DNA from: Terriglobia bacterium
GTDB taxonomy: Bacteria; Acidobacteriota; Terriglobia; JAJPHL01; JAPKYU01
Direction of reading: 5' to 3'
Length of the DNA stretch: 64,000 nt
NCBI GenBank assembly: GCA_965206645.1
Contig: CBDBKE010000004.1
Location: forward strand, 1,632,001-1,696,000
Part shown: positions 1 through 64,000 of the stretch, in pieces
Layout: every line of letters starts with the position of its first letter
How positions within the stretch are numbered: the stretch's first letter is position 1
Notes under the pieces: generated by a model
What the model was told of the DNA's origin: nothing
Database searches by the model: none
Seen by the model: the letters and a program-made list of their open reading frames with translations, nothing else
Program-made: the position numbers and the translations under genes

Positions 1-120
1 TTCGATCAGAGTAAAGCCGGCGGCAACAGATGCATTTCGTCCAGCTCGAGCAGCAAGATGCCGGCTGCAGCAGGTTAACGCACCCTGGGACCGGGCCTGG
101 CTCCGGTCACCAATCGGCAT
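1..120 (-). CDS. Prepilin-type (pseudopilin) protein, partial, runs off the window edge
   Basis: Minus strand 18..1 reads GFTLIE, the prepilin cleavage/methylation motif. The frame is open from an ATG at 120, but the start is uncertain. Confidence 0.7.
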   Translation of the reverse strand, partial: MPIGDRSQARSQGALTCCSRHLAARAGRNASVAAGFTLIE

Positions 121-571
121 ACTGGCTTCCATCCAGTGCGGTGTCCTGACTCTTGGTATAAACGTCGAAGAGGTTCTCGCCCCCCCAGCTCATGGACTGG
201 GGGTCGTCCTGCATCGAGCGCAGTCCCCAGTCGTCAGAATTGGTCATGGGGTCACGCGGGATGCGTCGCAGAAACTTGAACTTCTTGTCTACCTGGCCCA
301 CCATGTCTACGCCGTTGACCAATGTTTCCAGGTCAGGCGGATATCCTTCGCTTCCCACCTCCACCTGGATCAGGCCGCGGTCTGCGGCGTCCTTGTAGCG
401 GTCAACTGCATCGCGCATCTGGCGCAGGGCGTAGCGGAGTTCGCGTTCGCGCTCGCGCTTGACCTTGACGCGCGCCAGCGGCAGCGCCATAGTCGTAAGA
501 ATCAGCAGAATCGTGAAGGCAACGATCAATTCCACTAGGCTTAGGCCCTGCTCGCTTCTCCACTGCCTCAT
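107..571 (-). CDS. Type II secretion pseudopilin (GspG-like)
   Basis: QGLSLVELIV prepilin motif and hydrophobic helix, YPPDLETLV and FLRRIPRDPM motifs, directly downstream of a secretin. Confidence 0.9.
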   Translation of the reverse strand: MRQWRSEQGLSLVELIVAFTILLILTTMALPLARVKVKRERERELRYALRQMRDAVDRYKDAADRGLIQVEVGSEGYPPDLETLVNGVDMVGQVDKKFKFLRRIPRDPMTNSDDWGLRSMQDDPQSMSWGGENLFDVYTKSQDTALDGSQYADW

Positions 572-591
572 AGCCCGATTGCTCCATCGCC

Positions 592-3072
592 TCAGTTCAC
601 CACCACGCTGGCCCGAGCGCCGCGGACCTGCCCAGTCTTCTGTCCCGGGTTGCGCGCTCCGGTCCGCAGCAGGTTCAACCTGGACTCGCCGGTGGTCTTG
701 GCTTCAAAGGTGAGCGTGGCGACAATCCCAGTGCCGGAAACTCCTTGCATGCCCGGCTCCCGGGTCAGTGTGACCGTTGCCATGCCTGTTTTATGATCCA
801 CTCGCTCGGCAACAGTGACTAACTGCCCCTCTGGCGCCAGGAAGTCTCCATGGCTCACGTCTACTAGTTTGAGCAATTTTGGATCGTAACGCAACCACAG
901 AGGCAGCGAGGCGATGTTCTGCGCTTGCTCGATATGAACAGCCACGTCGAACCTGCTGCCCACGGCCTGGTTGTAAACTGCCTCGCCGAAGCGCAGGGCC
1001 GTTGTCGCGGAGGCTGCCAGAAAAGAGGGAGTTTCAACGACATCCGCACGGGGTGGCAGGGCAGGGGTAGTGGCGGAGCCGGGCTCAGAGTCGGGCGGGG
1101 GTTCGGCGGGCGACGGGTCGGGAGGGGTGGCCGGTGGAGATTCCGGTTTCTCTGAGCTCTGTTCTGGAGACGCTGGAGGAGCCGCCCCGTCAGGCGGCCC
1201 GCCAGGGAGAGGAGCCAGCGGCGGAGCTGGCGCGGCGCTGCTGCCGGGCGCCGCCGGCGCACGCTCGGTTGTTGCTGGGCGGGTCCGAATCCGGAAATTG
1301 CTGGATGTGCCCACGTCAATTCCCCGCAGGTTGGCGGCGGTCATCCGCGGCAGCCGCACGATGTGCGGGGTCATTACAATCAGCACCTCATTCTCGGATA
1401 CCTCCTTGCGGGTGGAAGAAAAGAAATGCTTCAGCACCGGGATCTTCGACAGGCCGGGGATCCCGGCCATCGAGGTGGTCTCCTGGGTCTCGAGGATGCC
1501 TCCCAGGATGTTCATTTCCCCTTCGCGCAGGCGGATCTCTTGTTCCACTCTCCGTTGCCCGATTATCGGCTGTTCCAGACCCCCCACATTCACCCGGGAA
1601 GTGACCGCGGAAATTTCTACCTTTACCTTCAGGGAAACGTCGCGGTTTCCGTGCACCTTGGGAGTGATGTCCAAATTGACTCCGACATCAATATATTGAA
1701 ATTGGGTGCTGACCAGAGGGCTGATCCCCGCGCCCGCTACACCGCCAATGCCCGAGAAACTGCCGGTGGCGATCGGAATGCGTTCACCGATGGCCAGTTT
1801 GGCGCTCTGGCCGTCGACGGCGCGCACCTGCGGATTTTGCAGCAGGCGGGCGCCCCCCTCGCTGAGCAGCAGGTTCAGGGCGGCGCCGGGTAGGACAATG
1901 CTCCAGTCGTTACTGCCAAGCTTTCCCAGACGGCTCAGGGGGATTACACCGGTACCGGAGCCTGGAGTAAAGGCGACCGGGATTTGCAGCCCAGGACTGC
2001 CGGGAAACAGCCCTATCTCGCGGGACCGGTCGCGGCGCATCTGCAACACCGCTACGTCAATCACCACCTCAGCCTTGGCTTTATCAATGTCGTTGACGAG
2101 CTTCTCAGCGATGGCCACCTTATCCGGCGTGTCGCGCACGATGATCGCATTCTGGGAATTCACCTGCTGGACGCGGTTGTTCTCCAGCAGATTGCGGATC
2201 GTCTGGGCCAGCTCGGTGATTTCCTGGGGTTGGATGAGGTTGGTAAGGTAGAACGTCTTGATCACCAGCGGCTCCTGCTCCCGACGTTTGGCCGCTGCGT
2301 AGACCAGGATGGTGTTTGAGGTGAGCGGCTTCCAGAGGTTCTTGGTGATCACTGCCAGGTGGTCCAACGCCTGCTCCAGCGTCACGCGGTTCAGCTCGAT
2401 GGAGATGCGGCGGCTCTGAAAGTCGGGCTCGAGCAGCACATTGATGCCGGCCAGCTTGCCAACGGTTTCAAACAAAACCTTACTTTCATTGGTGGCCTTC
2501 AGAGTGATGGGAGCGCGGGAAAGAGGGGCCAGCGTGACTGGGCCTTCGACTCGGTCCAACCGTTGCTGCAGTTCGGCTTCCGCCTGTTCGCGGGGTGTCA
2601 GAGGCTTGGCCGGAGGGGGCGGAGCGCCCTCCTGGGCCTCCAGCATAGATAGCGTGCGCCGGAGCTCCTGTTCGGCGATTGCACTGGAGGGATCGATGGC
2701 AAAGGCGCCCTCGAATTCCTTCAGCGCTTCCGCCAGCTTGCCGCTATCCCGCAGTTTGTGCCCGCGATCCACGTGGGTCATCGCGGCCAGGAAGCGCAGG
2801 CGGCGCGCAGCCAGCAGGTACTGCACCTGCTTAGGGTCCTCGCGCACGGCTCGCTCGTAGAGCACCAGCGCGGTATCGAAGTCGTTGCTTTGTTCTGCCT
2901 TGCGACCTTCCCGGAAGTACTTCTTGCCCTTGCCGGCCAGAGCTGGCTCGGCGCATAGAGTTAGCAGCAGGAGCAGGCATAGCAACCCTGCGCCAGCTCT
3001 AACACATTGATTCCCCATTGCTTGCAGCAAGCTACCAGCAGTCCACGCCTGCTCGCGCATGCGGGTGCGCAC
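592..3072 (-). CDS. Secretin (GspD/PilQ-like) with N-terminal TPR, Pro-rich linker and C-terminal cohesin-like domain
   Basis: Secretin motifs (LLQNPQVRAVDGQSAKLAIGERIP, DVGVNLDITPKV, GIPGLSKIPVLKHFF) and a cohesin-like LRYDPKLLKLVDV segment. The true start may be downstream of 3072. Confidence 0.9.
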   Translation of the reverse strand: MRTRMREQAWTAGSLLQAMGNQCVRAGAGLLCLLLLLTLCAEPALAGKGKKYFREGRKAEQSNDFDTALVLYERAVREDPKQVQYLLAARRLRFLAAMTHVDRGHKLRDSGKLAEALKEFEGAFAIDPSSAIAEQELRRTLSMLEAQEGAPPPPAKPLTPREQAEAELQQRLDRVEGPVTLAPLSRAPITLKATNESKVLFETVGKLAGINVLLEPDFQSRRISIELNRVTLEQALDHLAVITKNLWKPLTSNTILVYAAAKRREQEPLVIKTFYLTNLIQPQEITELAQTIRNLLENNRVQQVNSQNAIIVRDTPDKVAIAEKLVNDIDKAKAEVVIDVAVLQMRRDRSREIGLFPGSPGLQIPVAFTPGSGTGVIPLSRLGKLGSNDWSIVLPGAALNLLLSEGGARLLQNPQVRAVDGQSAKLAIGERIPIATGSFSGIGGVAGAGISPLVSTQFQYIDVGVNLDITPKVHGNRDVSLKVKVEISAVTSRVNVGGLEQPIIGQRRVEQEIRLREGEMNILGGILETQETTSMAGIPGLSKIPVLKHFFSSTRKEVSENEVLIVMTPHIVRLPRMTAANLRGIDVGTSSNFRIRTRPATTERAPAAPGSSAAPAPPLAPLPGGPPDGAAPPASPEQSSEKPESPPATPPDPSPAEPPPDSEPGSATTPALPPRADVVETPSFLAASATTALRFGEAVYNQAVGSRFDVAVHIEQAQNIASLPLWLRYDPKLLKLVDVSHGDFLAPEGQLVTVAERVDHKTGMATVTLTREPGMQGVSGTGIVATLTFEAKTTGESRLNLLRTGARNPGQKTGQVRGARASVVVN

Positions 3073-3152
3073 CTCCCCTCAGTTGTGTTACCATCGCTTA
3101 GTTTGACGGTGGAACTGCCCGAAGCGTTGGGGGTGAAACCGCCGAGTTCTTC

Positions 3153-3617
3153 ATGCCCGAGCAGAAAGACGAGAAGGTCCTCACTTTTAATCGTCAGGCT
3201 TCTCACAACTACCAGTTGCTGGAGCGGTTTGAGGCAGGTGTCGCGCTGACGGGCACAGAGGTCAAATCGGCTCGGGACGGCCGGGTGAATCTTCGCGACA
3301 GCTACGCCACGCTGAAGGAGGGCGAGGTCTGGTTGCTTAACTGCCACATCAACCCCTATTCCCACGGCGGCTTCTCGAACCATGATCCAACTCGTTCCCG
3401 TAAGCTGTTGCTGCATAAAGAGGAAATCCGTCGTTTGATTGGCAAGGTGCGCCAGCGCGGCTTGACGATGGTGCCCACGCGCATGTACCTGAAGAGAGGC
3501 CGCATCAAGGTGGAGCTGGCGCTAGCCAAGGGCAAGCACAGCTACGACAAGCGCGAAGCCGAGCGCCGCCGCCAGGCCGAAAAGGAGGCCCGCCAAGCTA
3601 TGAGCCTCCGAAGATGA
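3153..3617 (+). CDS. smpB: SsrA-binding protein SmpB
   Basis: NRQASHNY, EAGVALTGTEVKS, RKLLLHKEEI, AKGKHSYDKRE. Confidence 0.97.
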   Translation: MPEQKDEKVLTFNRQASHNYQLLERFEAGVALTGTEVKSARDGRVNLRDSYATLKEGEVWLLNCHINPYSHGGFSNHDPTRSRKLLLHKEEIRRLIGKVRQRGLTMVPTRMYLKRGRIKVELALAKGKHSYDKREAERRRQAEKEARQAMSLRR

Positions 3618-3641
3618 AACAATTGCCAAGTAGCGCCGCCT

Positions 3642-5147
3642 ATGCATATCCAACTCAGCTTTGATACTCCCGAAGGTCTGGAAACCGACGCCCTGGTCGT
3701 AGTGGTGTTCGAAAAGGGGAATCCGTATGCGCCGCGCCTGGAAAGTTCGGTGCCGCTGCGCAAGTTAGTTCAAGAAATGATAGACGCACAGGAAGTGGCC
3801 GGGCAGCCCTATGAGATGGCCCTGATCCATCGACCAGAAGGACTGAAAGCTCGCCGCCTGCTTCTGTTGGGCGCCGGGAAGCGCGAGCGTTTCGGCGTCT
3901 TCGAATTGCGCCGCGCTGCCGGGGCGGCCGCGCGCTTTTTGAAGCCGAAATCCATTTCCGAATTCGCCTTTTTCCTAGACGGCAGTCTGAGTGAAGTGGA
4001 AAGCGCCGCGGCAGTGGTGGAAGGTGCTGTCGTGGCCGACCTTGATCCGGATCTGTACAAGACCGACAAGAAAGAGAAGAAACGGATTGCACGGCTCACT
4101 CTAGTTGGTTCGGACCGTGCCCGCGAGCGCGAACTGGCGGAAGTCGCGCGGCGCTCCCACATTCTCGCTGAAGCGCAAAACTTTGCCCGGGAACTGGTCA
4201 ATGAGCCCAGCAACCGCATGACGCCTTCTCAGCTTGCCGAGCGCGCCCGCACCATGGCCACCGAGGTGGGGCTCGAGTGGGAGGTCCTGGATCGCGCGGC
4301 CCTCGAGCAGTTGAAGATGGGCGCGTTCCTCAGCGTGGCCCAGGGCAGCGCCGAGCCGCCGGTGCTCATCGTGCTGAAATACCGCCCGGAAGGGGCTGCT
4401 GCCGCGCCCCAGTTAGGCCTGATCGGTAAGGGCATCACCTTCGATACCGGCGGAATTTCCATCAAGCCGTCCGAGGGCATGGAGAAGATGAAATCCGATA
4501 TGGCGGGCGGGGCCACCATGATTGCAGTGATGCGCGCCATCGCCCAGCTCCGCCCCACGGTAAGGGTGGTGGGCCTGATTCCCGCTACTGAAAACATGCC
4601 AGGGGGCCGCGCCCAAAAGCCGGGCGACATCCAGGTGGCCATGTCGGGGAAGACCATCGAGGTTATCAATACCGACGCCGAAGGACGATTGGTGCTGGCT
4701 GACGCCCTGCATTACGCCAAAACGCTGGGATGCACGCACCTGGTGGATGCGGCTACGCTCACGGGCGCTGTTGCGGTGGCGCTGGGAAATGTCAACACAG
4801 GCGTGTTTGCCAATGACGAGAAGTTTCTGGAATTGCTGCTGGCTAGCGCTCGCAGCTGTGGGGAGAAGCTGTGGCCGCTCCCTCTAGACGAGGATTACGG
4901 CGAGCAGATCCGCAGTTACATCGCCGACCTGAAGAATACGGGCGGGCGGTACGGCGGCGCTATTACCGCCGCTATGTTCTTGAAGGAGTTTTGCGCCGAC
5001 ACGCCCTGGCTCCACCTGGACATCGCGGGCACTGCCTGGATGGACGAGGCCAACCCGTACATGGCCAGAGGGGCGTCCGGGGTGGCGGTGCGAACGCTGG
5101 CAACCCTGGCGTTGCGATTGGGGGAAAGCGTTGCGGCGGGTCCATAA
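3642..5147 (+). CDS. pepA: Leucyl aminopeptidase (M17)
   Basis: GKGITFDTGG, MKSDMAG and the NTDAEGRL signature. Confidence 0.96.
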   Translation: MHIQLSFDTPEGLETDALVVVVFEKGNPYAPRLESSVPLRKLVQEMIDAQEVAGQPYEMALIHRPEGLKARRLLLLGAGKRERFGVFELRRAAGAAARFLKPKSISEFAFFLDGSLSEVESAAAVVEGAVVADLDPDLYKTDKKEKKRIARLTLVGSDRARERELAEVARRSHILAEAQNFARELVNEPSNRMTPSQLAERARTMATEVGLEWEVLDRAALEQLKMGAFLSVAQGSAEPPVLIVLKYRPEGAAAAPQLGLIGKGITFDTGGISIKPSEGMEKMKSDMAGGATMIAVMRAIAQLRPTVRVVGLIPATENMPGGRAQKPGDIQVAMSGKTIEVINTDAEGRLVLADALHYAKTLGCTHLVDAATLTGAVAVALGNVNTGVFANDEKFLELLLASARSCGEKLWPLPLDEDYGEQIRSYIADLKNTGGRYGGAITAAMFLKEFCADTPWLHLDIAGTAWMDEANPYMARGASGVAVRTLATLALRLGESVAAGP

Positions 5148-5707
5148 TGGCGGAGCATCCTTACGTGGTTGTCGTCACCCTGGTGGCCCTGTCGCTGCTG
5201 GTCGTGTTGGTCTGGGCGTTGCGTCGGCCGCCCAAGTTGCCGGCCGATGTGGCCCGGGCGCGCGCCAGCGTCAGCGCCATGCGGCGCATCCTGGTTCCGA
5301 TCCGCGGCTTCCCGCATGAGGAGCGCGCGGTGGAATTGGCCTGCCGTCTGGGACAGGAGCAAAAGGGGCAGATCTTGTTGGTCTCGGTCATTGAGGTGCC
5401 GCTGACCCTCAGCCTGGGCACCGCATTGCCGGAGCAGGAAGAGCGGTCTGAGGCAGCCCTGCGCCGCAGCGTGGAACTGGTGAAAACGCATGGGTTGGAG
5501 CCGGTCTCGCGCCTGGAACGGGACCGCGAAGCGGGCAAGGGAATCTTGCGAGTGGCCAAGGAAATGAACGTGGACGTGGTGGTGATCGGTCTGGATCCAG
5601 GTCGCAGTATCGACGGGGATCCGGTCGGCCCGACGACGGAGACCTTACTCCGCCGCGCCAGTTTTGAAGTCATCGTGGACCGCCCGTCCCCTGCGCCGGT
5701 CGAATGA
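5147..5707 (+). CDS. Universal stress protein with N-terminal transmembrane helix
   Basis: ATG at 5147 overlaps the pepA stop. RRILVPIRG, DVVVIG and VGPTTETLLRRASFEVIV match the USP pattern. Confidence 0.85.
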   Translation: MAEHPYVVVVTLVALSLLVVLVWALRRPPKLPADVARARASVSAMRRILVPIRGFPHEERAVELACRLGQEQKGQILLVSVIEVPLTLSLGTALPEQEERSEAALRRSVELVKTHGLEPVSRLERDREAGKGILRVAKEMNVDVVVIGLDPGRSIDGDPVGPTTETLLRRASFEVIVDRPSPAPVE

Positions 5708-5766
5708 GCAGCGCCATTGGCGAGACACCGTGCTCTGCAAGTTTGTGGTACGCTCAATTTCAGAGT

Positions 5767-5843
<77 letters not shown>

Positions 5844-5898
5844 CTGAACTTCTCTGTTTTCAGCACCCATCTGCCTTCCCTCTCATTGCCAAAGACGG

Positions 5899-5950
5899 AA
5901 CTGTAAAGAAACTGTCAAAAAACTGGCTCTAGACGGCCAGCACTGTAAAG
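5899..5950 (+). repeat. Putative integrase arm-type direct repeats
   Basis: AACTGTAAAG (5899), AACTGTCAAA (5910) and AACTGGC (5921) at 11-bp period, plus CACTGTAAAG (5941), just inside attL. Confidence 0.55.
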
Positions 5951-7089
5951 GAAGTCGCGCCGTGCTCGTTCGCCTGCCGGTCAAGCTTGGACAGCGCTTC
6001 CCGCATCATGTTGAGCTTCGCCTGGCTGTAACGCTTGAACACCTGCGAATCGCCTTGCCGCAGCATCTGCGTCACGAAATGATCCGCCACGCCCCCGGCG
6101 CTGAGCCGGGTCGCAAACGTGTGGCGCAACTCGTATAGCGAAAAATGCGGCAGCCCGGCGCGTTTGAGCGTCCGGTCCCACAGCTTGCGCACCGTCGTGA
6201 TGTGCGGCTTGCTGGACCCCATCCGCGGGCTCGGGAACAGGTAGTCGGAATCGCCGCTCTGCTTCATCTGCGAGGCGAACGCTTCGCGGGCTCTGTCGGT
6301 CATCGGCATGTCCGCGATACCGTTCACCGTCTTGGAATCCGGCAGATGCACGATCCCGTTCTCCAGATCGACCTGTTCCTTTCGCATCGGGATCAACTCG
6401 CGATAGGGCCGCAGCCCCATCTCCACCATGATCGCAATGATGTTACGCAAGTGCAGGGACGCGCAGGCTTCCAGCCAGGCCTGCTTCGAGGCGGTCAGAT
6501 AGTACGGCTTGCGCGTCGTACCAGCCAAGGGGACCGGAAACTCCACCCCATTACACGGATTGACCGCCAGCCGCCGCTTCTTCACCGCCACGTTCAGGAT
6601 GCGATGCAAGATGCGAAACTCCTGATGCACGGTGGCAGGTTTGAGCCTGCCGCGAAGTTGCAGCCCCAACTTGGTGTACACCCGCTTGCCTGTGTTCAAT
6701 CTGGTCATCAGATACGCTTCGATATCCTCCACTGTGATGTCCGATAGTCTGTTCTCGCCGAACCGGGGCCTGAGGAACTTCAGCGCGCCGAGGTTTTGCA
6801 GATGGGTCTGCTCGCTCCGGAAGGGTGGTTGGGAACGGTTCTCCAGGAACCAGTCCGCCCACTCGTTGAAGGTGATCCCAGCGCCCGGCGCGGCGCTCGG
6901 CAGCAGCCCCTCATCGCGAGCCACCAACCGTTTGCGCATCACCTTCTCGGCTTCGCCTTTTTCCCTCTGCCCTGTCGAGGTCTGTCTCCACCTCCCGTTC
7001 TGCTCCCGGTAGCTCATCCACCAGACGCGTGAATTGCGCCGGAGGTAGAGGCTACCAGCGGTATTTCTCGGTCTACCTGTCTTGTTCAT
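5929..7089 (-). CDS. int: Tyrosine recombinase / site-specific integrase
   Basis: GLRPYRE (R), DSKT (K), YELRHTFATRL, VFKRY (Y). GGAGG RBS precedes the ATG at 7089. Adjacent to the tRNA. Confidence 0.93.
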   Translation of the reverse strand: MNKTGRPRNTAGSLYLRRNSRVWWMSYREQNGRWRQTSTGQREKGEAEKVMRKRLVARDEGLLPSAAPGAGITFNEWADWFLENRSQPPFRSEQTHLQNLGALKFLRPRFGENRLSDITVEDIEAYLMTRLNTGKRVYTKLGLQLRGRLKPATVHQEFRILHRILNVAVKKRRLAVNPCNGVEFPVPLAGTTRKPYYLTASKQAWLEACASLHLRNIIAIMVEMGLRPYRELIPMRKEQVDLENGIVHLPDSKTVNGIADMPMTDRAREAFASQMKQSGDSDYLFPSPRMGSSKPHITTVRKLWDRTLKRAGLPHFSLYELRHTFATRLSAGGVADHFVTQMLRQGDSQVFKRYSQAKLNMMREALSKLDRQANEHGATSFTVLAV

Positions 7090-7291
7090 CGATTCCTCCA
7101 TTCACATGAAATTGCTGACGCCACTCGGCCAGCTCCGACCGTCGGAAGCGGATCGAGCGGCCCATCATGCGGTAATGGGGAATCTGCTTTCGCTCGACGT
7201 AAGCATACACCAGCGAGGGGCTGACACCCAGGAAGTGGGCGGCGGCCTTCACCGTGATCGGGGCATCTGTCGCTTCTCCGTTAAGGCTCAT
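7073..7291 (-). CDS. Excisionase-like HTH protein
   Basis: ITVKAAAHFLGVSPSLVYAYVERKQIPHYRMMGRSIRFRRSEL is an HTH_17/Xis pattern. The gene overlaps the int start. Confidence 0.88.
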   Translation of the reverse strand: MSLNGEATDAPITVKAAAHFLGVSPSLVYAYVERKQIPHYRMMGRSIRFRRSELAEWRQQFHVNGGIDEQDR

Positions 7292-7463
7292 CTTTCCCTC
7301 CCTACTCTCCATACGAAACTACAAGGGGGAACTCCGCGCGGAGAGTCCGTTGCGATTCCTCGGAGAAGACGCCGTATCGCTCGGCGATCCACGCCGGGAC
7401 TTCCAGCGTCTCGTCACCGTCCCGGTCGAAGTTCTTGAGGGTATTCACCCGTATGATTTTTCT

Positions 7464-8429
7464 TCATCCGTCATCGTGTTCCCTCCAGATCGGCTCGATA
7501 AGCCAGCGGTTTTGCGGCGCGTCGTAACCCTGGACGCGCAGCGCTTCCTCCACGAACCGCTTCCCCTCGCGGCGCGTCATGTGAATCACCATCGCAATGC
7601 CGTCCACCACGCCTCGGCATGTGACCTCCCAGGGAAGCTCACCGCCGCCCTGCATGGCGCAACTGGCGATGCGCGACAAGGCCGACTCGGCGTTGTTGGC
7701 GTGTACGGTGGTGAGCGAGCCGCCGTGTCCGGTGTTGAGGGCTTGTAGCAGGTCCGCCGCCTCCCCGCCGCGCACCTCGCCGACTACGATGTGATCCGGG
7801 CGGTGACGGAGCGCGTGGCGGACGAGATCACGGATCGTCACCGCTCCTTCCTGTAATCCGCGAGCCTCGAAGCGGACGCAATTCGAGCGCTCAATGCGAA
7901 GCTCCAGGGTGTCCTCGATGGCGACGATGCGCTCGTCGTCGGGAAGCAATTCAATAAGTGCGTTAAGCAGGGTGGTCTTGCCCGATCCGGTGCCGCCTGA
8001 AACCAGGATGTTGCGGCGCGAGCGCAACACCCGCTCCGCTTCCGCTCGCACCTCTTCTAGGAGTGCGCCTTGCTTCACGAGATCATCCGCCGAGAACGCC
8101 CGCTTGCCAAAGCGCCGCATGGTGATCGCCACCGTGGGGCTCGCGGGCGGAACACAGATCGCCACCCGCGAGCCGTCGTCCAGGCGCGCATCGACAATCG
8201 GCGAGCTCGCCGGATCCAAGCCCAAAGGCCGGGCGATGTGGATGGCCGCCCGCAACAGGGCCGATTCGTCCAGGTCCGGCGCGTCATGTGCCGTCAACCG
8301 CCCGGCCCGCTCGACCCAGACATTGCCGGGGCCGTTAATCATGATCTCGCTGACTTCGGAATCTTCCAGGGCGCTTTCCAATCCCGGTAGAAATGGTTTC
8401 AGGTGTTCCAGTCCACTCGCGGCGCTCAT
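7464..8429 (-). CDS. VirB11/TrbB/CpaF-family traffic ATPase
   Basis: Walker A GGTGSGKT, AIEDTLEL, LRHRPDHIVVGEVRG, NTGHGGSLTTVHAN. The start overlaps the T4CP stop (ATGA). Confidence 0.93.
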   Translation of the reverse strand: MSAASGLEHLKPFLPGLESALEDSEVSEIMINGPGNVWVERAGRLTAHDAPDLDESALLRAAIHIARPLGLDPASSPIVDARLDDGSRVAICVPPASPTVAITMRRFGKRAFSADDLVKQGALLEEVRAEAERVLRSRRNILVSGGTGSGKTTLLNALIELLPDDERIVAIEDTLELRIERSNCVRFEARGLQEGAVTIRDLVRHALRHRPDHIVVGEVRGGEAADLLQALNTGHGGSLTTVHANNAESALSRIASCAMQGGGELPWEVTCRGVVDGIAMVIHMTRREGKRFVEEALRVQGYDAPQNRWLIEPIWREHDDG

Positions 8430-10555
8430 AATTGACCCGCCGCTTTCGCTCTCCAATAGGAGTGTTCTAGGGGCAGATAATGAGGTTTGAGATAGACCCG
8501 TCGCGGCTCAAGCGACTGCGACCCGTCATAGGGCAGACAGATCGCTTGACAGTTTCCCAGCAAGGTGAAGTCTCGCGGGTGAAACACGGCCTCCCGGCGC
8601 TCCTGGAATGACTTGGTAGCGCCGATGCTTCCGCCTCCTCCCCCGGCGCGGCCTGACAGCGGGGAGACTTCCGCCCTCTTGGAGGTCTCGCTGATCGTGT
8701 AAGAACCTTTGATCTTCGCCACCTGCCCGCACATTTCGCTTGCAATCTTGGCGCTGGCGTCGTCGCTGAGAGACAGGAAAATCCGGGTGCGGAGCGTCTG
8801 CAACAGCGAGCGCCATGCTTCCGAGCTTCCCAACACAGAGCGTAGCGAGGAAATGGATTGAGTGGCGACAATCGGGATGCAGCGGCATTGCCGGGTCAGC
8901 GCAAAGGATTTTTCATCGCCCGATGGATCGTCCTCGCCCACCGAAGCGAAGGCTTGATATTCGTCACAGATAAAGACGGCAGGCCGGAAATAGACCCCCG
9001 GCGACTCCTTCATCTTGGTCGGACGCATGAGAAGCGCCTGTAGCCAGGCGTTCTTGAGCATCACGCCCACGGCGCGGGCCAGCGCCGGGTTCGATCCGGC
9101 GGGCATGTTCAAGGCCAGCACCTTGCCCCTTTCGATCAATTCATAGAGCGGGGACAGGTGTCGCGGCCCGGCGATTCGTTCCTCTTCAACGGAAGGAATC
9201 GACTTGGGCGCGGGTTTGTCTCCTTCCCCGCCGTCCGGCTTCTTGTTCAGCTCCTGGGCTCCCCGCGCCGCCCGCATAGCTACCCTGGCTTGAACTGCAA
9301 TGGCTTGCGGATCGTCGGGGACTTCCGGCGGACCCGGGCAAAACACCTTCGCCACATCCGGCATGTCGAACATGGCAAGGAATACCGAAACCCCCTCCAC
9401 AATCGAGGACTTGATTTTGTTATCCAGCGTTTGCCAGTCGTTGACAAACCAGCGCTTCACCGCCTCAACTCGTTCTCTCACTTCGTCTCCGGGTCCGGGG
9501 TCCCAAACCACCCGGTAGGTCAGCTTGAGCTCGTCCAGTTTTTTGAGCATAGGGCGGGAGTAGGCGGCCCGCACTTCTTCCGTTCCCGGTATGTCTTTCC
9601 ATAGCCATTCAGCCAAGGTCATGATGTGGGCTTGGTATACGACCTCCGGAATGAAAACCGTGCCTCTGTTCAACTCGTCGCTCCACGCTTCGGCTTGCTC
9701 GATCTTGGCTGCGAAAAGGTCCGGGTCGATGGCGCAGCGGTAGACCTGCTGCAACGTCACCCACCGTTCCGGGAATATCCGGTGAAGCTCGATGATCCAG
9801 CGGACCAGATTGGTATAGGCTTGCTGCCAGAAGGGTTCCTTGCCCTTGCCGAATAGCTGGTTGAGAAGGCTGGAAACGGTGTAGGCCAGCGAGTAGGAAT
9901 CGAGCCACCAGGCCGAGAGCGGGTTCCATTGCCAGCGCCCATTCATGCCCAGCTCGATGTAGTCTTTTCCCCGGCCCGCCTCGATCAGGATTCGCCGGAT
10001 ATCGTGACAGAAATCTCCCTTGACTTCGAGCATGAGCGCTGCCGCCCGCTTCTGTGGATTCTCGGCTTGCCAGCCGAGAAGCTGCTTGGCGAAAGGGTGC
10101 ATGCAAGCCGAGGTCTTCCCGGACCCGACGGCTCCAAAAATCGCCACGCCGGTATACAGCCCCCGCTCCGGGATGGTGAGCCAGGAAGGATTGAAAATCT
10201 CCCGCGCTTCGACCGGGTGATGTACCTCCCCGATCACGATGGCCGGGGCCGTTTGCCGGGTTGAAAGCGGCCAGGTCGGGAGCGCCCCAAAGGGCGCAAA
10301 ATCCCGCCGCCGCGATTCCAGCCAGACCTTCCAGACGGACATGAGAATGAGGCCCGCGAGCATGACGGCGACGAAAGGCGAAGCGTAGTACCAGAGCATC
10401 ACCCAGCCGTAGAAGTTCGGGGTGTGGTAGTCCATGAGATCGAGCAAGGGACTGTCCCCTAGCATGGGGAAGGGACGGCGGACAAAGCTCCACAGGGCGT
10501 ACCCCAGACCGCCGAAAAACAGAAGGATGTGAGGAATGAAGCGCCGCCATTTCAT
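8426..10555 (-). CDS. Type IV coupling protein (TraG/TraD/VirD4-like)
   Basis: Two N-terminal TM segments, Walker A GAVGSGKT, EVKGD, FWQQA, Walker B FICDEYQ, ATQSISSL. Start placed at MKWRRF (10555). Confidence 0.87.
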   Translation of the reverse strand: MKWRRFIPHILLFFGGLGYALWSFVRRPFPMLGDSPLLDLMDYHTPNFYGWVMLWYYASPFVAVMLAGLILMSVWKVWLESRRRDFAPFGALPTWPLSTRQTAPAIVIGEVHHPVEAREIFNPSWLTIPERGLYTGVAIFGAVGSGKTSACMHPFAKQLLGWQAENPQKRAAALMLEVKGDFCHDIRRILIEAGRGKDYIELGMNGRWQWNPLSAWWLDSYSLAYTVSSLLNQLFGKGKEPFWQQAYTNLVRWIIELHRIFPERWVTLQQVYRCAIDPDLFAAKIEQAEAWSDELNRGTVFIPEVVYQAHIMTLAEWLWKDIPGTEEVRAAYSRPMLKKLDELKLTYRVVWDPGPGDEVRERVEAVKRWFVNDWQTLDNKIKSSIVEGVSVFLAMFDMPDVAKVFCPGPPEVPDDPQAIAVQARVAMRAARGAQELNKKPDGGEGDKPAPKSIPSVEEERIAGPRHLSPLYELIERGKVLALNMPAGSNPALARAVGVMLKNAWLQALLMRPTKMKESPGVYFRPAVFICDEYQAFASVGEDDPSGDEKSFALTRQCRCIPIVATQSISSLRSVLGSSEAWRSLLQTLRTRIFLSLSDDASAKIASEMCGQVAKIKGSYTISETSKRAEVSPLSGRAGGGGGSIGATKSFQERREAVFHPRDFTLLGNCQAICLPYDGSQSLEPRRVYLKPHYLPLEHSYWRAKAAGQL

Positions 10556-10936
10556 AGAGTCCGTTTCCCTTCTTTCATCGCCCCGGCTGGGGGCGCTCTT
10601 CCGAGCCTTCCCGCAGGGATAAATGAGGACGATAGCGACCCTCATGGGGGGGCAGGAACGGTGTGCCGCAACGCACCGCTGCTGGGGCCACATGACCCCC
10701 CACTTTTCGGGGGGGTCGCTATCGTCCTCCCCGATTTTGCTGCATCGGCGCGGGTGAGTCCGATGTGTAAGGGATAACCGCAACGGAATGAGAGAGATGA
10801 GAGAATGTGGTTTTGCCGCATCTCTTGGCTGAATCTTGCCGTACCCTCCCTCTGTGACTGCGGCATCCTGGATCGGGCGTTGCGGCATGAAAAAACCCTT
10901 CAATTTCCTCTCTCCGTTCCGGCCTTCGGGCTGCTT
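10556..10936. promoter_or_regulatory. Structured intergenic region, candidate oriT / regulatory site
   Basis: Perfect 17-bp inverted repeat (10625-10641 / 10713-10729) with nested hairpins, four TGCGGCA copies, and the only large gap in the transfer region. Confidence 0.5.
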
Positions 10937-11881
10937 TCATCCGGTTTCCTCCAGGACCGCAAACCGGGTGGCCCGCCACGTTCCGTAGTCGTCAATCGAG
11001 ACCCCTTCCGTCAGCTTCGCTTCGGGGAGACGTTGAAGCTCCGCCGACCGTCTTCCGGCTGCCGCGAATCCCCCATACTGCGCCAGAAATTCCCGGTCCT
11101 TGTGAGTCATCGCCTCGTCAATCGCCTTGATTTCCTGCCGCACCGTCCACCCTTCCCCGGTCTCCTTCGGGGCGGTCGCGGCCCACACCCGGAGCACCCG
11201 CGCCGTCCGATCCACGGTTTCATTCTCCGCTGCGATCCCGATCACCCGGACCTGCCGCCCCTTCTTGCGGAGCGCATCCCAAAGCGGCCCATGCGCGGCT
11301 CCCCAGGAGTGCAACTCCCGATCCGTTTGGTGGCCCGGATCGACGTAGGCGAAGGTGACGGTTTCCGGGTCCGCCGCAATAGGAAGTTTGAGCGCAAAGT
11401 AGCGTTTCTGCGCTCCCACTGCCCCGTAATAAATCCGTCGCGGGATCAGCCGCCGCGATAGGCCGAGCTTTTCAAAGAACGCAACCTTCTCCGGCTCGGC
11501 GGGGAGCCAGTTCATGCCCGGATGTTCCAGAACGAAATCCAGCGATAGGAGCCGCCGCATCACCACCGGCGGGCAGGCTTTGCGACGGTGGCGGATGTTC
11601 TCGACCCCCAGCGCCCGGTAGATCGGCTTGCTCGATATCCGGCACGGCCTCGCCCCCCCGGAGAACATCAAGTTTTCATTCTCTACCGCTGCCCGCCGTA
11701 CAACCAACGCTTGGACGAAGCGGTGCGCCCGCTTGCTCTCCGCATCAAAGTAGAAACAGAACTGCGGGCGCGTGAAGACGCCGCTGTGAAGGCACACCAG
11801 CGCGATCCACTCCGCTTCCCGGCCCGTCCAACCGAATTGTTCCAGTGCTGTTTCCCGCCCCCGCAAGTGCTCGATCATCAT
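10937..11881 (-). CDS. ICE protein of unknown function with wHTH-like N-terminus
   Basis: 314-aa ORF coupled to virB8. N-terminal GWTGREAEWIALVCLHSGVFTRPQF looks like a winged helix. No assignable family. Confidence 0.7.
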   Translation of the reverse strand: MMIEHLRGRETALEQFGWTGREAEWIALVCLHSGVFTRPQFCFYFDAESKRAHRFVQALVVRRAAVENENLMFSGGARPCRISSKPIYRALGVENIRHRRKACPPVVMRRLLSLDFVLEHPGMNWLPAEPEKVAFFEKLGLSRRLIPRRIYYGAVGAQKRYFALKLPIAADPETVTFAYVDPGHQTDRELHSWGAAHGPLWDALRKKGRQVRVIGIAAENETVDRTARVLRVWAATAPKETGEGWTVRQEIKAIDEAMTHKDREFLAQYGGFAAAGRRSAELQRLPEAKLTEGVSIDDYGTWRATRFAVLEETG

Positions 11882-12555
11882 TGCTTCCCGGTAACGATTG
11901 CCCGGTCGCCTTGCAGATAGCTGATAACGATCCCCATAGGGTTGTGGACGATCAGGTCCGGCGGGATCGTATCGAGGAACTGGAATTGCAGCGAGAGGGT
12001 CCAGCGTTCCCGGCTCACTTCGTTTGCCATCACCATCCGCACCAGGTCAAAATCTGCCGTCGCGCTGTGCGGCTCCTGGGGATTGGCCTGAATCCTCAAA
12101 ACGACGCGATCCACTTGCAGTTCATCCTTGGCCGCTCCCGCCGCGAGAAGAGCGATATTCTGACTCTCGGCCCGAAACGAGGCGTTGGCGAGTTCGGTGG
12201 TCAGGAAGCGCAGACTGCGGGACCAGTTCTCTTGGACCGTGGCCTTCCGGCGCGAGTAGAAGTCATAAATAAAGCGGTTGAGAAAGTATTTGGTGGTGGG
12301 GTCCAGCGGGTCCGCCTGGGCCTCCATCGCCTCGTAGGCGATGGCCTCGGCCCGGCCTACTTCATCCACCCTCACGACGATGGGGCGGGGCGGATCAACC
12401 GACACAATGCGAATGACGACGATGATGAGCAAGAGCAAGCCGATTCCCAACCCGACGGAGAGCACCCGTAGATGACGGTTGGAGTGGATGGCTTCGCCCC
12501 ATATTTCGGCGTACTCGGCTCCGGCGTCTTTGACGCTGGTTTCGGTGTCCTTCAT
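11878..12555 (-). CDS. VirB8/TrbF-family protein
   Basis: Single TM, PIVVRVDEVG, KYFLNRF and C-terminal HNPMGIVI (NPxG motif). Confidence 0.88.
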   Translation of the reverse strand: MKDTETSVKDAGAEYAEIWGEAIHSNRHLRVLSVGLGIGLLLLIIVVIRIVSVDPPRPIVVRVDEVGRAEAIAYEAMEAQADPLDPTTKYFLNRFIYDFYSRRKATVQENWSRSLRFLTTELANASFRAESQNIALLAAGAAKDELQVDRVVLRIQANPQEPHSATADFDLVRMVMANEVSRERWTLSLQFQFLDTIPPDLIVHNPMGIVISYLQGDRAIVTGKQ

Positions 12556-13550
12556 TTGATCCCTCCCGCGCCCGCCTTGGCCGCCGCCGCGCCTCCGGTG
12601 GCCGCAACCGTTCCCGCCGTGGTTGCCATTCCCATGAGGCCGCTGCCCGCCGCTCCTGTGCTGGTGACGAGCATCGAGGCGAGCTCCCCGCACTTGAGGC
12701 TTGCCAGCATCCCGGCGACGAACAAGGGCACGACGGCGATCATCCACAAGCCCACGTCTATGAAGCTCTGCATGTCCAGGTTGGCATTCCCCAAGCTCGT
12801 GATGTAGGAGATTCCGACAGCGGAGAAGACCCGGAGCACCGCTCCGGCGATCACGGCATAAAGCGAGTAGGTAATCATCGCCCGGAACCATCCCCAGAAC
12901 AGAAACGACAGCGGCTCGAACACCAGAAACGGAATGAAGATCGGCCCCAAGATGATGAGGATGGCAAGCGCGATTTGAGCCCAGATCACTTGAGCGTAGG
13001 TGACGGCGGCCAACAGAAGCAGCATAAGGACCACAAACACAAACATTGCAAACCCCGCAACCGCCGTTATTGCGGCATGGATCCCGCCGGTGAGTAGGCC
13101 GAGCGTGTTCCCCGCTTGCGCCTGGGCCGCCTGGTTCGCCGCGAGGGAGCGAATGAGGTTCCCAAGCTCGGTCTGCATCGAATAGACGGCATCGCCGATC
13201 AGCAGTTCGTGAAGCCAATTTCCACCCGCCGCAATCATCCCTGGGAAGGTGAAAGCCATTCCCGGAATGGTGGTGGTGTAGAACTGCAACATCACCCACG
13301 GTATCCACAACCCAATGACGACCCGAATCAGTTCCCACGGCTGAATGTTCCCGCTAAAGGCGATCTTCAGCCCGTTCAACACCACAACGATGAGCGCCAG
13401 ACCCCCGAAGAGCGCGTTTCCGGTGGTGAAAACCTCCCCGCCCGCCGCCGCGGTCAGTCCATCCAGAGCGACATCGAGGAACGATTTGAAGTCCCTCAGT
13501 TGTTCCGGGGAAAGGTTGGCCGGGATGTTGGGATCGAGTTGGATTTGCAT
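12552..13550 (-). CDS. VirB6/TrbL-family inner membrane protein
   Basis: Polytopic, LGPIFIPFLVFEPLSFLFWGW, Ala/Gly-rich tail. Confidence 0.88.
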   Translation of the reverse strand: MQIQLDPNIPANLSPEQLRDFKSFLDVALDGLTAAAGGEVFTTGNALFGGLALIVVVLNGLKIAFSGNIQPWELIRVVIGLWIPWVMLQFYTTTIPGMAFTFPGMIAAGGNWLHELLIGDAVYSMQTELGNLIRSLAANQAAQAQAGNTLGLLTGGIHAAITAVAGFAMFVFVVLMLLLLAAVTYAQVIWAQIALAILIILGPIFIPFLVFEPLSFLFWGWFRAMITYSLYAVIAGAVLRVFSAVGISYITSLGNANLDMQSFIDVGLWMIAVVPLFVAGMLASLKCGELASMLVTSTGAAGSGLMGMATTAGTVAATGGAAAAKAGAGGIK

Positions 13551-13562
13551 CGGCGAAGTCGA

Positions 13563-14477
13563 TTACTGGCCGTTCCCGCCGTAGGCCGGGTGAATCCGAA
13601 AGAGCAACCCTTCGCGCATGGAATCGCGGCGGGCATCGAGCCCGGCCTGTTGCGCCGCGAAGGTGATCTCGGCCCGGCGCTGCGTCTCGATCCATCGAGC
13701 CAGCGCCTCCCGTCGAGCAATCTCGCGTTCGTAATCCTCCGCCGCCTCTTTCGCCGCCTGAAACGCCATCAACTGCGCCATAGCAGCGGTGAGGTTCCCC
13801 TGCGTCACTGTCCCGGCCACCTGCGATTGGGCCAGCGCGGTGTTGGAGGTATTGGTGTTGTTCCGCAGTCCTTCGTAGGACTCCACGGCGTCTCGCGCCG
13901 CAATCATGAGATTCGCCGCCGCGTCGCTCATTGCGTGATCGAGCACCAGGCGCTTGTCACCTTCCTCCCGCGCCGCGAGATAGCCGTTGGCTACTCCCGC
14001 AGCGATCTCCGGGCGATAGTCGTCGTACAAAGTGAGGATGTCGCTCTCGGTCACCGTGTCGGCGGAGGTGAGCCGCCCGCGCCAGGATTGGGTAAAGCTC
14101 TTGCCGGTTTCGCCCATCTGTTCGACTGACGACGCAAGCTCCGCCGCCACGCCGGTAAAATCGCTTTTCCACGATAGGCCCACGCCGATAAACTGCGCCG
14201 GTGCGGATGCCAATTCAGTGAACGGATCGGTCAGCGCTCCCACGGCTCCAAGCGCTTGCTCTTTCAGGTGCGACGCCTGATCTATCATCTGGGTGAGTTG
14301 GCCGTCAAACGTGATCTTCGCCATGGTGTCTTTGTAGATTTGGACGCCCTGATTGATGATCATCTGCGCCCGTTGAATGCCCGCCAGGATCGAGCCGAAG
14401 ATGGCGTAGGCGGGCGTGGTGGTCAGGACGATAAAGAGTGGGATAACAACTACTGCGGTCAAGATTCGATGTTTCAT
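13563..14477 (-). CDS. TrbJ/VirB5-like secreted helical protein
   Basis: Signal peptide (PAYA), QMIINQGVQI, Ala/Gln-rich helices, located upstream of virB6. Confidence 0.65.
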   Translation of the reverse strand: MKHRILTAVVVIPLFIVLTTTPAYAIFGSILAGIQRAQMIINQGVQIYKDTMAKITFDGQLTQMIDQASHLKEQALGAVGALTDPFTELASAPAQFIGVGLSWKSDFTGVAAELASSVEQMGETGKSFTQSWRGRLTSADTVTESDILTLYDDYRPEIAAGVANGYLAAREEGDKRLVLDHAMSDAAANLMIAARDAVESYEGLRNNTNTSNTALAQSQVAGTVTQGNLTAAMAQLMAFQAAKEAAEDYEREIARREALARWIETQRRAEITFAAQQAGLDARRDSMREGLLFRIHPAYGGNGQ

Positions 14478-14480
14478 TTT

Positions 14481-15830
14481 TCAGTCTCCTTTTGTGGGCC
14501 GGGGCACCAGCACGTCGGAAGTGAACCAGACGCGAAGCCGGTGCCCGGCGCGTATTGTGATGGTGGGTAAACGATTCAAGAAACGCTGCAAGATTTGGGT
14601 GGCGCTTTGTCCGAGTCCCTGCCCGGCACCGGCCCGGAAGCCCGCCCCGCCGCTCTCGTAAGGGTTGCCGCCTTGCGCCGTGAGTCCGGCCAGGATGCCG
14701 ACCGCCCCGACAGCGGCGAACATGGAAAAGTAGTGTCGGTTGACTTGATCTTTCAAGGCTCCCTCGCCGAGTTGATTCAACCCATGAAATTCGAGCGACA
14801 CCCAACGCCCGTCCGGGTAGATCAAGCGGTGGAAACTCACGGCGAGTCGGGCTTGGTCCTGATTGGATACGGCCTGAGCCGTACCAATGACCCGCGTACC
14901 ACGCGGCACCAAGATGCGCTGCCGGTCTGCCGAGTAAAAAGGCACCGAAACCACGGCTAGGACCGGGCCGGGAAAGTCACCGGAAAGCTGCGTGACCAGG
15001 GCCGCTTCCAAAAACGAGCCTTCATAGATGCGCTCCCAACCGGGGGGGGCTTCCGGCCCCCTGACCCGGGCCGGAGAAGAGTAATCCCGCGCCGGTGCGG
15101 GCCCAGCCGCCGCCGTAGGAACGGCGGGCGTGGACGCAGCGGTTGGTGTCCCTCTGAGTGCTTCGATAAACGCTCGGTCCGCCTGGGCCTCCGCCGCCAC
15201 TTCATCTTGGAGGCCGGTCGTGACCGTCCCAATCGTGTCGAGGGCCTGTTCGAGCGCCGCCGCCCCTTCCGCTCTCATGGCATCGACCGGGCTTGCGGTT
15301 TCGTCCCCCTGCCCCTCGGACGACGCCCCCTCCCTGCCGTCCAGTTGCCGGTAGGTCTGTGCGACCGGCGAACTGCGAAGCGACCGGCTGCGCCGCTCGA
15401 GGGCTTCCAGCCGCAAGCGTTCCCGGAGTTCCCATTCTTCCTCGGTATAGGGTTGCCCGGTGTCGGGACTTGTCCCGGCCAGCGCCTTCGCTTGATCGGC
15501 GGTTACGCGGCCCGCGCCTACTCCGCCGCTGTTGCCTTGCTGCCGTTGCTGCCGCGCTCGCAATTCACGCTCCGCCGCTTGTCGGCGCGTCTCCGCTCGA
15601 AGCGACTCTGCTTCCACTTGCGCGGCCATCTGATCGGCGAAGCTCCGGGGCGCGGTCTGCTCTGCGCCCGGATCGGGCGAAAGCTCCGCTTCCTTGCCGC
15701 CTCCGAAATAAATCCAGTACGTCAGGAACACGAGAACGAGAATGGTGATGATCCCGACGCCCCATTGAGTGACGATGCCGCCCGGCAGCGATCCCGCCGG
15801 TTTGGGATAGAGCCGCCGCCAGCCGATCAC
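14481..15830 (-). CDS. VirB10/TrbI
   Basis: GSFLEAALVTQLSGDFPGPV, ILVPRGTRVIG, DQVNRHY, PTITIRAGHR. GTG start overlaps the virB9 stop. Confidence 0.92.
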   Translation of the reverse strand: MIGWRRLYPKPAGSLPGGIVTQWGVGIITILVLVFLTYWIYFGGGKEAELSPDPGAEQTAPRSFADQMAAQVEAESLRAETRRQAAERELRARQQRQQGNSGGVGAGRVTADQAKALAGTSPDTGQPYTEEEWELRERLRLEALERRSRSLRSSPVAQTYRQLDGREGASSEGQGDETASPVDAMRAEGAAALEQALDTIGTVTTGLQDEVAAEAQADRAFIEALRGTPTAASTPAVPTAAAGPAPARDYSSPARVRGPEAPPGWERIYEGSFLEAALVTQLSGDFPGPVLAVVSVPFYSADRQRILVPRGTRVIGTAQAVSNQDQARLAVSFHRLIYPDGRWVSLEFHGLNQLGEGALKDQVNRHYFSMFAAVGAVGILAGLTAQGGNPYESGGAGFRAGAGQGLGQSATQILQRFLNRLPTITIRAGHRLRVWFTSDVLVPRPTKGD

Positions 15831-16669
15831 GGCCCGATCTCCGGCGCCGTGAAGCGCCATCGGACTTTTTGTTTGCCGATCTGCAACCAGCCGTCACCCA
15901 AAACGTGACGGGCGATATACAGCCCGTCCTCGCCCAGATCGTAGGCCACCAGCGCCGGTTTCCCGTCCTTCTCTTCATACAGTGCGGGCGACTCCTGGGG
16001 GTTGGCGCGAAGGTAGGTAAACCGCCCGTCGTGCCACATCCCTTCGACCAGAAACGGCCATTTCTTCGCCTTGTCCTCCAATCGGTAGGGGAACTTGAGG
16101 CGCGTGGGATACTCCGCCCGGAACGCCTCGGTTTCCCGCGCCGCAAGCGCCGTAACGTCGGCGATGCGGGAATCCGCGTCAACTTGCGCATCCTTGGCCG
16201 TCTCGATGGCTGTTTTCGCCATCTGCTGATAGGCCGCAACCTGGGAGCGAGCGACAAAGGCCGGTTCGTGCCCGGCCGGTGAAATGCGCGGGTCGGCGTC
16301 CGCCTGGGCCTCGATGCGAACCACTAGATGCGGCTGGCCCGCACTTTGCTCGGTGACGAGGAACGAGTAAATGCGACCGGAGGCGCAAACCAGCGCGACG
16401 TTGGTAGTCACGCCCTCGGCGATGGGTTTGAGGAAGGCCAGATTAGCGGCCCCGGTCAGGTGCCAGTACTCGGAATCTCCCACGACAAAATCCAGCACGT
16501 TTTCCGTCGCGGGAAGCACGATGACGGTGGTGTGCCGGGTCTTGGCCCGAATCTGGATGATTTGATCCTGGGTCTCGATGACGCGGAGGACCTGCCCGCC
16601 GTCCTGAGCGATCAGCGGCAACGACAGGGCAAGCAGCGCCGCCATCACGAGTGGAATGATCTTCAACAT
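15827..16669 (-). CDS. VirB9/TrbG
   Basis: Signal peptide, TTVIVLP, GDSEYW, NLAFLKP, TTNV, WHDGRFTY, PALY. Confidence 0.9.
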   Translation of the reverse strand: MLKIIPLVMAALLALSLPLIAQDGGQVLRVIETQDQIIQIRAKTRHTTVIVLPATENVLDFVVGDSEYWHLTGAANLAFLKPIAEGVTTNVALVCASGRIYSFLVTEQSAGQPHLVVRIEAQADADPRISPAGHEPAFVARSQVAAYQQMAKTAIETAKDAQVDADSRIADVTALAARETEAFRAEYPTRLKFPYRLEDKAKKWPFLVEGMWHDGRFTYLRANPQESPALYEEKDGKPALVAYDLGEDGLYIARHVLGDGWLQIGKQKVRWRFTAPEIGP

Positions 16670-16675
16670 AATCAG

Positions 16676-19099
16676 CTACCTCCTGGACAGGTGTTCAATG
16701 GCCTCGGTGAGGCCATACTGTTTGACTGCTTCCGCCCGCTTCTGAGCATCGATCGGCGACGAGGTATAGAGCCAATAGCTGGCCGGATCGACTTCGAGGC
16801 GCAAGATGCCCGCCGCGTCGGTGCGCCGTAGATAAAGCTCCCGTTTGGGGATCAAGCCGCGAATGGTGTTCATTTCCGAAGGGTTCAGCCGGAAGGTGTC
16901 TGCGGCTTTCTCCGGCAAGTCGGGGTTGGCAAGGAATAGCTTGGTCGGCATGGATTCGAGCAACGCTTCCGCCCCTGCAGTTCCGGTTACGTCCACGGCG
17001 CTCTGCGTGGCGACGACGAGCGCCGCGTTCTTCTTGCGCCAGGTCTTGGCGGCTTCGGCCAGGTAGCCGAGAATGGCCGGGTCTTTCAGGTAGCGCCACG
17101 CTTCATCGACCACCATGAGTTTTACCCTTGCGGCCTCATCCGGGTTCTCCAAAGCTAGCCGCAACCGTTCGAGAAGGTAGAACAGCGCTGCTTCGCAGAG
17201 GTCTTCGTGCTCCGCCGCGCCCGCCATGTCGATCACCTGCCAGTCCTGGAAGTTGAGATCGTCTCCGTCTGCCGGGTTGTCAAAGTACCTGGCCCACGCG
17301 CCGGCTCCGTGCCAACGCCCCAAAGCGGGCCACATCTTTGCGGGAAGAGAACGGACCAGCACCCCAAGGGTCCGCCGCTGGGGTGCAAAGGCATAGAGGT
17401 CTTCGACGCGGGCGCGGATCTCGCTGGGGTCTTCGCCGCTGAGTTTCCACCCGCCGATCCTCAACAGACGCGATATCCAGCCGGTGAGGAACTGGAAGCT
17501 CCGCTCCCCGACCGGGAGCGAGAAGGGGCGCAACCGGAAACCGGCGCTCCCGCTCCCGTCGGGGGATAGCTCCATATAGCCGCCCCCGAGAAACTGCGTG
17601 AGCCAGCGATAGGAGCCGCCTAGATCAAGAATGAGAACACGCGGATCGTATTGGAGCGCCTGAACCAGCAGGAAATTGAGCAAGAAACTTTTACCCGCGC
17701 CGGTGGCGCCGAGAACCAGCGTGTGCCCCACGTCGCCCTGAAACAAATCGTAGTGATAAGGGGTGCGCCATCGCGTTTCGAGGATCGCCAGCGCCGGCTT
17801 CCGCAAGTGGCCGCTCCGGGGTGTCCCCACCGGCGGCCCGAAGATCGGGGCCATCGAAGCGACCGCGCCCGCCGATACAAACACGGATCGGACCTGCCGC
17901 CGTCGCGGTTGCGCGGGCATCCGCGAGAACCAGGCCGGAAGCTGCCCGTAACCCTCCCGGATTACCTTGGCGTCGTGGCTGGCAAAGATGCGCCGAATAT
18001 CTCCGTCCAGGCCCTCGGTCTCCGATAGCGGGCCGTGGATCGCCACGGTCAGGGCAAGGTCGCCGTAGGCGATACCGTCCGTCTCCAACTCGACCAGGGC
18101 ATCGCCCAGCCGGTCGGATTCCGCCGCCGCTGCCGTGTCCACCATCGCCGACGTCGTCCCTTCGGTTTCCTGAACGTGCGCGGACATCGAGTAGCGCTTC
18201 GAGAAGTAATGCCGCTGCGCCCCACGGATTTTGCGCCGGGCGGCATCGAGGCGCTGCGGCCGCCATTCGAGCGTGACGGTCATGGTTGCATCGAGCCGGT
18301 AAAGACCCTGTAGAAGATTGGCGCGAGCTGCAGCGGGAGGCGAAAGCAGCGAGTAGAGAATGACGGGTTCCCCGTCCAGGCGCAGATTGCGCCGCTCCGC
18401 TTCGAGCTCGGAAACGGCCAGCCGCCAATTCATGCCGCTGCCCCTCGCGCCGTCCCAAAAGGTTCCAGGCCGGTTCGTGAGTTCATTCAAGACGAGAGAC
18501 GCATCCCGCGCTTCGAGCATCCGCACCGGCGTAAGGTCGTCGACCAGCGCCCGGCTCGCCTCGACCAGCTGCCGAAAGCCCGCCGCCGCCGATTCGATAG
18601 AGGAATGGAGGTAAACGGATTCATGCCGGTTCCGCCTCCGGGCCATCCAGTTCTTGGCATAGGCCATCCACCACGGCCCGCCCGTCCTCTCGGTGGTGAC
18701 GGCGGACAGGTGCGGATCGTGAACCCATGCGACGTAGGCGCTCACGTCCTGCACTCGATCCGCGAGGAACGACCGGCGCTTGCGCCGTCCGAGCGCAGCC
18801 ACGCTCGACGCCGCGCCGTCGGACTCGTCTGCAAAGTGGATCGGGCGGCGCAATAGATAGAAGTAAAGCCGCGTCCGGGAATCGAGCCCCGACAACATCC
18901 GCTGCCAGCGGTCGATCACCCGATCCAGTTGTTCGGGGGTCTGGCCGTCCAGGACGCTGGGCGTCATCCGCCCGATGCTCATAAGTTCTCCCGCCCGCGT
19001 CAGGCACGTTCGCCCATCTTCCAGCCAGCCCCACCAGGGCAGTTCCTCGGCCAGCGATCCCGCCGCTTCGTAGTCCAGGAGTTCGTCGTTCACGTTCAT
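16676..19099 (-). CDS. VirB4/TrbE ATPase
   Basis: DVGHTLVLGATGAGKS (Walker A), DLGGSY, MVVDEAW (Walker B), RKKNAALVVATQS. Confidence 0.94.
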   Translation of the reverse strand: MNVNDELLDYEAAGSLAEELPWWGWLEDGRTCLTRAGELMSIGRMTPSVLDGQTPEQLDRVIDRWQRMLSGLDSRTRLYFYLLRRPIHFADESDGAASSVAALGRRKRRSFLADRVQDVSAYVAWVHDPHLSAVTTERTGGPWWMAYAKNWMARRRNRHESVYLHSSIESAAAGFRQLVEASRALVDDLTPVRMLEARDASLVLNELTNRPGTFWDGARGSGMNWRLAVSELEAERRNLRLDGEPVILYSLLSPPAAARANLLQGLYRLDATMTVTLEWRPQRLDAARRKIRGAQRHYFSKRYSMSAHVQETEGTTSAMVDTAAAAESDRLGDALVELETDGIAYGDLALTVAIHGPLSETEGLDGDIRRIFASHDAKVIREGYGQLPAWFSRMPAQPRRRQVRSVFVSAGAVASMAPIFGPPVGTPRSGHLRKPALAILETRWRTPYHYDLFQGDVGHTLVLGATGAGKSFLLNFLLVQALQYDPRVLILDLGGSYRWLTQFLGGGYMELSPDGSGSAGFRLRPFSLPVGERSFQFLTGWISRLLRIGGWKLSGEDPSEIRARVEDLYAFAPQRRTLGVLVRSLPAKMWPALGRWHGAGAWARYFDNPADGDDLNFQDWQVIDMAGAAEHEDLCEAALFYLLERLRLALENPDEAARVKLMVVDEAWRYLKDPAILGYLAEAAKTWRKKNAALVVATQSAVDVTGTAGAEALLESMPTKLFLANPDLPEKAADTFRLNPSEMNTIRGLIPKRELYLRRTDAAGILRLEVDPASYWLYTSSPIDAQKRAEAVKQYGLTEAIEHLSRR

Positions 19100-19102
19100 G
19101 CG

Positions 19103-19399
19103 CTATCTCCGAATCAGGATCGTCCAGGGAGCCGCCGCCCATTTGCCGGGATCGTAGCGGACCCGGAACTTGGCCGAGGCTCGCAGGATTTCGAGCATGT
19201 TGGGGTCTTGTTTCCAGGCCCAAAATCCCACGCCGTAGAGCACCCCGAAAATGACTCCCCCGGTCACAATGGAGTTGATGGCGTTCCACATGGCAAGGCC
19301 CAACGTCGCGCTCAGAAGAAACCAGCGCCGTTCCACGCCCATGATCGTTAGGGGTTTACTGAGCGCCGGGTAGCCGCGCCACGTCTTGCCGCGCTCCAT
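19103..19399 (-). CDS. VirB3/TrbD
   Basis: LSKPLTIMGVER, two TM segments, KQDP, located between the pilin and virB4. Confidence 0.88.
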   Translation of the reverse strand: MERGKTWRGYPALSKPLTIMGVERRWFLLSATLGLAMWNAINSIVTGGVIFGVLYGVGFWAWKQDPNMLEILRASAKFRVRYDPGKWAAAPWTILIRR

Positions 19400-19692
19400 C
19401 AGAAGAGCCACGCCAGAAAGTTGGCCGCGCCCATGGCCATGCCAAGACCGAAGACGATCCCGGCCAGGGCCTTTTTGCTGCCGCCTTCACCAAAGGCGAA
19501 CATGAGTCCGCCCACCACGATGGCAATCAAGCTCAGTCCTCGCGCAATGGGTCCGGTGAACGCCGCCTGCAGCACGTCTATGGCTTGCAGCCAGGGGCTC
19601 GTTCCCTGCGCCATGAGTTCTCCCGCCGATAGTGCAAGGATGCTCACCAGCAGCGCTCCTCGCTTCCAGGTGATTAAGTTGTTGGTGTTCAT
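19399..19692 (-). CDS. VirB2/TrbC pilin
   Basis: MAQGTSPW...AFTGPIARGLSLIAIVVGGLMFAFGE is a TrbC pattern. Confidence 0.9.
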   Translation of the reverse strand: MNTNNLITWKRGALLVSILALSAGELMAQGTSPWLQAIDVLQAAFTGPIARGLSLIAIVVGGLMFAFGEGGSKKALAGIVFGLGMAMGAANFLAWLF

Positions 19693-19724
19693 GCTTCCCT
19701 CCGTGTCTGTTGGGTTGTTGCGCG

Positions 19725-20048
19725 TCAGGCTCCGGGAAACTGCCCCCGGTCCTCTTGTTCCAGTTTCTCGGCAAGCTCGGTTTGCCCGCCCTCGCCGCGC
19801 CGGATGGACCGCTCCATCAGATCGACCTTGCGGCCCATGTCGGCCAGCCCCAAGGCGCGGGCGGCGGAGTAGATCACGACCATAAGCGTCACCACGGCCA
19901 GCCCGCCATGCCACGCGACGGGTAGCCAGTAGTCGGTTGCGATGATTCCTAAGTACGGCTTGAGATAAGCGAAGCTCTCGCCGGCGAGCATCAAGGCCAC
20001 GGCCAGGATGATGGCCGTCAGTCCAATGCTGATCTTCCACGGTTGCAT
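19725..20048 (-). CDS. Small membrane protein of unknown function
   Basis: Two hydrophobic helices and a charged C-terminal helix, with an RBS, co-directional in the operon. Confidence 0.7.
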   Translation of the reverse strand: MQPWKISIGLTAIILAVALMLAGESFAYLKPYLGIIATDYWLPVAWHGGLAVVTLMVVIYSAARALGLADMGRKVDLMERSIRRGEGGQTELAEKLEQEDRGQFPGA

Positions 20049-20058
20049 CGCTTCTCCC

Positions 20059-20964
20059 TCAGAGTTCGATGGAGCCCTTGTCTCGTCTGCCGCCGCTTCC
20101 TCCTCCGCCTCCGGTGCTGTGGTCCTGGCCGAGCGCCCGCGCCACTCGTGCCGCCGCCCGCCCATTGCTTCCATGCACGGCGAATCCAGCGGCGGCTTTT
20201 GCGCCGATACTCTTGGCGCTGTAGTGCTCGGTCGCAATCTCCACGTTCACGCGCCCGCTGCGGCCATCGATGTCGCTGTACTCAAGCTGAGCGTCCGGGT
20301 ACTCCACCCGTCCATCCTTGACGGGGAGCCCCAGCGCCTCCGCCGCCTGGAACCGTGCAGCGTCCGCCGCCTCCTTTCCGCCTCGCGCTCTCGCGCTTTC
20401 CGTGGCGCGGGCGATCTCGCGCTTGAGTTCGGCGTCAATGCGGACCCGCTTGAGGACGGCTCCTTGTTCGAGCAACCGCACTTGCTCAATCCTTGCGGCT
20501 CGAAACACGGCCACGTCATGTTGAAGCTCTCCGGGCTTCACGAGCCCGCTCCATGCCTTCTGCTCTTTGTCGAGTCCTTGTTCGCGGGCTACCCGCTCGG
20601 CCCGCTCTACTCCGCGCTCGGTGAGCGTGAGCACCTTGTAGGCGCCGCCTTGCGGCCCCTCGGCGCTGTGCTCCCGGACGTGCCCGGCACGAATCATGCG
20701 ATCCACAGCCCGACGCGCCGCGTAAGGGTGTCCATCGAAGTGAGCTTCGGCCATATCACGGTAGGCGACACTCCGATACATCCCCACGTCGGCCACCGCC
20801 CGATCTGCCCGCTCCTGGAAGTTCTGGCGCTCGGTGCAGGGATCGTATTCGCGCCGGTGGCCGTCGCGCTCCCGCTGTTCCCGCTCTTTGGTGTGGTCGC
20901 GCCTGGGGCGAGCTCCGGGCGTCCGGGTTCGGGGATCGCTGGCTAGGTCTCGCGGATCGAACAC
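20059..20964 (-). CDS. Putative relaxase of the PD-(D/E)XK class (MOBC / replication-relaxation-like)
   Basis: wHTH-like N-half, LQHD, and YPDAQLEY...VNVEIATEHY nuclease-like motif. No HUH relaxase occurs elsewhere in the ICE. Confidence 0.6.
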   Translation of the reverse strand: MFDPRDLASDPRTRTPGARPRRDHTKEREQRERDGHRREYDPCTERQNFQERADRAVADVGMYRSVAYRDMAEAHFDGHPYAARRAVDRMIRAGHVREHSAEGPQGGAYKVLTLTERGVERAERVAREQGLDKEQKAWSGLVKPGELQHDVAVFRAARIEQVRLLEQGAVLKRVRIDAELKREIARATESARARGGKEAADAARFQAAEALGLPVKDGRVEYPDAQLEYSDIDGRSGRVNVEIATEHYSAKSIGAKAAAGFAVHGSNGRAAARVARALGQDHSTGGGGGSGGRRDKGSIEL

Positions 20965-20973
20965 GACGGCTCC

Positions 20974-22059
20974 TTACCGGCTCAACCCAGCCTCGCGTTG
21001 GAGCCTCTGCGCGTGTTGTTCCGTGGATTGCTTCGGCGTCTGGCTGATCTGAGGCCCGCGAGCATGAGAATATTGGTGGCTCAACTCCGCCGCCGTCTTC
21101 TCCTTCACCGGGGCTTCGCGCTCGTGCTCGACCGCACGGTCCATGAGGTAATTGGTCATCTGTTGCGCGTCCCGCGCCGCTCTATGAATCTCGTGCGGGT
21201 CTTTTTCCAGGACCGCAACCCAATTCTCGACATAGGCCGCGCCGCGCTGCGGGTCATGCCCCACGCCCACGCGCTCCCCCGTCATCATGGCGCTGATCTC
21301 GGCCCGCAATTCCTCGCGGGCGTACTCAGGCGATCCAAAGCCCTTGTCCAGTCCTTCTTTGAGCGTGTCGCGGTTCATGCGGTCCGGGTGGCCGGTCGAG
21401 TGACCGCATTCGTGAAGCGCCGTTTGGTAGTAGCCGTTGCGCGTGGGGAATTGGGACGGCTCCGGGAGCACCACCTTGTCCTCGGCGATCCGATAGTAGG
21501 CCCGATCTCCGGCGACGTGCTCGACCCTCGGCCCGCTGGCCTCAATCACCTTCTCCGCATCGCGGTGAGCGTCCCATTCGGGCCGCGCTTGCGCCGGTCG
21601 CGGTTTCAACTCCAATCCGTCGACTTGCTCGACGTTGAACACCGTGTACTGTTTACAGATGGGATGGGAACGCTGCTCTTCTTCGTAGATCGTCTTGCCG
21701 TCCTTGTCTTTCAGCGTCTTGCCCTGCTCGTCCTTTGCGGTTCGTGCCGTCCGATCCGTGAAAAACAAGACCTGCGTCCCTTTCTCACCTTTGCGAACCT
21801 GCCCGCCCGCCGCTTGGATCTGGCCGTACGTTCCCCAACGGTTGTCTCCCCGGCCATCGCGGATACCCCTGCTCATCAGGTAGAGACTGTTGCCGCCCGT
21901 GTAGGATTTGCCGGTCGAGAAGTTTTCCGGGCTGCTCTGCTCCCCCGGCTTCCACGGCTTCTGCCACGGTGCAACTCCCGCCTTGATTTGTTCGATGAGT
22001 TCTCCGCTGACTTTCTCCGCGTAGTCTTCCCCGCGCTGCCAAAAGGATTTTTTAGCCAT
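20974..22059 (-). CDS. ardC: ArdC-family ssDNA-binding antirestriction protein (DUF1738 plus zincin-like domain)
   Basis: PWQKPW, GKSYTGGN, RWGTYGQIQAAGGQVRKGEKG, YTVFNVEQ, LHECGHSTGH, YAREELRAE. Confidence 0.9.
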   Translation of the reverse strand: MAKKSFWQRGEDYAEKVSGELIEQIKAGVAPWQKPWKPGEQSSPENFSTGKSYTGGNSLYLMSRGIRDGRGDNRWGTYGQIQAAGGQVRKGEKGTQVLFFTDRTARTAKDEQGKTLKDKDGKTIYEEEQRSHPICKQYTVFNVEQVDGLELKPRPAQARPEWDAHRDAEKVIEASGPRVEHVAGDRAYYRIAEDKVVLPEPSQFPTRNGYYQTALHECGHSTGHPDRMNRDTLKEGLDKGFGSPEYAREELRAEISAMMTGERVGVGHDPQRGAAYVENWVAVLEKDPHEIHRAARDAQQMTNYLMDRAVEHEREAPVKEKTAAELSHQYSHARGPQISQTPKQSTEQHAQRLQREAGLSR

Positions 22060-22076
22060 GCCCCGCCTCCATTTCT

Positions 22077-22268
22077 TTAGTCGTGCCGATCGCGCCGCGC
22101 CGCGTTGATCTCTTCCACGGTGCCCACGTCCTCGACCATCAAACCGATCTGCTCTCCGAGTTCCCACGTCAGTTCAACCGCGAGCCCACGGTTCAACGCC
22201 TCGTGAAATTCAGCCTCGGTTTCGACCGATAGGTATTTCTCGCCGTATTCTTCCTTCTCTTGCATCAT
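22077..22268 (-). CDS. Small acidic hypothetical protein
   Basis: 63-aa ORF MMQEKEEYGEK... whose start overlaps the upstream stop. Confidence 0.6.
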   Translation of the reverse strand: MMQEKEEYGEKYLSVETEAEFHEALNRGLAVELTWELGEQIGLMVEDVGTVEEINAARRDRHD

Positions 22269-22705
22269 CGTTTCTCCCTCTCCGGATCGATCTTCTTTAC
22301 ACCCACACGCCCACACAGGATGCAAACGGGTTGGATGGCGGTTTGGCGCCGCTGAAACCGGGGCCGACCCTGGAATACCTCCGCCAATGGCGTGCTCATT
22401 CCCGTTTCCGTCCATGGCTCCCCGACCTTGTCCGATCGACCCCTGCCGGCGGAAGTGTGATCTGTCACGCGCCCGAGGCGGCACCGTTCCCGGTATTCCC
22501 GCTGGCGTTGGCAATGGTCCTCGCGAACCTCCGGGTCCCGCTGGTAGCGGCGGTTGGCGCGCCGCCTCTGTTCGCGTCTCATCCGGCCTCGGCACCGATC
22601 CCCGCAGTAGACCTGCCCCCGATAGCAGCTCCTGCAGATGTAAAACATCACCCCGCAACCCGACCCTCGACAAAACAACTGTCGAAACACCACCTCTTGG
22701 GCCAT
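22265..22705 (-). CDS. Cys-rich (Zn-finger) and Arg-rich protein, first gene of the ICE operon
   Basis: Cx4C...CxxC-x6-CxxxC, then RMRREQRRRANRRYQR, and a C-terminal CxxC. GAGGGG RBS. Confidence 0.75.
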   Translation of the reverse strand: MAQEVVFRQLFCRGSGCGVMFYICRSCYRGQVYCGDRCRGRMRREQRRRANRRYQRDPEVREDHCQRQREYRERCRLGRVTDHTSAGRGRSDKVGEPWTETGMSTPLAEVFQGRPRFQRRQTAIQPVCILCGRVGVKKIDPEREKR

Positions 22706-22790
22706 CGCACCCCTCACGGGTGTGAATAACGGCCATCTGTCGTGGCACTCTGACCTTGCTGTAGCCGTGCCCTTTGACCAGGGCCGCCAT

Positions 22791-22819
22791 AAAAAAACCC
22801 GATCGCTCTAACGATCGGG
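22791..22819 (-). terminator. Intrinsic terminator-like hairpin upstream of the ICE operon
   Basis: CCCGATCG/CGATCGGG 8-bp stem with a 6-nt loop, followed by T7 on the minus strand. Confidence 0.65.
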
Positions 22820-22899
22820 GGTTTCCCTTTATCCGCGCCGCTCTACCTCACTAAAGACTCCGCTTCGGCGATGATGACGAACTTTAAACCGGCGAGGGT

Positions 22900-23094
22900 G
22901 TGCCCCAGGACTACGTCCAAGCCCACAAGTGGATCAACTTGACCGCTTCCCGAACTACTCCAGGAGAAGCGGAGGATCTCCGATTAGCGAGAGACAAACT
23001 GGCAGCGCAGATGACTGCTTCACAAGTCGCCAAAGCCCAGCGGTTGGCGTGGGAATGGCAACCGAAGACGTGGGAACAACTAAAGGGCGAGTAG
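22900..23094 (+). pseudogene. Sel1-repeat protein C-terminal remnant
   Basis: GVPQDYVQAHKWINL...AQRLAWEW, with no N-terminus. Confidence 0.7.
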
Positions 23095-23149
23095 GTCTTG
23101 CCGGGCTCAGATCACCACAGAGCTTCTGGGCCTATGGATGAAAAGAGTC

Positions 23150-23415
23150 ATGAAGCCGATGACCTGGTGTGCCGCTATGCTTGTTTCAACGTGGACCGCA
23201 GGTATAAGCTGATCCGGCGCTATCACGTGACGGACGCGGCTGTGCACGACAGCCAGGTGGTGGAAGACATTCTCGATCCCGACAAGACAGCCGCGGACGC
23301 ATGGGCGGACAGCGTCTACCAGTCGGCGGAGATCAAGGCCGTGCTGAAGGAGAAGGGCCTAAAGAGCCGGACCCACCGCAAGGGCCGCCGCAACAAGCCG
23401 CCGAGCGCACGATGA
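23150..23415 (+). pseudogene. IS5-family transposase fragment
   Basis: VDRRYKLIRRYHVTDAAVHDSQ, AWADSVY, RKGRRNKP. Confidence 0.75.
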
Positions 23416-23427
23416 GAGGATAGCCGT

Positions 23428-24475
23428 ATGCCGATTTACCGCATCGATAACAACAAACTTATTCCGATCGAACGCACAACGTTCGCGCAGCAAGGCTTGC
23501 GGGAGCGGCCTGATCTCCAGGCTCTTCTGAAATCCCAGATCGATGTGATCTCTCCGGATACGTTGATCGTGGCTGAGGAATTTGGCGACTGGGAGGACAG
23601 TCGGCGGCGCATTGATTTGCTGGGCATCGACAAAGGCGCCAACCTCGTCGTGATCGAACTAAAGCGCACGGAAGATGGCGGATATATGGAACTGCAAGCC
23701 ATTCGCTATGCCGCGATGATCTCCACGCTGACCTTTGACGAGTTGGTGACGAACTACGAGGGCTACCTGAGTAAAAACAATATTGAGCCGGGATGCGAAA
23801 GATAGTCTACTCGAGTTCCTGAACTGGAATGATTCGGATGGTGAGGAATTTGGCCAGAAAGTCAAAATCGTCCTCGTCTCGACCGAATTCACAAAAGAGC
23901 TGACAACGTCGGTGATGTGGCTAAACGACCTTGGGCTGGATATCCGCTGCGTCCGAATGCACCCTTACACAAATGATGGGCAGACCTTCCTAGACGTACA
24001 AACTATCATCCCTATCCCGGAAGCGGCCGATTACCAAGTCCGTATTCGGAAGCAGAAACAAAAAGAGCGGGAATCGAGACAAAGCGCACGGGATTTCACC
24101 AAGTACGACGTCAGCATCGCCGGTAAACAATACCGGGCACAAAGCAAACGCAAGATGATGTTTCTGCTTGTTTCAGAGGTGCTGGCGAACGGCGGCACGC
24201 CGCAGCAAGTCATGGAGGTCATACCCAGGCGAAAGTTCAAAGTCTTCGAGGGCACGTTGGATGCAGAGCAGGTCAAAGAACAGATCATGAAGGATGACGG
24301 CGGCGGGGCCGTGCCACGGTCGAGGCGGTTCTTCTGCGACGAAGACGAACCCTTCCATGTCGAGAACAAGACCTATGTCCTGGGCAATCAGTGGGGCACC
24401 AGCACACTCGATACCGCGAAATCGCTGGCCAAGATGTTCCCTAACCTAACAATCGATTACAAGCAGACCGTGTAA
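23428..24475 (+). pseudogene. NucS-like PD-(D/E)XK nuclease with extra C-terminal domain, frameshifted near 23785
   Basis: RRIDLLGIDKGANLVVIELKR...LQAIRYAA in ORF 23428-23805 continues in another frame in 23783-24475. Confidence 0.7.
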
Positions 24476-24807
24476 GCACACCGGTAGACCGACTGCCGCA
24501 GCAAGTCCGCGAAAGAAAACCGAGCATTGTTTGCCCGCGAATCGGTCAGGTGCTCGTCAATGAGTTCGCTGAATCCCAGACGCTCATCCAACTCCCGGAC
24601 CAGAATCAGTCCACCATTGGAAGTCACCCGTGATCCCTGAAACCCGACTCGCAGAAATCGGTTGAACGACAGCTGAAATCCCTGTTTTCCGCTCTCACCC
24701 ATTGGGTTTACGCCTCCGAACGCTCCGATTGATGCTGCAACCAGTATCAATATTGACGTTGGAGGTTAGCTGAAGGTTGCCGCTGCGTTTTCAAAAAGGA
24801 AATCCGG
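24476..24807 (-). mobile_element. IS1380-family remnant (left end and transposase N-terminus from 24702)
   Basis: FQGSRVTSNGGLILVRELDERLG...ADLLRQSVY, with a CCGGATTTCC terminus. Confidence 0.8.
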
Positions 24808-24921
24808 GTAAACACCATGAGTTCGCTAGGCTACTGGGTCTGACCGATTACCAGATGCTGGGAAAGAAGATGAAGGAGCACCCTGCTAGTACGTCAACTC
24901 TTTTGTCGGACGAGACACTAG

Positions 24922-25820
24922 AGGTGGTCTCAAGAATATCTCAGCATGATTTTGATGCATCCGAGTCGGACCATACCCAAGAAATTGTCGATGTGGTACT
25001 CGTAGCGCGTGACCCGGCGGCGAAACAGTTGCAGCCAAGCGAACAGACGCTCGACTGTCCAGCGCCGCCGATAGCGGCGTAAGGGCCGGCCGTCTTGCGT
25101 CGGGCGTGCCCGGTTGCTGCGGTGCGGAGCAATCATCTGCACCCCGTATTGTTCCTGCATCTGACGGTCTAACTTGTCACTGTCGTAGGCTTTGTCCCCG
25201 ATCAGTCGTTCGGGAAGCTGGTCGAGGAAGCTGTGGCCGAGGGCTTCTTCGACCAGTTGGCTTTCGTGGGGTGAAGCAGCCTGGATACTGACGGCGACAG
25301 CTAGACTGTTGCCAACGGTGATAGCCGTGATCTTCGTCCCCTTGCCTCGCTTGGTAGGACCAATCCCGAAGCCCCTTTTTGCGCCGCCGCAAAGGTCGCG
25401 TCGATAAAGGCTTCCTCCAGATTCAAGCGTCCCTCGGCTTGCAACCGGCGCGCCAGTTTCCGCAACGCCTTCGCCAGCGCCCCCGAACGCACCCACTGCT
25501 GAAAGCGGCGATGGCAGGTCTGGTACGGAGGATATGTTTCCGGTATCTCCCGCCACTGTGCCCTCGTCCCTAAAATCCACAACACGCCGTTCCGCACCGT
25601 GCGCGCCTCCTTCGGCGGTCGCCCCTTTCCATCGGGCCGCCGCTTCGACCGCAGGATCGGTTTCAACAAAGCCCACTGCTCGTCGCTGAGTTCCCAGCGT
25701 ACATGCACGGGTTTGGTTCCGCGTCAAATCGCCAGATCTTCTTCAGTTTTCCTCAACTCTTTTCCTCGCAACCTTCTTTCTTTTCTCCCCGTTGCCAAAG
25801 AACCATTTTTGAGACCAGCT
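24922..25820 (-). mobile_element. IS5-family element, transposase in two frames (25301-25708 and 24930-~25380)
   Basis: Inverted ends (CTAG)AGGTGGTCTCAAGAAT / (CTAG)AGCTGGTCTCAAAAAT. A5G4 run at the -1 junction. ELSDEQW, GDKAYDS and RRWTVERLFAWL motifs. Confidence 0.92.
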
Positions 25821-25831
25821 CTAGTAGAACT

Positions 25832-26711
25832 CTATAAACCTGGAAGGAGACCGCGTATTTCTTCCAACAGCGGCGCTCGCTCGCCGCCGCTACTGTCAAT
25901 GAACTGCCGGATATGGGGATAGAAAACCGAAAAGCGCGTGTAAATAGAGAAGTCGGTCGGGCAGGCATCTCCGGCATTGCTATCGCCGCTGCTCAGTGCC
26001 CCCACTACGGTTCCAGGGCTGCTGAAGATGGCGGACCCGGAAGAGCCTCCCTCCGTGTAGCCTCGTCCCGGTGGATAGGAGACGACGGCGTAGACATCGT
26101 CGGAAGTTCCAAAACCCGGGTTGGGAATGATCTGACCGAAGGAAATCCGTTTGAAGAAGCCCCAATCGGCGCTCCCGGCGCTCCCGGGATGATGAATGCC
26201 GGTGACCTGCGCGTCGAAAGGTTGAGGGTCCGCGTCCCATCCCTGGAACATCACAGCGTCCGGTAAATCACCCTCAAGCCGCAGCAGCGTCATATCGCCG
26301 TCGGGATACGGTTCGCCGCCGCCCAAAGTGGAAAGCAGAGCCGCGCCCGTGGTGCGCGGTACGCTCTGAAAAGCTGGCAGATCTCCGTTGCAGGTTTGGG
26401 TCTGATAAAACCAGTGCGCTACCACGCTCCGCGCTTCCGCCTCGGTAGCCACGCAGTGGGCGGCGGTGAGGAAGTAGGGGGTGGAGTCCTGCTGGCGGTT
26501 ATTCAGCAATGTGCCCGAACAGATAGAACTGCTCTCGCTTGTCTCATAGAGAATTCCCGCGACGCCCGCCGCTGAACTCGACCATTCGGGGTAGCAGGTC
26601 ACGTCAAGGTGACAGTCCTCGGTGTCCGTCTCCACTGTCGCCGTGAGCGTGCCCTCGGCGACGACGCCCGTATCATAGACGGCTATCGAGACAAAGTAGG
26701 TTCCTGCGCGA
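25832..26711 (-). pseudogene. Trypsin-like serine protease (lysyl endopeptidase-like), 5'-truncated by IS6
   Basis: CSGTLLNN, YFLTAAHC (His), DMTLLRL (Asp), EGGSSGS (Ser). The frame runs into the IS6 end. Confidence 0.85.
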
Positions 26712-27515
26712 GGTACTGTCAAGTTCAGTGGGAGCGTGGCAGACTTGGCCGATGAAACGCGACACGCTGAGCTACCATGGATATCGATTCCCACCTGACA
26801 TTATCAGCCACGCCGTCTGGCTGTATCACCGCTTCGGTGTGAGCTTTCGCGATGTCGAAGATCTCCTGGCCCAACGCGGCATTACGGTGTCCTACGAAGC
26901 GATCCGGCTGTGGTGCCTCACGTTCGGTTCAGTATACGCTCGCCGGCTCAAGCGTCGACAGGGCCGGCTGGGCGACATCTGGCACCTGGACGAGGTCTTC
27001 GTCACCATCCAGGGACAGCGGCGCTATCTCTGGCGTGCCGTCGATCAAGATGGTGACGTCATCGATATCCTCGTCCAGTCGCGTCGCGACTGTCGGGCGG
27101 CTACACGCTTTTTCCGCAAGCTGTTGAAGGGCCAGGAGCGTACGCCTGGGCGGTTGGTCACCGACAAGCTGAGCAGCTACAGGGCTGCGCACCGAGCGGT
27201 CATGCCGTCCGTCGCCCATCGCACGGACCGATACGAGAACAATCGCGCCGAAGTCTCCCACCAGCCCACACGGCAACGCGAGCGACAAATGCGCCGGTTC
27301 AAATCTCCCGGGCAGGCACAACGATTCTTGTCCGTGCATGGACTCGTCCGCAACCTCTTCCGCGTTGGCCGTCACCTGGTGCGAGCGGTGCATCATCGGG
27401 AGCTACGAGGACGCTCTTTTCTCATTTGGGATGCAGTCACGATCGCCGCCTGACTCGAACTGAGATCACGATCCCGAGTACCGGCTCGCTCGACGAACGC
27501 TAACTTGACAGTACC
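26712..27515 (+). mobile_element. IS6-family element, transposase ~26752-27453
   Basis: Perfect 14-bp TIR GGTACTGTCAAGTT, YRFPPDII, WHLDEVF, TDK, NNRAEVSH. No target duplication. Confidence 0.95.
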
Positions 27516-28110
27516 CCGCGAGCTGCTCGACAGCATCAAGACCGTCCGAAAGACGAAGCGCAAGGACGGAACGGAATCAGAGGAACCGTCCCTTGTCGGC
27601 CTGCGCGATCGCGCCCTCATCGGCGCAATGGTCTACACCTTCGCGCGCGTCAACGCCGTGCTGCAGATGAAAGTGCGCGACTACTTCGTGCAGGGCCGCC
27701 GCGGCTGGGTCCGCCTGCACGAGAAAGGCGGCAAGGAGCATGAGGTTCCTTGTCACCACAGTCTGGAGCAGTACCTCGACGAATACATCGCCGCCGCCGG
27801 CATCGCGGGAGATCCGGACGCGCCTTTATTTCAGACGGCTGCCGGCAAGACCGGCGCGCTCACCGGCAAGACCCTGTGGCAGCAGGACGCCTATCGCATG
27901 ATCCAGCGGCGGACGCGCGGCACTGGCATCAAGACGAGGATCGGGAACCATACCTTCCGGGCGACCGGCATCACCGCGTACCTGAAGAACAAGGGGACGC
28001 TTGAAGCCGCGCAGCACATCGCCAACCACGAGTCGCCGCGAACCACGAAGCTCTACGACCGAAGGCAGGATGAGATTTCCATCGATGAAGTCGAGCGGAT
28101 TGCCATTTAG
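27516..28110 (+). pseudogene. Tyrosine recombinase C-terminal fragment truncated by IS6
   Basis: GLRDRALI, FARV, EKGGK, HTFRATG, ANHESPRTTKLYD. Confidence 0.85.
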
Positions 28111-28124
28111 GTTCAGAATGAGAG

Positions 28125-28346
28125 TTTAGGCCGTATTCCTTCCGCCACCGGTAGTAGGTTTGGGTGTGGATTCCAGCTTCTTTGCAGGCTTGGGGCGCAG
28201 TCTTCCCGTTCCCCATCTGCACTTCTATCTGCCGTAGCACCGCTACAATCTGCTCCGGCTTGTAACTCCTTGTCGGCATGACCTCACTTCCTCCTCAAGT
28301 GGATTCTCTCTCTTTCCACTTGGTACAAAAAGTGCCGGTCAGGTCA
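28125..28346 (-). mobile_element. IS3-family remnant (left end and partial orfA)
   Basis: TGACCTG terminus and YKPEQIV...QTYYRWRKEYG. Confidence 0.8.
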
Positions 28347-28434
28347 CCTCCTTACTAGAGGCTTTGATTTTGCCGCAAAACTCTCATCCCCACTGGTTCA
28401 GTTTTCTGGGAACCCATCAGGGATTCCAGCCCCT

Positions 28435-29445
28435 TCAAGGTCGTCTAACACAGAACTCCGGTGTCAGGTGTCTGTCAACCCTCTGATGGATCGGTTGGAC
28501 CTTCATTGCGGCGATTATGTGCGTGGGTTTGATACGGCCTTCGTCGATCAACCGTTGGTCGAGTTCGTGCACACGATCGATAAACTCCAGATCTTTCGGA
28601 TTGTTGGGATCGAAATTGTGTCCGAATGAACGATCGATAAACGGATCAACAAGGTTCCCATACCCAAAGAACAGCTCGAAGTGGAATCGCTCCATGAGCA
28701 GAGGCAGGATATCCTGAGATCGAATCCCCTCGAAGCCTTCGGTTGAACAATCCCAGTTGACGAACTGCTTCTCCAGTCTCTTTAGTTGATGATTGTACTT
28801 ATACCGATCGGGGAGTTCATTCCACAGTTCATTGACGATCTCTAACGCTTCCGGCCATCGCATGTGACCGTTGCGACCGATCATGTCATCGGTCAAGAAA
28901 TACCCGTCGTCCTCAAGCAATTCCGCAACACGATCGAAAAGCAACTCCAGCTCAACGAAATGGTGAAGGCAGTGGATTGCAAGCACGGCCTGGTACTTTC
29001 GTTTGGGCATCCACGAGTTGATGTCGCACGTGACGAAGGACATGTTGTCTGCGATGCCTTGTTGCTCCGCGGCGGACTCGCCCCTCTCCAGCATGGTCGG
29101 GTTGATATCGATGCAGTCGAGGCTGAAATTCTTTTTGCCTTCCTGAACCAGCCTCTTGACGATTTCTAGATCGAACTCGCAATTGCCCGCACCGATACTG
29201 ACGAATCTGTTATGGATTTCGGGGGACGATGCGCATATCCGTCCAAGATATTGACCGAAGAACTCTATCGCACTCGTGAAACCGAACGGTTTCAGTCGTG
29301 CGATAAGGTACTTGTTCGACCAGTAGTGAAATATATCCGGGAGGTCGTGCACCTTGGTGCACTGTTCGAAGTGCTCTAGCTCACGTGCGAGACGCTGCTG
29401 GTAATCAGTATCAGCCGGAATTTCCATTTTGAGCTTCACCTTCAC
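28435..29445 (-). CDS. Class I SAM-dependent methyltransferase
   Basis: FVSIGAGNC, CIDIN, CLHHF, LLEDDGYF. Confidence 0.85.
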   Translation of the reverse strand: MKVKLKMEIPADTDYQQRLARELEHFEQCTKVHDLPDIFHYWSNKYLIARLKPFGFTSAIEFFGQYLGRICASSPEIHNRFVSIGAGNCEFDLEIVKRLVQEGKKNFSLDCIDINPTMLERGESAAEQQGIADNMSFVTCDINSWMPKRKYQAVLAIHCLHHFVELELLFDRVAELLEDDGYFLTDDMIGRNGHMRWPEALEIVNELWNELPDRYKYNHQLKRLEKQFVNWDCSTEGFEGIRSQDILPLLMERFHFELFFGYGNLVDPFIDRSFGHNFDPNNPKDLEFIDRVHELDQRLIDEGRIKPTHIIAAMKVQPIHQRVDRHLTPEFCVRRP

Positions 29446-30125
29446 CCGAAAACCTATGCCTCTTACCCTGTCGTGTCAATCGCAAATCGCCCGGGCCTCT
29501 TTGAGGTGGTAGTGCGGCACATTTTGGCTGTTCTTCGGAGTCGCTGTGCGGGTTTCGCCTGCCCAGCCTGCCTCGCCGCTGACACTTGTCCGGCCCGACC
29601 ACTTCTGAGCACCTAAAATTAGGGGACTATAGACAATAGTCACATTCCAGGCTACGGCACTACGGCTTGACCTTCCGCCGGACGATCACTTGGCGACCGA
29701 TTGCCCTAGCGAGTTTTTCTGGTGTCGTTCGGATGCTCATATCAGCCTCCATATCGGCCTTTGAAGGTTGATAGGCATGGTGCGCCAGTTCTACTATTGG
29801 TTTCGTTCGAGGTCTTTTCTTTTGCTTAGGGGAGTATAGACCTAAGTCACAATTCTATTGACAACCCTAACCCGCTTATACTATAGCCATAATTGAGGGG
29901 ATTGCAAATGCCAAAGAAGGCGCCTGGAAAAAGCCACCGCAATGAATTCGCGTGTGGGTCGGCTTGGCGGCCACTCGCACGATTCTCGCAATCTCACATT
30001 CCTGTTCCGGAGCCGCGAGGCCACAACCCATAGGGTGTACCTGAATGAAGTGGATATCCTACTTTGAAGATTATCTCGCTTGATGTTCTCAAAATGGAGC
30101 GAGCACAGGGTTCTCTGTTTAAGAC

Positions 30126-30797
30126 ATGAGCCGCGTGGAATCCTTCTTGAACAAGATGCGCGAAGATTGGAACCGCCGAGCCCGCGAGAATGCATATCAC
30201 TACATCAACACAGCGAGAGAGAATTGGGACCCTAGGGAGTTTTTTGAGACTGGAAACAGAAATGTTGCCGAGCAAGTCTTAAACGACATGGAAGGGGTGT
30301 GCCGTGGAAAACCGCCGAAGGTGATGCGCGTATTGGAAATCGGATGCGGGGGCGGTCGGCTAACGCGCGCCTTGGCGGCAACCTTCGGCGAGGTTCACGG
30401 AGTGGACGTGAGTGACGAAATGATCTCTATGGCCAGGGCTAGCCTAGCTGACTTGCCGAACGTGCATCTGCACTTGAACAATGGAGCAGACTTAGCTGGG
30501 ATGACAGATCACTCTTTTGACTTCGCGTTTTCTTTTCTGGTGTTCCAGCACATCTCAAGCCGCGAGGTTATCGAGAGCTATGTGAGAGAAGTGTGCCGTG
30601 TCCTAAGACCCGAATCTCTCTTCAAGTTTCAGTTGCAGGGCTACGCTGAAACGCAACCGGAGGCCGACGATACTTGGATTGGCGCGCCTTACACTATCGA
30701 GCAAGCGACGAAGTTAGCAAACGACTGTGGTTTTGAACTTCGAGATCACCATGGAGTCAGCAGCCAGTACTTTTGGTTGTGGTTCTTAAAACCATGA
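30126..30797 (+). CDS. Class I SAM-dependent methyltransferase (passenger gene)
   Basis: VLEIGCGGGRL, GVDVSDEMI, SFDFAFS, VFQHI, RVLRP. Confidence 0.92.
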   Translation: MSRVESFLNKMREDWNRRARENAYHYINTARENWDPREFFETGNRNVAEQVLNDMEGVCRGKPPKVMRVLEIGCGGGRLTRALAATFGEVHGVDVSDEMISMARASLADLPNVHLHLNNGADLAGMTDHSFDFAFSFLVFQHISSREVIESYVREVCRVLRPESLFKFQLQGYAETQPEADDTWIGAPYTIEQATKLANDCGFELRDHHGVSSQYFWLWFLKP

Positions 30798-30964
30798 AGA
30801 AACCTAAGCGCAACAAGCTTATTGTGCACCTTATGCCCAGTTCGTACCAGCCTTCCAAAGCTGAGTTGGAGGCCGACATGAGTGTCAAGGCAACGCCTGG
30901 GGAATTGGCCCGCGCCTTGGGGCGGCAAGTTACTGTGCGAAAGCGCAAGATGAGGAAATTGTGA
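30794..30964 (+). CDS. Small basic protein at the cassette end
   Basis: ATGA-coupled to the methyltransferase, stop lies inside the TIR, paralogous to the ORF at 29660-29828. Confidence 0.7.
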   Translation: MKKPKRNKLIVHLMPSSYQPSKAELEADMSVKATPGELARALGRQVTVRKRKMRKL

Positions 30965-31437
30965 CTTAGGTCTATAATCCCCTTTGCTTACTCATGTAGA
31001 ATTTAGTTGCCGTGCTTGATCGGCGCTCACAGTCATCTCCATTCCGGCAGATAATCCAAAAGCAGTGACGTTTCCGAGCATGGTGGGCCTCCTGCCACTT
31101 TGTGGATATCATCGGTACGTTCCTGATCTTTACAATCAGATCGCACACTGTAAATCCAGCTTCTTCAGCCATTCTCATGTAGTCGCAGTGCGGCCATCTC
31201 GACTTATGGTTGTTCACCATATCTGTAATCTTTGCGATCAGAATACTCTCTCGTTTTAGCCAGGATTTCCTTTATGACCTTTCTGGCAGAGATAAAGCAT
31301 GGCCGCAATGCAACGGTTTCGCACTACTGCCCCGTTCGGTACTCCTTTCGCTGCCGCTGCGGTGCCCGTGTCTGGGCGCTCCTGAAGAGCATTGAGGAGG
31401 CGGAGGCTGCGTCCTGCCGCACGGTAGGAGGGGGCCG

Positions 31438-31843
31438 CTAGGCCTCGCCGGGCCGGGCCATGCGGTAGCCGACGCCGCGCTCGTTGAATATCCAGGCCGG
31501 CCGGGCGCCGTCGTCGCCGAGCTTGTTGCGCAACCGCTTGACGTAGGCGCGCACGATCTTGGGGTTGGCGTTGACGCGTCCGGCCCAGACCTGGCGCAGC
31601 AGGGCCTGGTGAGTCAGGACCCGTCCGGCGCCCTGCGCGAGCACGCGCAGCAACTCGTACTCGGTCGCCGCCAGCGTCACCGGGCGACCGGCCACGCTGA
31701 CCCGGCGCCGGTCGTAGTCGATGGCGAGATCGCCGAGTACGAAGGGGGCCTGGTTGGACCGCCGGCGCAGGGCCGCCCGGATGCGCGCGGTGAGCTCGGT
31801 CGGCGAGAAGGGCTTGACGACATAGTCGTCGGCGCCGGCCTCC
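31438..31843 (-). pseudogene. OmpR/KdpE-family response regulator, 5'-truncated by IS3
   Basis: GADDYVVKPFSPTEL, TEYELL, LRNKLGDD, GVGYRM. Confidence 0.85.
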
Positions 31844-32348
31844 TGACCTGCCCCCGGTTATTGGTCCACCTTCCATGGTAGTCCATACGCCGTTGCAGCC
31901 GGGTGGAGCGGAGCGGAACCCGGCGGTAACGGCAGGATCACTTCCGGGGCTGGCGGCCGGTAGCCCAACGCGCTGTGCGGGCGAACTCTGTTATACTCCC
32001 GCCGCCATCCCTCAATCAACACCTTCGCTTCCCGCAAGGTGTAAAAGATCTCTCCATTCAGAAACTCGTCTCGAAACTTCCCGTTAAACGATTCTACATA
32101 CCCGTTTTCCCAGGGGCTCGCAGGCTCGATGAACAGGGTTTTCACCCCGACCCGTTCCAGCCAGTCCCGTACCAACCGAGCGGTGAACTCGGACCCATTA
32201 TCCGAGCGAAGGTAATCGGGAACTCCCCGCTCCACAAACAAGGCTGCTAGCCGTTCCAAAACACTCATCGAATCGGCTCGCCGTTCTACGTCGATCGCCA
32301 AACACTCTCGCGTGTATTCATCCACCACCGTCAAGATCTTCAGTGGAC
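31844..32348 (-). mobile_element. IS3-family remnant (orfB integrase core and right end)
   Basis: VVDEYTRECL, RSDNGSEF, PWENGYVESFNG, PHSALGY, with a TGACCTGCCCC terminus. Confidence 0.88.
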
Positions 32349-32479
32349 GGTACTGTCAAGTTAAGCAGTTTGGCGGCATTCTCGCCGCCCGCCGCCACCG
32401 CTAAGTCATTGATTCTCAGTCTCTGATCCAGCAGAATCCTTCCGCAAAACGGGCGAATTCTGCTCAACTTGACAGTACC
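32349..32479. mobile_element. 131-bp MITE with IS6-type ends
   Basis: TIRs identical to the IS6 at 26712-27515 (GGTACTGTCAAGTT...AACTTGACAGTACC), no ORF. Confidence 0.88.
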
Positions 32480-34834
32480 GTTCAGGATCATCTATTGCCA
32501 CGCGTGACGGTGGTAAATCCCATTCGCCAGCCGGCGGTTCGATCTGTGTCGCTTCCCGCTTCGGTCGAGGCTTTTGAAAAAGCCACTCTGTACGCGAAAG
32601 TGGCCGGTTACCTGCAATGGATCAAGGTAGACAAAGGGGATCGGGTCAGGAAAGGCCAGGTGCTGGCCTTGATCGAAGTGCCAGAGATGGAGAAGGAGCA
32701 CCAAAGCACCAAGGCTGGGGTACTGGAGGCGCAAGCCGCATATGAACGCGCCCAGGCTGACGCCGCGCTCAAGGAACTGACTTTCAAGCGGCTCGCCAAC
32801 GTGAAGGTGACCTGCCTGGCGATTTCCGGACCAGCTGAAGCCTGAGAGAATGGCGCCCTCGGAGAAACGAGGGAGCCATGAAGAAGACCCGGTTTACCGA
32901 AGAGCAGATGGTGACGATCCTCCGCGAGGCCGATCAGCGGCCCGTTCCGGAGGTGGCCAAAAAGAACGGCGTCAGCGCCCAGACGCTCTACGCCTGGCGG
33001 AAACACTTCGGCACGTTGGAGCCCGCCGATGTGAAGCGGCTGCGGCAGCTCGAGCAGGAGAACGGCCGGCTGAAAAAGATGGTGGCCGATCGAGATCTGG
33101 AGATCGACGTGCTCAAGGAGATCACCCGAAAAAAATGGTAGGCGCACGCGTGCGCCGGCCGCAGGTCGCGTATGCACGTGCACGCGGTCTGTCGGGTCGC
33201 CGCGCGTGCGCCTTGCTCTCCGTCGCACGGTCCACGCTGGGCTACCAGTCGCGGCTGGTCGACCGGGATGCCCCGGCGCTGGCCGCGATGCGTCGTCTGG
33301 CGGCGCAGTATCCGCGGTACGGCTATCGCCGGATTCGGATTTTCCTAAAACGCGAAGGGCACACGATGAGCACGGACCGGACCCATCGCCTCTGGCGCCA
33401 GGCGGGGTTGCAGGTGCCTCGGCGGCGGCCGCGGCGCCGGGTCGCCCTGAGCCGGCCCCGCCCGGTGCCCGCCACTGCGGTCAATCACGTCTGGGCGTAC
33501 GACTTCGTGTTCGACACCTGCGCGAATGGGCAGACGCTCAAGTGCCTCACCGTCGTCGACGAATGGACCCGCGAGTCACTCGCGATCGACGTGGCCGGCG
33601 GCATTCGGTCCGGGCGCGTTATCGAGGTGCTCACGCAGCTCGTGAGCGTCCACGGAGCCCCACGTTACCTCCGGTCCGACAACGGCCCCGAGTTTGTCGC
33701 GGGTGCGATTCTCCGGTGGCTGCTCCAGGCGCAGATCGAAACCGCGCTCATCGAGCCGGGGAAGCCGTGGCAGAATGCGACCGACGAATCGTTCAACGGG
33801 AAGTTCCGCGACGAGTATCTGAGCCTGCAGTGGTTTCGGAACCGCGTGGACGCGAAGGTGGGGATCGAGCAATGGCGACGGCACTACAACGACGTGCGAC
33901 CGCACTCGAGCCTTGGCTATCTGACGCCAGCCGAGTTCAAAGCGCAGCTCCGTGCTGGCTCGGATGACGGTGGGCGCTCGCCGGCGATGCCGGCTCACGC
34001 TGACCAAGAAGAACGCGAGAGCGACTTAACCATGCCGACTGGCGCTGTTCTCCAGTAATCGGTGGTCCGAAGAAAGCCGGCAGGTCAAAGGAATCCCAAC
34101 CGGAAGTAATTGCCCAGCAGGAGGTGGACACAGCCCGGGCGGCCTATGAGGTTGCGCAAGCAGAGGTGAAACTGGCCAAGGCCAGGATCGGGCTGGCACG
34201 CTCCCAGGTGGAGAGGCTGGAAACCCTGATGGAGTATGCCAAGATCAAGTCACCCTACAACGGGGTGGTCACCGAGCGGTATGTGGACCCCGGCGCCATG
34301 ATCCAGCAGGGGACGAGTTCGGCGGGCGGCGTCTCCCCGGTGGTCAAGGTCGTGAATATGGCCAAGGTCCGCATCTACGTCTACGTCCCGGAACCGGACG
34401 TCCCCTTTGTCGACCGAGGCGATCCGGTCCGCCTGGTCCTGGATGCCTACCCGGGAAGAGAATTCCCGGCGCGCATCACTCGCTTCGCCGGCGCGCTCGA
34501 TCCCCAGACACGCACCATGAAGACGGAGATGGATCTGGCCAACCCTGGCTATCTCCTACGGCCGGGAATGTACGGGAACGCCACGCTGGAATTGGATCGG
34601 GAAGAAGACGCGCTGTTTCTTCCCGCCGAGAGCGTGCGCCAGAACGCCGACGGGAGTCGCTTTGTGTTCACCGTCACTGAGGGCCGCATCCGCAAGGTGG
34701 CGGTCGAGACCGGGTTAGACGATGGAAGGCTGACACAAATCAGGGGCCTGGGAGGAAATGAAACCTGTGTGCTGACGAGCACGGGAAATCTCCAGGAGGG
34801 TTTGGCGGTGACCGCGGTCCAGACCGCGCCCTGA
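32480..34834 (+). pseudogene. RND efflux membrane fusion protein, 5'-truncated by the MITE and interrupted by IS3
   Basis: AKVAGYL...VDKGDRVRKGQ. Removing the IS restores RLANVK-ESQPEVIAQQEVD in frame. IKSPYNGVV and LRPGMY follow. Confidence 0.9.
32808..34087 (+). mobile_element. Intact IS3-family (IS407-like) element; orfA 32878-33141, orfB to 34058
   Basis: TGACCTGCC...GGCAGGTCA ends, 4-bp TSD AAGG, A7 slippery run at 33129-33135, DDE core. Confidence 0.95.
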
Positions 34835-34913
34835 TGCAGTCCCACGCCGAGCCGCGCCCGTAAGGGAACGGTCACTCGAGTTACAGCTGACTCAGTCAAA
34901 CAGAAGGAGCACC

Positions 34914-36257
34914 ATGGCCAGGAACATCGTGTTGCTCGTCTTTCTCTTCGCCTCTTGGCTTTCCACTGCTCAAGCCCTGGTGACTCACGCAGCCGATGTC
35001 CCGGCGCAGCAAGCGGGAAACCTCCAGCCGCTTTCGGTGGAGGAGGCGGTCCAGATTGCTCTGGAAAAGCATCCCGCGCTGCGACAGGCCCAAGCTGCCG
35101 TGGAGAGGGCGGAGGCAGAGATCAAACAGGTGCGGGCTAGCTACTTTCCCCAACTGAGCTTGGGTGGCATTGGCAAACTTGGACTTTCCGGGGCCACCGG
35201 CGCGCTGGGGCTGGCGGGCTTTCCCGCCTCACCCTTTTTTCGCAACGTCGCCTACTCGGCCAACTGGTACCAGGCGATCTTTGACTTCGGGCGAACCAAA
35301 CACCGTGTGGCTTCCCGAAAAGCGATGGCCGAGAGTGCCCGGCTGCAAAAAGAAGCAGAGGCAGATCGGATTGTGCTCGCCGTGAGGCGCGCTTACTTTT
35401 CCGTTTTGGAAGCCCAGCGACTGCGGAAGGTCGCCGAGCACACGGTTCGAGAAAGGCGCCTGACCCTGCGGCGGGTCCAGGCCTATTTCCAGGCGCAGTT
35501 GCGGTCAAGGTTGGACGTAAACCTGGCCCGGGCGAATCTGGCCGAAGCTGAGGGAAACTTGGTCCGAGCTAGGAACGCCGTCCGCACGGCCTTCGCTGCT
35601 TTGCAAGCGGCTATGGGGATCGAGCAGCCGCGTTCCTACACGTTGCAGGAACCTGGCCTGGAGATGCTCTCCCTCCCGCCACTGGAACAGTTGGTACAAA
35701 GGGGCATTGCCAGTCGCCCGGACCTTCAGGCGCTAGAAGCAAAGGTAACGGCGCTATTCGAACAGGTTGGTGTGGCCCAGAGCGAGCGTCTCCCGGAACT
35801 CCGTGGCTTCGGGGCCGCGGGACAGGGGCGCTTCCGCGGAACCCAGGTGAAGAAGAACCAGCGGCATGGGGTCGGCGCCCTTGGGGTATTTTTCCCTTTT
35901 TTCACTGGCGGACGGTTGAAAGCCGAAAAACAGGAGGCACGCGCGGACCTGGAGGGCGCACTGGCGTTGCGCGACAGGCTGCGACAGCAGATCCGCTTCG
36001 AGGTAACGAAGTCCTATTATCAACTGCTCGATCTGACCGAACGCATCCAGATCGCGGCCGAACAGAAACGGGCGGCGCAAGAAGCGCTCCTCCTGGCACA
36101 GACGCGCTTCCAGGTGCAGTTGGCCTCCTTCTTGGAGTTGACCACCGCGGAGGTCGTCCTGACCCGGGCGGAAACCAACCACGCCCGAGCCCTGTTCGAT
36201 CATCAGCGGGCCCGCGCTGAGCTGGAGTTTGCTACCAGTCAAAGCGTTGGGCAGTAG
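34914..36257 (+). CDS. TolC-family outer membrane efflux protein
   Basis: Signal peptide, LSVEEAVQIALEKHP, IFDFG, and a repeated OEP pattern, downstream of the MFP gene. Confidence 0.9.
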   Translation: MARNIVLLVFLFASWLSTAQALVTHAADVPAQQAGNLQPLSVEEAVQIALEKHPALRQAQAAVERAEAEIKQVRASYFPQLSLGGIGKLGLSGATGALGLAGFPASPFFRNVAYSANWYQAIFDFGRTKHRVASRKAMAESARLQKEAEADRIVLAVRRAYFSVLEAQRLRKVAEHTVRERRLTLRRVQAYFQAQLRSRLDVNLARANLAEAEGNLVRARNAVRTAFAALQAAMGIEQPRSYTLQEPGLEMLSLPPLEQLVQRGIASRPDLQALEAKVTALFEQVGVAQSERLPELRGFGAAGQGRFRGTQVKKNQRHGVGALGVFFPFFTGGRLKAEKQEARADLEGALALRDRLRQQIRFEVTKSYYQLLDLTERIQIAAEQKRAAQEALLLAQTRFQVQLASFLELTTAEVVLTRAETNHARALFDHQRARAELEFATSQSVGQ

Positions 36258-36413
36258 GCCAGAACCGGGCCCCGGCTCTCGCCATCAAAAGCGAAACTGA
36301 ATCTGGGAATGCACCTTACTGTGCGGCCTTCCCCTTGTTCCAGCCCTGGGCCTGATTTGCCCTCGGTAGGTTGCCGCGCCGGGAGCGAAGGCCTGGTCAG
36401 GCGTGGCCGTGGG

Positions 36414-37358
36414 CTACGCTTTCTTGACCACCTTCTTGTACCACTCGATGTCGGGGCCGGCGAATGGCTTAACGCGGGCCAGTAGTGCGTGCTTCTCGGC
36501 TGGCGGCATCGGTTGGAACTTCATGGCCAGCTCGAGGTTCTTCTCCAGCATGTCCACACGATTCATTCCGGAAATCAGCACTGACACCGGCAACGACCAA
36601 ACGTAGTGCAGGCCCTCGCGCACCGTATGGGCGCGGATCAGGGCCCGTCCCTTCGACAGCGTCTTGAACGCCAGCACGCCCATATTCTTCTCCAATACCT
36701 TAGGCAGCACCTGGTTCTGGAAGCTGTGCCAGTGCGCGTCCACGACGTTGAGGCTCATCATCACCGCGTCCCAGTCATAGCGGTCCAGCATGTCTAGGTG
36801 TACTGCCGGGTCGGTGTGGCCCGTGAAGCCGAGGTAGCGGAACTTCCCCTCTTTTCTGGCCTTCTGGGCCACTTCCATGGCGCCGCCGGGTCCGAAGATT
36901 GTCGCCACGTCCTGAAAGGTTTCCAGATTATGAAACTGCCACAGGTCAATCACGTCGGTCCGCAAGCGGCGCAGGCTGTCCTCCAGTTGTTTCTGAGCGC
37001 CGGCGGCGTCGCGCGCTTTCACCTTCGTCATCAGGAAGACCTTCTGCCGCTTGCTGGGAGCCGCCAGCGCCTTGCCCATACGCTCTTCGCTGAGACCGTC
37101 GTGGTAATTCCAGGCGTTGTCAAAGAAAGTCGCGCCCACGTCAATGGCGTGGTCCATCATTTGCAGCGACTCCTTCTCCTCACGGACCATACCTAGGTCG
37201 TAGCCGCCCAGCCCGATCATAGAGATTTTCTCGCCCGTTTTACCCAGGCGGCGTAGCGCGATGCCGGTGCCCGTGCCGGGCGGCGCCGCGTAGCTCTCCA
37301 AGGCGTGGCGTGCCGCCGCCAACGCAGCAGCCGATTGCAGGAATTCCCGACGGTTCAT
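36414..37358 (-). CDS. Aldo/keto reductase with Tat signal
   Basis: RREFL, LGKTGEKISMIGLGG, FFDNAWNY, SLRRLRTDVIDLWQFH. Confidence 0.92.
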   Translation of the reverse strand: MNRREFLQSAAALAAARHALESYAAPPGTGTGIALRRLGKTGEKISMIGLGGYDLGMVREEKESLQMMDHAIDVGATFFDNAWNYHDGLSEERMGKALAAPSKRQKVFLMTKVKARDAAGAQKQLEDSLRRLRTDVIDLWQFHNLETFQDVATIFGPGGAMEVAQKARKEGKFRYLGFTGHTDPAVHLDMLDRYDWDAVMMSLNVVDAHWHSFQNQVLPKVLEKNMGVLAFKTLSKGRALIRAHTVREGLHYVWSLPVSVLISGMNRVDMLEKNLELAMKFQPMPPAEKHALLARVKPFAGPDIEWYKKVVKKA

Positions 37359-37423
37359 GAAGGTCTCCTTTTCGATTGCGTGCTTTTCCTGCGCGGCAGT
37401 TTAGTCGTTCGAGGCCCCCATTT

Positions 37424-39089
37424 TCAACTGCTAGCCCAGAACGAATAGGTCAGCCGGTGGACCCTGGCGGAAACCTCGACGCTGCTCGAAAAAGCACTTC
37501 GATCTGCTGCCGGATTCCTTGGACACCTGCCTTCAGAATCAAGCGTCAGACCATTCGAGCCGATTGGCCGCCGGAACAAGAATACTTCTCCACCGGCCCA
37601 TTTGACGATGGAGTTCGCGCGTATGTCACTAAACAACTGCCAGCTCAACCGGTCGATGCAACACAAGCGTTAAATCGTTCTGCCGGAGTTTCAAACTCCA
37701 GCGTCTGACGGGGCCGTTCGTTCAGCTGACGTGCCACCTTGTTCAGATGCGCCTGAGAGTGCACCGACAAGTCCGTTCCCTTGGGGAAGTACTGTCGGAG
37801 TAGACCGTTGGTGTTCTCATTCGAACCGCGCTGCCATGGACTCTGAGGATCACAGAAGTATACGTCAATGTCGGTCGCCAACGTGAACCGTCGATGCTCG
37901 GCGAGCTCCAGGCCTCGATCCCAAGTCAGAGATTTGTACAGTTCCGTCGGCAGCTTCTTCGCGTGCTTGATGAGCGCCGACACGACCGTCTCCGTTTTCT
38001 TGCTGGATACTTTCGTAAGCATCACGTAGCGCGTATGACGTTCGACCAGAGTCGCAATGTGGCTGTTCTTCGATCCGGACAGCAGATCGCCTTCCCAATG
38101 ACCGGGCACGGCACGATCTTCGACCGAGGCCGGGCGCTCACGGATCGATACGATGTCGGTGATCTGTCCTCGTCCATGGCCTCTCAGACTTGCATGTCGG
38201 GATCGACGAATCGTCCGCTTTGACCGCAGATGCTGCATCAGCTCTGCCTTCAGCGCACCGCGGGCTTGAACAAACAGGCTGCGGTAGATGGTCTCGTGAG
38301 ACACGTGATAGGACGGATCCTTCGGATAGGCTCGTTTCAGCCAGCTGGCGATCTGCTCAGGCGACCAGTTTATGCTGAGCTTTCTGGCCACTACCCGTCG
38401 TAGTTGTGGATGCTTGACCAGCTGACACCGCTTCGGCCGGCGGGCCCTCTCCCCGGCTTGCTCATCGGCCTCCGCTGCTCGATAGTCATTATCGCCGCCA
38501 TTCCGCCGAATCTCCCGGCTCACCGTCGATGGTGAGCGACCCAGCAACCCGGCGATGGATCGTATCGATTGATGTGCCGCAATGCCTCGAGAGATCTCTT
38601 CGCGCTCCGACAACGTCAGTGCCCAACATGAACGGCGTGGTGGCCGAGGACGGATGCCTCCGTACGGAGCAAGCTGATGGTAAACAGACGATGGCTGCTT
38701 ACAAAACACTCGTCCAATCGACTTGAGCGACTCCCCTCGTTTCCACCGATCCCACACCTCCTCCAGTTCCGCCAGCGTGTAACCGCGACGAGCTCTTTGC
38801 TTCATCCGCATACACTCCACCTCCTCCTTTCAAGGCAAAGTGTTGCGTCGATGGGTTGAGACCACCACAGATATCCCTCGTGGACCCAGATGGGGCCCTC
38901 CGTGAAATGAAAGCCTGCAGCCAACTTTTCAATCTTGATCCCCGTCGGCACGATCGAGTCAAGCGCCGGGTCTGCCCTAACAATTTCACCGATTCCAACC
39001 GGGGCAGGCGGCGGTTCCGTGGGTTGTGGCTGACATCTCGTAAAGAACAAGGCCAGGAGGACGAGGACAATAAAACAGGGCTTGGTCAT
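37424..39089 (-). pseudogene. SMP-30/gluconolactonase-family protein interrupted by IS30, 3' part degraded
   Basis: GFHFTEGPIW..GYL and LFSDI..SNGLTLDSEGR rejoin in frame when 37638-38868 is removed. Confidence 0.85.
37638..38866 (-). mobile_element. IS30-family element, transposase 37645-~38820
   Basis: WSPEQI, GHWEGDL, WDRGLE, PWQRGSNENTNGLLRQYFPKG. Imperfect IRs (CTCAACC..TCGA.GCAACAC) and a 2-bp duplication (AC). Confidence 0.93.
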
Positions 39090-39426
39090 GCGAACCTCCG
39101 TCCAATGGAGAACGCGCAGATTGGACCACGGCTACGCTTTGAATTTCCAGCACGTGCAACGGCACTTGATCTGCCGCTCAGTCCTTATCCGGCATTTCCT
39201 AGGCAGCCGTAGCGTCGTCGTTGGGCAAAGGCCGGAGTGGGTCGCGCCGGACTGGGCTGTCAACGGCGGCAGAGCTAACAGCACCTGGCCGAGTCGCCAC
39301 GTTGACTTGCCTGCGGGTGGAGCCTAAGATTCCCTTACACTCCGGAAGCATTGCCTGTACACTCCGGCAGTATTGCCTGCAAGAGTCGAAGGGAAAACAG
39401 GCGGCCGGGGCGGTTCATCTTTGTGT

Positions 39427-40794
39427 ATGAAACTAGCCGAAAAGCAGGGCACTAGCATCCGCACCGCTGTGATGCTGGGCGCCGGTGGTGGACACCGCTT
39501 GCGCCAGGTGACGAACGGAAAGCCGAAGTGCCTGGTGAACCTGTTGGGACTCACCCTGCTCGCCCGCAACCTGCGTGCCTTGAAGGAAGTGGGCATCTTG
39601 GATGTCCTCTTGGTGGTGGGCTGCCAGGGCGATGCGATTGAAGAGGCGGTGGGGCAGCTGGATTGCGACGGCCTCAATGTCCGCTGCCTGCCAACTCCCG
39701 ACTGGAGGTTGGGCAATGGGGTCTCCTTGATGCGGGCCCAGGCGGCAGCGAGCGATGAAGCCCGCTTCCTTGTGTTGATGGCTGACCATCTGTTTGAGGT
39801 GAACACGCTGCGTGATTTCTTGCTCCGGGTCCCCGACAATGGTCACGCACATATGCTGGTGGATTTCTCCCCTAACGTCGAAGTGGATAAGGAAGACGCC
39901 ACCTACGTCCGCGTTTCGGATGACGGTGAAGTTTGCGCCATCGGCAAGGGGCTGGAAAGAGACCACGGTGTCGACTGTGGCCTGTTTGTCTTCACCCCAG
40001 CCATCTTTTCGGCTCTGGAAACGTCTTTTGCTGCGGGAGACAATTCTCTTACAGGCGGCTGCCGCTGTCTCGCCGAGCAGCACGGCTTAGCCAACGTCCC
40101 CCTCAGGGAAGGGTCCTGGCAGGACATCGACACCCCGGCCGACTACCAGAATGCCAAGAAGAGACTTCTTACGTCTCTGGCCAGCCCCGGCGACGGCCTG
40201 GTCGCTCGCCACATTAACCGGAAATTCTCGCGCCCCATCACCGCTTGGTTCTCACGAACTGCGGTCACGCCAAATCAGGTAACCATTGCTTCTTTCCTCA
40301 TGGCGCTGGCGGGAGCTGTACTGTTTGCAGTCCGAGAACCGCTATGGGCCGGACTGACCGTGCAACTGGCGTCGATTGTGGACGGCGTGGACGGCGAACT
40401 GGCTCGGCTGAAACTAAGAACGTCGGCCTTTGGCACCCTTTTGGATTCTTTGCTTGACCGCTACGCTGATGGGCTCATCGTGTTGGCGATGGGCTACTAC
40501 AGTTACACGCTCTCGCCCGGCTGGGCCCCGCTCTTAGTGACTGCGGCTGCCCTGTTGGGTGTCCCTCTGTCGATGGCGTTCAAAGATCGCTACCGAATCG
40601 CCTTCGGTTGCTCCTTTACCAGTCAAGCCGACGACGCATGGTCTCGTTATCTTCTGCCCAATCGCGATGGCCGCCTGTTCGTGGCGATGTTGGGTGGGGT
40701 GAGTGGGTTTGTGCTGCCAGCCCTAGCCTTCACCGCCGTAGTATCATACCTGGTCTTTCTACGGCGACTATTGTTATTGCGAGTTGCGAAGTAG
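39427..40794 (+). CDS. Bifunctional nucleotidyltransferase / CDP-alcohol phosphatidyltransferase (IPCT/DIPPS-like)
   Basis: GAGGGHRL..PKCL, GNGVSL, MADHL, WQDIDTP, TPNQVT and DGVDGELAR...GTLLDSLLDR. Confidence 0.85.
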   Translation: MKLAEKQGTSIRTAVMLGAGGGHRLRQVTNGKPKCLVNLLGLTLLARNLRALKEVGILDVLLVVGCQGDAIEEAVGQLDCDGLNVRCLPTPDWRLGNGVSLMRAQAAASDEARFLVLMADHLFEVNTLRDFLLRVPDNGHAHMLVDFSPNVEVDKEDATYVRVSDDGEVCAIGKGLERDHGVDCGLFVFTPAIFSALETSFAAGDNSLTGGCRCLAEQHGLANVPLREGSWQDIDTPADYQNAKKRLLTSLASPGDGLVARHINRKFSRPITAWFSRTAVTPNQVTIASFLMALAGAVLFAVREPLWAGLTVQLASIVDGVDGELARLKLRTSAFGTLLDSLLDRYADGLIVLAMGYYSYTLSPGWAPLLVTAAALLGVPLSMAFKDRYRIAFGCSFTSQADDAWSRYLLPNRDGRLFVAMLGGVSGFVLPALAFTAVVSYLVFLRRLLLLRVAK

Positions 40795-41073
40795 CTACTA
40801 GCTTTGCAAATCAACATCGGGCTCAACTGGTTCGTGAAGCTGAAGCGCCTCGTCCCCACCGGACAAAAGTGATCTGTCGTCTGGCCTCCGACCCCCGCTT
40901 CCAGGAACTGCTGCGGCGCATGAACTTCCCGCCGTCCCTTAATCGGCGACTCTGCCTAGAGGGAGGGTCAGACTTATGCAACCTTGCATATCTCGTAGGC
41001 CCTGCCGCTATTGCACGGTGAGGGTGAAGGTGTTGGAAGTGGCACCGCCGACCGCACCGCAGTGCAGTCCAGC

Positions 41074-42240
41074 CTAGGCGATCATCACGGTCCGCGGCAG
41101 CTGCGCGTTGTGCTCCAGGAACGTCCGCTTGACCTCCAGCTCCTCCGCCGTCGGCTGCACCACACCGTTGACGTCGGCCACTCGCGAGGTGACCGTGTGC
41201 TCGCCCGGCGTCGCGCCGTTCCACGTGTAGTTGAAGAACTTCCAGGCGTACTTCTCGCGCGTCGTTGCCGGATCGAGCGTCGCCGGCTGCCACGGTCCAT
41301 CATCGACCTTCACCTCGACCGAGCGGATCGGGGTGCCGTCGTGCAAAACGACGCCGAAGACGTGGTGGCCGTTCGCGGCGCGGGTGACCCGCGCGATGAA
41401 CGACTTCAGCCGCATACGCGTAATCGCCGTCTCCTTCCACTTCATCTCACCGTTGACCATCTCGCCCTTCAGGGTGCGATACCACCGCGCCTGGTACTTC
41501 CCGAGATACTGGTCTTCCTGGACGTGGATCTCGGCGAGGAATTTGACGTGGGGCGCGCCGTACCAGCCCGGGACGAGCAGGCGAAGCGGCCGGCCCTGAT
41601 GACGGGTGAGCGGCTCGCCGTTCAGGTCGTAGGCGAGCAGCGGCTCGTCCGACAGCGCTTTGTCGCGCGGCAGGCTCCGGCCGTACTGCTGGTCGACTGT
41701 GTAGGTCACCCCTCGGAACTCCACTTCCTCTTCGCCATGGTCGGCGCCGAAGAAGACGAACTCCCGCGCTTCGGCTTTTACCCCGGCGCGATCGAGCACC
41801 GCCCGCAGCGGGACGCCGGTCCAGCGCCCGTTACTCGACAGCCCGTTCAGCGGCCCGCGGTTACCCGAGCACTCGAACCCGAAGATGAGCTCGCGGCTTG
41901 GCATCGCGCGGAGGTCGGCGAGCGAGAGCGCCAGCGGCCCGTCCACCAGGCCGGAGACCCGCAAATGATACGTGGCGGTGTCGATCTCGGGGTGGCCGTA
42001 GTGCTGCGTCGTGAAGAACTGGTCGATCGGTGTGAAGAAGTCGTAGATGTGACGCACGTCGATGATGCGGTGGTCGGGGCCGCGAATCCGCCTGATCTCG
42101 TCCGGCAGGTCGGTGAACTCCATGAGCGTTTCGCCCTGCGCGAGAGCCGGAAACGCCCACTCCGGTATGCCAAGGACTCCCAGTCCCGCCATCGCGAGGC
42201 TGCCTTTGAGGATGTCACGACGCGTGGTCTGTCTTGTCAT
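41074..42240 (-). CDS. Sulfite oxidase-family molybdopterin oxidoreductase with Tat signal
   Basis: TRRDIL, FECSGN (Mo-Cys), WTGVPL, HQGRPLRLLVPGWYG..VKFL. Confidence 0.9.
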   Translation of the reverse strand: MTRQTTRRDILKGSLAMAGLGVLGIPEWAFPALAQGETLMEFTDLPDEIRRIRGPDHRIIDVRHIYDFFTPIDQFFTTQHYGHPEIDTATYHLRVSGLVDGPLALSLADLRAMPSRELIFGFECSGNRGPLNGLSSNGRWTGVPLRAVLDRAGVKAEAREFVFFGADHGEEEVEFRGVTYTVDQQYGRSLPRDKALSDEPLLAYDLNGEPLTRHQGRPLRLLVPGWYGAPHVKFLAEIHVQEDQYLGKYQARWYRTLKGEMVNGEMKWKETAITRMRLKSFIARVTRAANGHHVFGVVLHDGTPIRSVEVKVDDGPWQPATLDPATTREKYAWKFFNYTWNGATPGEHTVTSRVADVNGVVQPTAEELEVKRTFLEHNAQLPRTVMIA

Positions 42241-42599
42241 GGTAGGTCCCTTTCCGCGAACGTGTCGCTGCCGGGTTTGGAGATAAACCCTATGCGAACT
42301 ACATCGTCAACCCCTTGACGGGTTTGGTCAATAGCAAACGGTGCCCACGAACCGGCTCGGGCTGGTACCATCAGGGCCCTCGGCATCCCCGCGAGCCGGA
42401 AGCCTCGCATGCGCGGTGTGATGGCGCCCGGCGATTGTGACGTACTTTGTGACGTGACCCTGGCATCCAAGCCCAACTAACCCCTTATTACTCGGTGTGC
42501 GTCAGTGTCACATGGCACAGCGGTTGAATCGAGTCATCCCTTGCTGATCGTATCACTTGGGCTCACTCTATCTCATCGCCGCTAACATGGAACGCACAA

Positions 42600-42644
42600 T
42601 TGGGGTGCAAGAGGTCTCGGGTTCAAATCCCGACGGCCCGACCA
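42600..42644 (+). repeat. attR: duplicate of the tRNA-Pro 3' part
   Basis: TTGGGGTGCAAGAGGTCTCGGGTTCAAATCCCGACGGCCCGACCA, 44/45 identical to 5799-5843. Confidence 0.93.
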
Positions 42645-42830
42645 TTCTTTTAAAAGATGCCGTTTCAACAGGCTACGGGGATTTGACCGCTTCCTTCGCG
42701 GCTCTGTTCGTGCTCGCTATTTCGTACCTGTATCTTGTAACTTCTATCCTCCAAATCCGTCTTGTATTGCTTGAACGCCAGGTGGCTACCCTGAGTAGCT
42801 GCTCGATCATCCTTGAACGAGGTTACTTCC

Positions 42831-44659
42831 ATGGTAGGACCGTTCATTTGGAGAACCCTCCTCCTTTCCTTTCTCTCCCATGCTGTGCTATGGGCGGCAG
42901 ACAGTCCATTCATCCAAACATTGCAGATTCGTGGCAGCCGGCGGCCTCTTGAATTAGAGACGCGCTCCGGCCAAACGCTCGACCTGGTCCGTATTGAGCA
43001 CGACGTCCGTCGCCTGTGGGCGACGGGCTGGTTCAACGACATCCTGGTCGAAAGCTCTCCATCCGTGGAGGGAGTGCACCTGGTTTTCACTCTGGCAGAG
43101 AAGCCGCGGCTTCACCTGCGGCGGGTTGAGTTCGACCCCGAAAACGAGCGTCGCGCGGTGGACCTTGAGAGGGGCACGCCCATCGATGCCGTGCTGGCCA
43201 AGAGAGTGGCGGCTGCGCTGCGGCAGCAGCTAGTCGAGCAGGGTCACGCTGAGGCGACGGTGGAAGCCGGAGTGATCCCGGTGGGTTTCCAGCAGGCGGA
43301 CTTGCGGGTCCGGGTGGAGCGGGGCCGGGACTATCGGGTGCAGGAGATGCGCTTCTCGGGATCATTAGGGTTGAAGCCAAACGAGTTGCGGGGAGCGTTG
43401 CGCGCGACTCGCGCGCGCCGCTTGTTGCCTGGCGTAGGCCCGTTATGGCGAGGTTGGCGCTTACTTGCGCCTCTCAGCCAGCAGCGCCTCCAGGCCGACG
43501 TGGAACGGCTTCAGTCGCTGTATCTTTCCCGCGGCTACTTTGATGCCAAGGTAGGAATCTCCACCGTGGACACCGCAGAGGACAAAGCCACAGTTACGGT
43601 GCAGGTGGATGCGGGACCGCGCTATCGCGTGGAGCGGCTGGAGGTCGTGGGAGCCGAGTCGATCCAAGAACTTCCGCCGCAGCCGGATGGCACTTTTTCG
43701 AGTCGCGAACTGTGTCAATTCCTCTTAGAAGCACGCCGCGAGTCGGAAAGAGAGGGCAAATTTGGGTTCACCGCCTTGCTGGAAGCAAAAACGACCTCCG
43801 AACGTCTCCGGGACAGAGGGGGAATTGACCCGAAGCGAGGAGGGTTAGCTGAAACGGGTGCGGCTGCCCGCCCATGGGTCACCCTCAAGGCGAAAATTGA
43901 AACCGGGGCTGTCTATCGGGTGGGGCGGATTGAATTTCGCGGCCACCATGCGGTTGGCGATTTGACCCTGCGACGAGCCCTGCTGTTGCAAGAGGGAGAT
44001 TTGTTTGACGAGGGACGGCTGCGCCGCAGCTTGGCGCGTCTAAGCCAGCTCGTCTTGCTCGAAGCGGTTGTAGAATCGGACGTGCACGTGAAGCTAGCTC
44101 CGGAGGATCACCGCGTTGACCTGAGTATCCTGGTGAAGGAAAAGTCTCGGGGCCGTTGGGACCAGTGAGCGCCTTCGGACATCTGCAGTTCACGATTGGG
44201 TCTCGGCTACCCTCGCTAGGCTACGGACCGCTAGAACTCTCAACTTATCACGCAACCTTCTCACTGCTCGCATTGTCCTCGCCGCTGGTTAGTCTCTTGT
44301 CGTTGGTGCCTCAAGCCGACTGGCAACCGCTGGTTGCTTTGGAGCGCCCCTATCTGCCGGGCCAACGGTGGCAATCGGGTTTTCTTCTCTCACCGCAACT
44401 GGGCTGGCGAGGAACGCTGTCCAGCTACGGGCTCGCGCAGGCTCGTCAGAGTTCCCTCACGGCGCTGGGAGCAGACTCCCCACCTGCCCCACCCGTGTCC
44501 GTTCCGGTTCGATGGAGCAGCGTGGAGGGAGACAATAACTCACCAAGTTTCCCATCCGCTGGAATCCTGCGTTGTGAACCACGCAAGTCCTCCTTGGCAT
44601 GGCTGCAGGCTGCCGGGGCCATGGCTGCGAACTGGTTGCTATCGGTGAGCCCGCTATAG
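42831..44659 (+). pseudogene. POTRA-repeat (BamA N-terminus-like) protein, split near 44160
   Basis: DVRRLWATGWFNDI, LYLSRGYFDA and YRVGRIEFRG..LRR POTRA patterns. The downstream ORF 44156-44659 overlaps in another frame. Confidence 0.65.
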
Positions 44660-44720
44660 GCCGTGAATCTCCGAGGCCTGTCCTGAACATCAAAGCTTGC
44701 TACGCGTGGTTTTCAGGCAG

Positions 44721-45074
44721 CTACCGCCTCAGGGTTGCTGTTGCAGAAGCGCCGAGGCTGGTGGGGCGGGAAGGCCGCTCCCGAGTGAGGAAGTCACTCA
44801 TGATCAGGCCAATTAGGATAGCCAACCAGAAGAACCCCGCCACCACGAACACCTTTGTGAGATGACTGCTGTAGCGGACGTGCATGAAGTAGAGGGCAAC
44901 CAGAGTTGCTTTCAAAACCGCGATCAAGACCGCGGCCGCCGTATTCACCCATGCTCCTAGATCCAGCAGCTCTCCTAGATCCCACGAGGCGACAACAAAC
45001 GTGATGATGGTTAACAGGAGAAGTGCCCCAAAGACAAGGCAATAGGCTTTCAGCGAGACAACGTGGTGCGTCAT
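44721..45074 (-). CDS. Cytochrome c oxidase subunit IV (caa3-type)
   Basis: IAVLKATLVALYFMHVRYS, three TM segments. Confidence 0.88.
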   Translation of the reverse strand: MTHHVVSLKAYCLVFGALLLLTIITFVVASWDLGELLDLGAWVNTAAAVLIAVLKATLVALYFMHVRYSSHLTKVFVVAGFFWLAILIGLIMSDFLTRERPSRPTSLGASATATLRR

Positions 45075-45718
45075 AAGTGCTGCCCGAGCAGATAAAGTAA
45101 CGGGAACAGGAAAATCCACACAATATCCACGAAGTGCCAGTACAGGCCGGTCATCTCCACTGGCGAAGAGTACAGGTTTGTGTAGCGGCCGCGCCAGGAT
45201 TGAAAGACAAGAACCGCTAGAATTACAATTCCAATTACCATGTGCAGTGCGTGCATACCCGTCATGACGAAATAGAAGTAGAAGAAAAGGTGAACTTGGT
45301 TTGCACGCGGACCCTCGTAGTGGAACCAAGGGCCCGGCACCAGATGGTGCTCAAACTTGTGACTGTATTCTACAGCCTTGATGCCCAGAAATACCGAACC
45401 TAGAACAATGGTGCAGAGCAGAAACACAACCAATGCCTTGCACCTGCCGAGTTGCGCGCTATGCACAGCCAGAACCATCGTGAGGCTGCTCGCGATCAAG
45501 ACCACGGTATTGATGGCACCGAGCTCCCTGTCCAGGATCCGGCTGCCTGCGGCAAACGCCTCGGGATAGGCTGAGCGATAGACCGTGTATCCGGCAAACA
45601 GGCCACCGAAGAACATGATTTCGGTGACCAGGAACGCCCACATGCCCAGAGTGACGGCTTCGTGCTGCTGTTCCAGGTCGTCAAACTGGTGCGCCAGCGC
45701 GGCGTGTGTTTCAGACAA
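45071..45718 (-). CDS. coxC: Cytochrome c oxidase subunit III
   Basis: GMWAFLVTEIMFFGGLF, TGMHALHM, GLYWHFVDIVW. Confidence 0.95.
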   Translation of the reverse strand: MSETHAALAHQFDDLEQQHEAVTLGMWAFLVTEIMFFGGLFAGYTVYRSAYPEAFAAGSRILDRELGAINTVVLIASSLTMVLAVHSAQLGRCKALVVFLLCTIVLGSVFLGIKAVEYSHKFEHHLVPGPWFHYEGPRANQVHLFFYFYFVMTGMHALHMVIGIVILAVLVFQSWRGRYTNLYSSPVEMTGLYWHFVDIVWIFLFPLLYLLGQHL

Positions 45719-45728
45719 CTTCCGCCTC

Positions 45729-47339
45729 CTATGACGAATAGGCGTACGCTTCTTCGGTTACTGTGGGTGTTTGCTCGAAATTATGAGTGGTCGGCGGGGA
45801 CGGTGTTTCCCACTCCAGTCCCTTGGCTCCCCATGGATTCGGACCCGCAACTGGCCCGTAGCGCATGGACCAGATCAAATAGACCAGTGGGATCAGGTAT
45901 CCCACCCCGAGGATGGACGCCCCGGCTGAGGACATGACATTCAGTACCTGGAATTCTTCCGGGTAGACGTGATACCGGCGCGGCATTCCAAGATATCCAA
46001 GGAGAAATTGCGGGAAAAATGTCAGGTTGAAGCCGACAAAAATTATCAGTGCGGAAAATTTTCCCCAAGCATCCGGATACATCCGGCCGCTGATTTTCGG
46101 CCACCAAAAATGGATTCCTCCAAGATAGGCCATCAGCATCCCGCCCACCATGATGTAATGAAAGTGGGCAACCACAAAATAGGTGTCGTGCAGATGGACA
46201 TCCACTGCCAGTGAGGACAGCACCAGGCCGGTAAGCCCGCCAAGTGTGAAAAGGCCGATGAACCCCATGGCGTACAACATCGGGGTCTGGTAGGAAATGG
46301 AGCCCTTATACATGGTGGCGGTCCAGTTGAAGACTTTAATGGCGGAGGGGATCGCCACCAGGAAGCTGAGGAAGGAAAAGACCATGCCCGCGTAAATGGA
46401 CTGGCCGCTGACGAACATGTGATGGCCCCAAACCAGAAAGCCCAATGCGGCAATGAGCAGGCTGGAATAGGCCACGAACTTGTATCCAAAAATCCTTTTC
46501 CTGGAAAAACAGGTAATCAACTCGCTGATCACTCCCATGCCCGGCAGGATCATGATGTAAACGGCCGGATGGGAATAGAACCAGAATAAGTGCTGGAACA
46601 AAACCGGATCGCCTCCCAGAGCGGGATCGAAGATCCCTACCCCCAACAATCGTTCCAGCGCCACTAGGACGATCGCAATGGCCAGAACGGGCGTAGCCAA
46701 GACCATGATCAGGCTGGTCGCGTAATGCGCCCAAATGAACAGGGGTAGACGAAACCAGGTAAGCCCGGGAGCTCGCATCTTGTGGATGGTCACAATGAAG
46801 TTGAGCCCGGTTAGGATGGAGGCGAAGCCGGTGATGAAGACTCCCAGGGCCGTGGCGATGACATTGGTATTGGCGTAGGTACTGCTGTAAGGCGTGTAGA
46901 AAGTCCAACCGGTGTCTACGCCGCCGGAAACCACCGCGGAAAGGGTAAACAAGCCTCCCAGCGTAAAAATGTACCAGCTGGCGAGGTTGAGTCGCGGGAA
47001 CGCCAGGTCCCGCGCCCCGATCATCATGGGCACCAGGAAGTTGCCCAGTACGGCCGGAATCGACGGGATCAGGAAAAAGAAAACCATGACCAGGCCATGC
47101 ATGGTGAACAGTTTGTTGTAGGTCTCCGATTGGACCAGATCTCCCTGCGGGGTCATCAACTCCAGGCGCAGCAACACGGCAAATGCGCCGCCCACGATAA
47201 AGAACAAGGTAATCGTCAGCAGGTAAAGCAGCGCAATGCGCTTGTGGTCCGTAGTCAACAGCCAGGACTTCACACCGTAGCTGACGTTCAGATAGTGAAC
47301 GCGCGATTCCATCGGCGACTCGGCGAATGTTGTGCTCAT
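45729..47339 (-). CDS. coxA: Cytochrome c oxidase subunit I, type A2
   Basis: [16 protein letters not shown] (YS motif of A2 enzymes), [18 protein letters not shown]. Confidence 0.97.
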
Positions 47340-48283
47340 TCCTCGATTTGCACTTCCCGACTAAGAGATTTAATAAAGGCAATGATCTGCACCAGCCCCT
47401 CCTCGCCGATCTGGCCCTGGAAGGTGGGCATTCTCACGGTGTATCCAGCCACCATTTTCGCGCTGGGCCGCAGGATCGACTCCCGGAGGTAGTCCTCGTC
47501 CGCGATCACAGTCTCTCCGCTGGCTAGGGGCACTGGTTTATTGAACAGCCCTTCCAGCACGGGCCCGCGTCCGCTTGCGTCCGGGCGGTGGCAGGTAATG
47601 CACCCGAGCCGCTGGAACAACCTCTGCCCAATCTCTGCCAGCGACTCTCCTGTCGCGGTTCCTCCCAGCCATTTCTCGAACTCCAGCGGCGGCATGACAA
47701 TAACGCGACCGGCCATTGCCGAGTGTTTCGTTCCACAATATTCTGCGCAAAACAAGTGGTATTCTCCGGTTTTTGTGGGCTCAAACCAGAGGGTTGTGTA
47801 CCGTCCTGGCAACACATCGTATTTCACCCGAAACGCAGGCACGTAAAAACTGTGGATGACATCCTCGGAGGTCATGATCAAACGGATGGGACGGCCGATC
47901 GGCACGTGCAAAGTGTTGATTTCCCGCTGGCCTTCCGGATGCTGAAGTTTCCACATCCATTGCTTGGCAACTACATAGATCTCTAATGCTCCCGCGGGAG
48001 GACTGGCATTTTTGAAATACAGGCTGGTTGCCCAAACAAACATGACCATCGTAATCATGAACGGAGTGATGGACCAGAATAGCTCTAGTCCGATGGAGCC
48101 GATCATCGGACGAGGCTGCTCAGTCTCGGATCGTCTCCGGTAGCGGATGGCGAAGTAAAAGATCAGGAAAGAAATCAGAACTGTGAAAACAAAACTGACG
48201 CCGATCAAAAAATAAAACAGCATGTCCACTTCGCCCGCTATGGTGGACGCCTGTTCAGGAAATAAAGGAAAACCTTCCCACAT
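47336..48283 (-). CDS. coxB: Cytochrome c oxidase subunit II with fused cytochrome c
   Basis: [18 protein letters not shown] (CuA), CITCH. Confidence 0.96.
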
Positions 48284-48327
48284 AAACCAAAGCAGTAAGA
48301 GACCGGCATCGCCGGTCTTCTCGTCTC

Positions 48328-49224
48328 TTACGCCGGACCTGTTTCCTCCGGCTTCCAGTGTTTGCGCCGATCCCGGCGAAACATGACAAACAGAAAGCTC
48401 CCCAGGGCCAGAAGCGTGCCCATCCCCGCGACGCGGAGGACATTCATGACGACCAGACTGTACTTCCCTGTCCTGGGGTCGTAGTGGAAACAAAACAGCA
48501 GCAACTGGTCAACGACCGAGCCGATCTTATGGGCTGAGGCTTCCACCAGTGCCAGGCGCAAGTCCCTGGGCGAATATTCGATTCCGTAGAAGTAGCGGGC
48601 AAGCCTGCCGGTAGGCGTCAAGACCATAATTCCGGTGGCATGGGCGAACTCCCCGCTTTTCGCGTCGTAGGCGTAGCGGAATCCCACGGCCCGGGTCAGT
48701 TGTTGAATCGAGGCTTCCTCACCAGTAAGAAAGTGCCACCCCTGCGATGCCTGGGCGCGAGCGTAGCGCTTAACGTAAGTCTCCTTCTTGGCTGCTGCCA
48801 GCGCAGGCGTCTCCCGTGGATCAAAGCTTACGGTCACCACATCGAATTGATCTCCCACATCGAGGGGAACAACCCGGAGGCTCCGGACCAACCCGTTCAG
48901 CACTAACGTGCAGAGCATAGGGCAATCGTAATAGACAAGAGACAGGATCACCGGCTTCTGGCCAAAATATTGGCGAAGTTGTACGGGCTTGCCGGTCTCG
49001 TCTCGAAAGGTCAGGTTCAAAGGTAATTGCTCGTTCAGCTTTTGATCAATGCCAACGTCACGCAAGGGCGCGGGCCGGACGTTCTGCGCCTGAGCCAGAT
49101 CCGCAGCAAGCGTTAATAGCAGGCAAAGACACAGCAACGCGATGAAATGAGATCTAAGAGGTCGAGACTCTCCACCGCGATTCAGAATTCGTTGCCCTTT
49201 CTGATGAGCCGCGCTAACTGTCAT
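48328..49224 (-). CDS. SCO family protein
   Basis: YYDCPMLC, WHFLTG, FAHATG. Confidence 0.93.
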   Translation of the reverse strand: MTVSAAHQKGQRILNRGGESRPLRSHFIALLCLCLLLTLAADLAQAQNVRPAPLRDVGIDQKLNEQLPLNLTFRDETGKPVQLRQYFGQKPVILSLVYYDCPMLCTLVLNGLVRSLRVVPLDVGDQFDVVTVSFDPRETPALAAAKKETYVKRYARAQASQGWHFLTGEEASIQQLTRAVGFRYAYDAKSGEFAHATGIMVLTPTGRLARYFYGIEYSPRDLRLALVEASAHKIGSVVDQLLLFCFHYDPRTGKYSLVVMNVLRVAGMGTLLALGSFLFVMFRRDRRKHWKPEETGPA

Positions 49225-49646
49225 GGCTTTCGATCAGAGCTCCTCCGGGTTTCTTGTCTCCGATCCTTGGCAGGGAGGCCCCTTTGGGCAAGCACGTCGA
49301 TGGCCCGCTCGATCGGGATTCTGACCACGCCGGCCTCTGGGTCGACCCAACCATAGCTATTTAACAAAGCCTCCTCATCAATGCGCGCTGTTTGCAGATC
49401 CCGTGCGGGGACGACCTGCAGGCGAGGCTGCGGCGGCAAACGCTCCGCTTCCGCCCACAGAGAAGCCGTCGGAGAAGGCTCCGGCTGGAGGCCAGCCAGG
49501 ATGGTATATGTCCAGCTCATCGCCAACAGGGCCACCCCGATGGAAATCACCAGCAGGACCGCGAACAGCGCAATGCGTCCGACGTCCGGCTCGCTCGGCT
49601 GGTAACGCCGGCCCAGGCTTTCCTCGGACTGCTTCGTCTCACTCAT
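49221..49646 (-). CDS. ACIII-operon single-TM protein
   Basis: PPQPRLQ, LNSYGWVD, VRIPIERAID, lying between actF and SCO. Confidence 0.8.
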   Translation of the reverse strand: MSETKQSEESLGRRYQPSEPDVGRIALFAVLLVISIGVALLAMSWTYTILAGLQPEPSPTASLWAEAERLPPQPRLQVVPARDLQTARIDEEALLNSYGWVDPEAGVVRIPIERAIDVLAQRGLPAKDRRQETRRSSDRKP

Positions 49647-49665
49647 CACGCGCCTACAGCGGGCT

Positions 49666-50847
49666 TCAAGTGCCTTCAGCAACCCCCATCTCTTCATTCC
49701 CACGAGGGTCATACGCCGGCAGCAGGGCTCTCTTGCCCAGTTGCCAAACAAACACTGCTATCCAAATTCCTCCGATACCGACCGGTGCCCCCAGATCCAT
49801 CCAATGGAGGCTGAACCCAGTAGGATGGAATGCCGGCGCGACCAGCCAGAACAAATCCACCAGACGCATCACGGTCATAGCCACCGCCACCGTGGCCAGG
49901 ATTCGCACCCTGCGCTTCGCGACGCGAGATAGTAGCACCAGAAAGGGCAAACAAAAATGGAAAAGGAACAACAGTAGCGCCACCCACTGCCAGCCGCCCG
50001 AACCGCGGTGCAGATACCAGGGAATTTCCTCCGGCAGGTTGCCCGACCAGATAATCAAGTATTGGGAAAACGCGATGTAGGCCCACAGCATGACGAAAGC
50101 CAGCAGGAGGTTACCCAGGTCGTGAAAATGCCCGGCCTCGACGACGTCCGACAAAGGCTTGCGCTTGGCGAGCAGCGCGGTCACGGCGATGGCAAAGGCT
50201 AGCGCCCCCAGTACCTGCCCGATCATGAACATGACGCCGTAAACCGTTGAGAACCAATGCGGCTCCAACGACATGACCCAGTCCACAAAGGCGAACGATA
50301 CGGTGAGCCCGTAAAGCAGCAATCCGGGCCCACTGAGAATCTGAAGCCGCCGCACAAAGGAGCCCTCGGCAGTTCGATCATGCTCGGCTGACCACTTATT
50401 CAAGAAGTAGGCAATCGCGATCCAAATCGCGAAGTAAATGGCTGCTCGCGCAACGAATAAGGGAGGATTCAGGTAAGGGCTCTTGTGTTGCAAGAGTTCA
50501 TCGGCAGCCACTGCCTCGGGACGCGCCCAGACGTACACATTCTGCATGCCGAACAGCAGTGGCACAAACAGCAAGCCCATCAGCGGGAGCGTCCGTGTCG
50601 CGGACTCGAGCGCGCGACAGATCACAAAACCCCACGCGCCTCCGACCAGATGGTGCAGCATCAAGATGGCCAAGCTTCCCAGAGCGATTCCGATCCAGAA
50701 CAGGTAGCCCAGCAGATAGGAGCGGAAAAATTGCTCCGGGTTGGGAAAAGCTCCAACGACACAGATCCCCAAGGCGGCGCCTCCCACCAGAAGCGCTTGC
50801 TTTCGAATGCGATCCATTTCGGGTTGGAGCGTTTCGAGCTCGTTCAT
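49666..50847 (-). CDS. actF: Alternative complex III subunit ActF
   Basis: Polytopic, DWVMSLEPHWFST, HDLGNL, FSQYLIIWSGNLPEE. Confidence 0.92.
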   Translation of the reverse strand: MNELETLQPEMDRIRKQALLVGGAALGICVVGAFPNPEQFFRSYLLGYLFWIGIALGSLAILMLHHLVGGAWGFVICRALESATRTLPLMGLLFVPLLFGMQNVYVWARPEAVAADELLQHKSPYLNPPLFVARAAIYFAIWIAIAYFLNKWSAEHDRTAEGSFVRRLQILSGPGLLLYGLTVSFAFVDWVMSLEPHWFSTVYGVMFMIGQVLGALAFAIAVTALLAKRKPLSDVVEAGHFHDLGNLLLAFVMLWAYIAFSQYLIIWSGNLPEEIPWYLHRGSGGWQWVALLLFLFHFCLPFLVLLSRVAKRRVRILATVAVAMTVMRLVDLFWLVAPAFHPTGFSLHWMDLGAPVGIGGIWIAVFVWQLGKRALLPAYDPRGNEEMGVAEGT

Positions 50848-51479
50848 TCTGCAGTCCCAATGAGTTCCGAACGTTGCTCTGCCGGAACGTCAGCAAGCGT
50901 TGCGTGTTGGCTCAATTGGAGCGCGCGCACGTAGGCGACAATCGCCCAGCGGTCTTCGGGGAAAATCCGGCTGGCGTAACTGGCCATGCCGCCAAAGCCA
51001 TTTGTGATGGCGTCGAAAAAATGTCCCGCCGGAGCTTCGCGCAGCCGAGGGATGTGAAACGACGGCGGCGAGCGAAACCCTCGTCGCACGACTATGCCCC
51101 GGCCGGTGCCCAGGCGGCCGTGGCAGGGCGAGCAAAAAATGTCGAAACGTTCTCGGCCTCGCGTTAGGATCCCCCGATTGACTGGAAAGGGAAAGGTATC
51201 GGCCAAGGCTCCGCCAGATTTCCCCTCGTAGAAATGCTCATCTCTTCGCAAATGACCACGGGCCACCGTGCCGGCTATCATCGGCCGCGCGGATTGGCCA
51301 TCTTCGAAGAACGTGCTGGCCTCCAGCGCCTCGAACCTGGGCTGGTCGTGCATATCCTGGCGGCACCCTCCCAGCAAAAGGGAACAAAGGACGAGCAGGC
51401 CAATCCGGACGCCCCCTCCCGGAATATGGTTCGCGCACGGATAGTGGATCGTGTTATGGCGCAACTTCAGATACCTCAC
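50844..51479 (-). CDS. actE: ActE monoheme cytochrome c lipoprotein
   Basis: LGGCRQDMHDQP and CSPCH. The start is uncertain. Confidence 0.92.
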   Translation of the reverse strand: MRYLKLRHNTIHYPCANHIPGGGVRIGLLVLCSLLLGGCRQDMHDQPRFEALEASTFFEDGQSARPMIAGTVARGHLRRDEHFYEGKSGGALADTFPFPVNRGILTRGRERFDIFCSPCHGRLGTGRGIVVRRGFRSPPSFHIPRLREAPAGHFFDAITNGFGGMASYASRIFPEDRWAIVAYVRALQLSQHATLADVPAEQRSELIGTAE

Positions 51480-51990
51480 GCGGGCCTAAACTCTCCAGGA
51501 ACCGCTTGGTGGCAACCAGGTCAAATTTAGGATCGGTGCCTTCGATGCACAGAAAGAAGCGGTTCCGCGTGGCCAGCGCAAATCGAGAAACGTTGAAGAC
51601 CGGGTGATAGGGCCTGGGAAGGCCGTTGAGCGCCAGCATTCCGAGCACCGCTGACACGGCTGCAACCAGAATGGTCATCTCAAATGTGATCGGGATGAAA
51701 GCGGGCCAACTGTTCAAGGGACGGCCTCCCACGTTGAGGGGAAAGTCGACCACCGACGTGTAGTATTGCAACAGGAATCCCCCAATGCCTCCGGCAATCC
51801 CCCCGAGCAGAACGATGAGCGGCAGCCGCGTATGATGGAAGCCGAGCTCTTCGGCCAATCCCTCAACCGGCATGGGCGTGTAGGCATCCATCCGCCGGTA
51901 TCCCTCCTGGTAAGCACGGCGTACGGCAGCCACCACGGCCTCGGAAGTCTCAAATTCAGCCATCAATCCGTAAAGGGCCGCTTTCTTCAT
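51454..51990 (-). CDS. actD: ActD (DUF3341)
   Basis: GLMAEF, DAYTPMPV, GGRP..SWPAFIPITFE. Confidence 0.92.
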   Translation of the reverse strand: MKKAALYGLMAEFETSEAVVAAVRRAYQEGYRRMDAYTPMPVEGLAEELGFHHTRLPLIVLLGGIAGGIGGFLLQYYTSVVDFPLNVGGRPLNSWPAFIPITFEMTILVAAVSAVLGMLALNGLPRPYHPVFNVSRFALATRNRFFLCIEGTDPKFDLVATKRFLESLGPREVSEVAP

Positions 51991-52027
51991 ACTGCGCACT
52001 CTCCGACGTGTTGCCGCCTAAGAATCT

Positions 52028-53416
52028 TCATGATGCGCGCCGGTCCTCCGGACGCGGCACGATAGTCCGCATCTCGAAAATCGAAATCATGGGCAGGAAG
52101 CGGACGAACAAAAACAACAAAGCGAAAAACAGTCCGAGCGAGCCCAGGAAGGTGGCCCAGTCCCACCGGGTGCCGGCGTACATGCCCCACGAGGAAGGCA
52201 AGAAGTCGCGATGCAGGCTGGTGACAACGATGATGAAGCGCTCCAACCACATACCCATGCCTACCACAATGGCGATCAGAAACAGCGCGACAACGTTCGT
52301 GCGGATTCGCCGAGACCAGAGAAACTGCGGGGTCACGACGTTGCACAACAGCAGCGCCCAGTAAGAACCGGCGTATGGACCGTTCAGCCGATTCAAAATC
52401 ATGTACCGTTCGTACGTGTTTCCGCTATACCAGGCCATAAAAGCTTCCATCAGGTAGCCGTAAGCGACAATCAATCCCGTCGCCAACATGACCTTCGCCA
52501 TGTTCTCCAGGTGCCGCATGGTGATGAAATCTTGCAGTCCGTAGATGGCGCGGACAGGGATGGCCAGGGTCAGCACCATGGCGAAGCCCGCGTAGATGGC
52601 GCCCGCCACAAAATAGGGAGGGAAGATGGTGGCGTGCCAGCCAGGAACGATGGCGATGGCAAAGTCGAAGCTGACGATGGTATGCACCGAGATCACCAGC
52701 GGAGTAGCAAGCCCGGCCAGCAGCAGGTAGGCGGTTTCATAGCGGTGCCAGTGCACCGCCGAGCCCCGCCAGCCCATCGCCAGCACGCCGTAAACGACCT
52801 GAGCCAGCCGCGAGCTGGCCCGGTCGCGCAGCGTCGCTAGGTCCGGAATCAAGCCCACAAACCAAAACAGTGCCGATACGGTGGCATACGTGCTAACCGC
52901 AAAGACATCCCAGACCAGCGGGCTGCGGAACTGCGGCCACACCCCCATCGTGTTGGGGTAAGGCATGAGCCAGTAAAACAGCCACGGACGCCCCATGTGA
53001 AGGAGCGGAAAAATTCCCGCACAGGCGACCGCGAACAACGTCATGGCTTCGGCGAAACGGTTGATCGAGGTTCGCCACTGCTGGCGCAACAGCAACAAGA
53101 TGGCCGAGATGAGAGTGCCCGCATGCCCGATCCCAATCCACCAGACGAAGTTGATGATGGCGAATCCCCACCCGACCGGAACATTGATCCCCCAGATGCC
53201 GGTGCCCACGGCCAGCAGATAAGCCACCGAGTACAGCAAGAGCATGACCAGAGCGAAGGCCACCCCGAAGCCGATCCACCAGCCGCGCGGAGTGCGCCCG
53301 GTGAGCACAATGGCGCTGATCTTGTCGGTGACCGACGCATAGGTGTGTCTCGGCGCGATGATCTCTGGGACCCGCTCGCTTTCCGTCGTCTGTGCCGGTC
53401 GTTCGGACTCCATCAC
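52028..53416 (-). CDS. actC: ActC (NrfD/PsrC family)
   Basis: [38 protein letters not shown]. Confidence 0.95.
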
Positions 53417-56400
53417 TCTTCCCTGAGCTCGGGATTAGGGTTTCTCAGTCGGGCCAGATAGGTTGTGCGCGGCCGGGTGTTTAAATCTTCGAGCAGACCG
53501 TAATTTCGGGGGTCTGCCTTAAGCTGGGATACCTGGCTCTTAGGGTCATTGATATTGCCAAAAGTAATGGCCTGGGCGGGACATGCTGCCTGGCAGGCGG
53601 TCACGATTTCTCCGTCCCTGATTTCGCGGTCCTCTTTTTTTGCCTCGATGCGGGCTACATTAATTCGCTGCACACAATAGGTGCACTTCTCCATGACTCC
53701 CCGGGTTCGTACCGTCACGTCCGGATTTCGCAGCAATTTCAGGACGGGGGTCTCGTAATCCGAATATGCAAAGAAATTGAAGCGCCGGACCTTGTAGGGG
53801 CAATTATTGGAGCAATAGCGGGTGCCGACGCAACGGTTGTAGACCATTTCGTTGAGCCCTTCCGAGCTGTGGACGGTGGCGGCCACCGGGCAGACCACCT
53901 CGCAGGGCGCGTTTTCGCAGTGCATGCACATCACCGGCTGGTGGTACACCTCTGGATGGTCCAGAGAGCCTCTGTAGTAGCGGTCAATTCGCAACCAGTG
54001 CATCTCGCGGCCGCGCGCGACTTCCACTTTGCCTACCACAGGGATATTGTTCTCGGCCTGGCAGGCGGCGACGCACGCATTGCACCCGATACAGCGATTC
54101 AGATCAACGGCCATGCCCCAGGCGTAGCCCTCATATTTGTGCTCGGGGTACAAAGAAAGATGCGGAGACGTCTCGTGCTCCACCTCATGCGCGAAGTTTG
54201 GGTTGTGCTGAAATTCCTCCAGCGTGCCAACCCGGACCAGATGTCGGTCCTCCATGTTGTGATGGAGCTGTGTGGAGGCAAGCGGATACTGGCCGCCCGT
54301 CTTGCGAACCGCCAGACCGGAATCGAACCACGGACGGTCCGAACTGCGGAGTGCGTAGGCATTGAATCCGACCCCCGTTCCGACCTGCCCGGCGTGGGTA
54401 CGCCCGTAGCCCAGGTGCACCGTCACCGAGTCGTCGGCATGTCCCGGCTGGATCCACACCGGAGCCGGTACCATACGATCCCGATAGCGGAGTTCGACCA
54501 GATCCTGGTCGGCTAGGCCAAGCCGCTCGGCCGTGGCCGGGCTGAGCAGGGCTGCATTATCCCAGGTCAACTTGGTCAGCGGCTTCGGCAATTCCTGCAA
54601 CCACCCGTTGTTGGCGAAGCGGCCGTCCCAGATGGTTGGGTCGGGACGAAATACGATTTCCAGGCCCGGAGTTCCCGATCCCGCGACCGCAGGGACTTCT
54701 CCGGCACCCTGTCCGAGGAAATCTCGTTTCAATGAGACCTGCTTGGGGGGAAGCGCTGTGCCAGCAAGCAATCCGTCGTGCAGCGCCGTCTCCCAAGAGT
54801 TCTCGAAATTGCCAGAAAGGTTCTGCTTTTCCCAGTACTCTCGCACGATGTCATGGCTCGGCCGTTCGGGCCTTCCCAAAAGGGCTGAGAGCAACCGGTG
54901 AGCTGATTTTCCGTCATACAGCGGCGCTATCAGAGGCTGGAGAATTGTGGTGGTCCCATCGAAGGCCCGGGCGTCGCTCCAAGACTCCAGGTAATGAGCC
55001 TGGGGGACGTGCCAGTGACACAGTACGGCCGTTTCATCCTGATAGAGGCTCAGGTGAACCCGAAGCCTGACCTTCAAGAAATGCTCGGAAAAGCTCAGAT
55101 CGACAGGCGCCGTGAACACCGGGTTACTGTCGACGACGACCAGCAGGTCCACCCGGCCCGCTTTCATATCCTCCACCAGGTCCCGCAGCGACGCGAGTTG
55201 ATTCCCGGGATCAGCCTCCACAGGGTCGGTATAGATGACGGTCTTGCCAACATTGCCCAGAACGTGGTTCAAGGCGTGCGCCAGCGCGTGCACGCTGGGA
55301 GGCTGGTGCTCGCCCGCCAGAACAATGCTAGAGCCCCGGTGCTTCTGAAGATCGGCAACCAGTGACTTCACCCACTGGGCGTGGCCCGGATGGTCTGCCT
55401 CCGCGCCGGACACCTCGCTCGCCACTCCCAGTTTGTTTGCCACAGCGCGGGCAAAGCGTTCGATCTCGCTGGCGCGCATGGGCAACCGATGGTCGGCCAT
55501 CCCTCCAGTATTGGAGAGCGTGCTCTCGACGACGTACAGGCGGTTCATTTCCGTTGCCCCCGCCTGAACCTGCCGCCGAGCGGTGAACTGCCGCGCATAT
55601 CTCAGGTGGCCTGGACCCCCGCCCAGGAAATCCGCATCGAGAGACAGGATGACGTCCGCTTCCTCAAAGTCGTACAGGGTGTTGACGTATTCGCCAAACG
55701 CCAGTTGTGCCCCAGACCGGACTGCATCGCGCCCGACCGGCTCGTACTGGATCCATTTCGCCAAGGGAAATTCGCCGAGCAATGTGCGCAGCTGGTGGGC
55801 CAGGGTTGGAGAGGTGACGGTCCCGGTTAAAATGCGCAAGCGTGCGCCTTTTTCCAGACGCTGGGCTTCCATCTCGGTGCGCAAGACAGAACCGAAAGCG
55901 ACCCAACTGCTGATCTGCCCCAGGCGCGTCACCACCTGAGAGCGGTCTGGATCGTAGAGCGTGAGCACCGAAGCCTGGGCGAAGACGTCCGTGGCACCCA
56001 GGCTGGCCGGGTGTTGGGGATTTCCCTCGATCTTTGTGGGACGCCCCATGTGGCTTTCCACCAACAACCCGGTGGCGAATCCGTCCAGCGGCATGGCCGT
56101 AGCAAAGAATAACGGTTTGCCAGGCACGATCTGCTCTGGTGCCCGGACGTAGGGAACGATCTTTTCGGTGGGCTGCTGCGTGCAACCGGAGAGGCCAGCC
56201 AGCGCCAGGGAAGCGCCCATCAATTTCAAAAGCTCCCGCCGGTTGACGGTACCTCTCCACGCCGCGTATTGCTGCGGAAACTCATTGTGCAAGAAATCCC
56301 GGAACTCTTCCGTTTCCGCCAGCTCATCCAGGCTCCGCCAATACTCGCGGCCCTGGCTGTTCGCCAAACGTGCGCGGAGCGAGGACAGGTTGAGAGAACC

Positions 56401-56424
56401 TTTTCTGGAAAGGTCTTCCGTCAT
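53413..56424 (-). CDS. actB: ActB (molybdopterin oxidoreductase-like plus Fe-S domain)
   Basis: YWRSLDEL, Tat [44 protein letters not shown]. Confidence 0.95.
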
Positions 56425-56432
56425 CGGTGGCG

Positions 56433-57083
56433 TTATCGGTGGCAGACCGAACAATCTGTCAAGCTTTGGATCCTGTATTCCTCGACGAGCCTCCGTCCCA
56501 AACCTAGCTGGTCCGCAGGCGGCTCCCAATCCATGCGAAAGACGTACTGGCGCGGCCGGACGAAGTGTTCCGGTGCCCGATGGCATTCCAGGCACCACTC
56601 CATGTGCAGCGTCTTTTCTCGCCACATCAAGGGCATCTGATCCACTCGCCCGTGGCAGGTGGCGCAGCCGACGCCTTTCTTGACGTGAATGCTGTGGTCG
56701 AAATAGACGAAATCTGGCAAGTCGTGGACTCGGCTCCACTCCAGCGGCTTGCCGGTCCGAAAACTGGCCCGCACCGGTTCCAGCATGGGGCTATCGGCCC
56801 AAATCTGGGAGTGACAGGTCATGCAGATTTCGGTGGCGGGGATGCCGGCGAACGCCGACGTCTCTACCGAGGTGTGGCAATAGCGGCAGTCGATTCCCAT
56901 GCCGCCCACATGGTGTTTATGGCTGAACGGCACCGGCTGTTCGCGGGCAACTCCGGCCTGCGTCACATACGAGGACCGTTCGACGATAGTGGACACCCAG
57001 ATGAGCCCGCCGATAATAAATACGGCGCCAAAGATGCTTGCCTTGGAGAGCGTGTTCGTGCTTGGGTGGAATATCTGAGCCAT
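56433..57083 (-). CDS. actA: ActA pentaheme cytochrome c
   Basis: Five CxxCH motifs: CRYCH, CMTCH, CATCH, CLECH, CSVCH. Confidence 0.95.
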   Translation of the reverse strand: MAQIFHPSTNTLSKASIFGAVFIIGGLIWVSTIVERSSYVTQAGVAREQPVPFSHKHHVGGMGIDCRYCHTSVETSAFAGIPATEICMTCHSQIWADSPMLEPVRASFRTGKPLEWSRVHDLPDFVYFDHSIHVKKGVGCATCHGRVDQMPLMWREKTLHMEWCLECHRAPEHFVRPRQYVFRMDWEPPADQLGLGRRLVEEYRIQSLTDCSVCHR

Positions 57084-57347
57084 GGCAGCGCCTTAGGCGC
57101 GACTTCTCAGTCCACAGAAGCCCAGACAGAATTCCAGCAAGATACTCTAGTCCCAGATTTCGAGGCCCACAAACCCCCCAAGGGGGCCTGCACAGCCGAT
57201 GCAGTATATTCCTGCCGGACAGGCAAGTCAAAGCCCACTCTCGGGTTGCCCGAAGGGATTTTTGGAAAGCCGGAAGTTGGAGCTTCCGACCGCAGGGCCG
57301 AGGCGCTTGAGTGTTCGTAAGGGCGATGCGCTTCATTCTTCCAGAAC

Positions 57348-58274
57348 TTGGCCCCGGAGAAGGCAGGCTGCCAAAGCTGTAGCTGGCAGGGCTATACTGG
57401 AGCCGTGTCGCGGCCGCGCTATCGCCTTCGCTTGCCCCGCCGGGAGCTAGTTCTGGGCGAGCGCACTCTGGTGATGGGCATTCTCAATGTGACTCCGGAT
57501 TCGTTCTCCGATGGCGGGCTTTACCTGCAGCCAGAGGAGGCGGTCGCGCGTGCGAGAGAGATTGAGCGACAGGGCGCCGATCTGCTTGACGTGGGCGCGG
57601 AATCGACCCGGCCGGGTTCGGCGCGTATTTCCGAGGCCGACGAACTGGACCGCCTGCTTCCGGTCTTAAGAGGTTTGCACGGTCGGGTTTCCCTCCCCAT
57701 TTCCGTGGATACCTACAAACCAGTGGTGGCCGAACACGCCCTGGCGGCTGGCGCGGAACTGATCAATTTCCCAGCTTTGTGTCCAGTCGCCGAGATGGCC
57801 CGGGTCGCCGGCAGGGCGGGCGTCCCGCTGGTGGCAATGCACCTTCGCGGCACGCCGGACACCATGCACCTGCTGCCCTCCCTGGAGGACGTTGTGGGGG
57901 AGGTGTTGGACGGACTCCGCCAGCTGCGCGATCAGGCCTGGGCCGCCGGGCTGCCGCGCGAAGCTCTCATCCTGGACCCCGGGTTCGGGTTCGGCAAGAA
58001 TGGCGATGAGAATTACACGTTGCTGGCCCGCTTCGGCGAATTGCACCAGCTGAGGTGCCCTTTGCTGGCCGGCACTTCCCGGAAATCCTTCATTGGCGGT
58101 ACGCTCGGACTTCCCGCCCACCAGCGGGTCTGGGGCACAGCCGCCACGGTCGCAGCAGCCATTGTCGCCGGAGCACACATCGTGCGTGTGCATGACGCCA
58201 CCGAGATTGTCCAAGTGGTCCGCGTCACCGACCGGATTCGTGGTACTGCCTCGGGATCGCCATTGCCTGGCTGA
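57348..58274 (+). CDS. folP: Dihydropteroate synthase
   Basis: MGILNVTPDSFSDGG, ESTRPG, DPGFGFGK, SRKSF. The start may be ~57405. Confidence 0.96.
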   Translation: MAPEKAGCQSCSWQGYTGAVSRPRYRLRLPRRELVLGERTLVMGILNVTPDSFSDGGLYLQPEEAVARAREIERQGADLLDVGAESTRPGSARISEADELDRLLPVLRGLHGRVSLPISVDTYKPVVAEHALAAGAELINFPALCPVAEMARVAGRAGVPLVAMHLRGTPDTMHLLPSLEDVVGEVLDGLRQLRDQAWAAGLPREALILDPGFGFGKNGDENYTLLARFGELHQLRCPLLAGTSRKSFIGGTLGLPAHQRVWGTAATVAAAIVAGAHIVRVHDATEIVQVVRVTDRIRGTASGSPLPG

Positions 58275-58331
58275 AGCCGGCCGCTACACCGCCTTCCGCT
58301 CCGATGCTAGAATGCCCGCAGGAGAAGCGCC

Positions 58332-59315
58332 TTGATCGTGAATCTGGGGATGGCGTTTGTGACCATCAGCGTTTCGGTCCCGCCGAGCGATGGTTTGACA
58401 GGAGGGCCGCAGGGCTTTTGGAGGGAGATTTCCCTGACCTCTATTTTAGACATCCTGATTGTCGCCTTCCTGATCTACCACCTGCTGCTGCTGGTACGGG
58501 GGACGCGTGCCAGCCAGATGTTGCTGGGGATCGCGCTGATTGTCCTGCTCTACTACGCGGCGCGCTGGTGGGAATTACAGACGCTTCATGGGCTGCTCAC
58601 CACGCTGCTCCCGCTCCCCTATTTTGTGTTGGCGCTGATCGTGATCTTCCAGGCGGAGATTCGGCGCGGGCTGGCGCGGCTGGGACGCAACCCTTTCCTG
58701 CCCCGCCTGTCGGGCTTGTCTCGTGATTTCTCGTATGACGACATCTTGCTGGCAGTCAGCCTGTTTTCCTCGCAGAAAACGGGGGCGCTCATCGTGTTGG
58801 AACGCGATGTGGGCCTGCGCACCTATGTGGACAGCGGTATTGGCCTCGATGCCCAGCTTTCCTACGACTTGCTGGTGACGATTTTCCGTCCTGAAACGCC
58901 GCTGCACGACGGCGGGATCATTATTCAGAAAGACAAGGTGGCCGCCGCCGCCTGCTTCCTTCCTCTAAGCGTGAACCCGTTGCTGAGCACGCAGGTGGGC
59001 AGCCGGCACCGGGCGGCCATTGGCATCACTGAAGAAAGCGATGCCGTGGCGGTGGTGGTTTCCGAACAGACTGGAGAGGTCTCGCTGGCTGCGGGCGGGA
59101 CCATCGAGCAGAACGTCAGCTTGGAACGACTGCGCGTGCGCCTGGGCGAGCTGATGGGAACACCCATTTCTCCCTCGGTGTTACCCACGACCAGCCTGAC
59201 GGAGCAGGAGCCGCCGTCTCCCAGCGGCGAAGGAGCATCGAAAATTGCCGGCGACCACTCGGAAGCACCTCCCGAGCGGAATTCGCAGACGCGCAGCCCA
59301 GCAGCGAAACCATGA
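58332..59315 (+). CDS. cdaA: Diadenylate cyclase CdaA
   Basis: Three TM segments, FQAEIRRGL, PLHDGG, SRHRAAIG. Confidence 0.92.
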   Translation: MIVNLGMAFVTISVSVPPSDGLTGGPQGFWREISLTSILDILIVAFLIYHLLLLVRGTRASQMLLGIALIVLLYYAARWWELQTLHGLLTTLLPLPYFVLALIVIFQAEIRRGLARLGRNPFLPRLSGLSRDFSYDDILLAVSLFSSQKTGALIVLERDVGLRTYVDSGIGLDAQLSYDLLVTIFRPETPLHDGGIIIQKDKVAAAACFLPLSVNPLLSTQVGSRHRAAIGITEESDAVAVVVSEQTGEVSLAAGGTIEQNVSLERLRVRLGELMGTPISPSVLPTTSLTEQEPPSPSGEGASKIAGDHSEAPPERNSQTRSPAAKP

Positions 59316-59971
59316 GCTTCTTGCGGAACTACGTGCTCGACAATCTCGCTCTGAAGCTGGGCTCACTCGCCCTGGCCCTACTGCTGTGGTCGGCGATCGC
59401 CAATGAGCCGCCGGCGGAAGTGACCTTCCGTGCGCCGCTGGAATTGCGGAACGTGCCGGAAAATCTGGAGTTAAGCAGCGAAGCGCCCAACTCGGTGCAG
59501 GTGAGAGTGCGGGGACCGGCCAGCGCGGTGCGCAAACTTTCCCCTGCGAACCTGGCCGTCTCGTTGGATTTGGCCGACTTCAAGCGTCCCGGCAAGCGCA
59601 GCTATGAGCTGTCCGTTCCCGATGTGCGGATCCCCTTCGGGGTGCGTGTAGTGCAAGTCATTCCCAAACAGGTGGGGCTGCAGTTGGAAGCACGCGCTGA
59701 GCGGGAGATCCCCGTTGTCCCGCGCATCACCGGCGAGGCTGCCCCCGGCTACCGGTTGACCGGCTTTCAGGTGTCTCCTCCAATTGTGCGCGTGGTAGGA
59801 CCGCGGAGCCACGTGGCCCTGCTGGAATCCGCCATGACCGACCCTGTGGATGTCACAGGCGTCATCGCCCGAACCCGGTTCTGGACCAGTGCATTTGTGC
59901 CCCATCCGCTGGTGCGCATCCAGGGCAGTGACGCAGTGCTGGTCACCGTTCAACTGGAACAGCGCGAATGA
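59312..59971 (+). CDS. cdaR: CdaR / YbbR-domain protein
   Basis: KLGSLALALLLW TM, VRVRGP and VRVVGP repeats, between cdaA and glmM. Confidence 0.88.
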   Translation: MSFLRNYVLDNLALKLGSLALALLLWSAIANEPPAEVTFRAPLELRNVPENLELSSEAPNSVQVRVRGPASAVRKLSPANLAVSLDLADFKRPGKRSYELSVPDVRIPFGVRVVQVIPKQVGLQLEARAEREIPVVPRITGEAAPGYRLTGFQVSPPIVRVVGPRSHVALLESAMTDPVDVTGVIARTRFWTSAFVPHPLVRIQGSDAVLVTVQLEQRE

Positions 59972-61341
59972 AACCCACGCGACTGTTCGGGACGGATGGG
60001 ATTCGAGCGGCTGCCGGGGAATACCCGCTGGACGAGCGCACGGTTTTCCTCATCGGGCGGGCGCTGGGGGAGTACCTGCGACGAGCGGAGGCTGCTCCTT
60101 CCCTCGTATTCGGCGAGGACACGCGCGAATCCAGCCCCTGGATCGCCGAGACTCTGGCCACAGGTCTGGCCGAAGAAGGTGCGGAGTCGCTTTCGGCAGG
60201 GGTGCTCCCGACTCCGGGGGTAGCCTACCTGTCGCGCATCCAGGGGTTCTCAGCCGGGGTGATGATTTCCGCTTCCCACAATCCTTATTCCGACAACGGC
60301 ATCAAGGTCTTTTCCCGTTCCGGCTACAAACTCCCTGACGAAAGCGAGGTAGCAGTCGAGCAGACGATCTTCCGGCTGGCCACTGGGCAGGCCGGCCCGA
60401 CGGTATCATCGCGGCAAGTTCCTCCCGGCGGCCGGTTGAAGCAGGACGCCTCGCTGCAGGGTCGCTACCAGGATTTCCTCTGCTCGCTGGTGTCTGGCGG
60501 GGTTACCTTCGCCGGGCTGCGGGTGGTTCTGGATTGCGCGAATGGGGCCGCCTCAGCGATAGCTCCAGAGTTGTTTCGGCGACTGGGCGCAGAGGTCATC
60601 GCCATCCACGCTTCTCCCAACGGACGCAATATCAACCTGGAGTGCGGGTCCCTGCATCCCGAATCGCTCCGGGTGCGTGTCCCGGCCGAGCGGGCTGACC
60701 TGGGCGTGGCCTTCGATGGGGATGCCGACCGGGCGCTGTTCGTTACCGCGAACGGGAAGCTGGTGGATGGCGACGGGGTGCTGTTTCTGGCCGCCAGGCA
60801 CATGTTGGCCCAGGGCCGGCTCAAGAACCGCCTGGTCGTGGCCACCATCATGTCCAACCTGGGCCTGGAAGCGACCTTGGGGGCCTCCGGCGTCCGACTG
60901 CGGCGCACCCCCGTGGGCGACAAATACGTCTTGGAGGAAATGTTGCGTTGTGGCGCCAACCTGGGCGGCGAACAGTCGGGGCACGTCATCTTCGGCGGTG
61001 AGCAGACCACAGGAGACGGCCTGTTGACCGCATTGCGCGTCTTAGAGATTGTCGCAGCCACTGGTCGGCCGCTGGAAGCGCTGGTCTCGGAACTAGAACC
61101 CTTCCCCCAGGTCATTCGGAACGTCCCCGTGCGGGGAAAGGTGCCGCTGGAGGAGTTGCCAGAAGTGTGGGCGGCGATCCGCTCGGCTCAGGAACACTTC
61201 GGGCTGACAGGGCGGGTGGTCGTGCGCTACAGCGGTACAGAGTCGCTAGCCCGCATCATGATTGAGGGCGAGAAGGAAGCGCAGGTGCATCGCTACGCCG
61301 AATTGATCGCTGCTGCTTTTCACCGCACCATCGGTGCCTGA
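59968..61341 (+). CDS. glmM: Phosphoglucosamine mutase
   Basis: LFGTDGIR, ISASHNP, FDGDADR, GGEQSGH, RYSGTE. Confidence 0.96.
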   Translation: MKPTRLFGTDGIRAAAGEYPLDERTVFLIGRALGEYLRRAEAAPSLVFGEDTRESSPWIAETLATGLAEEGAESLSAGVLPTPGVAYLSRIQGFSAGVMISASHNPYSDNGIKVFSRSGYKLPDESEVAVEQTIFRLATGQAGPTVSSRQVPPGGRLKQDASLQGRYQDFLCSLVSGGVTFAGLRVVLDCANGAASAIAPELFRRLGAEVIAIHASPNGRNINLECGSLHPESLRVRVPAERADLGVAFDGDADRALFVTANGKLVDGDGVLFLAARHMLAQGRLKNRLVVATIMSNLGLEATLGASGVRLRRTPVGDKYVLEEMLRCGANLGGEQSGHVIFGGEQTTGDGLLTALRVLEIVAATGRPLEALVSELEPFPQVIRNVPVRGKVPLEELPEVWAAIRSAQEHFGLTGRVVVRYSGTESLARIMIEGEKEAQVHRYAELIAAAFHRTIGA

Positions 61342-61460
61342 ACCGGAAAATCCACCGCAGGAACGCATACACGTCGGTTACGGAGGATACCATTCTGGTC
61401 TCCGCCGGTGCTGTTCCCGTCACGTCAGGCATCGCGTACAATGAACAGAGGGGGTGTTAC

Positions 61461-62135
61461 ATGCGAATCCACGGCCTGGTGGTAGGCCTGTTGACCCTGA
61501 GCCTGCTGGTTCCCTCGGTGCTTGCTGACCGGAAGAAACAGGTGAAGCGAGTGCAGAATGCCACAGAAGTCTTTTCTGAGGTGATGGACATTCCCGAGAA
61601 GGCCATCCCGAAGCTGCTGCTGGTGCGGGCGCACTGCATTGCCATCGTTCCTTCGATGAAGAAGGGCGGCTTCGGCTTCGGGGGACACTTCGGAGGCGGG
61701 CTGGTGACCTGCAGGAAGGCGTCTCGGCATTGGGGGCCGCCTTCCATGCTGAGCGTGCGGGGCGGCAGCTTCGGCTTGCAAATCGGCGGGCAGGCCATTG
61801 ACGTGATCATGCTGGTGATGAACAAGAAAGGGATGAAATTCTTGACCAGCGACAAGTTTACCTTGGGCGCGGATGCTTCGGTGGCCGCCGGGCCGGTGGG
61901 GCGCGCCGCTTCGGCGGAGACGAACGCCACTATGCGCTCCGAAATCCTGACTTACTCACGGGCGCAGGGCTTATTTGCAGGCGTGACCCTGAAAGGCGCC
62001 GTTGTCAAGCCCGACAAGAAGGGCAACCGCCAACTCTACGGCCAGGAGATCACAGCCCGCAATATCCTGAATGGGAAAGCTCCCACGCCCGCCGAAGCAC
62101 GCCCGCTTCTTGCGGCGCTGGCCAAATATCGCTGA
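61461..62135 (+). CDS. Lipid-binding SYLF (Ysc84) domain protein
   Basis: Signal peptide, KKGGFGFGG, SFGLQIGGQ, AAGPVGR, YSRAQGLFAG. Confidence 0.9.
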   Translation: MRIHGLVVGLLTLSLLVPSVLADRKKQVKRVQNATEVFSEVMDIPEKAIPKLLLVRAHCIAIVPSMKKGGFGFGGHFGGGLVTCRKASRHWGPPSMLSVRGGSFGLQIGGQAIDVIMLVMNKKGMKFLTSDKFTLGADASVAAGPVGRAASAETNATMRSEILTYSRAQGLFAGVTLKGAVVKPDKKGNRQLYGQEITARNILNGKAPTPAEARPLLAALAKYR

Positions 62136-62310
62136 AGGTTCGGGATAAAAGGCGCACTCCGAGCTAATCCGGGCTCACCTTTCGTGGGTGACTTGCCCGG
62201 GGTGCCGTGCCGACAGTCAGAAGGGAAAGAAGCGGGAACAGGCCCTGTGAACCGTCCAGCGAGATGCCCGCGTCAGGCCCGGGAAACTCGCCCAGAAAAC
62301 TCGGACGTTG

Positions 62311-62499
62311 CTAGGCTTTGCGGACTTTGCCGGAACGCAGGCAACGGGTACAGACACGCAACCGCCGCCGTCCACCGTTGACCACCACGCGCACCGTCTG
62401 CAGGTTCACATTCCAGCGACGCTTGGTCAGGTTATGAGCGTGACTGATCCGATGCCCAAATTGCGGGCCTTTCCCGCAAACCTCGCAAACCCTTGCCAT
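62311..62499 (-). CDS. rpmB: 50S ribosomal protein L28 (Zn-binding form)
   Basis: MARVCEVCGK..SHAHNLTKRRWNVNLQ..VCTRCLRSG. Confidence 0.96.
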   Translation of the reverse strand: MARVCEVCGKGPQFGHRISHAHNLTKRRWNVNLQTVRVVVNGGRRRLRVCTRCLRSGKVRKA

Positions 62500-62617
62500 A
62501 TCAGCTCCTACCGGGGAGATGGAATGCTCCGATTCACAGTCTATGCTATCAGAAAAACTGCAGTTCCTGAGGCTCTACTTGCGTTCTTTCCTCTGGTTTC
62601 TGCCGGTGGTATAATAC

Positions 62618-62725
62618 CGGGTTCTCCGAGCTCGCAGAGCCTAAGGTCCCCCGGGACTATGGCCTGGAGCCGATAGGGTGTAGCGGGAAACGGCTGCGCC
62701 TCCCATGTTTGGAAAGGAGAGCCCG
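62618..62725 (+). ncRNA. Moco RNA motif (molybdenum cofactor riboswitch candidate)
   Basis: P1 CGGGTTCTCC/GGAGAGCCCG, CTCCGAGC..CCTAAGG..TATGG..AGGGTG..GAAAC..GCCTCCC..GGAAAGGAG, upstream of moaA and just after TGGTATAAT. Confidence 0.85.
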
Positions 62726-62740
62726 CGGTCTCGAAGTTCG

Positions 62741-62780
62741 AGCCCGTACCTGCCAAACATGGGTACGGGCTTTGTTGTCT
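62741..62780 (+). terminator. Terminator-like hairpin of the riboswitch expression platform
   Basis: 10-bp stem AGCCCGTACC/GGTACGGGCT followed by TTGTTGTCT. Confidence 0.65.
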
Positions 62781-62781
62781 T

Positions 62782-63762
62782 ATGCTCCAGGACAGCTACG
62801 GTCGGCAGATTCAAGACTTGCGCATCTCCATCACGGACCGCTGCAACTTCCGGTGCTTCTACTGCAAGAGCGCCGACCCGATGGTCTACTTCGGCACCGA
62901 TACAGTCTCCCTGGACGATTTCTACCGCCTGAGCCGGATTTTTGTAGGGCTGGGGATCAGGAAGGTCCGGGTGACAGGCGGGGAGCCGTTGCTGCGTCAT
63001 GGCGTGGAGCGATTCATCACCCAGCTCTCTTCCATCCCGGGGTTGGAGGACCGGGCCCTGACGACCAACGGCTGGCTTCTGGCGGAGAAGATCCAGGCGT
63101 TGACCGACGCCGGACTGACGCGGATCAACATCAGCATGGACTCGGTGCATCGAGACAAGTTCGCCAAGATCACTCGCACCGATGGCTACGATCGTGTGCT
63201 GAAGGGCATCGCGGCGGCTCAGGCCGCGGGCTTGGAACCGGTGAAGGTCAACGTGGTCCTGGTCCGTGGGTTGAATGACGATGAGGTAGTGGATTTCGCG
63301 GCGTTTGCCCGCGAGTGGAGCCTCATCGTCCGTTTCATTGAATTCATGCCTCTGGATGCCGACCGCAACTGGAAGCGGGAACTGGTGGTGACGGCCCGTG
63401 AAATCATCGAAAAGATTCGTGCGGTCTACCCGCTGGTGCCCATCGGGCGCGACACTCCCAGCTCGACGGCTCTGCGGTACCGCTTCGCCGACGGCCCCGG
63501 CGAAATCGGGTTGGTGGCCTCGGTTTCCATGCCGTTCTGCGGCATGTGCAGCCGCATTCGGCTGACCTCGGACGGCAAGATTCGGACCTGCCTCTTCTCC
63601 CTCGGGGACTACGACGTGAAGCCTCTTTTGCGCGGCGGCGCTTCCGACGAGGAGATTACCGACTTCATCTGCCGCGTGACCCGACTCAAGGAAGAGCGGC
63701 ATCACATCAACGATCCGGATTTCGCGAAACCGGAACGGACCATGGTGTTTATCGGGGGTTGA
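62782..63762 (+). CDS. moaA: GTP 3',8-cyclase MoaA
   Basis: LRISITDRCNFRCFYC, TGGEPLLR, FCGMCSRIRLTSDG..CLF, C-terminal IGG. Confidence 0.97.
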   Translation: MLQDSYGRQIQDLRISITDRCNFRCFYCKSADPMVYFGTDTVSLDDFYRLSRIFVGLGIRKVRVTGGEPLLRHGVERFITQLSSIPGLEDRALTTNGWLLAEKIQALTDAGLTRINISMDSVHRDKFAKITRTDGYDRVLKGIAAAQAAGLEPVKVNVVLVRGLNDDEVVDFAAFAREWSLIVRFIEFMPLDADRNWKRELVVTAREIIEKIRAVYPLVPIGRDTPSSTALRYRFADGPGEIGLVASVSMPFCGMCSRIRLTSDGKIRTCLFSLGDYDVKPLLRGGASDEEITDFICRVTRLKEERHHINDPDFAKPERTMVFIGG

Positions 63763-63859
63763 CCCGCAGACCGACCTCAAACCGACGTGGTTCTCGAAGA
63801 CGGGGTTGTATAATAGGAGATGCTGGGTGTGGGACTGATGATCCGAGACGGCACATCGC

Positions 63860-64000
63860 ATGGCGGACCGATCCTTTAACCTCCAGGAAGCCGAAAGCCT
63901 GCTGCCAGCGCTGAAGGAGCTGCTGTGCACAGCGATGCGCCACAAGAAGAAGGTGGAAGCTTTCGATGCCGAATTCGCCAGTTTGAACCAAAGGATCCAT
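63860..64000 (+). CDS. DUF2203-like protein, partial
   Basis: MADRSFNLQEAESLLPALKELL..., open to the window end. Confidence 0.6.
   Translation, partial: MADRSFNLQEAESLLPALKELLCTAMRHKKKVEAFDAEFASLNQRIH

Follow-up and report, generated by a model that had tools for sequence, protein, structure and literature searches.

The tRNA-integrated MPF_T ICEs of Proteobacteria (Tn4371 and ICEMlSym type) carry a tyrosine integrase at the 3' end of a tRNA gene, a VirB/Trb-type T4SS, a coupling protein and cargo lying toward the far att site, in all of which they are like the element described here. Their relaxases are HUH enzymes of the MOBP or MOBQ type. Typically, an oriT has an inverted repeat and, after it, an invariant flank. 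In pAD1 the oriT is intergenic, with the relaxase and a TraG-like gene as neighbours, and includes a large inverted repeat. In PMC12857230, TraX of pAD1 is described as having an N-terminal winged helix and a restriction-endonuclease-like site, and PMC5357655 equates the family PF13814 with MOBC.

The DNA analysed here is a window of 64,000 nt (contig CBDBKE010000004.1, positions 1,632,001-1,696,000) from the soil acidobacterium Terriglobia bacterium GCA_965206645.1. It probably holds an ICE integrated in the 3' half of tRNA-Pro(GGG), of which the gene run described below is the conserved backbone for conjugation and integration. This ICE would belong to a family of Acidobacteriota and Gemmatimonadota with a deep-branching VirB/MPF_T-like T4SS, a T4CP and ArdC, without a canonical relaxase, in which a two-protein relaxosome (unk314 and unk301) serves a structured candidate oriT.

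The tRNA-Pro(GGG) gene was located by ARAGORN on the plus strand (5767..5843), and its 3' 45 nt (5799-5843), which span the anticodon loop to the 3' end in the repeat alignment, are the attL core repeat. A direct repeat of this part, identical at 44 of the 45 positions, is found on the same strand at 42600..42644 (attR). The 23-nt core of the repeat has 2 matches in the window versus 0.00 expected (100 shuffles), and homology to a same-genus genome ends exactly at 42600. This second repeat therefore delimits an integrated island at 5799-42644, with the att repeats bracketing 36.8 kb. An earlier sequence-only reading had set the limits at 5929-22830, which fall short of the true ones, and had described a compact, minimal ICE; this description suits the backbone but not the island as a whole. 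The 16.9-kb gene run is the conserved backbone and the remainder is IS-ridden. This distal part (22890..42599, no single strand) contains at least six transposase ORFs, methyltransferases, HlyD/OEP fragments, an aldo-keto reductase, an NTP-transferase, a molybdopterin oxidoreductase and a second, truncated tyrosine recombinase (27505-28110).

The gene run consists of 18 genes, all on the minus strand, and ends at the tRNA gene. The sequence-only reading had counted about 17, and its gene order and one-strand layout are borne out. The run holds the integrase, xis, the T4CP and eight VirB components with Pfam support (B2, B3, B4, B6, B8, B9, B10 and B11). Nearest to the tRNA gene are the tyrosine integrase of 390 aa (5929..7101; Phage_integrase, 1.2e-18) and an excisionase-like HTH_17/AlpA protein, xis, of 79 aa (7073..7312; HTH_17, 3.5e-14), followed by the VirB11-type ATPase (7464..8456; T2SSE, 5.4e-49) and the type IV coupling protein, T4CP (8426..10555; TraG-D_C and TrwB_AAD_bind matches). 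The ORF of the latter formally extends to 10903; the conserved protein begins with MKWRRF at 10555, which is its likely start. A non-coding gap of 380 nt (10556-10936) separates the T4CP from unk314 (P0002; 10937..11881), a protein with a winged-helix N-terminus and a C-terminal domain of no known family. Next comes the VirB8 ORF (11878..13338; VirB8, 5.9e-14, domain at residues 272-476). Its 5' part overlaps, in another frame, the VirB6/TrbL gene (12552..13550; TrbL, 8.2e-17), so that the true start of VirB8 is probably close to 12.6 kb. The next protein, unk304 (13563..14477), read from the sequence as a secreted helical protein with a helical body behind an N-terminus that resembles a signal peptide, is kept in synteny and occupies the VirB5 position.

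Further along the run lie VirB10/TrbI (14481..15860; TrbI, 1.2e-40), VirB9/CagX (15827..16669; CagX, 1.1e-26), the VirB4 ATPase (16676..19099; TIGR00929, 4.1e-73, under the cut-off of that model), VirB3 (19103..19411; VirB3, 8.7e-08) and a VirB2/TrbC pilin precursor of 97 aa, whose start is a predicted one (19399..19692; TrbC, 1.6e-14). They are followed by a membrane ORF of 107 aa with two hydrophobic helices (19725..20048), which has a weak holin-like match below cut-off, and by unk301 (P0001; 20059..20964), the nuclease-like ORF of the sequence-only reading, in which a Replic_Relax-type winged helix precedes an alpha/beta domain. ArdC (20974..22059; ArdcN, 2.3e-33, and MPTase-PolyVal, 3.8e-37) consists of a ssDNA-binding N-domain and a zincin metallopeptidase, and its likely start, judging from an RBS and ATG, is at 22059. 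The run begins with two small ORFs. One is acidic (63 aa, 22077..22268) and present in other copies, among which only these C-terminal 63 aa of a 237-aa ORF are conserved; it has no family match. The other, of 150 aa (22265..22717), is Cys-rich and Zn-finger-like and has no Pfam or PHROG match. Directly upstream, a terminator-like hairpin with a T-run on the minus strand (22798..22819) shields the run from upstream transcription. It is plausible that excision is co-induced with transfer from this single gene run.

Two of the components expected of an ICE are in place: an integrase with flanking direct repeats at the target site (Phage_integrase, 45-nt tRNA repeats, homology break at 42600) and a mating-pair formation T4SS with VirB4 and T4CP (Pfam/NCBIfam matches). 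The profiles that mark the MPF_T type (VirB3, VirB6, VirB8, VirB9, VirB10 and VirB11) are matched alongside VirB4; VirB1 and VirB7 were not found in the element by profile searches. Of the VirB components listed earlier, B2, B3, B4, B6, B8, B9, B10 and B11 are recovered by profile, whereas the assignment of VirB5 to unk304 is by position only, since this protein has no profile match. The third component, relaxase plus oriT, has no canonical representative, and the candidates (unk301, unk314 and a structured site) are put forward from remote homology and context.

In Pfam/NCBIfam profile searches no ORF of the island, the distal part (22890..42599) included, matched any relaxase family. The sequence-only reading had recognised no relaxase, VirB1 or repressor, and indeed no such family is matched by any of the 18 genes. 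In the whole genome, which is 97.9% complete, nothing exceeds the cut-off for PF03432, PF08751, PF07514, PF01076, PF02486 or PF13814, and PF03389 gives two sub-threshold matches alone, far from every ICE copy. The standard MOB relaxase that would have spoken against a new family is therefore missing above cut-off, for seven relaxase Pfam families, from both element and genome. HUH and other canonical relaxases (MOBF, MOBP, MOBQ, MOBV, MOBH and MOBT) were rejected, as PF08751, PF03432, PF03389, PF01076, PF07514 and PF02486 have no match in the element and none over cut-off genome-wide. This same genome carries 5 near-complete copies of the element.

The sequence-only reading had listed merely an unknown gene and a gap between VirB8 and T4CP. 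Both are present, but their significance had been overlooked: by context, unk314 and the adjoining gap are the best candidates for relaxase and oriT. The candidate oriT (10599..10736, minus strand) is proposed from an inverted repeat, a covariance model and its context. In it, two inner hairpins are enclosed by a perfect inverted repeat of 17 bp, long-range (10625-10641 / 10713-10729), after which comes the near-invariant ATT.ATCCCTGCGGGAAGGCT. On the 3' side of the site lies a near-invariant block of 17 nt. Relatives of unk314 are encoded at 310 loci, the best 79 distinct of which were kept for context counts; with the covariance model, the site was found directly after unk314, on the gene strand, in 78 of these 79. 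Compensatory changes maintain the 16-bp closing stem: among the 53 loci with both arms matching the pattern it shows six different dinucleotide variants, and in all 53 the arms are complementary.

Such a structure might also be, instead of an oriT, an RNA leader or attenuator, or a single-strand promoter, controlling T4CP-VirB11-xis-int. The site lies in the 5' leader of the T4CP gene, on the coding strand between a stop codon and the RBS plus ATG of this gene, and G-U pairs at some stem positions favour the sense strand. However, the site stays with unk314 in 7 loci without a full-length T4CP gene (four have a short T4CP-like stretch), and stand-alone copies occur in the genome, with 13 sites versus 7 full-length unk314 genes. 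Besides, both DNA strands fold well (z -3.9 and -4.3), no Rfam family is matched, and an inverted repeat plus invariant flank resembles the oriT layout. A regulatory role is considered unlikely, and the site is taken as a candidate oriT in what follows.

As regards unk314, no Pfam, NCBIfam, PHROG or PDB match was obtained, AlphaFold gave a poor model (pLDDT 46) and the sequence offers no catalytic motif that could be named. Five residues (Y88, D115, E129, K132 and H197) show a conservation of 90% or more among 56 diverse members. Similarity to PF13814 is weak and confined to the winged helix (E 2e-4 to 9e-4, probability 22-46%); membership of this family was rejected, with no Pfam match and E 0.06 for the C-terminal part. 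The winged helices of unk314 and unk301 are homologous (E 7.2e-6). Three ArdC-unk314 fusion proteins were found. At 7 loci unk314 and the site occur with neither a full-length T4SS gene nor unk301 within ±10 kb; no unk301 was found there at E<=0.01 by hmmsearch with unk301 and Replic_Relax profiles, four retain a T4CP-like stretch of 51-103 aa, one lies beside a P4-type integrase and one beside a RepA_C gene. By context, unk314 is a candidate oriT-specific initiator or relaxase.

On the other side of the T4SS genes, unk301 is a candidate MOBC-like nuclease, remotely similar in sequence to MOBC/Replic_Relax. Its alpha/beta domain has conserved H149-D150, P223-D224, E242 and K256, and the protein has an invariant DKGSIEL in its C-terminal part. 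Profile-profile comparison with 21 genuine PF13814 proteins gave a probability of 90.5% and E 1.4e-6, versus E 0.13 for the core alignment of the reversed control. The winged helix alone reaches E 1.2e-6 against the PF13814 profile and the nuclease-like domain alone E 0.048 (0.1 in the reversed control); significance is therefore confined to the winged helix. The PD..E..K of unk301 is in register with the PD..E.D.GTE..K of PF13814, with Ala at the D of the E.D motif. As a lead only, the nearest named ESM Atlas clusters of the C-terminal domain are three Replic_Relax clusters (0.84, 0.83 and 0.83). The protein scores 13.2 bits, below the PF13814 gathering cut-off of 25.3; at E<=1 this profile finds 6 of 39 close unk301 homologues (best 0.0046) and 0 of 10 divergent ones, and Foldseek with the unk301 model returned winged-helix regulators alone, all at E >0.03. 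A non-HUH relaxase, as supposed by the sequence-only reading, gains support from this remote relationship, within the limit that its significance lies in the winged-helix half.

It could then be asked if unk301 alone is the relaxase, a divergent MOBC enzyme, with unk314 as an accessory oriT-binding protein or regulator. It is the sole protein linked to any known relaxase family, its H, PD, E and K are kept in register, and in the single weak alignment obtained for unk314 the PD and E positions are absent. Nevertheless, unk314 and the site persist without unk301 at the 7 loci mentioned, the genome has 7 full-length unk314 genes versus 5 of unk301, and unk301 lies ~9 kb from the site and has ArdC, not the site, as its constant partner. 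This reading is unlikely. A bolder version of the two-protein reading, tentative and with somewhat less than an even chance of being right, is that unk314 is the first of a new class of relaxases (MOB). The enzyme would combine a winged helix with a catalytic domain not so far recognised and act on an oriT shaped as a three-way junction, and unk301, derived from MOBC, would be its partner. Together the two proteins would initiate the transfer of most conjugative and mobilisable elements in soil Acidobacteriota and Gemmatimonadota, and such elements would now be scored by current tools as relaxase-less T4SS.

The backbone recurs across Acidobacteriota and Gemmatimonadota, and VirB4, T4CP, unk314 and unk301 occur together within ±10 kb in 30 of the best 79 of the 310 loci, so that the synteny anticipated earlier is widespread. 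The Gemmatimonadota type is the same circle, circularly permuted (..VirB11-ArdC-unk301). This recurrence, together with the lack of a standard MOB relaxase in element and genome, agrees with the uncharacterised ICE family proposed by the sequence-only reading. No description of this relaxase-less ICE family was found in the literature; it is a large, undescribed family of ICEs and plasmid-like relatives. In PLSDB, neither unk301 nor unk314 has a match (tblastn), and VirB4 is below 60% identity at the best place of each of 987 matched records among 72,556 plasmids, with 23-30% in the best 12 of these 987. When the copies within this genome are compared, the conjugation module varies most in unk314, with 81-82% identity versus 90-98% around it.

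A further possibility is that the element is not self-transferable, being a decaying or domesticated T4SS island or one dependent on a relaxase in trans. The island contains ~20 kb of IS debris, the genome has many truncated copies and some with frameshifted VirB4, VirB2, VirB10 or T4CP, and no excision joint across the att sites was seen in assembled contigs of public runs. Given an IS-ridden genome and broken genes in several copies, this copy may be inactive. On the other hand, 18 of its 18 ORFs are open and the genome has no canonical relaxase to act in trans. Recent horizontal spread is indicated by backbone protein identities of 46-96% between members of two phyla (for VirB11, 71-96% with two loci excepted), and the int-xis and conjugation modules are reshuffled between this genome and a sister species. 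That the element cannot transfer on its own is considered very unlikely.

For the preferred reading, a self-transferable ICE with its own relaxosome, the following course can be proposed. Xis and Int would excise the island between the 45-nt repeats observed. DNA processing would start at the structured site, the putative oriT in the 380-nt gap between unk314 and T4CP, by a relaxosome peculiar to the family and made up of two winged-helix proteins that are paralogues. By context, unk314, always linked to the site, would be the oriT-specific initiator and possibly the nickase, and unk301, as a remote relative of the PD-(D/E)XK MOBC/Replic_Relax relaxases, might supply the nuclease. ArdC, a ssDNA binder and protease, would act alongside both, and the coupling protein would pass the strand to the T4SS.

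With MOBC/Replic_Relax relaxases (pAD1 TraX, CloDF13 MobC), as described in PMC12857230, PMC5357655 and PMC3424549, the proteins analysed here share a size of ~300 aa, an N-terminal winged helix, an alpha/beta domain with PD..E..K, pairing with a VirD4-type coupling protein and a non-HUH nature. They differ in that unk301 and unk314 are both under the Pfam cut-off, with the winged helix alone significantly similar, in the E.A of unk301 in place of E.D, and in the presence of two paralogues instead of one enzyme. The hosts also differ: Bacillota or enterobacterial plasmids in the known cases, Acidobacteriota and Gemmatimonadota with a VirB-like T4SS here. In contrast to the Tn4371/ICEMlSym-type ICEs, the genome-wide profile search leaves the element without a MOBP/MOBQ HUH relaxase. 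The best-scoring VirB4 match in PLSDB is pACIX903 (Granulicella tundricola, NC_015058.1), typed there as conjugative, MPF_T and MOBF. This plasmid of the same phylum shares the order VirB3-VirB4-VirB9-VirB10, several unnamed genes, VirB8-VirB11, and has ArdC nearby, so the gene order VirB3-4-9-10-x-6-8, earlier called unusual, is not so for the phylum. However, the two VirB4 proteins share no more than 28.6% identity, over 72% of the length, and the plasmid region is closed by T4CP and a MobF relaxase of 1027 aa, whereas the ICE family lacks MobF, integrates at tRNA genes and carries unk314 plus the structured site in the interval from VirB8 to T4CP.

The backbone of the island consists of 18 tightly spaced genes, all of them on the minus strand, which run from 22717 down to 5929 next to tRNA-Pro(GGG) (5767-5843), in the order and orientation proposed by the sequence-only reading. 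Int, Xis (HTH_17), VirB11, the coupling protein (T4CP), VirB8, VirB6, VirB10, VirB9, VirB4, VirB3, VirB2 and ArdC are supported by Pfam. The six remaining ORFs, considered real, have no family match: a Cys-rich Zn-finger-like ORF (22265-22717), an acidic ORF of 63 aa (22077-22268), a membrane ORF with two helices (19725-20048), unk304 (secreted, helical and occupying the VirB5 slot), and two proteins of about 300 aa each, unk301 (20059-20964) and unk314 (10937-11881). Searches with the unnamed proteins of the backbone gave no match in PHROGs or NCBIfam and no meaningful match among PDB sequences. A terminator-like hairpin (22798-22819) forms the upstream border of the run. In this region, a 237-aa ORF (22077-22790) was ruled out as a single gene, conservation being found in its last 67 residues only; the Zn-finger ORF lies in a different frame. 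The gap previously noted in the gene run is real: the conserved coupling protein starts at 10555, so that this start and unk314 are separated by 380 non-coding bases.

The limits of the element had been set at those of the gene run, but the island is larger. The last 45 nt of tRNA-Pro(GGG), from the anticodon loop to the 3' end (attL, 5799-5843), are repeated with one mismatch at 42600-42644 (attR), and the 23-nt core of this repeat is matched twice in the window, compared with an expectation of 0.00 from shuffled sequence. Besides, a contig of a genome of the same genus (G402) follows the window with 96% identity from 43916 down to exactly 42600, where the homology ends, and homology to a second genome of that genus (G401) extends down to 42305. 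Because of the tRNA repeat and these homology limits, the integrated island is placed, by comparison of sequences, at 5799-42644 (36.8 kb). No relative has both flanks of an empty site on one contig: G401 and G402 cover the attR side only, and in the sister species G403 this tRNA is occupied by a related element.

Only 5.8-22.3 kb is common to other copies of the element. The portion from 22.9 to 42.6 kb is made up mostly of multi-copy IS elements, together with assorted metabolic or efflux genes and fragments, and could be either cargo or the leftover of a second island. Beyond attL and attR, the window contains no further att copy. A truncated second tyrosine recombinase (27505-28110, 201 aa, Phage_integrase 9.7e-19), with IS copies on its flanks, could be what is left of a second element with the same insertion site. 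In the public sequencing runs, all of them short-read, the contigs break inside the element and at 5813 and show no attP or attB joint. The summed depth of the backbone, which pools many organisms, is far above that of the flank. Pieces of the element are also present in metatranscriptome libraries, of which DNA carry-over is a possible source, so that expression is not claimed. Contigs of two of the public runs (X4 and X12) join window position 22906 to 9811 with 23 other letters between them, which indicates a different arrangement in relatives from these communities.

The lack of a recognisable relaxase, already reported from the sequence, was borne out, as no ORF of the island, including those of 22.9-42.6 kb, matches a relaxase family. 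Across the whole genome (4.4 Mb, 97.9% complete), PF03432, PF08751, PF07514, PF01076, PF02486 and PF13814 gave nothing at E<=0.001, and PF03389 gave two sub-threshold matches, distant from every element copy. The presence of five elements with a type IV secretion system (T4SS) in a genome without a canonical relaxase argues that the family supplies its own unrecognised relaxase.

Two candidates for such a function are the winged-helix proteins unk301 and unk314. The unk301 family conserves H149-D150, P223-D224, E242 and K256. Compared with the profile of 21 genuine Replic_Relax (PF13814) proteins from the same phylum, the unk301 profile reached a probability of 90.5% (E 1.4e-6), with PD, E and K in register. 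In a control, this significance came from the winged helix at the N-terminus (E 1.2e-6); taken by itself, the nuclease-like domain gave E 0.048, versus 0.1 for the reversed control. The single-sequence Pfam score is weak (13.2 bits), and PF13814 was matched at E<=1 by six of 39 close homologues and by none of ten divergent ones. For residues 140-285, the nearest named clusters of the ESM Atlas are three Replic_Relax clusters (0.84-0.83), a lead that lies below the 0.9 mark. The AlphaFold2 model, built on a shallow alignment, has a pLDDT of 58.6 and is good for residues 150-280 only; with it, Foldseek retrieved from the PDB winged-helix regulators only, none at E<=0.001. According to PMC5357655, PF13814 is the family of the MOBC relaxases. 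The MOBC prototype TraX combines, according to PMC12857230, an N-terminal winged helix with a restriction-endonuclease-like active site, and the same paper describes binding to repeats located 70-120 bp from nic and no covalent adduct. Taken together, unk301 is read as a putative remote MOBC-like protein and a candidate nuclease. At its C-terminus (window 20059-20080), a variable Gly-rich linker leads to the final seven residues, DKGSIEL, which vary little or not at all among 39 homologues; these residues may constitute a tail for secretion or for recognition by the coupling protein.

The winged helices of unk314 and unk301 are homologous (E 7.2e-6); the C-terminal domain of unk314 resembles nothing. 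The ESM Atlas returned only unnamed acidobacterial clusters for this protein, the nearest named family being DUF5697 (0.87), a likeness that is probably due to chance; its AlphaFold2 model, also from a shallow alignment, has a pLDDT of 46. Both unk314 and a structured site of 138 nt in the gap that follows it (10599-10736) had been overlooked in the sequence-only reading. This site, the candidate oriT, contains a perfect 17-bp inverted repeat whose arms are 71 nt apart and enclose two inner hairpins, and ATT.ATCCCTGCGGGAAGGCT comes after it. Folding is better than in shuffled sequence for each strand (z -3.9 and -4.3), and Rfam holds no family resembling the site. The closing stem retains 16 pairs across 16 aligned loci, with double compensatory changes at two positions. 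From 86 best matches of the covariance model, one per locus, both arms fitted the pattern in 53, loci with divergent arms being excluded; the variable dinucleotide of the stem is complementary in 53/53, in six different variants. The columns of unk314 best associated with this dinucleotide fall in its generally variable regions, in a statistic that ignores kinship and is not informative. The invariant ATCCCTGC resembles ATCCTG|C, the core around the nick in origins of the RP4 and Ti types, which is a lead and not evidence.

The covariance model places the site on the gene strand, directly after unk314, in 78 of 79 loci (the exception being L008). Seven loci have unk314 and the site with no full-length T4SS gene or unk301 within ±10 kb, and four of these retain a short T4CP-like stretch. 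The neighbours include a P4-type integrase (L061), a RepA_C gene (L027), and an HTH-peptidase_M78 regulator with IS elements (L044), which gives unk314 and the site the look of a minimal mobilisation module. In addition, ArdC (ArdcN and MPTase-PolyVal) is fused to the N-terminus of an unk314 homologue in three representative proteins of 610-721 aa (P0261, P0271 and P0302). Judged by its context, unk314 has a closer link to the presumed oriT than any other protein. The genome under study contains 13 sites, seven full-length unk314 genes and five unk301 genes. Site copies without an adjoining unk314 gene (C4:459207, C3:899724, C4:2215567 and C2:471788) may be oriT-only hitchers or remnants.

Homologues in the protein collection number more than 1,078 for unk301 and more than 3,118 for unk314 (1,933 clusters at 50% identity), none of them named and none with a Pfam domain. 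Relatives of unk314 are encoded at 310 loci of species-representative genomes, of which 79 were retained and analysed with ±10 kb around each. They come from Acidobacteriota (Acidiferrales, Bryobacterales, Terriglobia and Vicinamibacterales) and Gemmatimonadota (Longimicrobiales and Palauibacter), except for four in bins of other phyla (Dehalococcoidia, Chloroflexi and Gammaproteobacteria). The proposed search for the same synteny in other genomes was answered positively: VirB4, T4CP, unk314 and unk301 occur together within ±10 kb in 30/79 loci, and most of the remaining loci are truncated or incomplete. The Gemmatimonadota type has ArdC-unk301 after VirB11, which is the identical order on a circle. 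No match for unk301 or unk314 was obtained by tblastn against 72,556 PLSDB plasmids. Six loci (L014, L023, L026, L029, L034 and L043) lie on contigs of 32-90 kb labelled 'chromosome_N' in the assemblies, which may be circular plasmids or excised forms. A full-text search of articles found no description of the family.

Five near-complete copies and at least eight fragments of the element are present in the genome, several adjoining tRNA genes. The four other copies have no exact att repeat of 16 nt or longer within 45 kb, likely owing to rearrangement. Their T4SS genes are 90-98% identical, and the int regions about 56% in three of the four. In the G403 element, int-xis is 89-93% identical (93% for the int region) and the T4SS only 64-82%. 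Within the conjugation module, three of the own-genome copies diverge most over the unk314 segment (10701-11700), with 81-82% identity versus 90-98% around it. By these identities, taken over window 5701-22700, the int-xis and T4SS modules are mosaic. Two copies lie back to back flanking one tRNA-Val(cac), and partial copies show the same layout at tRNA-Val(tac) (C4:484-517 kb and C4:2046-2051 kb); as site-specific integration alone does not explain it, inversions by recombination between copies are suggested. One copy, whose integrase is 92% identical, is located at a gene (C4:1014836-1014911) that ARAGORN assigns to tRNA-Ala(ggc). The gene aligns, within a 92%-identical stretch, with the tRNA-Pro(GGG) region and may have a variant anticodon or be a hybrid tRNA made by integration. 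The genome is extraordinarily repeat-rich, with window repeats at 24484-24808, 26712-27515, 28130-28346, 29415-29621, 32808-34087 and 37638-38866. At least 35 genome copies, at >99.6% identity, belong to a 1.28-kb IS (rve family), and about 15 to a 1.23-kb IS; three short repeats (207-325 nt), roughly 50-90 copies each with some subfamilies at ~77% and ~70% identity, may be MITEs or IS ends.

Alongside what is observed (the parts and their linkage, the covarying stem, the att repeats and the absence of known relaxases), the following mechanism can be proposed. Int and Xis would excise the island between the repeats; unk314, as the site-specific component, unk301, as a MOBC-like nuclease, and ArdC would assemble at the structured site; a nick would be made near the invariant block; and the coupling protein would deliver the strand to the VirB-like T4SS. 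The element reads as an ICE that carries a VirB-like T4SS; its candidate relaxosome is non-canonical, probably made of two proteins, and either MOBC-related or new. The earlier interpretation as an ICE with a non-HUH relaxase is in this way supported, its size and 'unusual' order being set aside.

Two of the phyla that dominate in soil are Acidobacteriota and Gemmatimonadota, and to our knowledge almost nothing is known about DNA exchange in them. Surveys based on CONJscan or MOBscan need a known relaxase, so this family would score as incomplete or 'MOBless'. The proteins unk314 and unk301 and the 138-nt site with its covarying stem are three concrete, testable parts, by means of which soil mobilome surveys could count these elements and which open the direct question of a further non-HUH start of conjugation.

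Concerning known systems, the best-scoring plasmid T4SS is that of pACIX903 from Granulicella tundricola, whose VirB4 is 28.6% identical over 72% of the length; the best place in each of 987 matched plasmid records has <60% identity to VirB4. The plasmid shares with the island VirB3-4-9-10 followed by VirB8-VirB11, as well as ArdC, whereas it carries the T4CP and a MobF relaxase at its end. Because this plasmid from the same phylum has the same mating-pair formation (MPF) order, this order is typical of the phylum, contrary to the initial description of it as unusual. PMC3548315 places an acidobacterial MPF_T system as basal in the VirB4 tree. The novelty of the element is in its DNA-processing module and not in its MPF order.

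Follow-up and report, generated by a model that had tools for sequence, protein, structure and literature searches.

A probable relaxase of the MOBC/Replic_Relax kind with a rebuilt active site, and its predicted origin of transfer, in an Acidobacteriota integrative conjugative element

The product of ORF 20059-20964 (minus strand; designated the 301-aa protein after its length) is probably the relaxase of an integrative conjugative element (ICE) in the 64,000-nucleotide stretch of DNA analysed here (the window). Its sequence and modelled structure point to a protein of the MOBC/Replic_Relax kind with a rebuilt active site, and what is new is probably this active-site variant, missed by standard profiles, together with its predicted origin of transfer. 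The original prediction of a divergent MOBC-like relaxase had staked itself on a PD-(D/E)XK-like architecture, on acidic residues conserved in homologues and on linkage to a type IV coupling protein (T4CP) or VirB4. The last two were found, the architecture is the likely reading of the modelled domain, and the proposed MOBC/Replic_Relax kinship is supported as well. The register that it assigned to the active-site motif did not hold, and it overlooked a second candidate, the product of 10937-11881, designated X314.

Organization of the Element

The ICE spans 36.8 kb between the two copies of a 45-nt direct repeat that are 98% identical (Table 1). It has the integrase, the attachment repeats at a tRNA gene, the T4SS and the T4CP of an ICE and is without an annotated relaxase. 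Along the minus strand the order is ardC, the gene for the 301-aa protein, the 108-aa gene, virB2, virB3, virB4, virB9, virB10, the 304-aa ORF, virB6, virB8 and X314, followed by a 381-bp spacer, the coupling-protein gene, virB11, the excisionase-like gene and the tyrosine integrase gene. The gene for the 301-aa protein starts with GTG, a start codon backed by end-to-end coverage in most of 120 listed homologues, and ardC lies 9 bases upstream of it. A position between ardC and the pilin genes had been described earlier; ardC is indeed the direct upstream neighbour, but the 108-aa gene intervenes before virB2. No relaxase family known to Pfam was found among the 84 ORFs of the window (26 + 58 scanned), and the sole relaxase trace in these scans was Replic_Relax on the 301-aa protein, with an E value of 0.099.

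Table 1. Features of the element, as positions in the window
Feature	Position	Strand	Basis or remark
Left attachment site	5799..5843	+	3' part of tRNA-Pro(GGG) 5767-5843
Tyrosine integrase	5929..7101	-	Pfam
Excisionase-like HTH_17 protein	7073..7312	-	Pfam
VirB11 ATPase	7464..8456	-	Pfam, NCBIfam
Type IV coupling protein (VirD4-like)	8426..10555	-	Pfam TraG-D_C, TrwB_AAD_bind
17-nt motif beside repeat, nearly invariant	10604..10620	-	candidate protein-binding site
Inverted repeat, T4CP-proximal arm	10625..10641	+	71-nt spacer between arms
Inverted repeat (17 bp, perfect), T4CP-distal arm	10713..10729	+	predicted nick 10714/10715, by analogy with CloDF13
X314, conserved 314-aa protein	10937..11881	-	no Pfam family; wHTH-like N terminus
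VirB8	11878..12555	-	Pfam
VirB6/TrbL	12552..13550	-	Pfam
304-aa ORF at expected VirB5 place	13563..14477	-	no family match; putative VirB5
VirB10/TrbI	14481..15860	-	Pfam
VirB9	15827..16669	-	Pfam, NCBIfam
VirB4	16676..19099	-	NCBIfam
VirB3	19103..19411	-	Pfam
VirB2/TrbC pilin	19399..19674	-	Pfam
Conserved 108-aa predicted membrane protein	19725..20051	-	sub-threshold holin match only
Probable relaxase, MOBC/Replic_Relax-like variant, 301 aa	20059..20964	-
PD-(D/E)XK-like domain, residues 144-277	20134..20535	-	H149 D150, P223 D224, E242, Y248, K256
Winged-helix domain, residues ~49-128	20581..20820	-	model; best matches MarR/PadR folds, Z up to 9.9
ArdC-family ssDNA-binding/antirestriction protein	20974..22059	-	Pfam ArdcN, MPTase-PolyVal
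Right attachment site	42600..42644	+	45-nt direct repeat, 98% identical

Upstream of ardC, two small minus-strand ORFs, both conserved, have no Pfam match: one of 61 aa (22077-22262), present in 29 of the best 80 of 153 related loci, and one for a 150-aa Cys-rich zinc-finger-like protein (22265-22717), present in 35 of the same 80. The cargo (23098-42240) contains many IS elements or fragments, with DDE transposases and rve integrase-core types, as well as two methyltransferases, a trypsin-like peptidase, an aldo-keto reductase, a molybdopterin oxidoreductase, an IS-interrupted efflux adaptor with an outer-membrane efflux protein, and a nucleotidyltransferase/CDP-alcohol phosphotransferase fusion. 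A NucS-like endonuclease, seemingly split over two overlapping ORFs (23428-24475, plus strand; weak Pfam NucS_C and HSDR_N matches), is possible defence cargo. A molybdenum-cofactor riboswitch lies outside the ICE at 62612-62735 (plus strand).

Sequence Family and Replic_Relax Kinship

Among 8000 scored candidates, 1102 were homologues of the 301-aa protein, and the family comprises 972 representatives at 50% identity. Conservation was assessed in an alignment of 78 sequences, consisting of the 301-aa protein, 15 of 120 listed close homologues and 62 of 150 listed 50%-identity representatives, after exclusion of 82 fragments and of 6 long forms. His149, Pro223 and Asp224 are invariant (78/78), Glu242 and Tyr248 are present in 77 sequences, and Lys256, Asp150, Glu179 and Glu228 in 76. 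The near-invariance of Asp224, Glu242, Tyr248, Lys256 and His149 persists down to ~24-30% identity, a pattern expected of an active enzyme. Three motifs can be placed in the 301-aa protein: LQHD (147-150), which the original prediction had named, YPD (222-224) and NVEIAT (240-245).

The 301-aa protein itself does not reach the cut-off of Pfam Replic_Relax (PF13814), scoring 13.2 against 25.3 bits, and has no match among the NCBIfam models. Its relatives approach the family more closely: 8 of the 78 match Replic_Relax at E ≤ 0.01, and 2 of 22 tested members, P0235 (26.1 bits) and P0246 (30.7 bits), pass the cut-off and cover profile positions 1 to ~170 of 191. PF13814 was carried by 13 of the 43 matches in a search with a distant sub-alignment, and the nearest named cluster to the 301-aa protein in the Atlas is Replic_Relax (0.90). 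In PMC5357655, CONJscan equates Replic_Relax with MOBC. A home-made profile of 10 MOBC sequences gave 0 matches in the 9691 ORFs of the best 80 of 153 related loci, and tblastn searches of 72,556 plasmid records with the 301-aa protein, P0213 and P0246 found nothing.

Two other kinds of relaxase were considered and rejected. An HUH relaxase (MOBF/P/Q/V) does not fit a protein with a single invariant histidine, His149, and with no HUH in the 78-sequence alignment and no Pfam match. MOBH (HD-type) was set aside in view of the lack of a 3H motif and the location of His149-Asp150 in the first helix of the α/β domain, where they align with the L-x-H helix of MOBC.

No earlier description of the family was found in the literature searched, which thinly covers subscription journals and is without supplements. 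Goncalves and Santana (Gene 2021, 777:145476) reportedly dealt with ICEs of Acidobacteria and may already treat these elements.

Overall Structure

The full AlphaFold model of the 301-aa protein (mean pLDDT 87.5) comprises a winged-helix domain and a C-terminal α/β domain. The winged helix accounts for the wHTH-like half that had been noted from the sequence, and its best matches are of MarR/PadR type. Because whole-model fold searches returned winged-helix regulators only, the C-terminal domain was folded alone (residues 133-281; pLDDT 95.8). It begins with a helix, a strand and a long helix, continues with a hairpin, and ends with a helix, a strand and a last helix; the domain contains a long helical insert of 34 residues (177-210) that carries a conserved R-x3-D-x-E-L-K motif.

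An unbiased structure search with the isolated domain placed an unrelated helical domain at the top (Z 5.1), and a restriction-type fold occurred in 10 of the 13 rows with at least 75 aligned residues (Z 3.8-4.9). The top Foldseek ranks were DrdV, Bax1, MspI and EcoRI, all with E values above 0.02. When the top 1000 Foldseek chains were re-aligned, 38 of the top 50 rows were, by our own classification, PD-(D/E)XK nucleases, the best being PaqCI (Z 5.3, rmsd 3.7, 97 aligned residues). Searched by sequence against solved structures, the family profile found weak HTH matches only. A PD-(D/E)XK fold is the likely reading of the modelled domain, with matches that are all weak (Z at most 5.3). In the review table of PMC12857230, neither TraX nor MobC has a PDB entry.

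Active Site Register

For comparison with MOBC, 10 plasmid proteins were aligned, including the pTEF1 TraX homologue EF_RS16275, on which the TraX numbering of Asp152, Glu170, Glu172, Lys176 and Arg180 was checked, and a CloDF13-type MobC. The latter was taken from an intact relative (L083) in place of the CloDF13 reference record (L081), in which mobC (6469-7600) is spread over several frames, likely by old sequencing errors. His102, Asp152, Glu170, Glu172, Lys176, Arg180 and Tyr181 are invariant in all 10 sequences. A default profile comparison covered only the N-terminal half, the winged helix and LQH helix (probability 37%). The forced alignment runs colinearly through 184 columns, with a probability of 33% and a pairwise E value of 4.7e-4; at this low probability, it pairs His149 with His102, Asp224 with Asp152, Glu242 with Glu170, Ala244 with Glu172 and Tyr248 with Tyr181, leaving a 5-residue gap in the 301-aa protein over Lys176.

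It had been suggested that the first glutamate of the D-x(n)-E-x-E motif reads Asn in the 301-aa protein. This register, with Asn240 at Glu170 and Glu242 at Glu172, draws some appeal from distant relatives that read D-L-E-L-T, as compared with E-I-E-L-T in TraX, and was set aside on account of the hairpin geometry, the covariation of 226 and 240, and the profile alignment. In the model, the hairpin strands 225-230 and 236-244 place Asp224 opposite Glu242 and residue 226 opposite 240. The pair 226/240 is also the top covarying pair (z 10.3), being Gln/Asn in 37 of 78 rows and Arg/Asp in 31, with no Gln/Asp or Arg/Asn; the switch largely follows the tree, with 4 changes needed for Arg/Asp on a provisional, quickly built one of 66 rows. 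Taken together, the modelled geometry, the covariation and the alignment indicate that Asn240 is the structural partner of Gln226, that Glu242 is the intact first glutamate, and that it is the second glutamate that has been replaced by Ala, Val or Thr.

Of the DEE triad of TraX, Asp152 and Glu170 have their counterparts in Asp224 and Glu242, and the third acid (Glu172) is absent from the aligned sequences (0/78), position 244 being Ala in 47 sequences, Val in 15, Thr in 15 and Met in 1. Equivalents of Lys176 and Arg180 are also absent, and the residue before Tyr248, in the place of Arg180, is His, Ser, Asp or Asn. Tyr181 of TraX is essential for the transfer of pAD1, as reported in PMC6736028.

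Gene Linkage in Related Loci

Related loci were taken as the best 80 of 153 matching stretches from species-representative genomes. The search pattern required the E..HY motif, and these loci are uninformative on the conservation of that motif. Records of Acidobacteriota supply 77 of the best 80, several from the same genomes. VirB4 or a T4CP is encoded within 10 kb of the homologue in 73 of the 80, which is the linkage that had been predicted; ardC is near it in 57, and X314, within 10-kb flanks, in 56. The 108-aa membrane-protein gene follows the homologue in 74 of these best 80 loci, also in those that have their T4SS genes in another place, and its product could be an entry-exclusion or assembly factor. 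PMC3548315 reports one conjugative MPF-T system in Acidobacteria, and many T4SS that lack a relaxase. In five related loci, no other relaxase was found by Pfam in 106 of 177 long ORFs.

The gene for the 301-aa protein precedes virB2 in most close loci. The order in the distant loci L077 and L078 is virB8, the 301-aa homologue, X314, the coupling protein and virB11, and in L080 the homologue again lies between virB8 and X314. The homologue and X314 are adjacent in L078-L080, with one inserted gene between them in L077.

Several other arrangements were observed. The gene inserted in L077 encodes an ABC permease (10937-13435, plus strand), and in the same locus virB9 and virB10 flank a gene for a reverse transcriptase (934-2637, minus strand). 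RepB-type primase genes directly follow virB11 in L047 (7238-8125) and L077 (17868-19103); L047 also has ParA and a resolvase, and relatives of the module may sit on plasmids. The order is circularly permuted in L047, L048, L052 and L076, where virB11 is followed by ardC and the 301-aa homologue. Several genomes, represented by the OZ244973.1, CBDHFM01 and CBDCCO01 loci, have at least 3 separate copies of the element family.

X314

X314 belongs to a large Acidobacteriota family, with 3118 homologues among 7250 candidates. Its conserved residues include Tyr88, His98, Asp115, Glu129, Tyr151, Tyr179 and Asp181, together with a conserved Arg. No Pfam family is common to its 33 aligned members, in which no PD...E motif is visible, its similarity to the MOBC profile is nil (probability 0.5%), and no homology of its C-terminal half to the 301-aa protein or MOBC was found. 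The winged helices of X314 and the 301-aa protein align weakly (probability 54%), and the Atlas offers DUF5697 (0.87) as a lead. From these sequence characteristics X314 is more likely a helper than the relaxase.

Conserved RHRR and RLLSLD motifs were also seen in X314; some homologues have internal repeats of a C-terminal segment, and the gene is frameshift-split in L003, L011, L017 and L026, possibly by assembly errors.

There is a modest chance that the relaxase has two subunits, the 301-aa protein contributing a stripped PD...E-x-A/Y/K site and X314, as a distantly related winged-helix protein, being an obligatory but catalytically silent partner, needed to complete the site or to confine cutting at the inverted repeat to one strand. 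The adjacency of the two genes in L078-L080 and the weak alignment of their winged helices bear on this arrangement. If it were true, the pair would form a distinct MOB family, typical of Acidobacteriota, and the retention of the tyrosine despite the loss of Glu172, Lys176 and Arg180 would mark it as the core of restriction-fold relaxase chemistry.

Predicted Origin of Transfer

The spacer 10556-10936 had been proposed as the DNA on which the relaxase acts, and a MOBC-type inverted repeat inside it agrees with this. The 17-bp repeat is unique in the window for its length and spacing. A corresponding repeat follows X314 in 27 of 32 testable loci, as compared with 3 of 2000 background windows; it is missing from L001, L008, L018, L032 and L076, of which L018 shows it with a mismatch. 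In 27 aligned copies chosen by similarity, 97.8% of the 404 cells are paired, and the changes among these cells are 29 two-sided and 1 one-sided (of the G-U type). In the closer clades the motif at 10604-10620 hardly varies; it was looked for and not found in L077, L078 and L080, which are distant.

PMC5935869 gives the CloDF13 nick site as GGGTG/GTCGGG. This nick falls in a 19-bp repeat, within the arm farther from the coupling gene; the spacer between the arms is 47 nt, a length also seen in L077 and L078. Two further MOBC plasmids share the G-run/GTC core, likewise ahead of the coupling gene, in repeats of 22 bp whose spacers are 55 nt. The distal arm in the window likewise has, on the plus strand, a G-run followed by GTCG, and by this analogy a plus-strand nick is predicted between 10714 and 10715. 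Among 36 repeats, the G/C run is longer in the distal arm in 24 and shorter in 5, two of the five being copies in reversed orientation. In its sequence architecture the repeat is built like the transfer origin of MOBC (CloDF13). According to the preprint 10.1101/2024.01.30.577996, a MOBC relaxase gene is usually found behind the coupling gene, with the origin ~2 kb away; the position of the predicted origin in the window fits this layout, whereas that of the relaxase gene, ~9.3 kb from the repeat, does not.

Because of its place, 70-170 bases ahead of the T4CP start, and the good folding of the strand (z -3.75), the repeat could also be read as an RNA leader or as a simple operator for the coupling-protein gene. 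Such a role in place of an origin of transfer is unlikely: the preponderance of two-sided over one-sided changes suits a DNA repeat better than an RNA stem, an Rfam search of the region gave one match at chance level, and the core and spacer of the repeat resemble the nick region of CloDF13.

It is X314 that adjoins the repeat in the window, and its presence in 56 of the best 80 loci despite the 10-kb flank limit, its many homologues and its own set of conserved residues could suggest, as the main rival reading, that X314 is a catalytic relaxase of unrecognised kind and the 301-aa protein an accessory origin-binding protein. We give this little credence, since X314 has neither a visible PD...E motif nor a shared Pfam family nor any likeness to MOBC, and DUF5697 is a lead, whereas it is the 301-aa protein that resembles MOBC, and the predicted origin is MOBC-type.

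Proposed Role of the 301-aa Protein

With the 301-aa protein as the relaxase, working in the manner of MOBC, transfer would proceed as follows. After excision of the element, the protein would bind the origin (10604-10729) through its winged helix, probably assisted by X314. Asp224 and Glu242 would hold a divalent metal, with help from His149 and Asp150, and Lys256 may replace the lysine that MOBC carries at Lys176. The plus strand would be nicked in the G-run of the distal arm, at 10714/10715, with Tyr248, the counterpart of TraX Tyr181, as a candidate covalent or pilot link to the DNA. The coupling protein and the VirB machine would then export the DNA, the coupling-protein gene entering last.

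The loss of the equivalents of Glu172, Lys176 and Arg180, and the position of the gene ahead of virB2 in most close loci, would also suit a catalytically dead or weak MOBC descendant, kept as a scaffold that binds DNA or as a regulator heading the transfer operon. This is very unlikely in view of the near-invariance of Asp224, Glu242, Tyr248, Lys256 and His149 in distant homologues and of the location of the gene between virB8 and X314 in L077, L078 and L080, near the coupling gene in the first two. The Replic_Relax family also includes plasmid replication proteins. That the 301-aa protein is the replication initiator of the excised circle, with the repeat as replication origin, is highly improbable, the Replic_Relax kinship, the primases of L047 and L077 and the ParA and resolvase of L047 being outweighed by the tight T4SS/T4CP linkage, the position of the repeat upstream of the coupling gene as in a MOBC transfer origin, and the lack of an alternative relaxase in the Pfam scans of the window; a dual role in transfer and replication is possible.

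The 972 clusters of the family represent conjugative elements that would look relaxase-less to Pfam and NCBIfam. Once their relaxase and origin were named, they would be classed anew, as systems for DNA transfer in a phylum that is widespread and little cultured. The piloting of DNA by MOBC relaxases is described as an open question, with no covalent intermediate seen, in PMC12857230 and PMC6736028. Because the variant drops three MOBC-invariant residues, keeps the tyrosine and has a predicted nick site, it makes this question directly testable.

Comparison with Known Systems

The MOBC proteins (pAD1 TraX, CloDF13 MobC) share with the 301-aa protein an N-terminal winged helix and an L-x-H helix, (P/A)D followed 18 residues on by Glu, which is the TraX spacing, and a downstream tyrosine. 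Their elements likewise have a VirD4-type coupling protein and, ahead of its gene, an inverted repeat whose arms are spaced and which has a G-run/GTC core. The 301-aa family differs in the replacement of the second glutamate, in the deletion or replacement of the segment with Lys176 and Arg180, in a new near-invariant lysine 14 residues past the glutamate, and in the 34-residue helical insert with its R-x3-D-x-E-L-K motif. Its gene is not behind the coupling gene, and its elements have the extra conserved gene X314, a presumed partner. Judged by the aligned sequences, with the third acid, Lys176 and Arg180 missing, the 301-aa protein is not a MOBC relaxase in the strict sense.

The acidic pair of Replic_Relax can take the form E-x-D. 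Several members of the 301-aa family match this Pfam family over the full domain, but the 301-aa protein and most members lie below its cut-off, and the 301-aa protein has E-x-A in place of the E-x-D/E pair. The PD-(D/E)XK nucleases PaqCI, MspJI, BsaWI, DrdV, TT1808 and XisH resemble the modelled C-terminal domain in the α-β-β-β-α-β order, in the Asp and Glu at facing ends of the β-hairpin, and in full-domain superpositions that are weak (Z only 3-5). In contrast to these nucleases, the 301-aa protein has no lysine at the (D/E)XK position, and its domain comes joined to a winged helix, in a gene of a conjugation operon. With the MPF-T-like ICEs of Acidobacteria the element has in common a tRNA-targeted tyrosine integrase, VirB2-3-4, VirB6, VirB8, VirB9, VirB10, VirB11 and the coupling protein.
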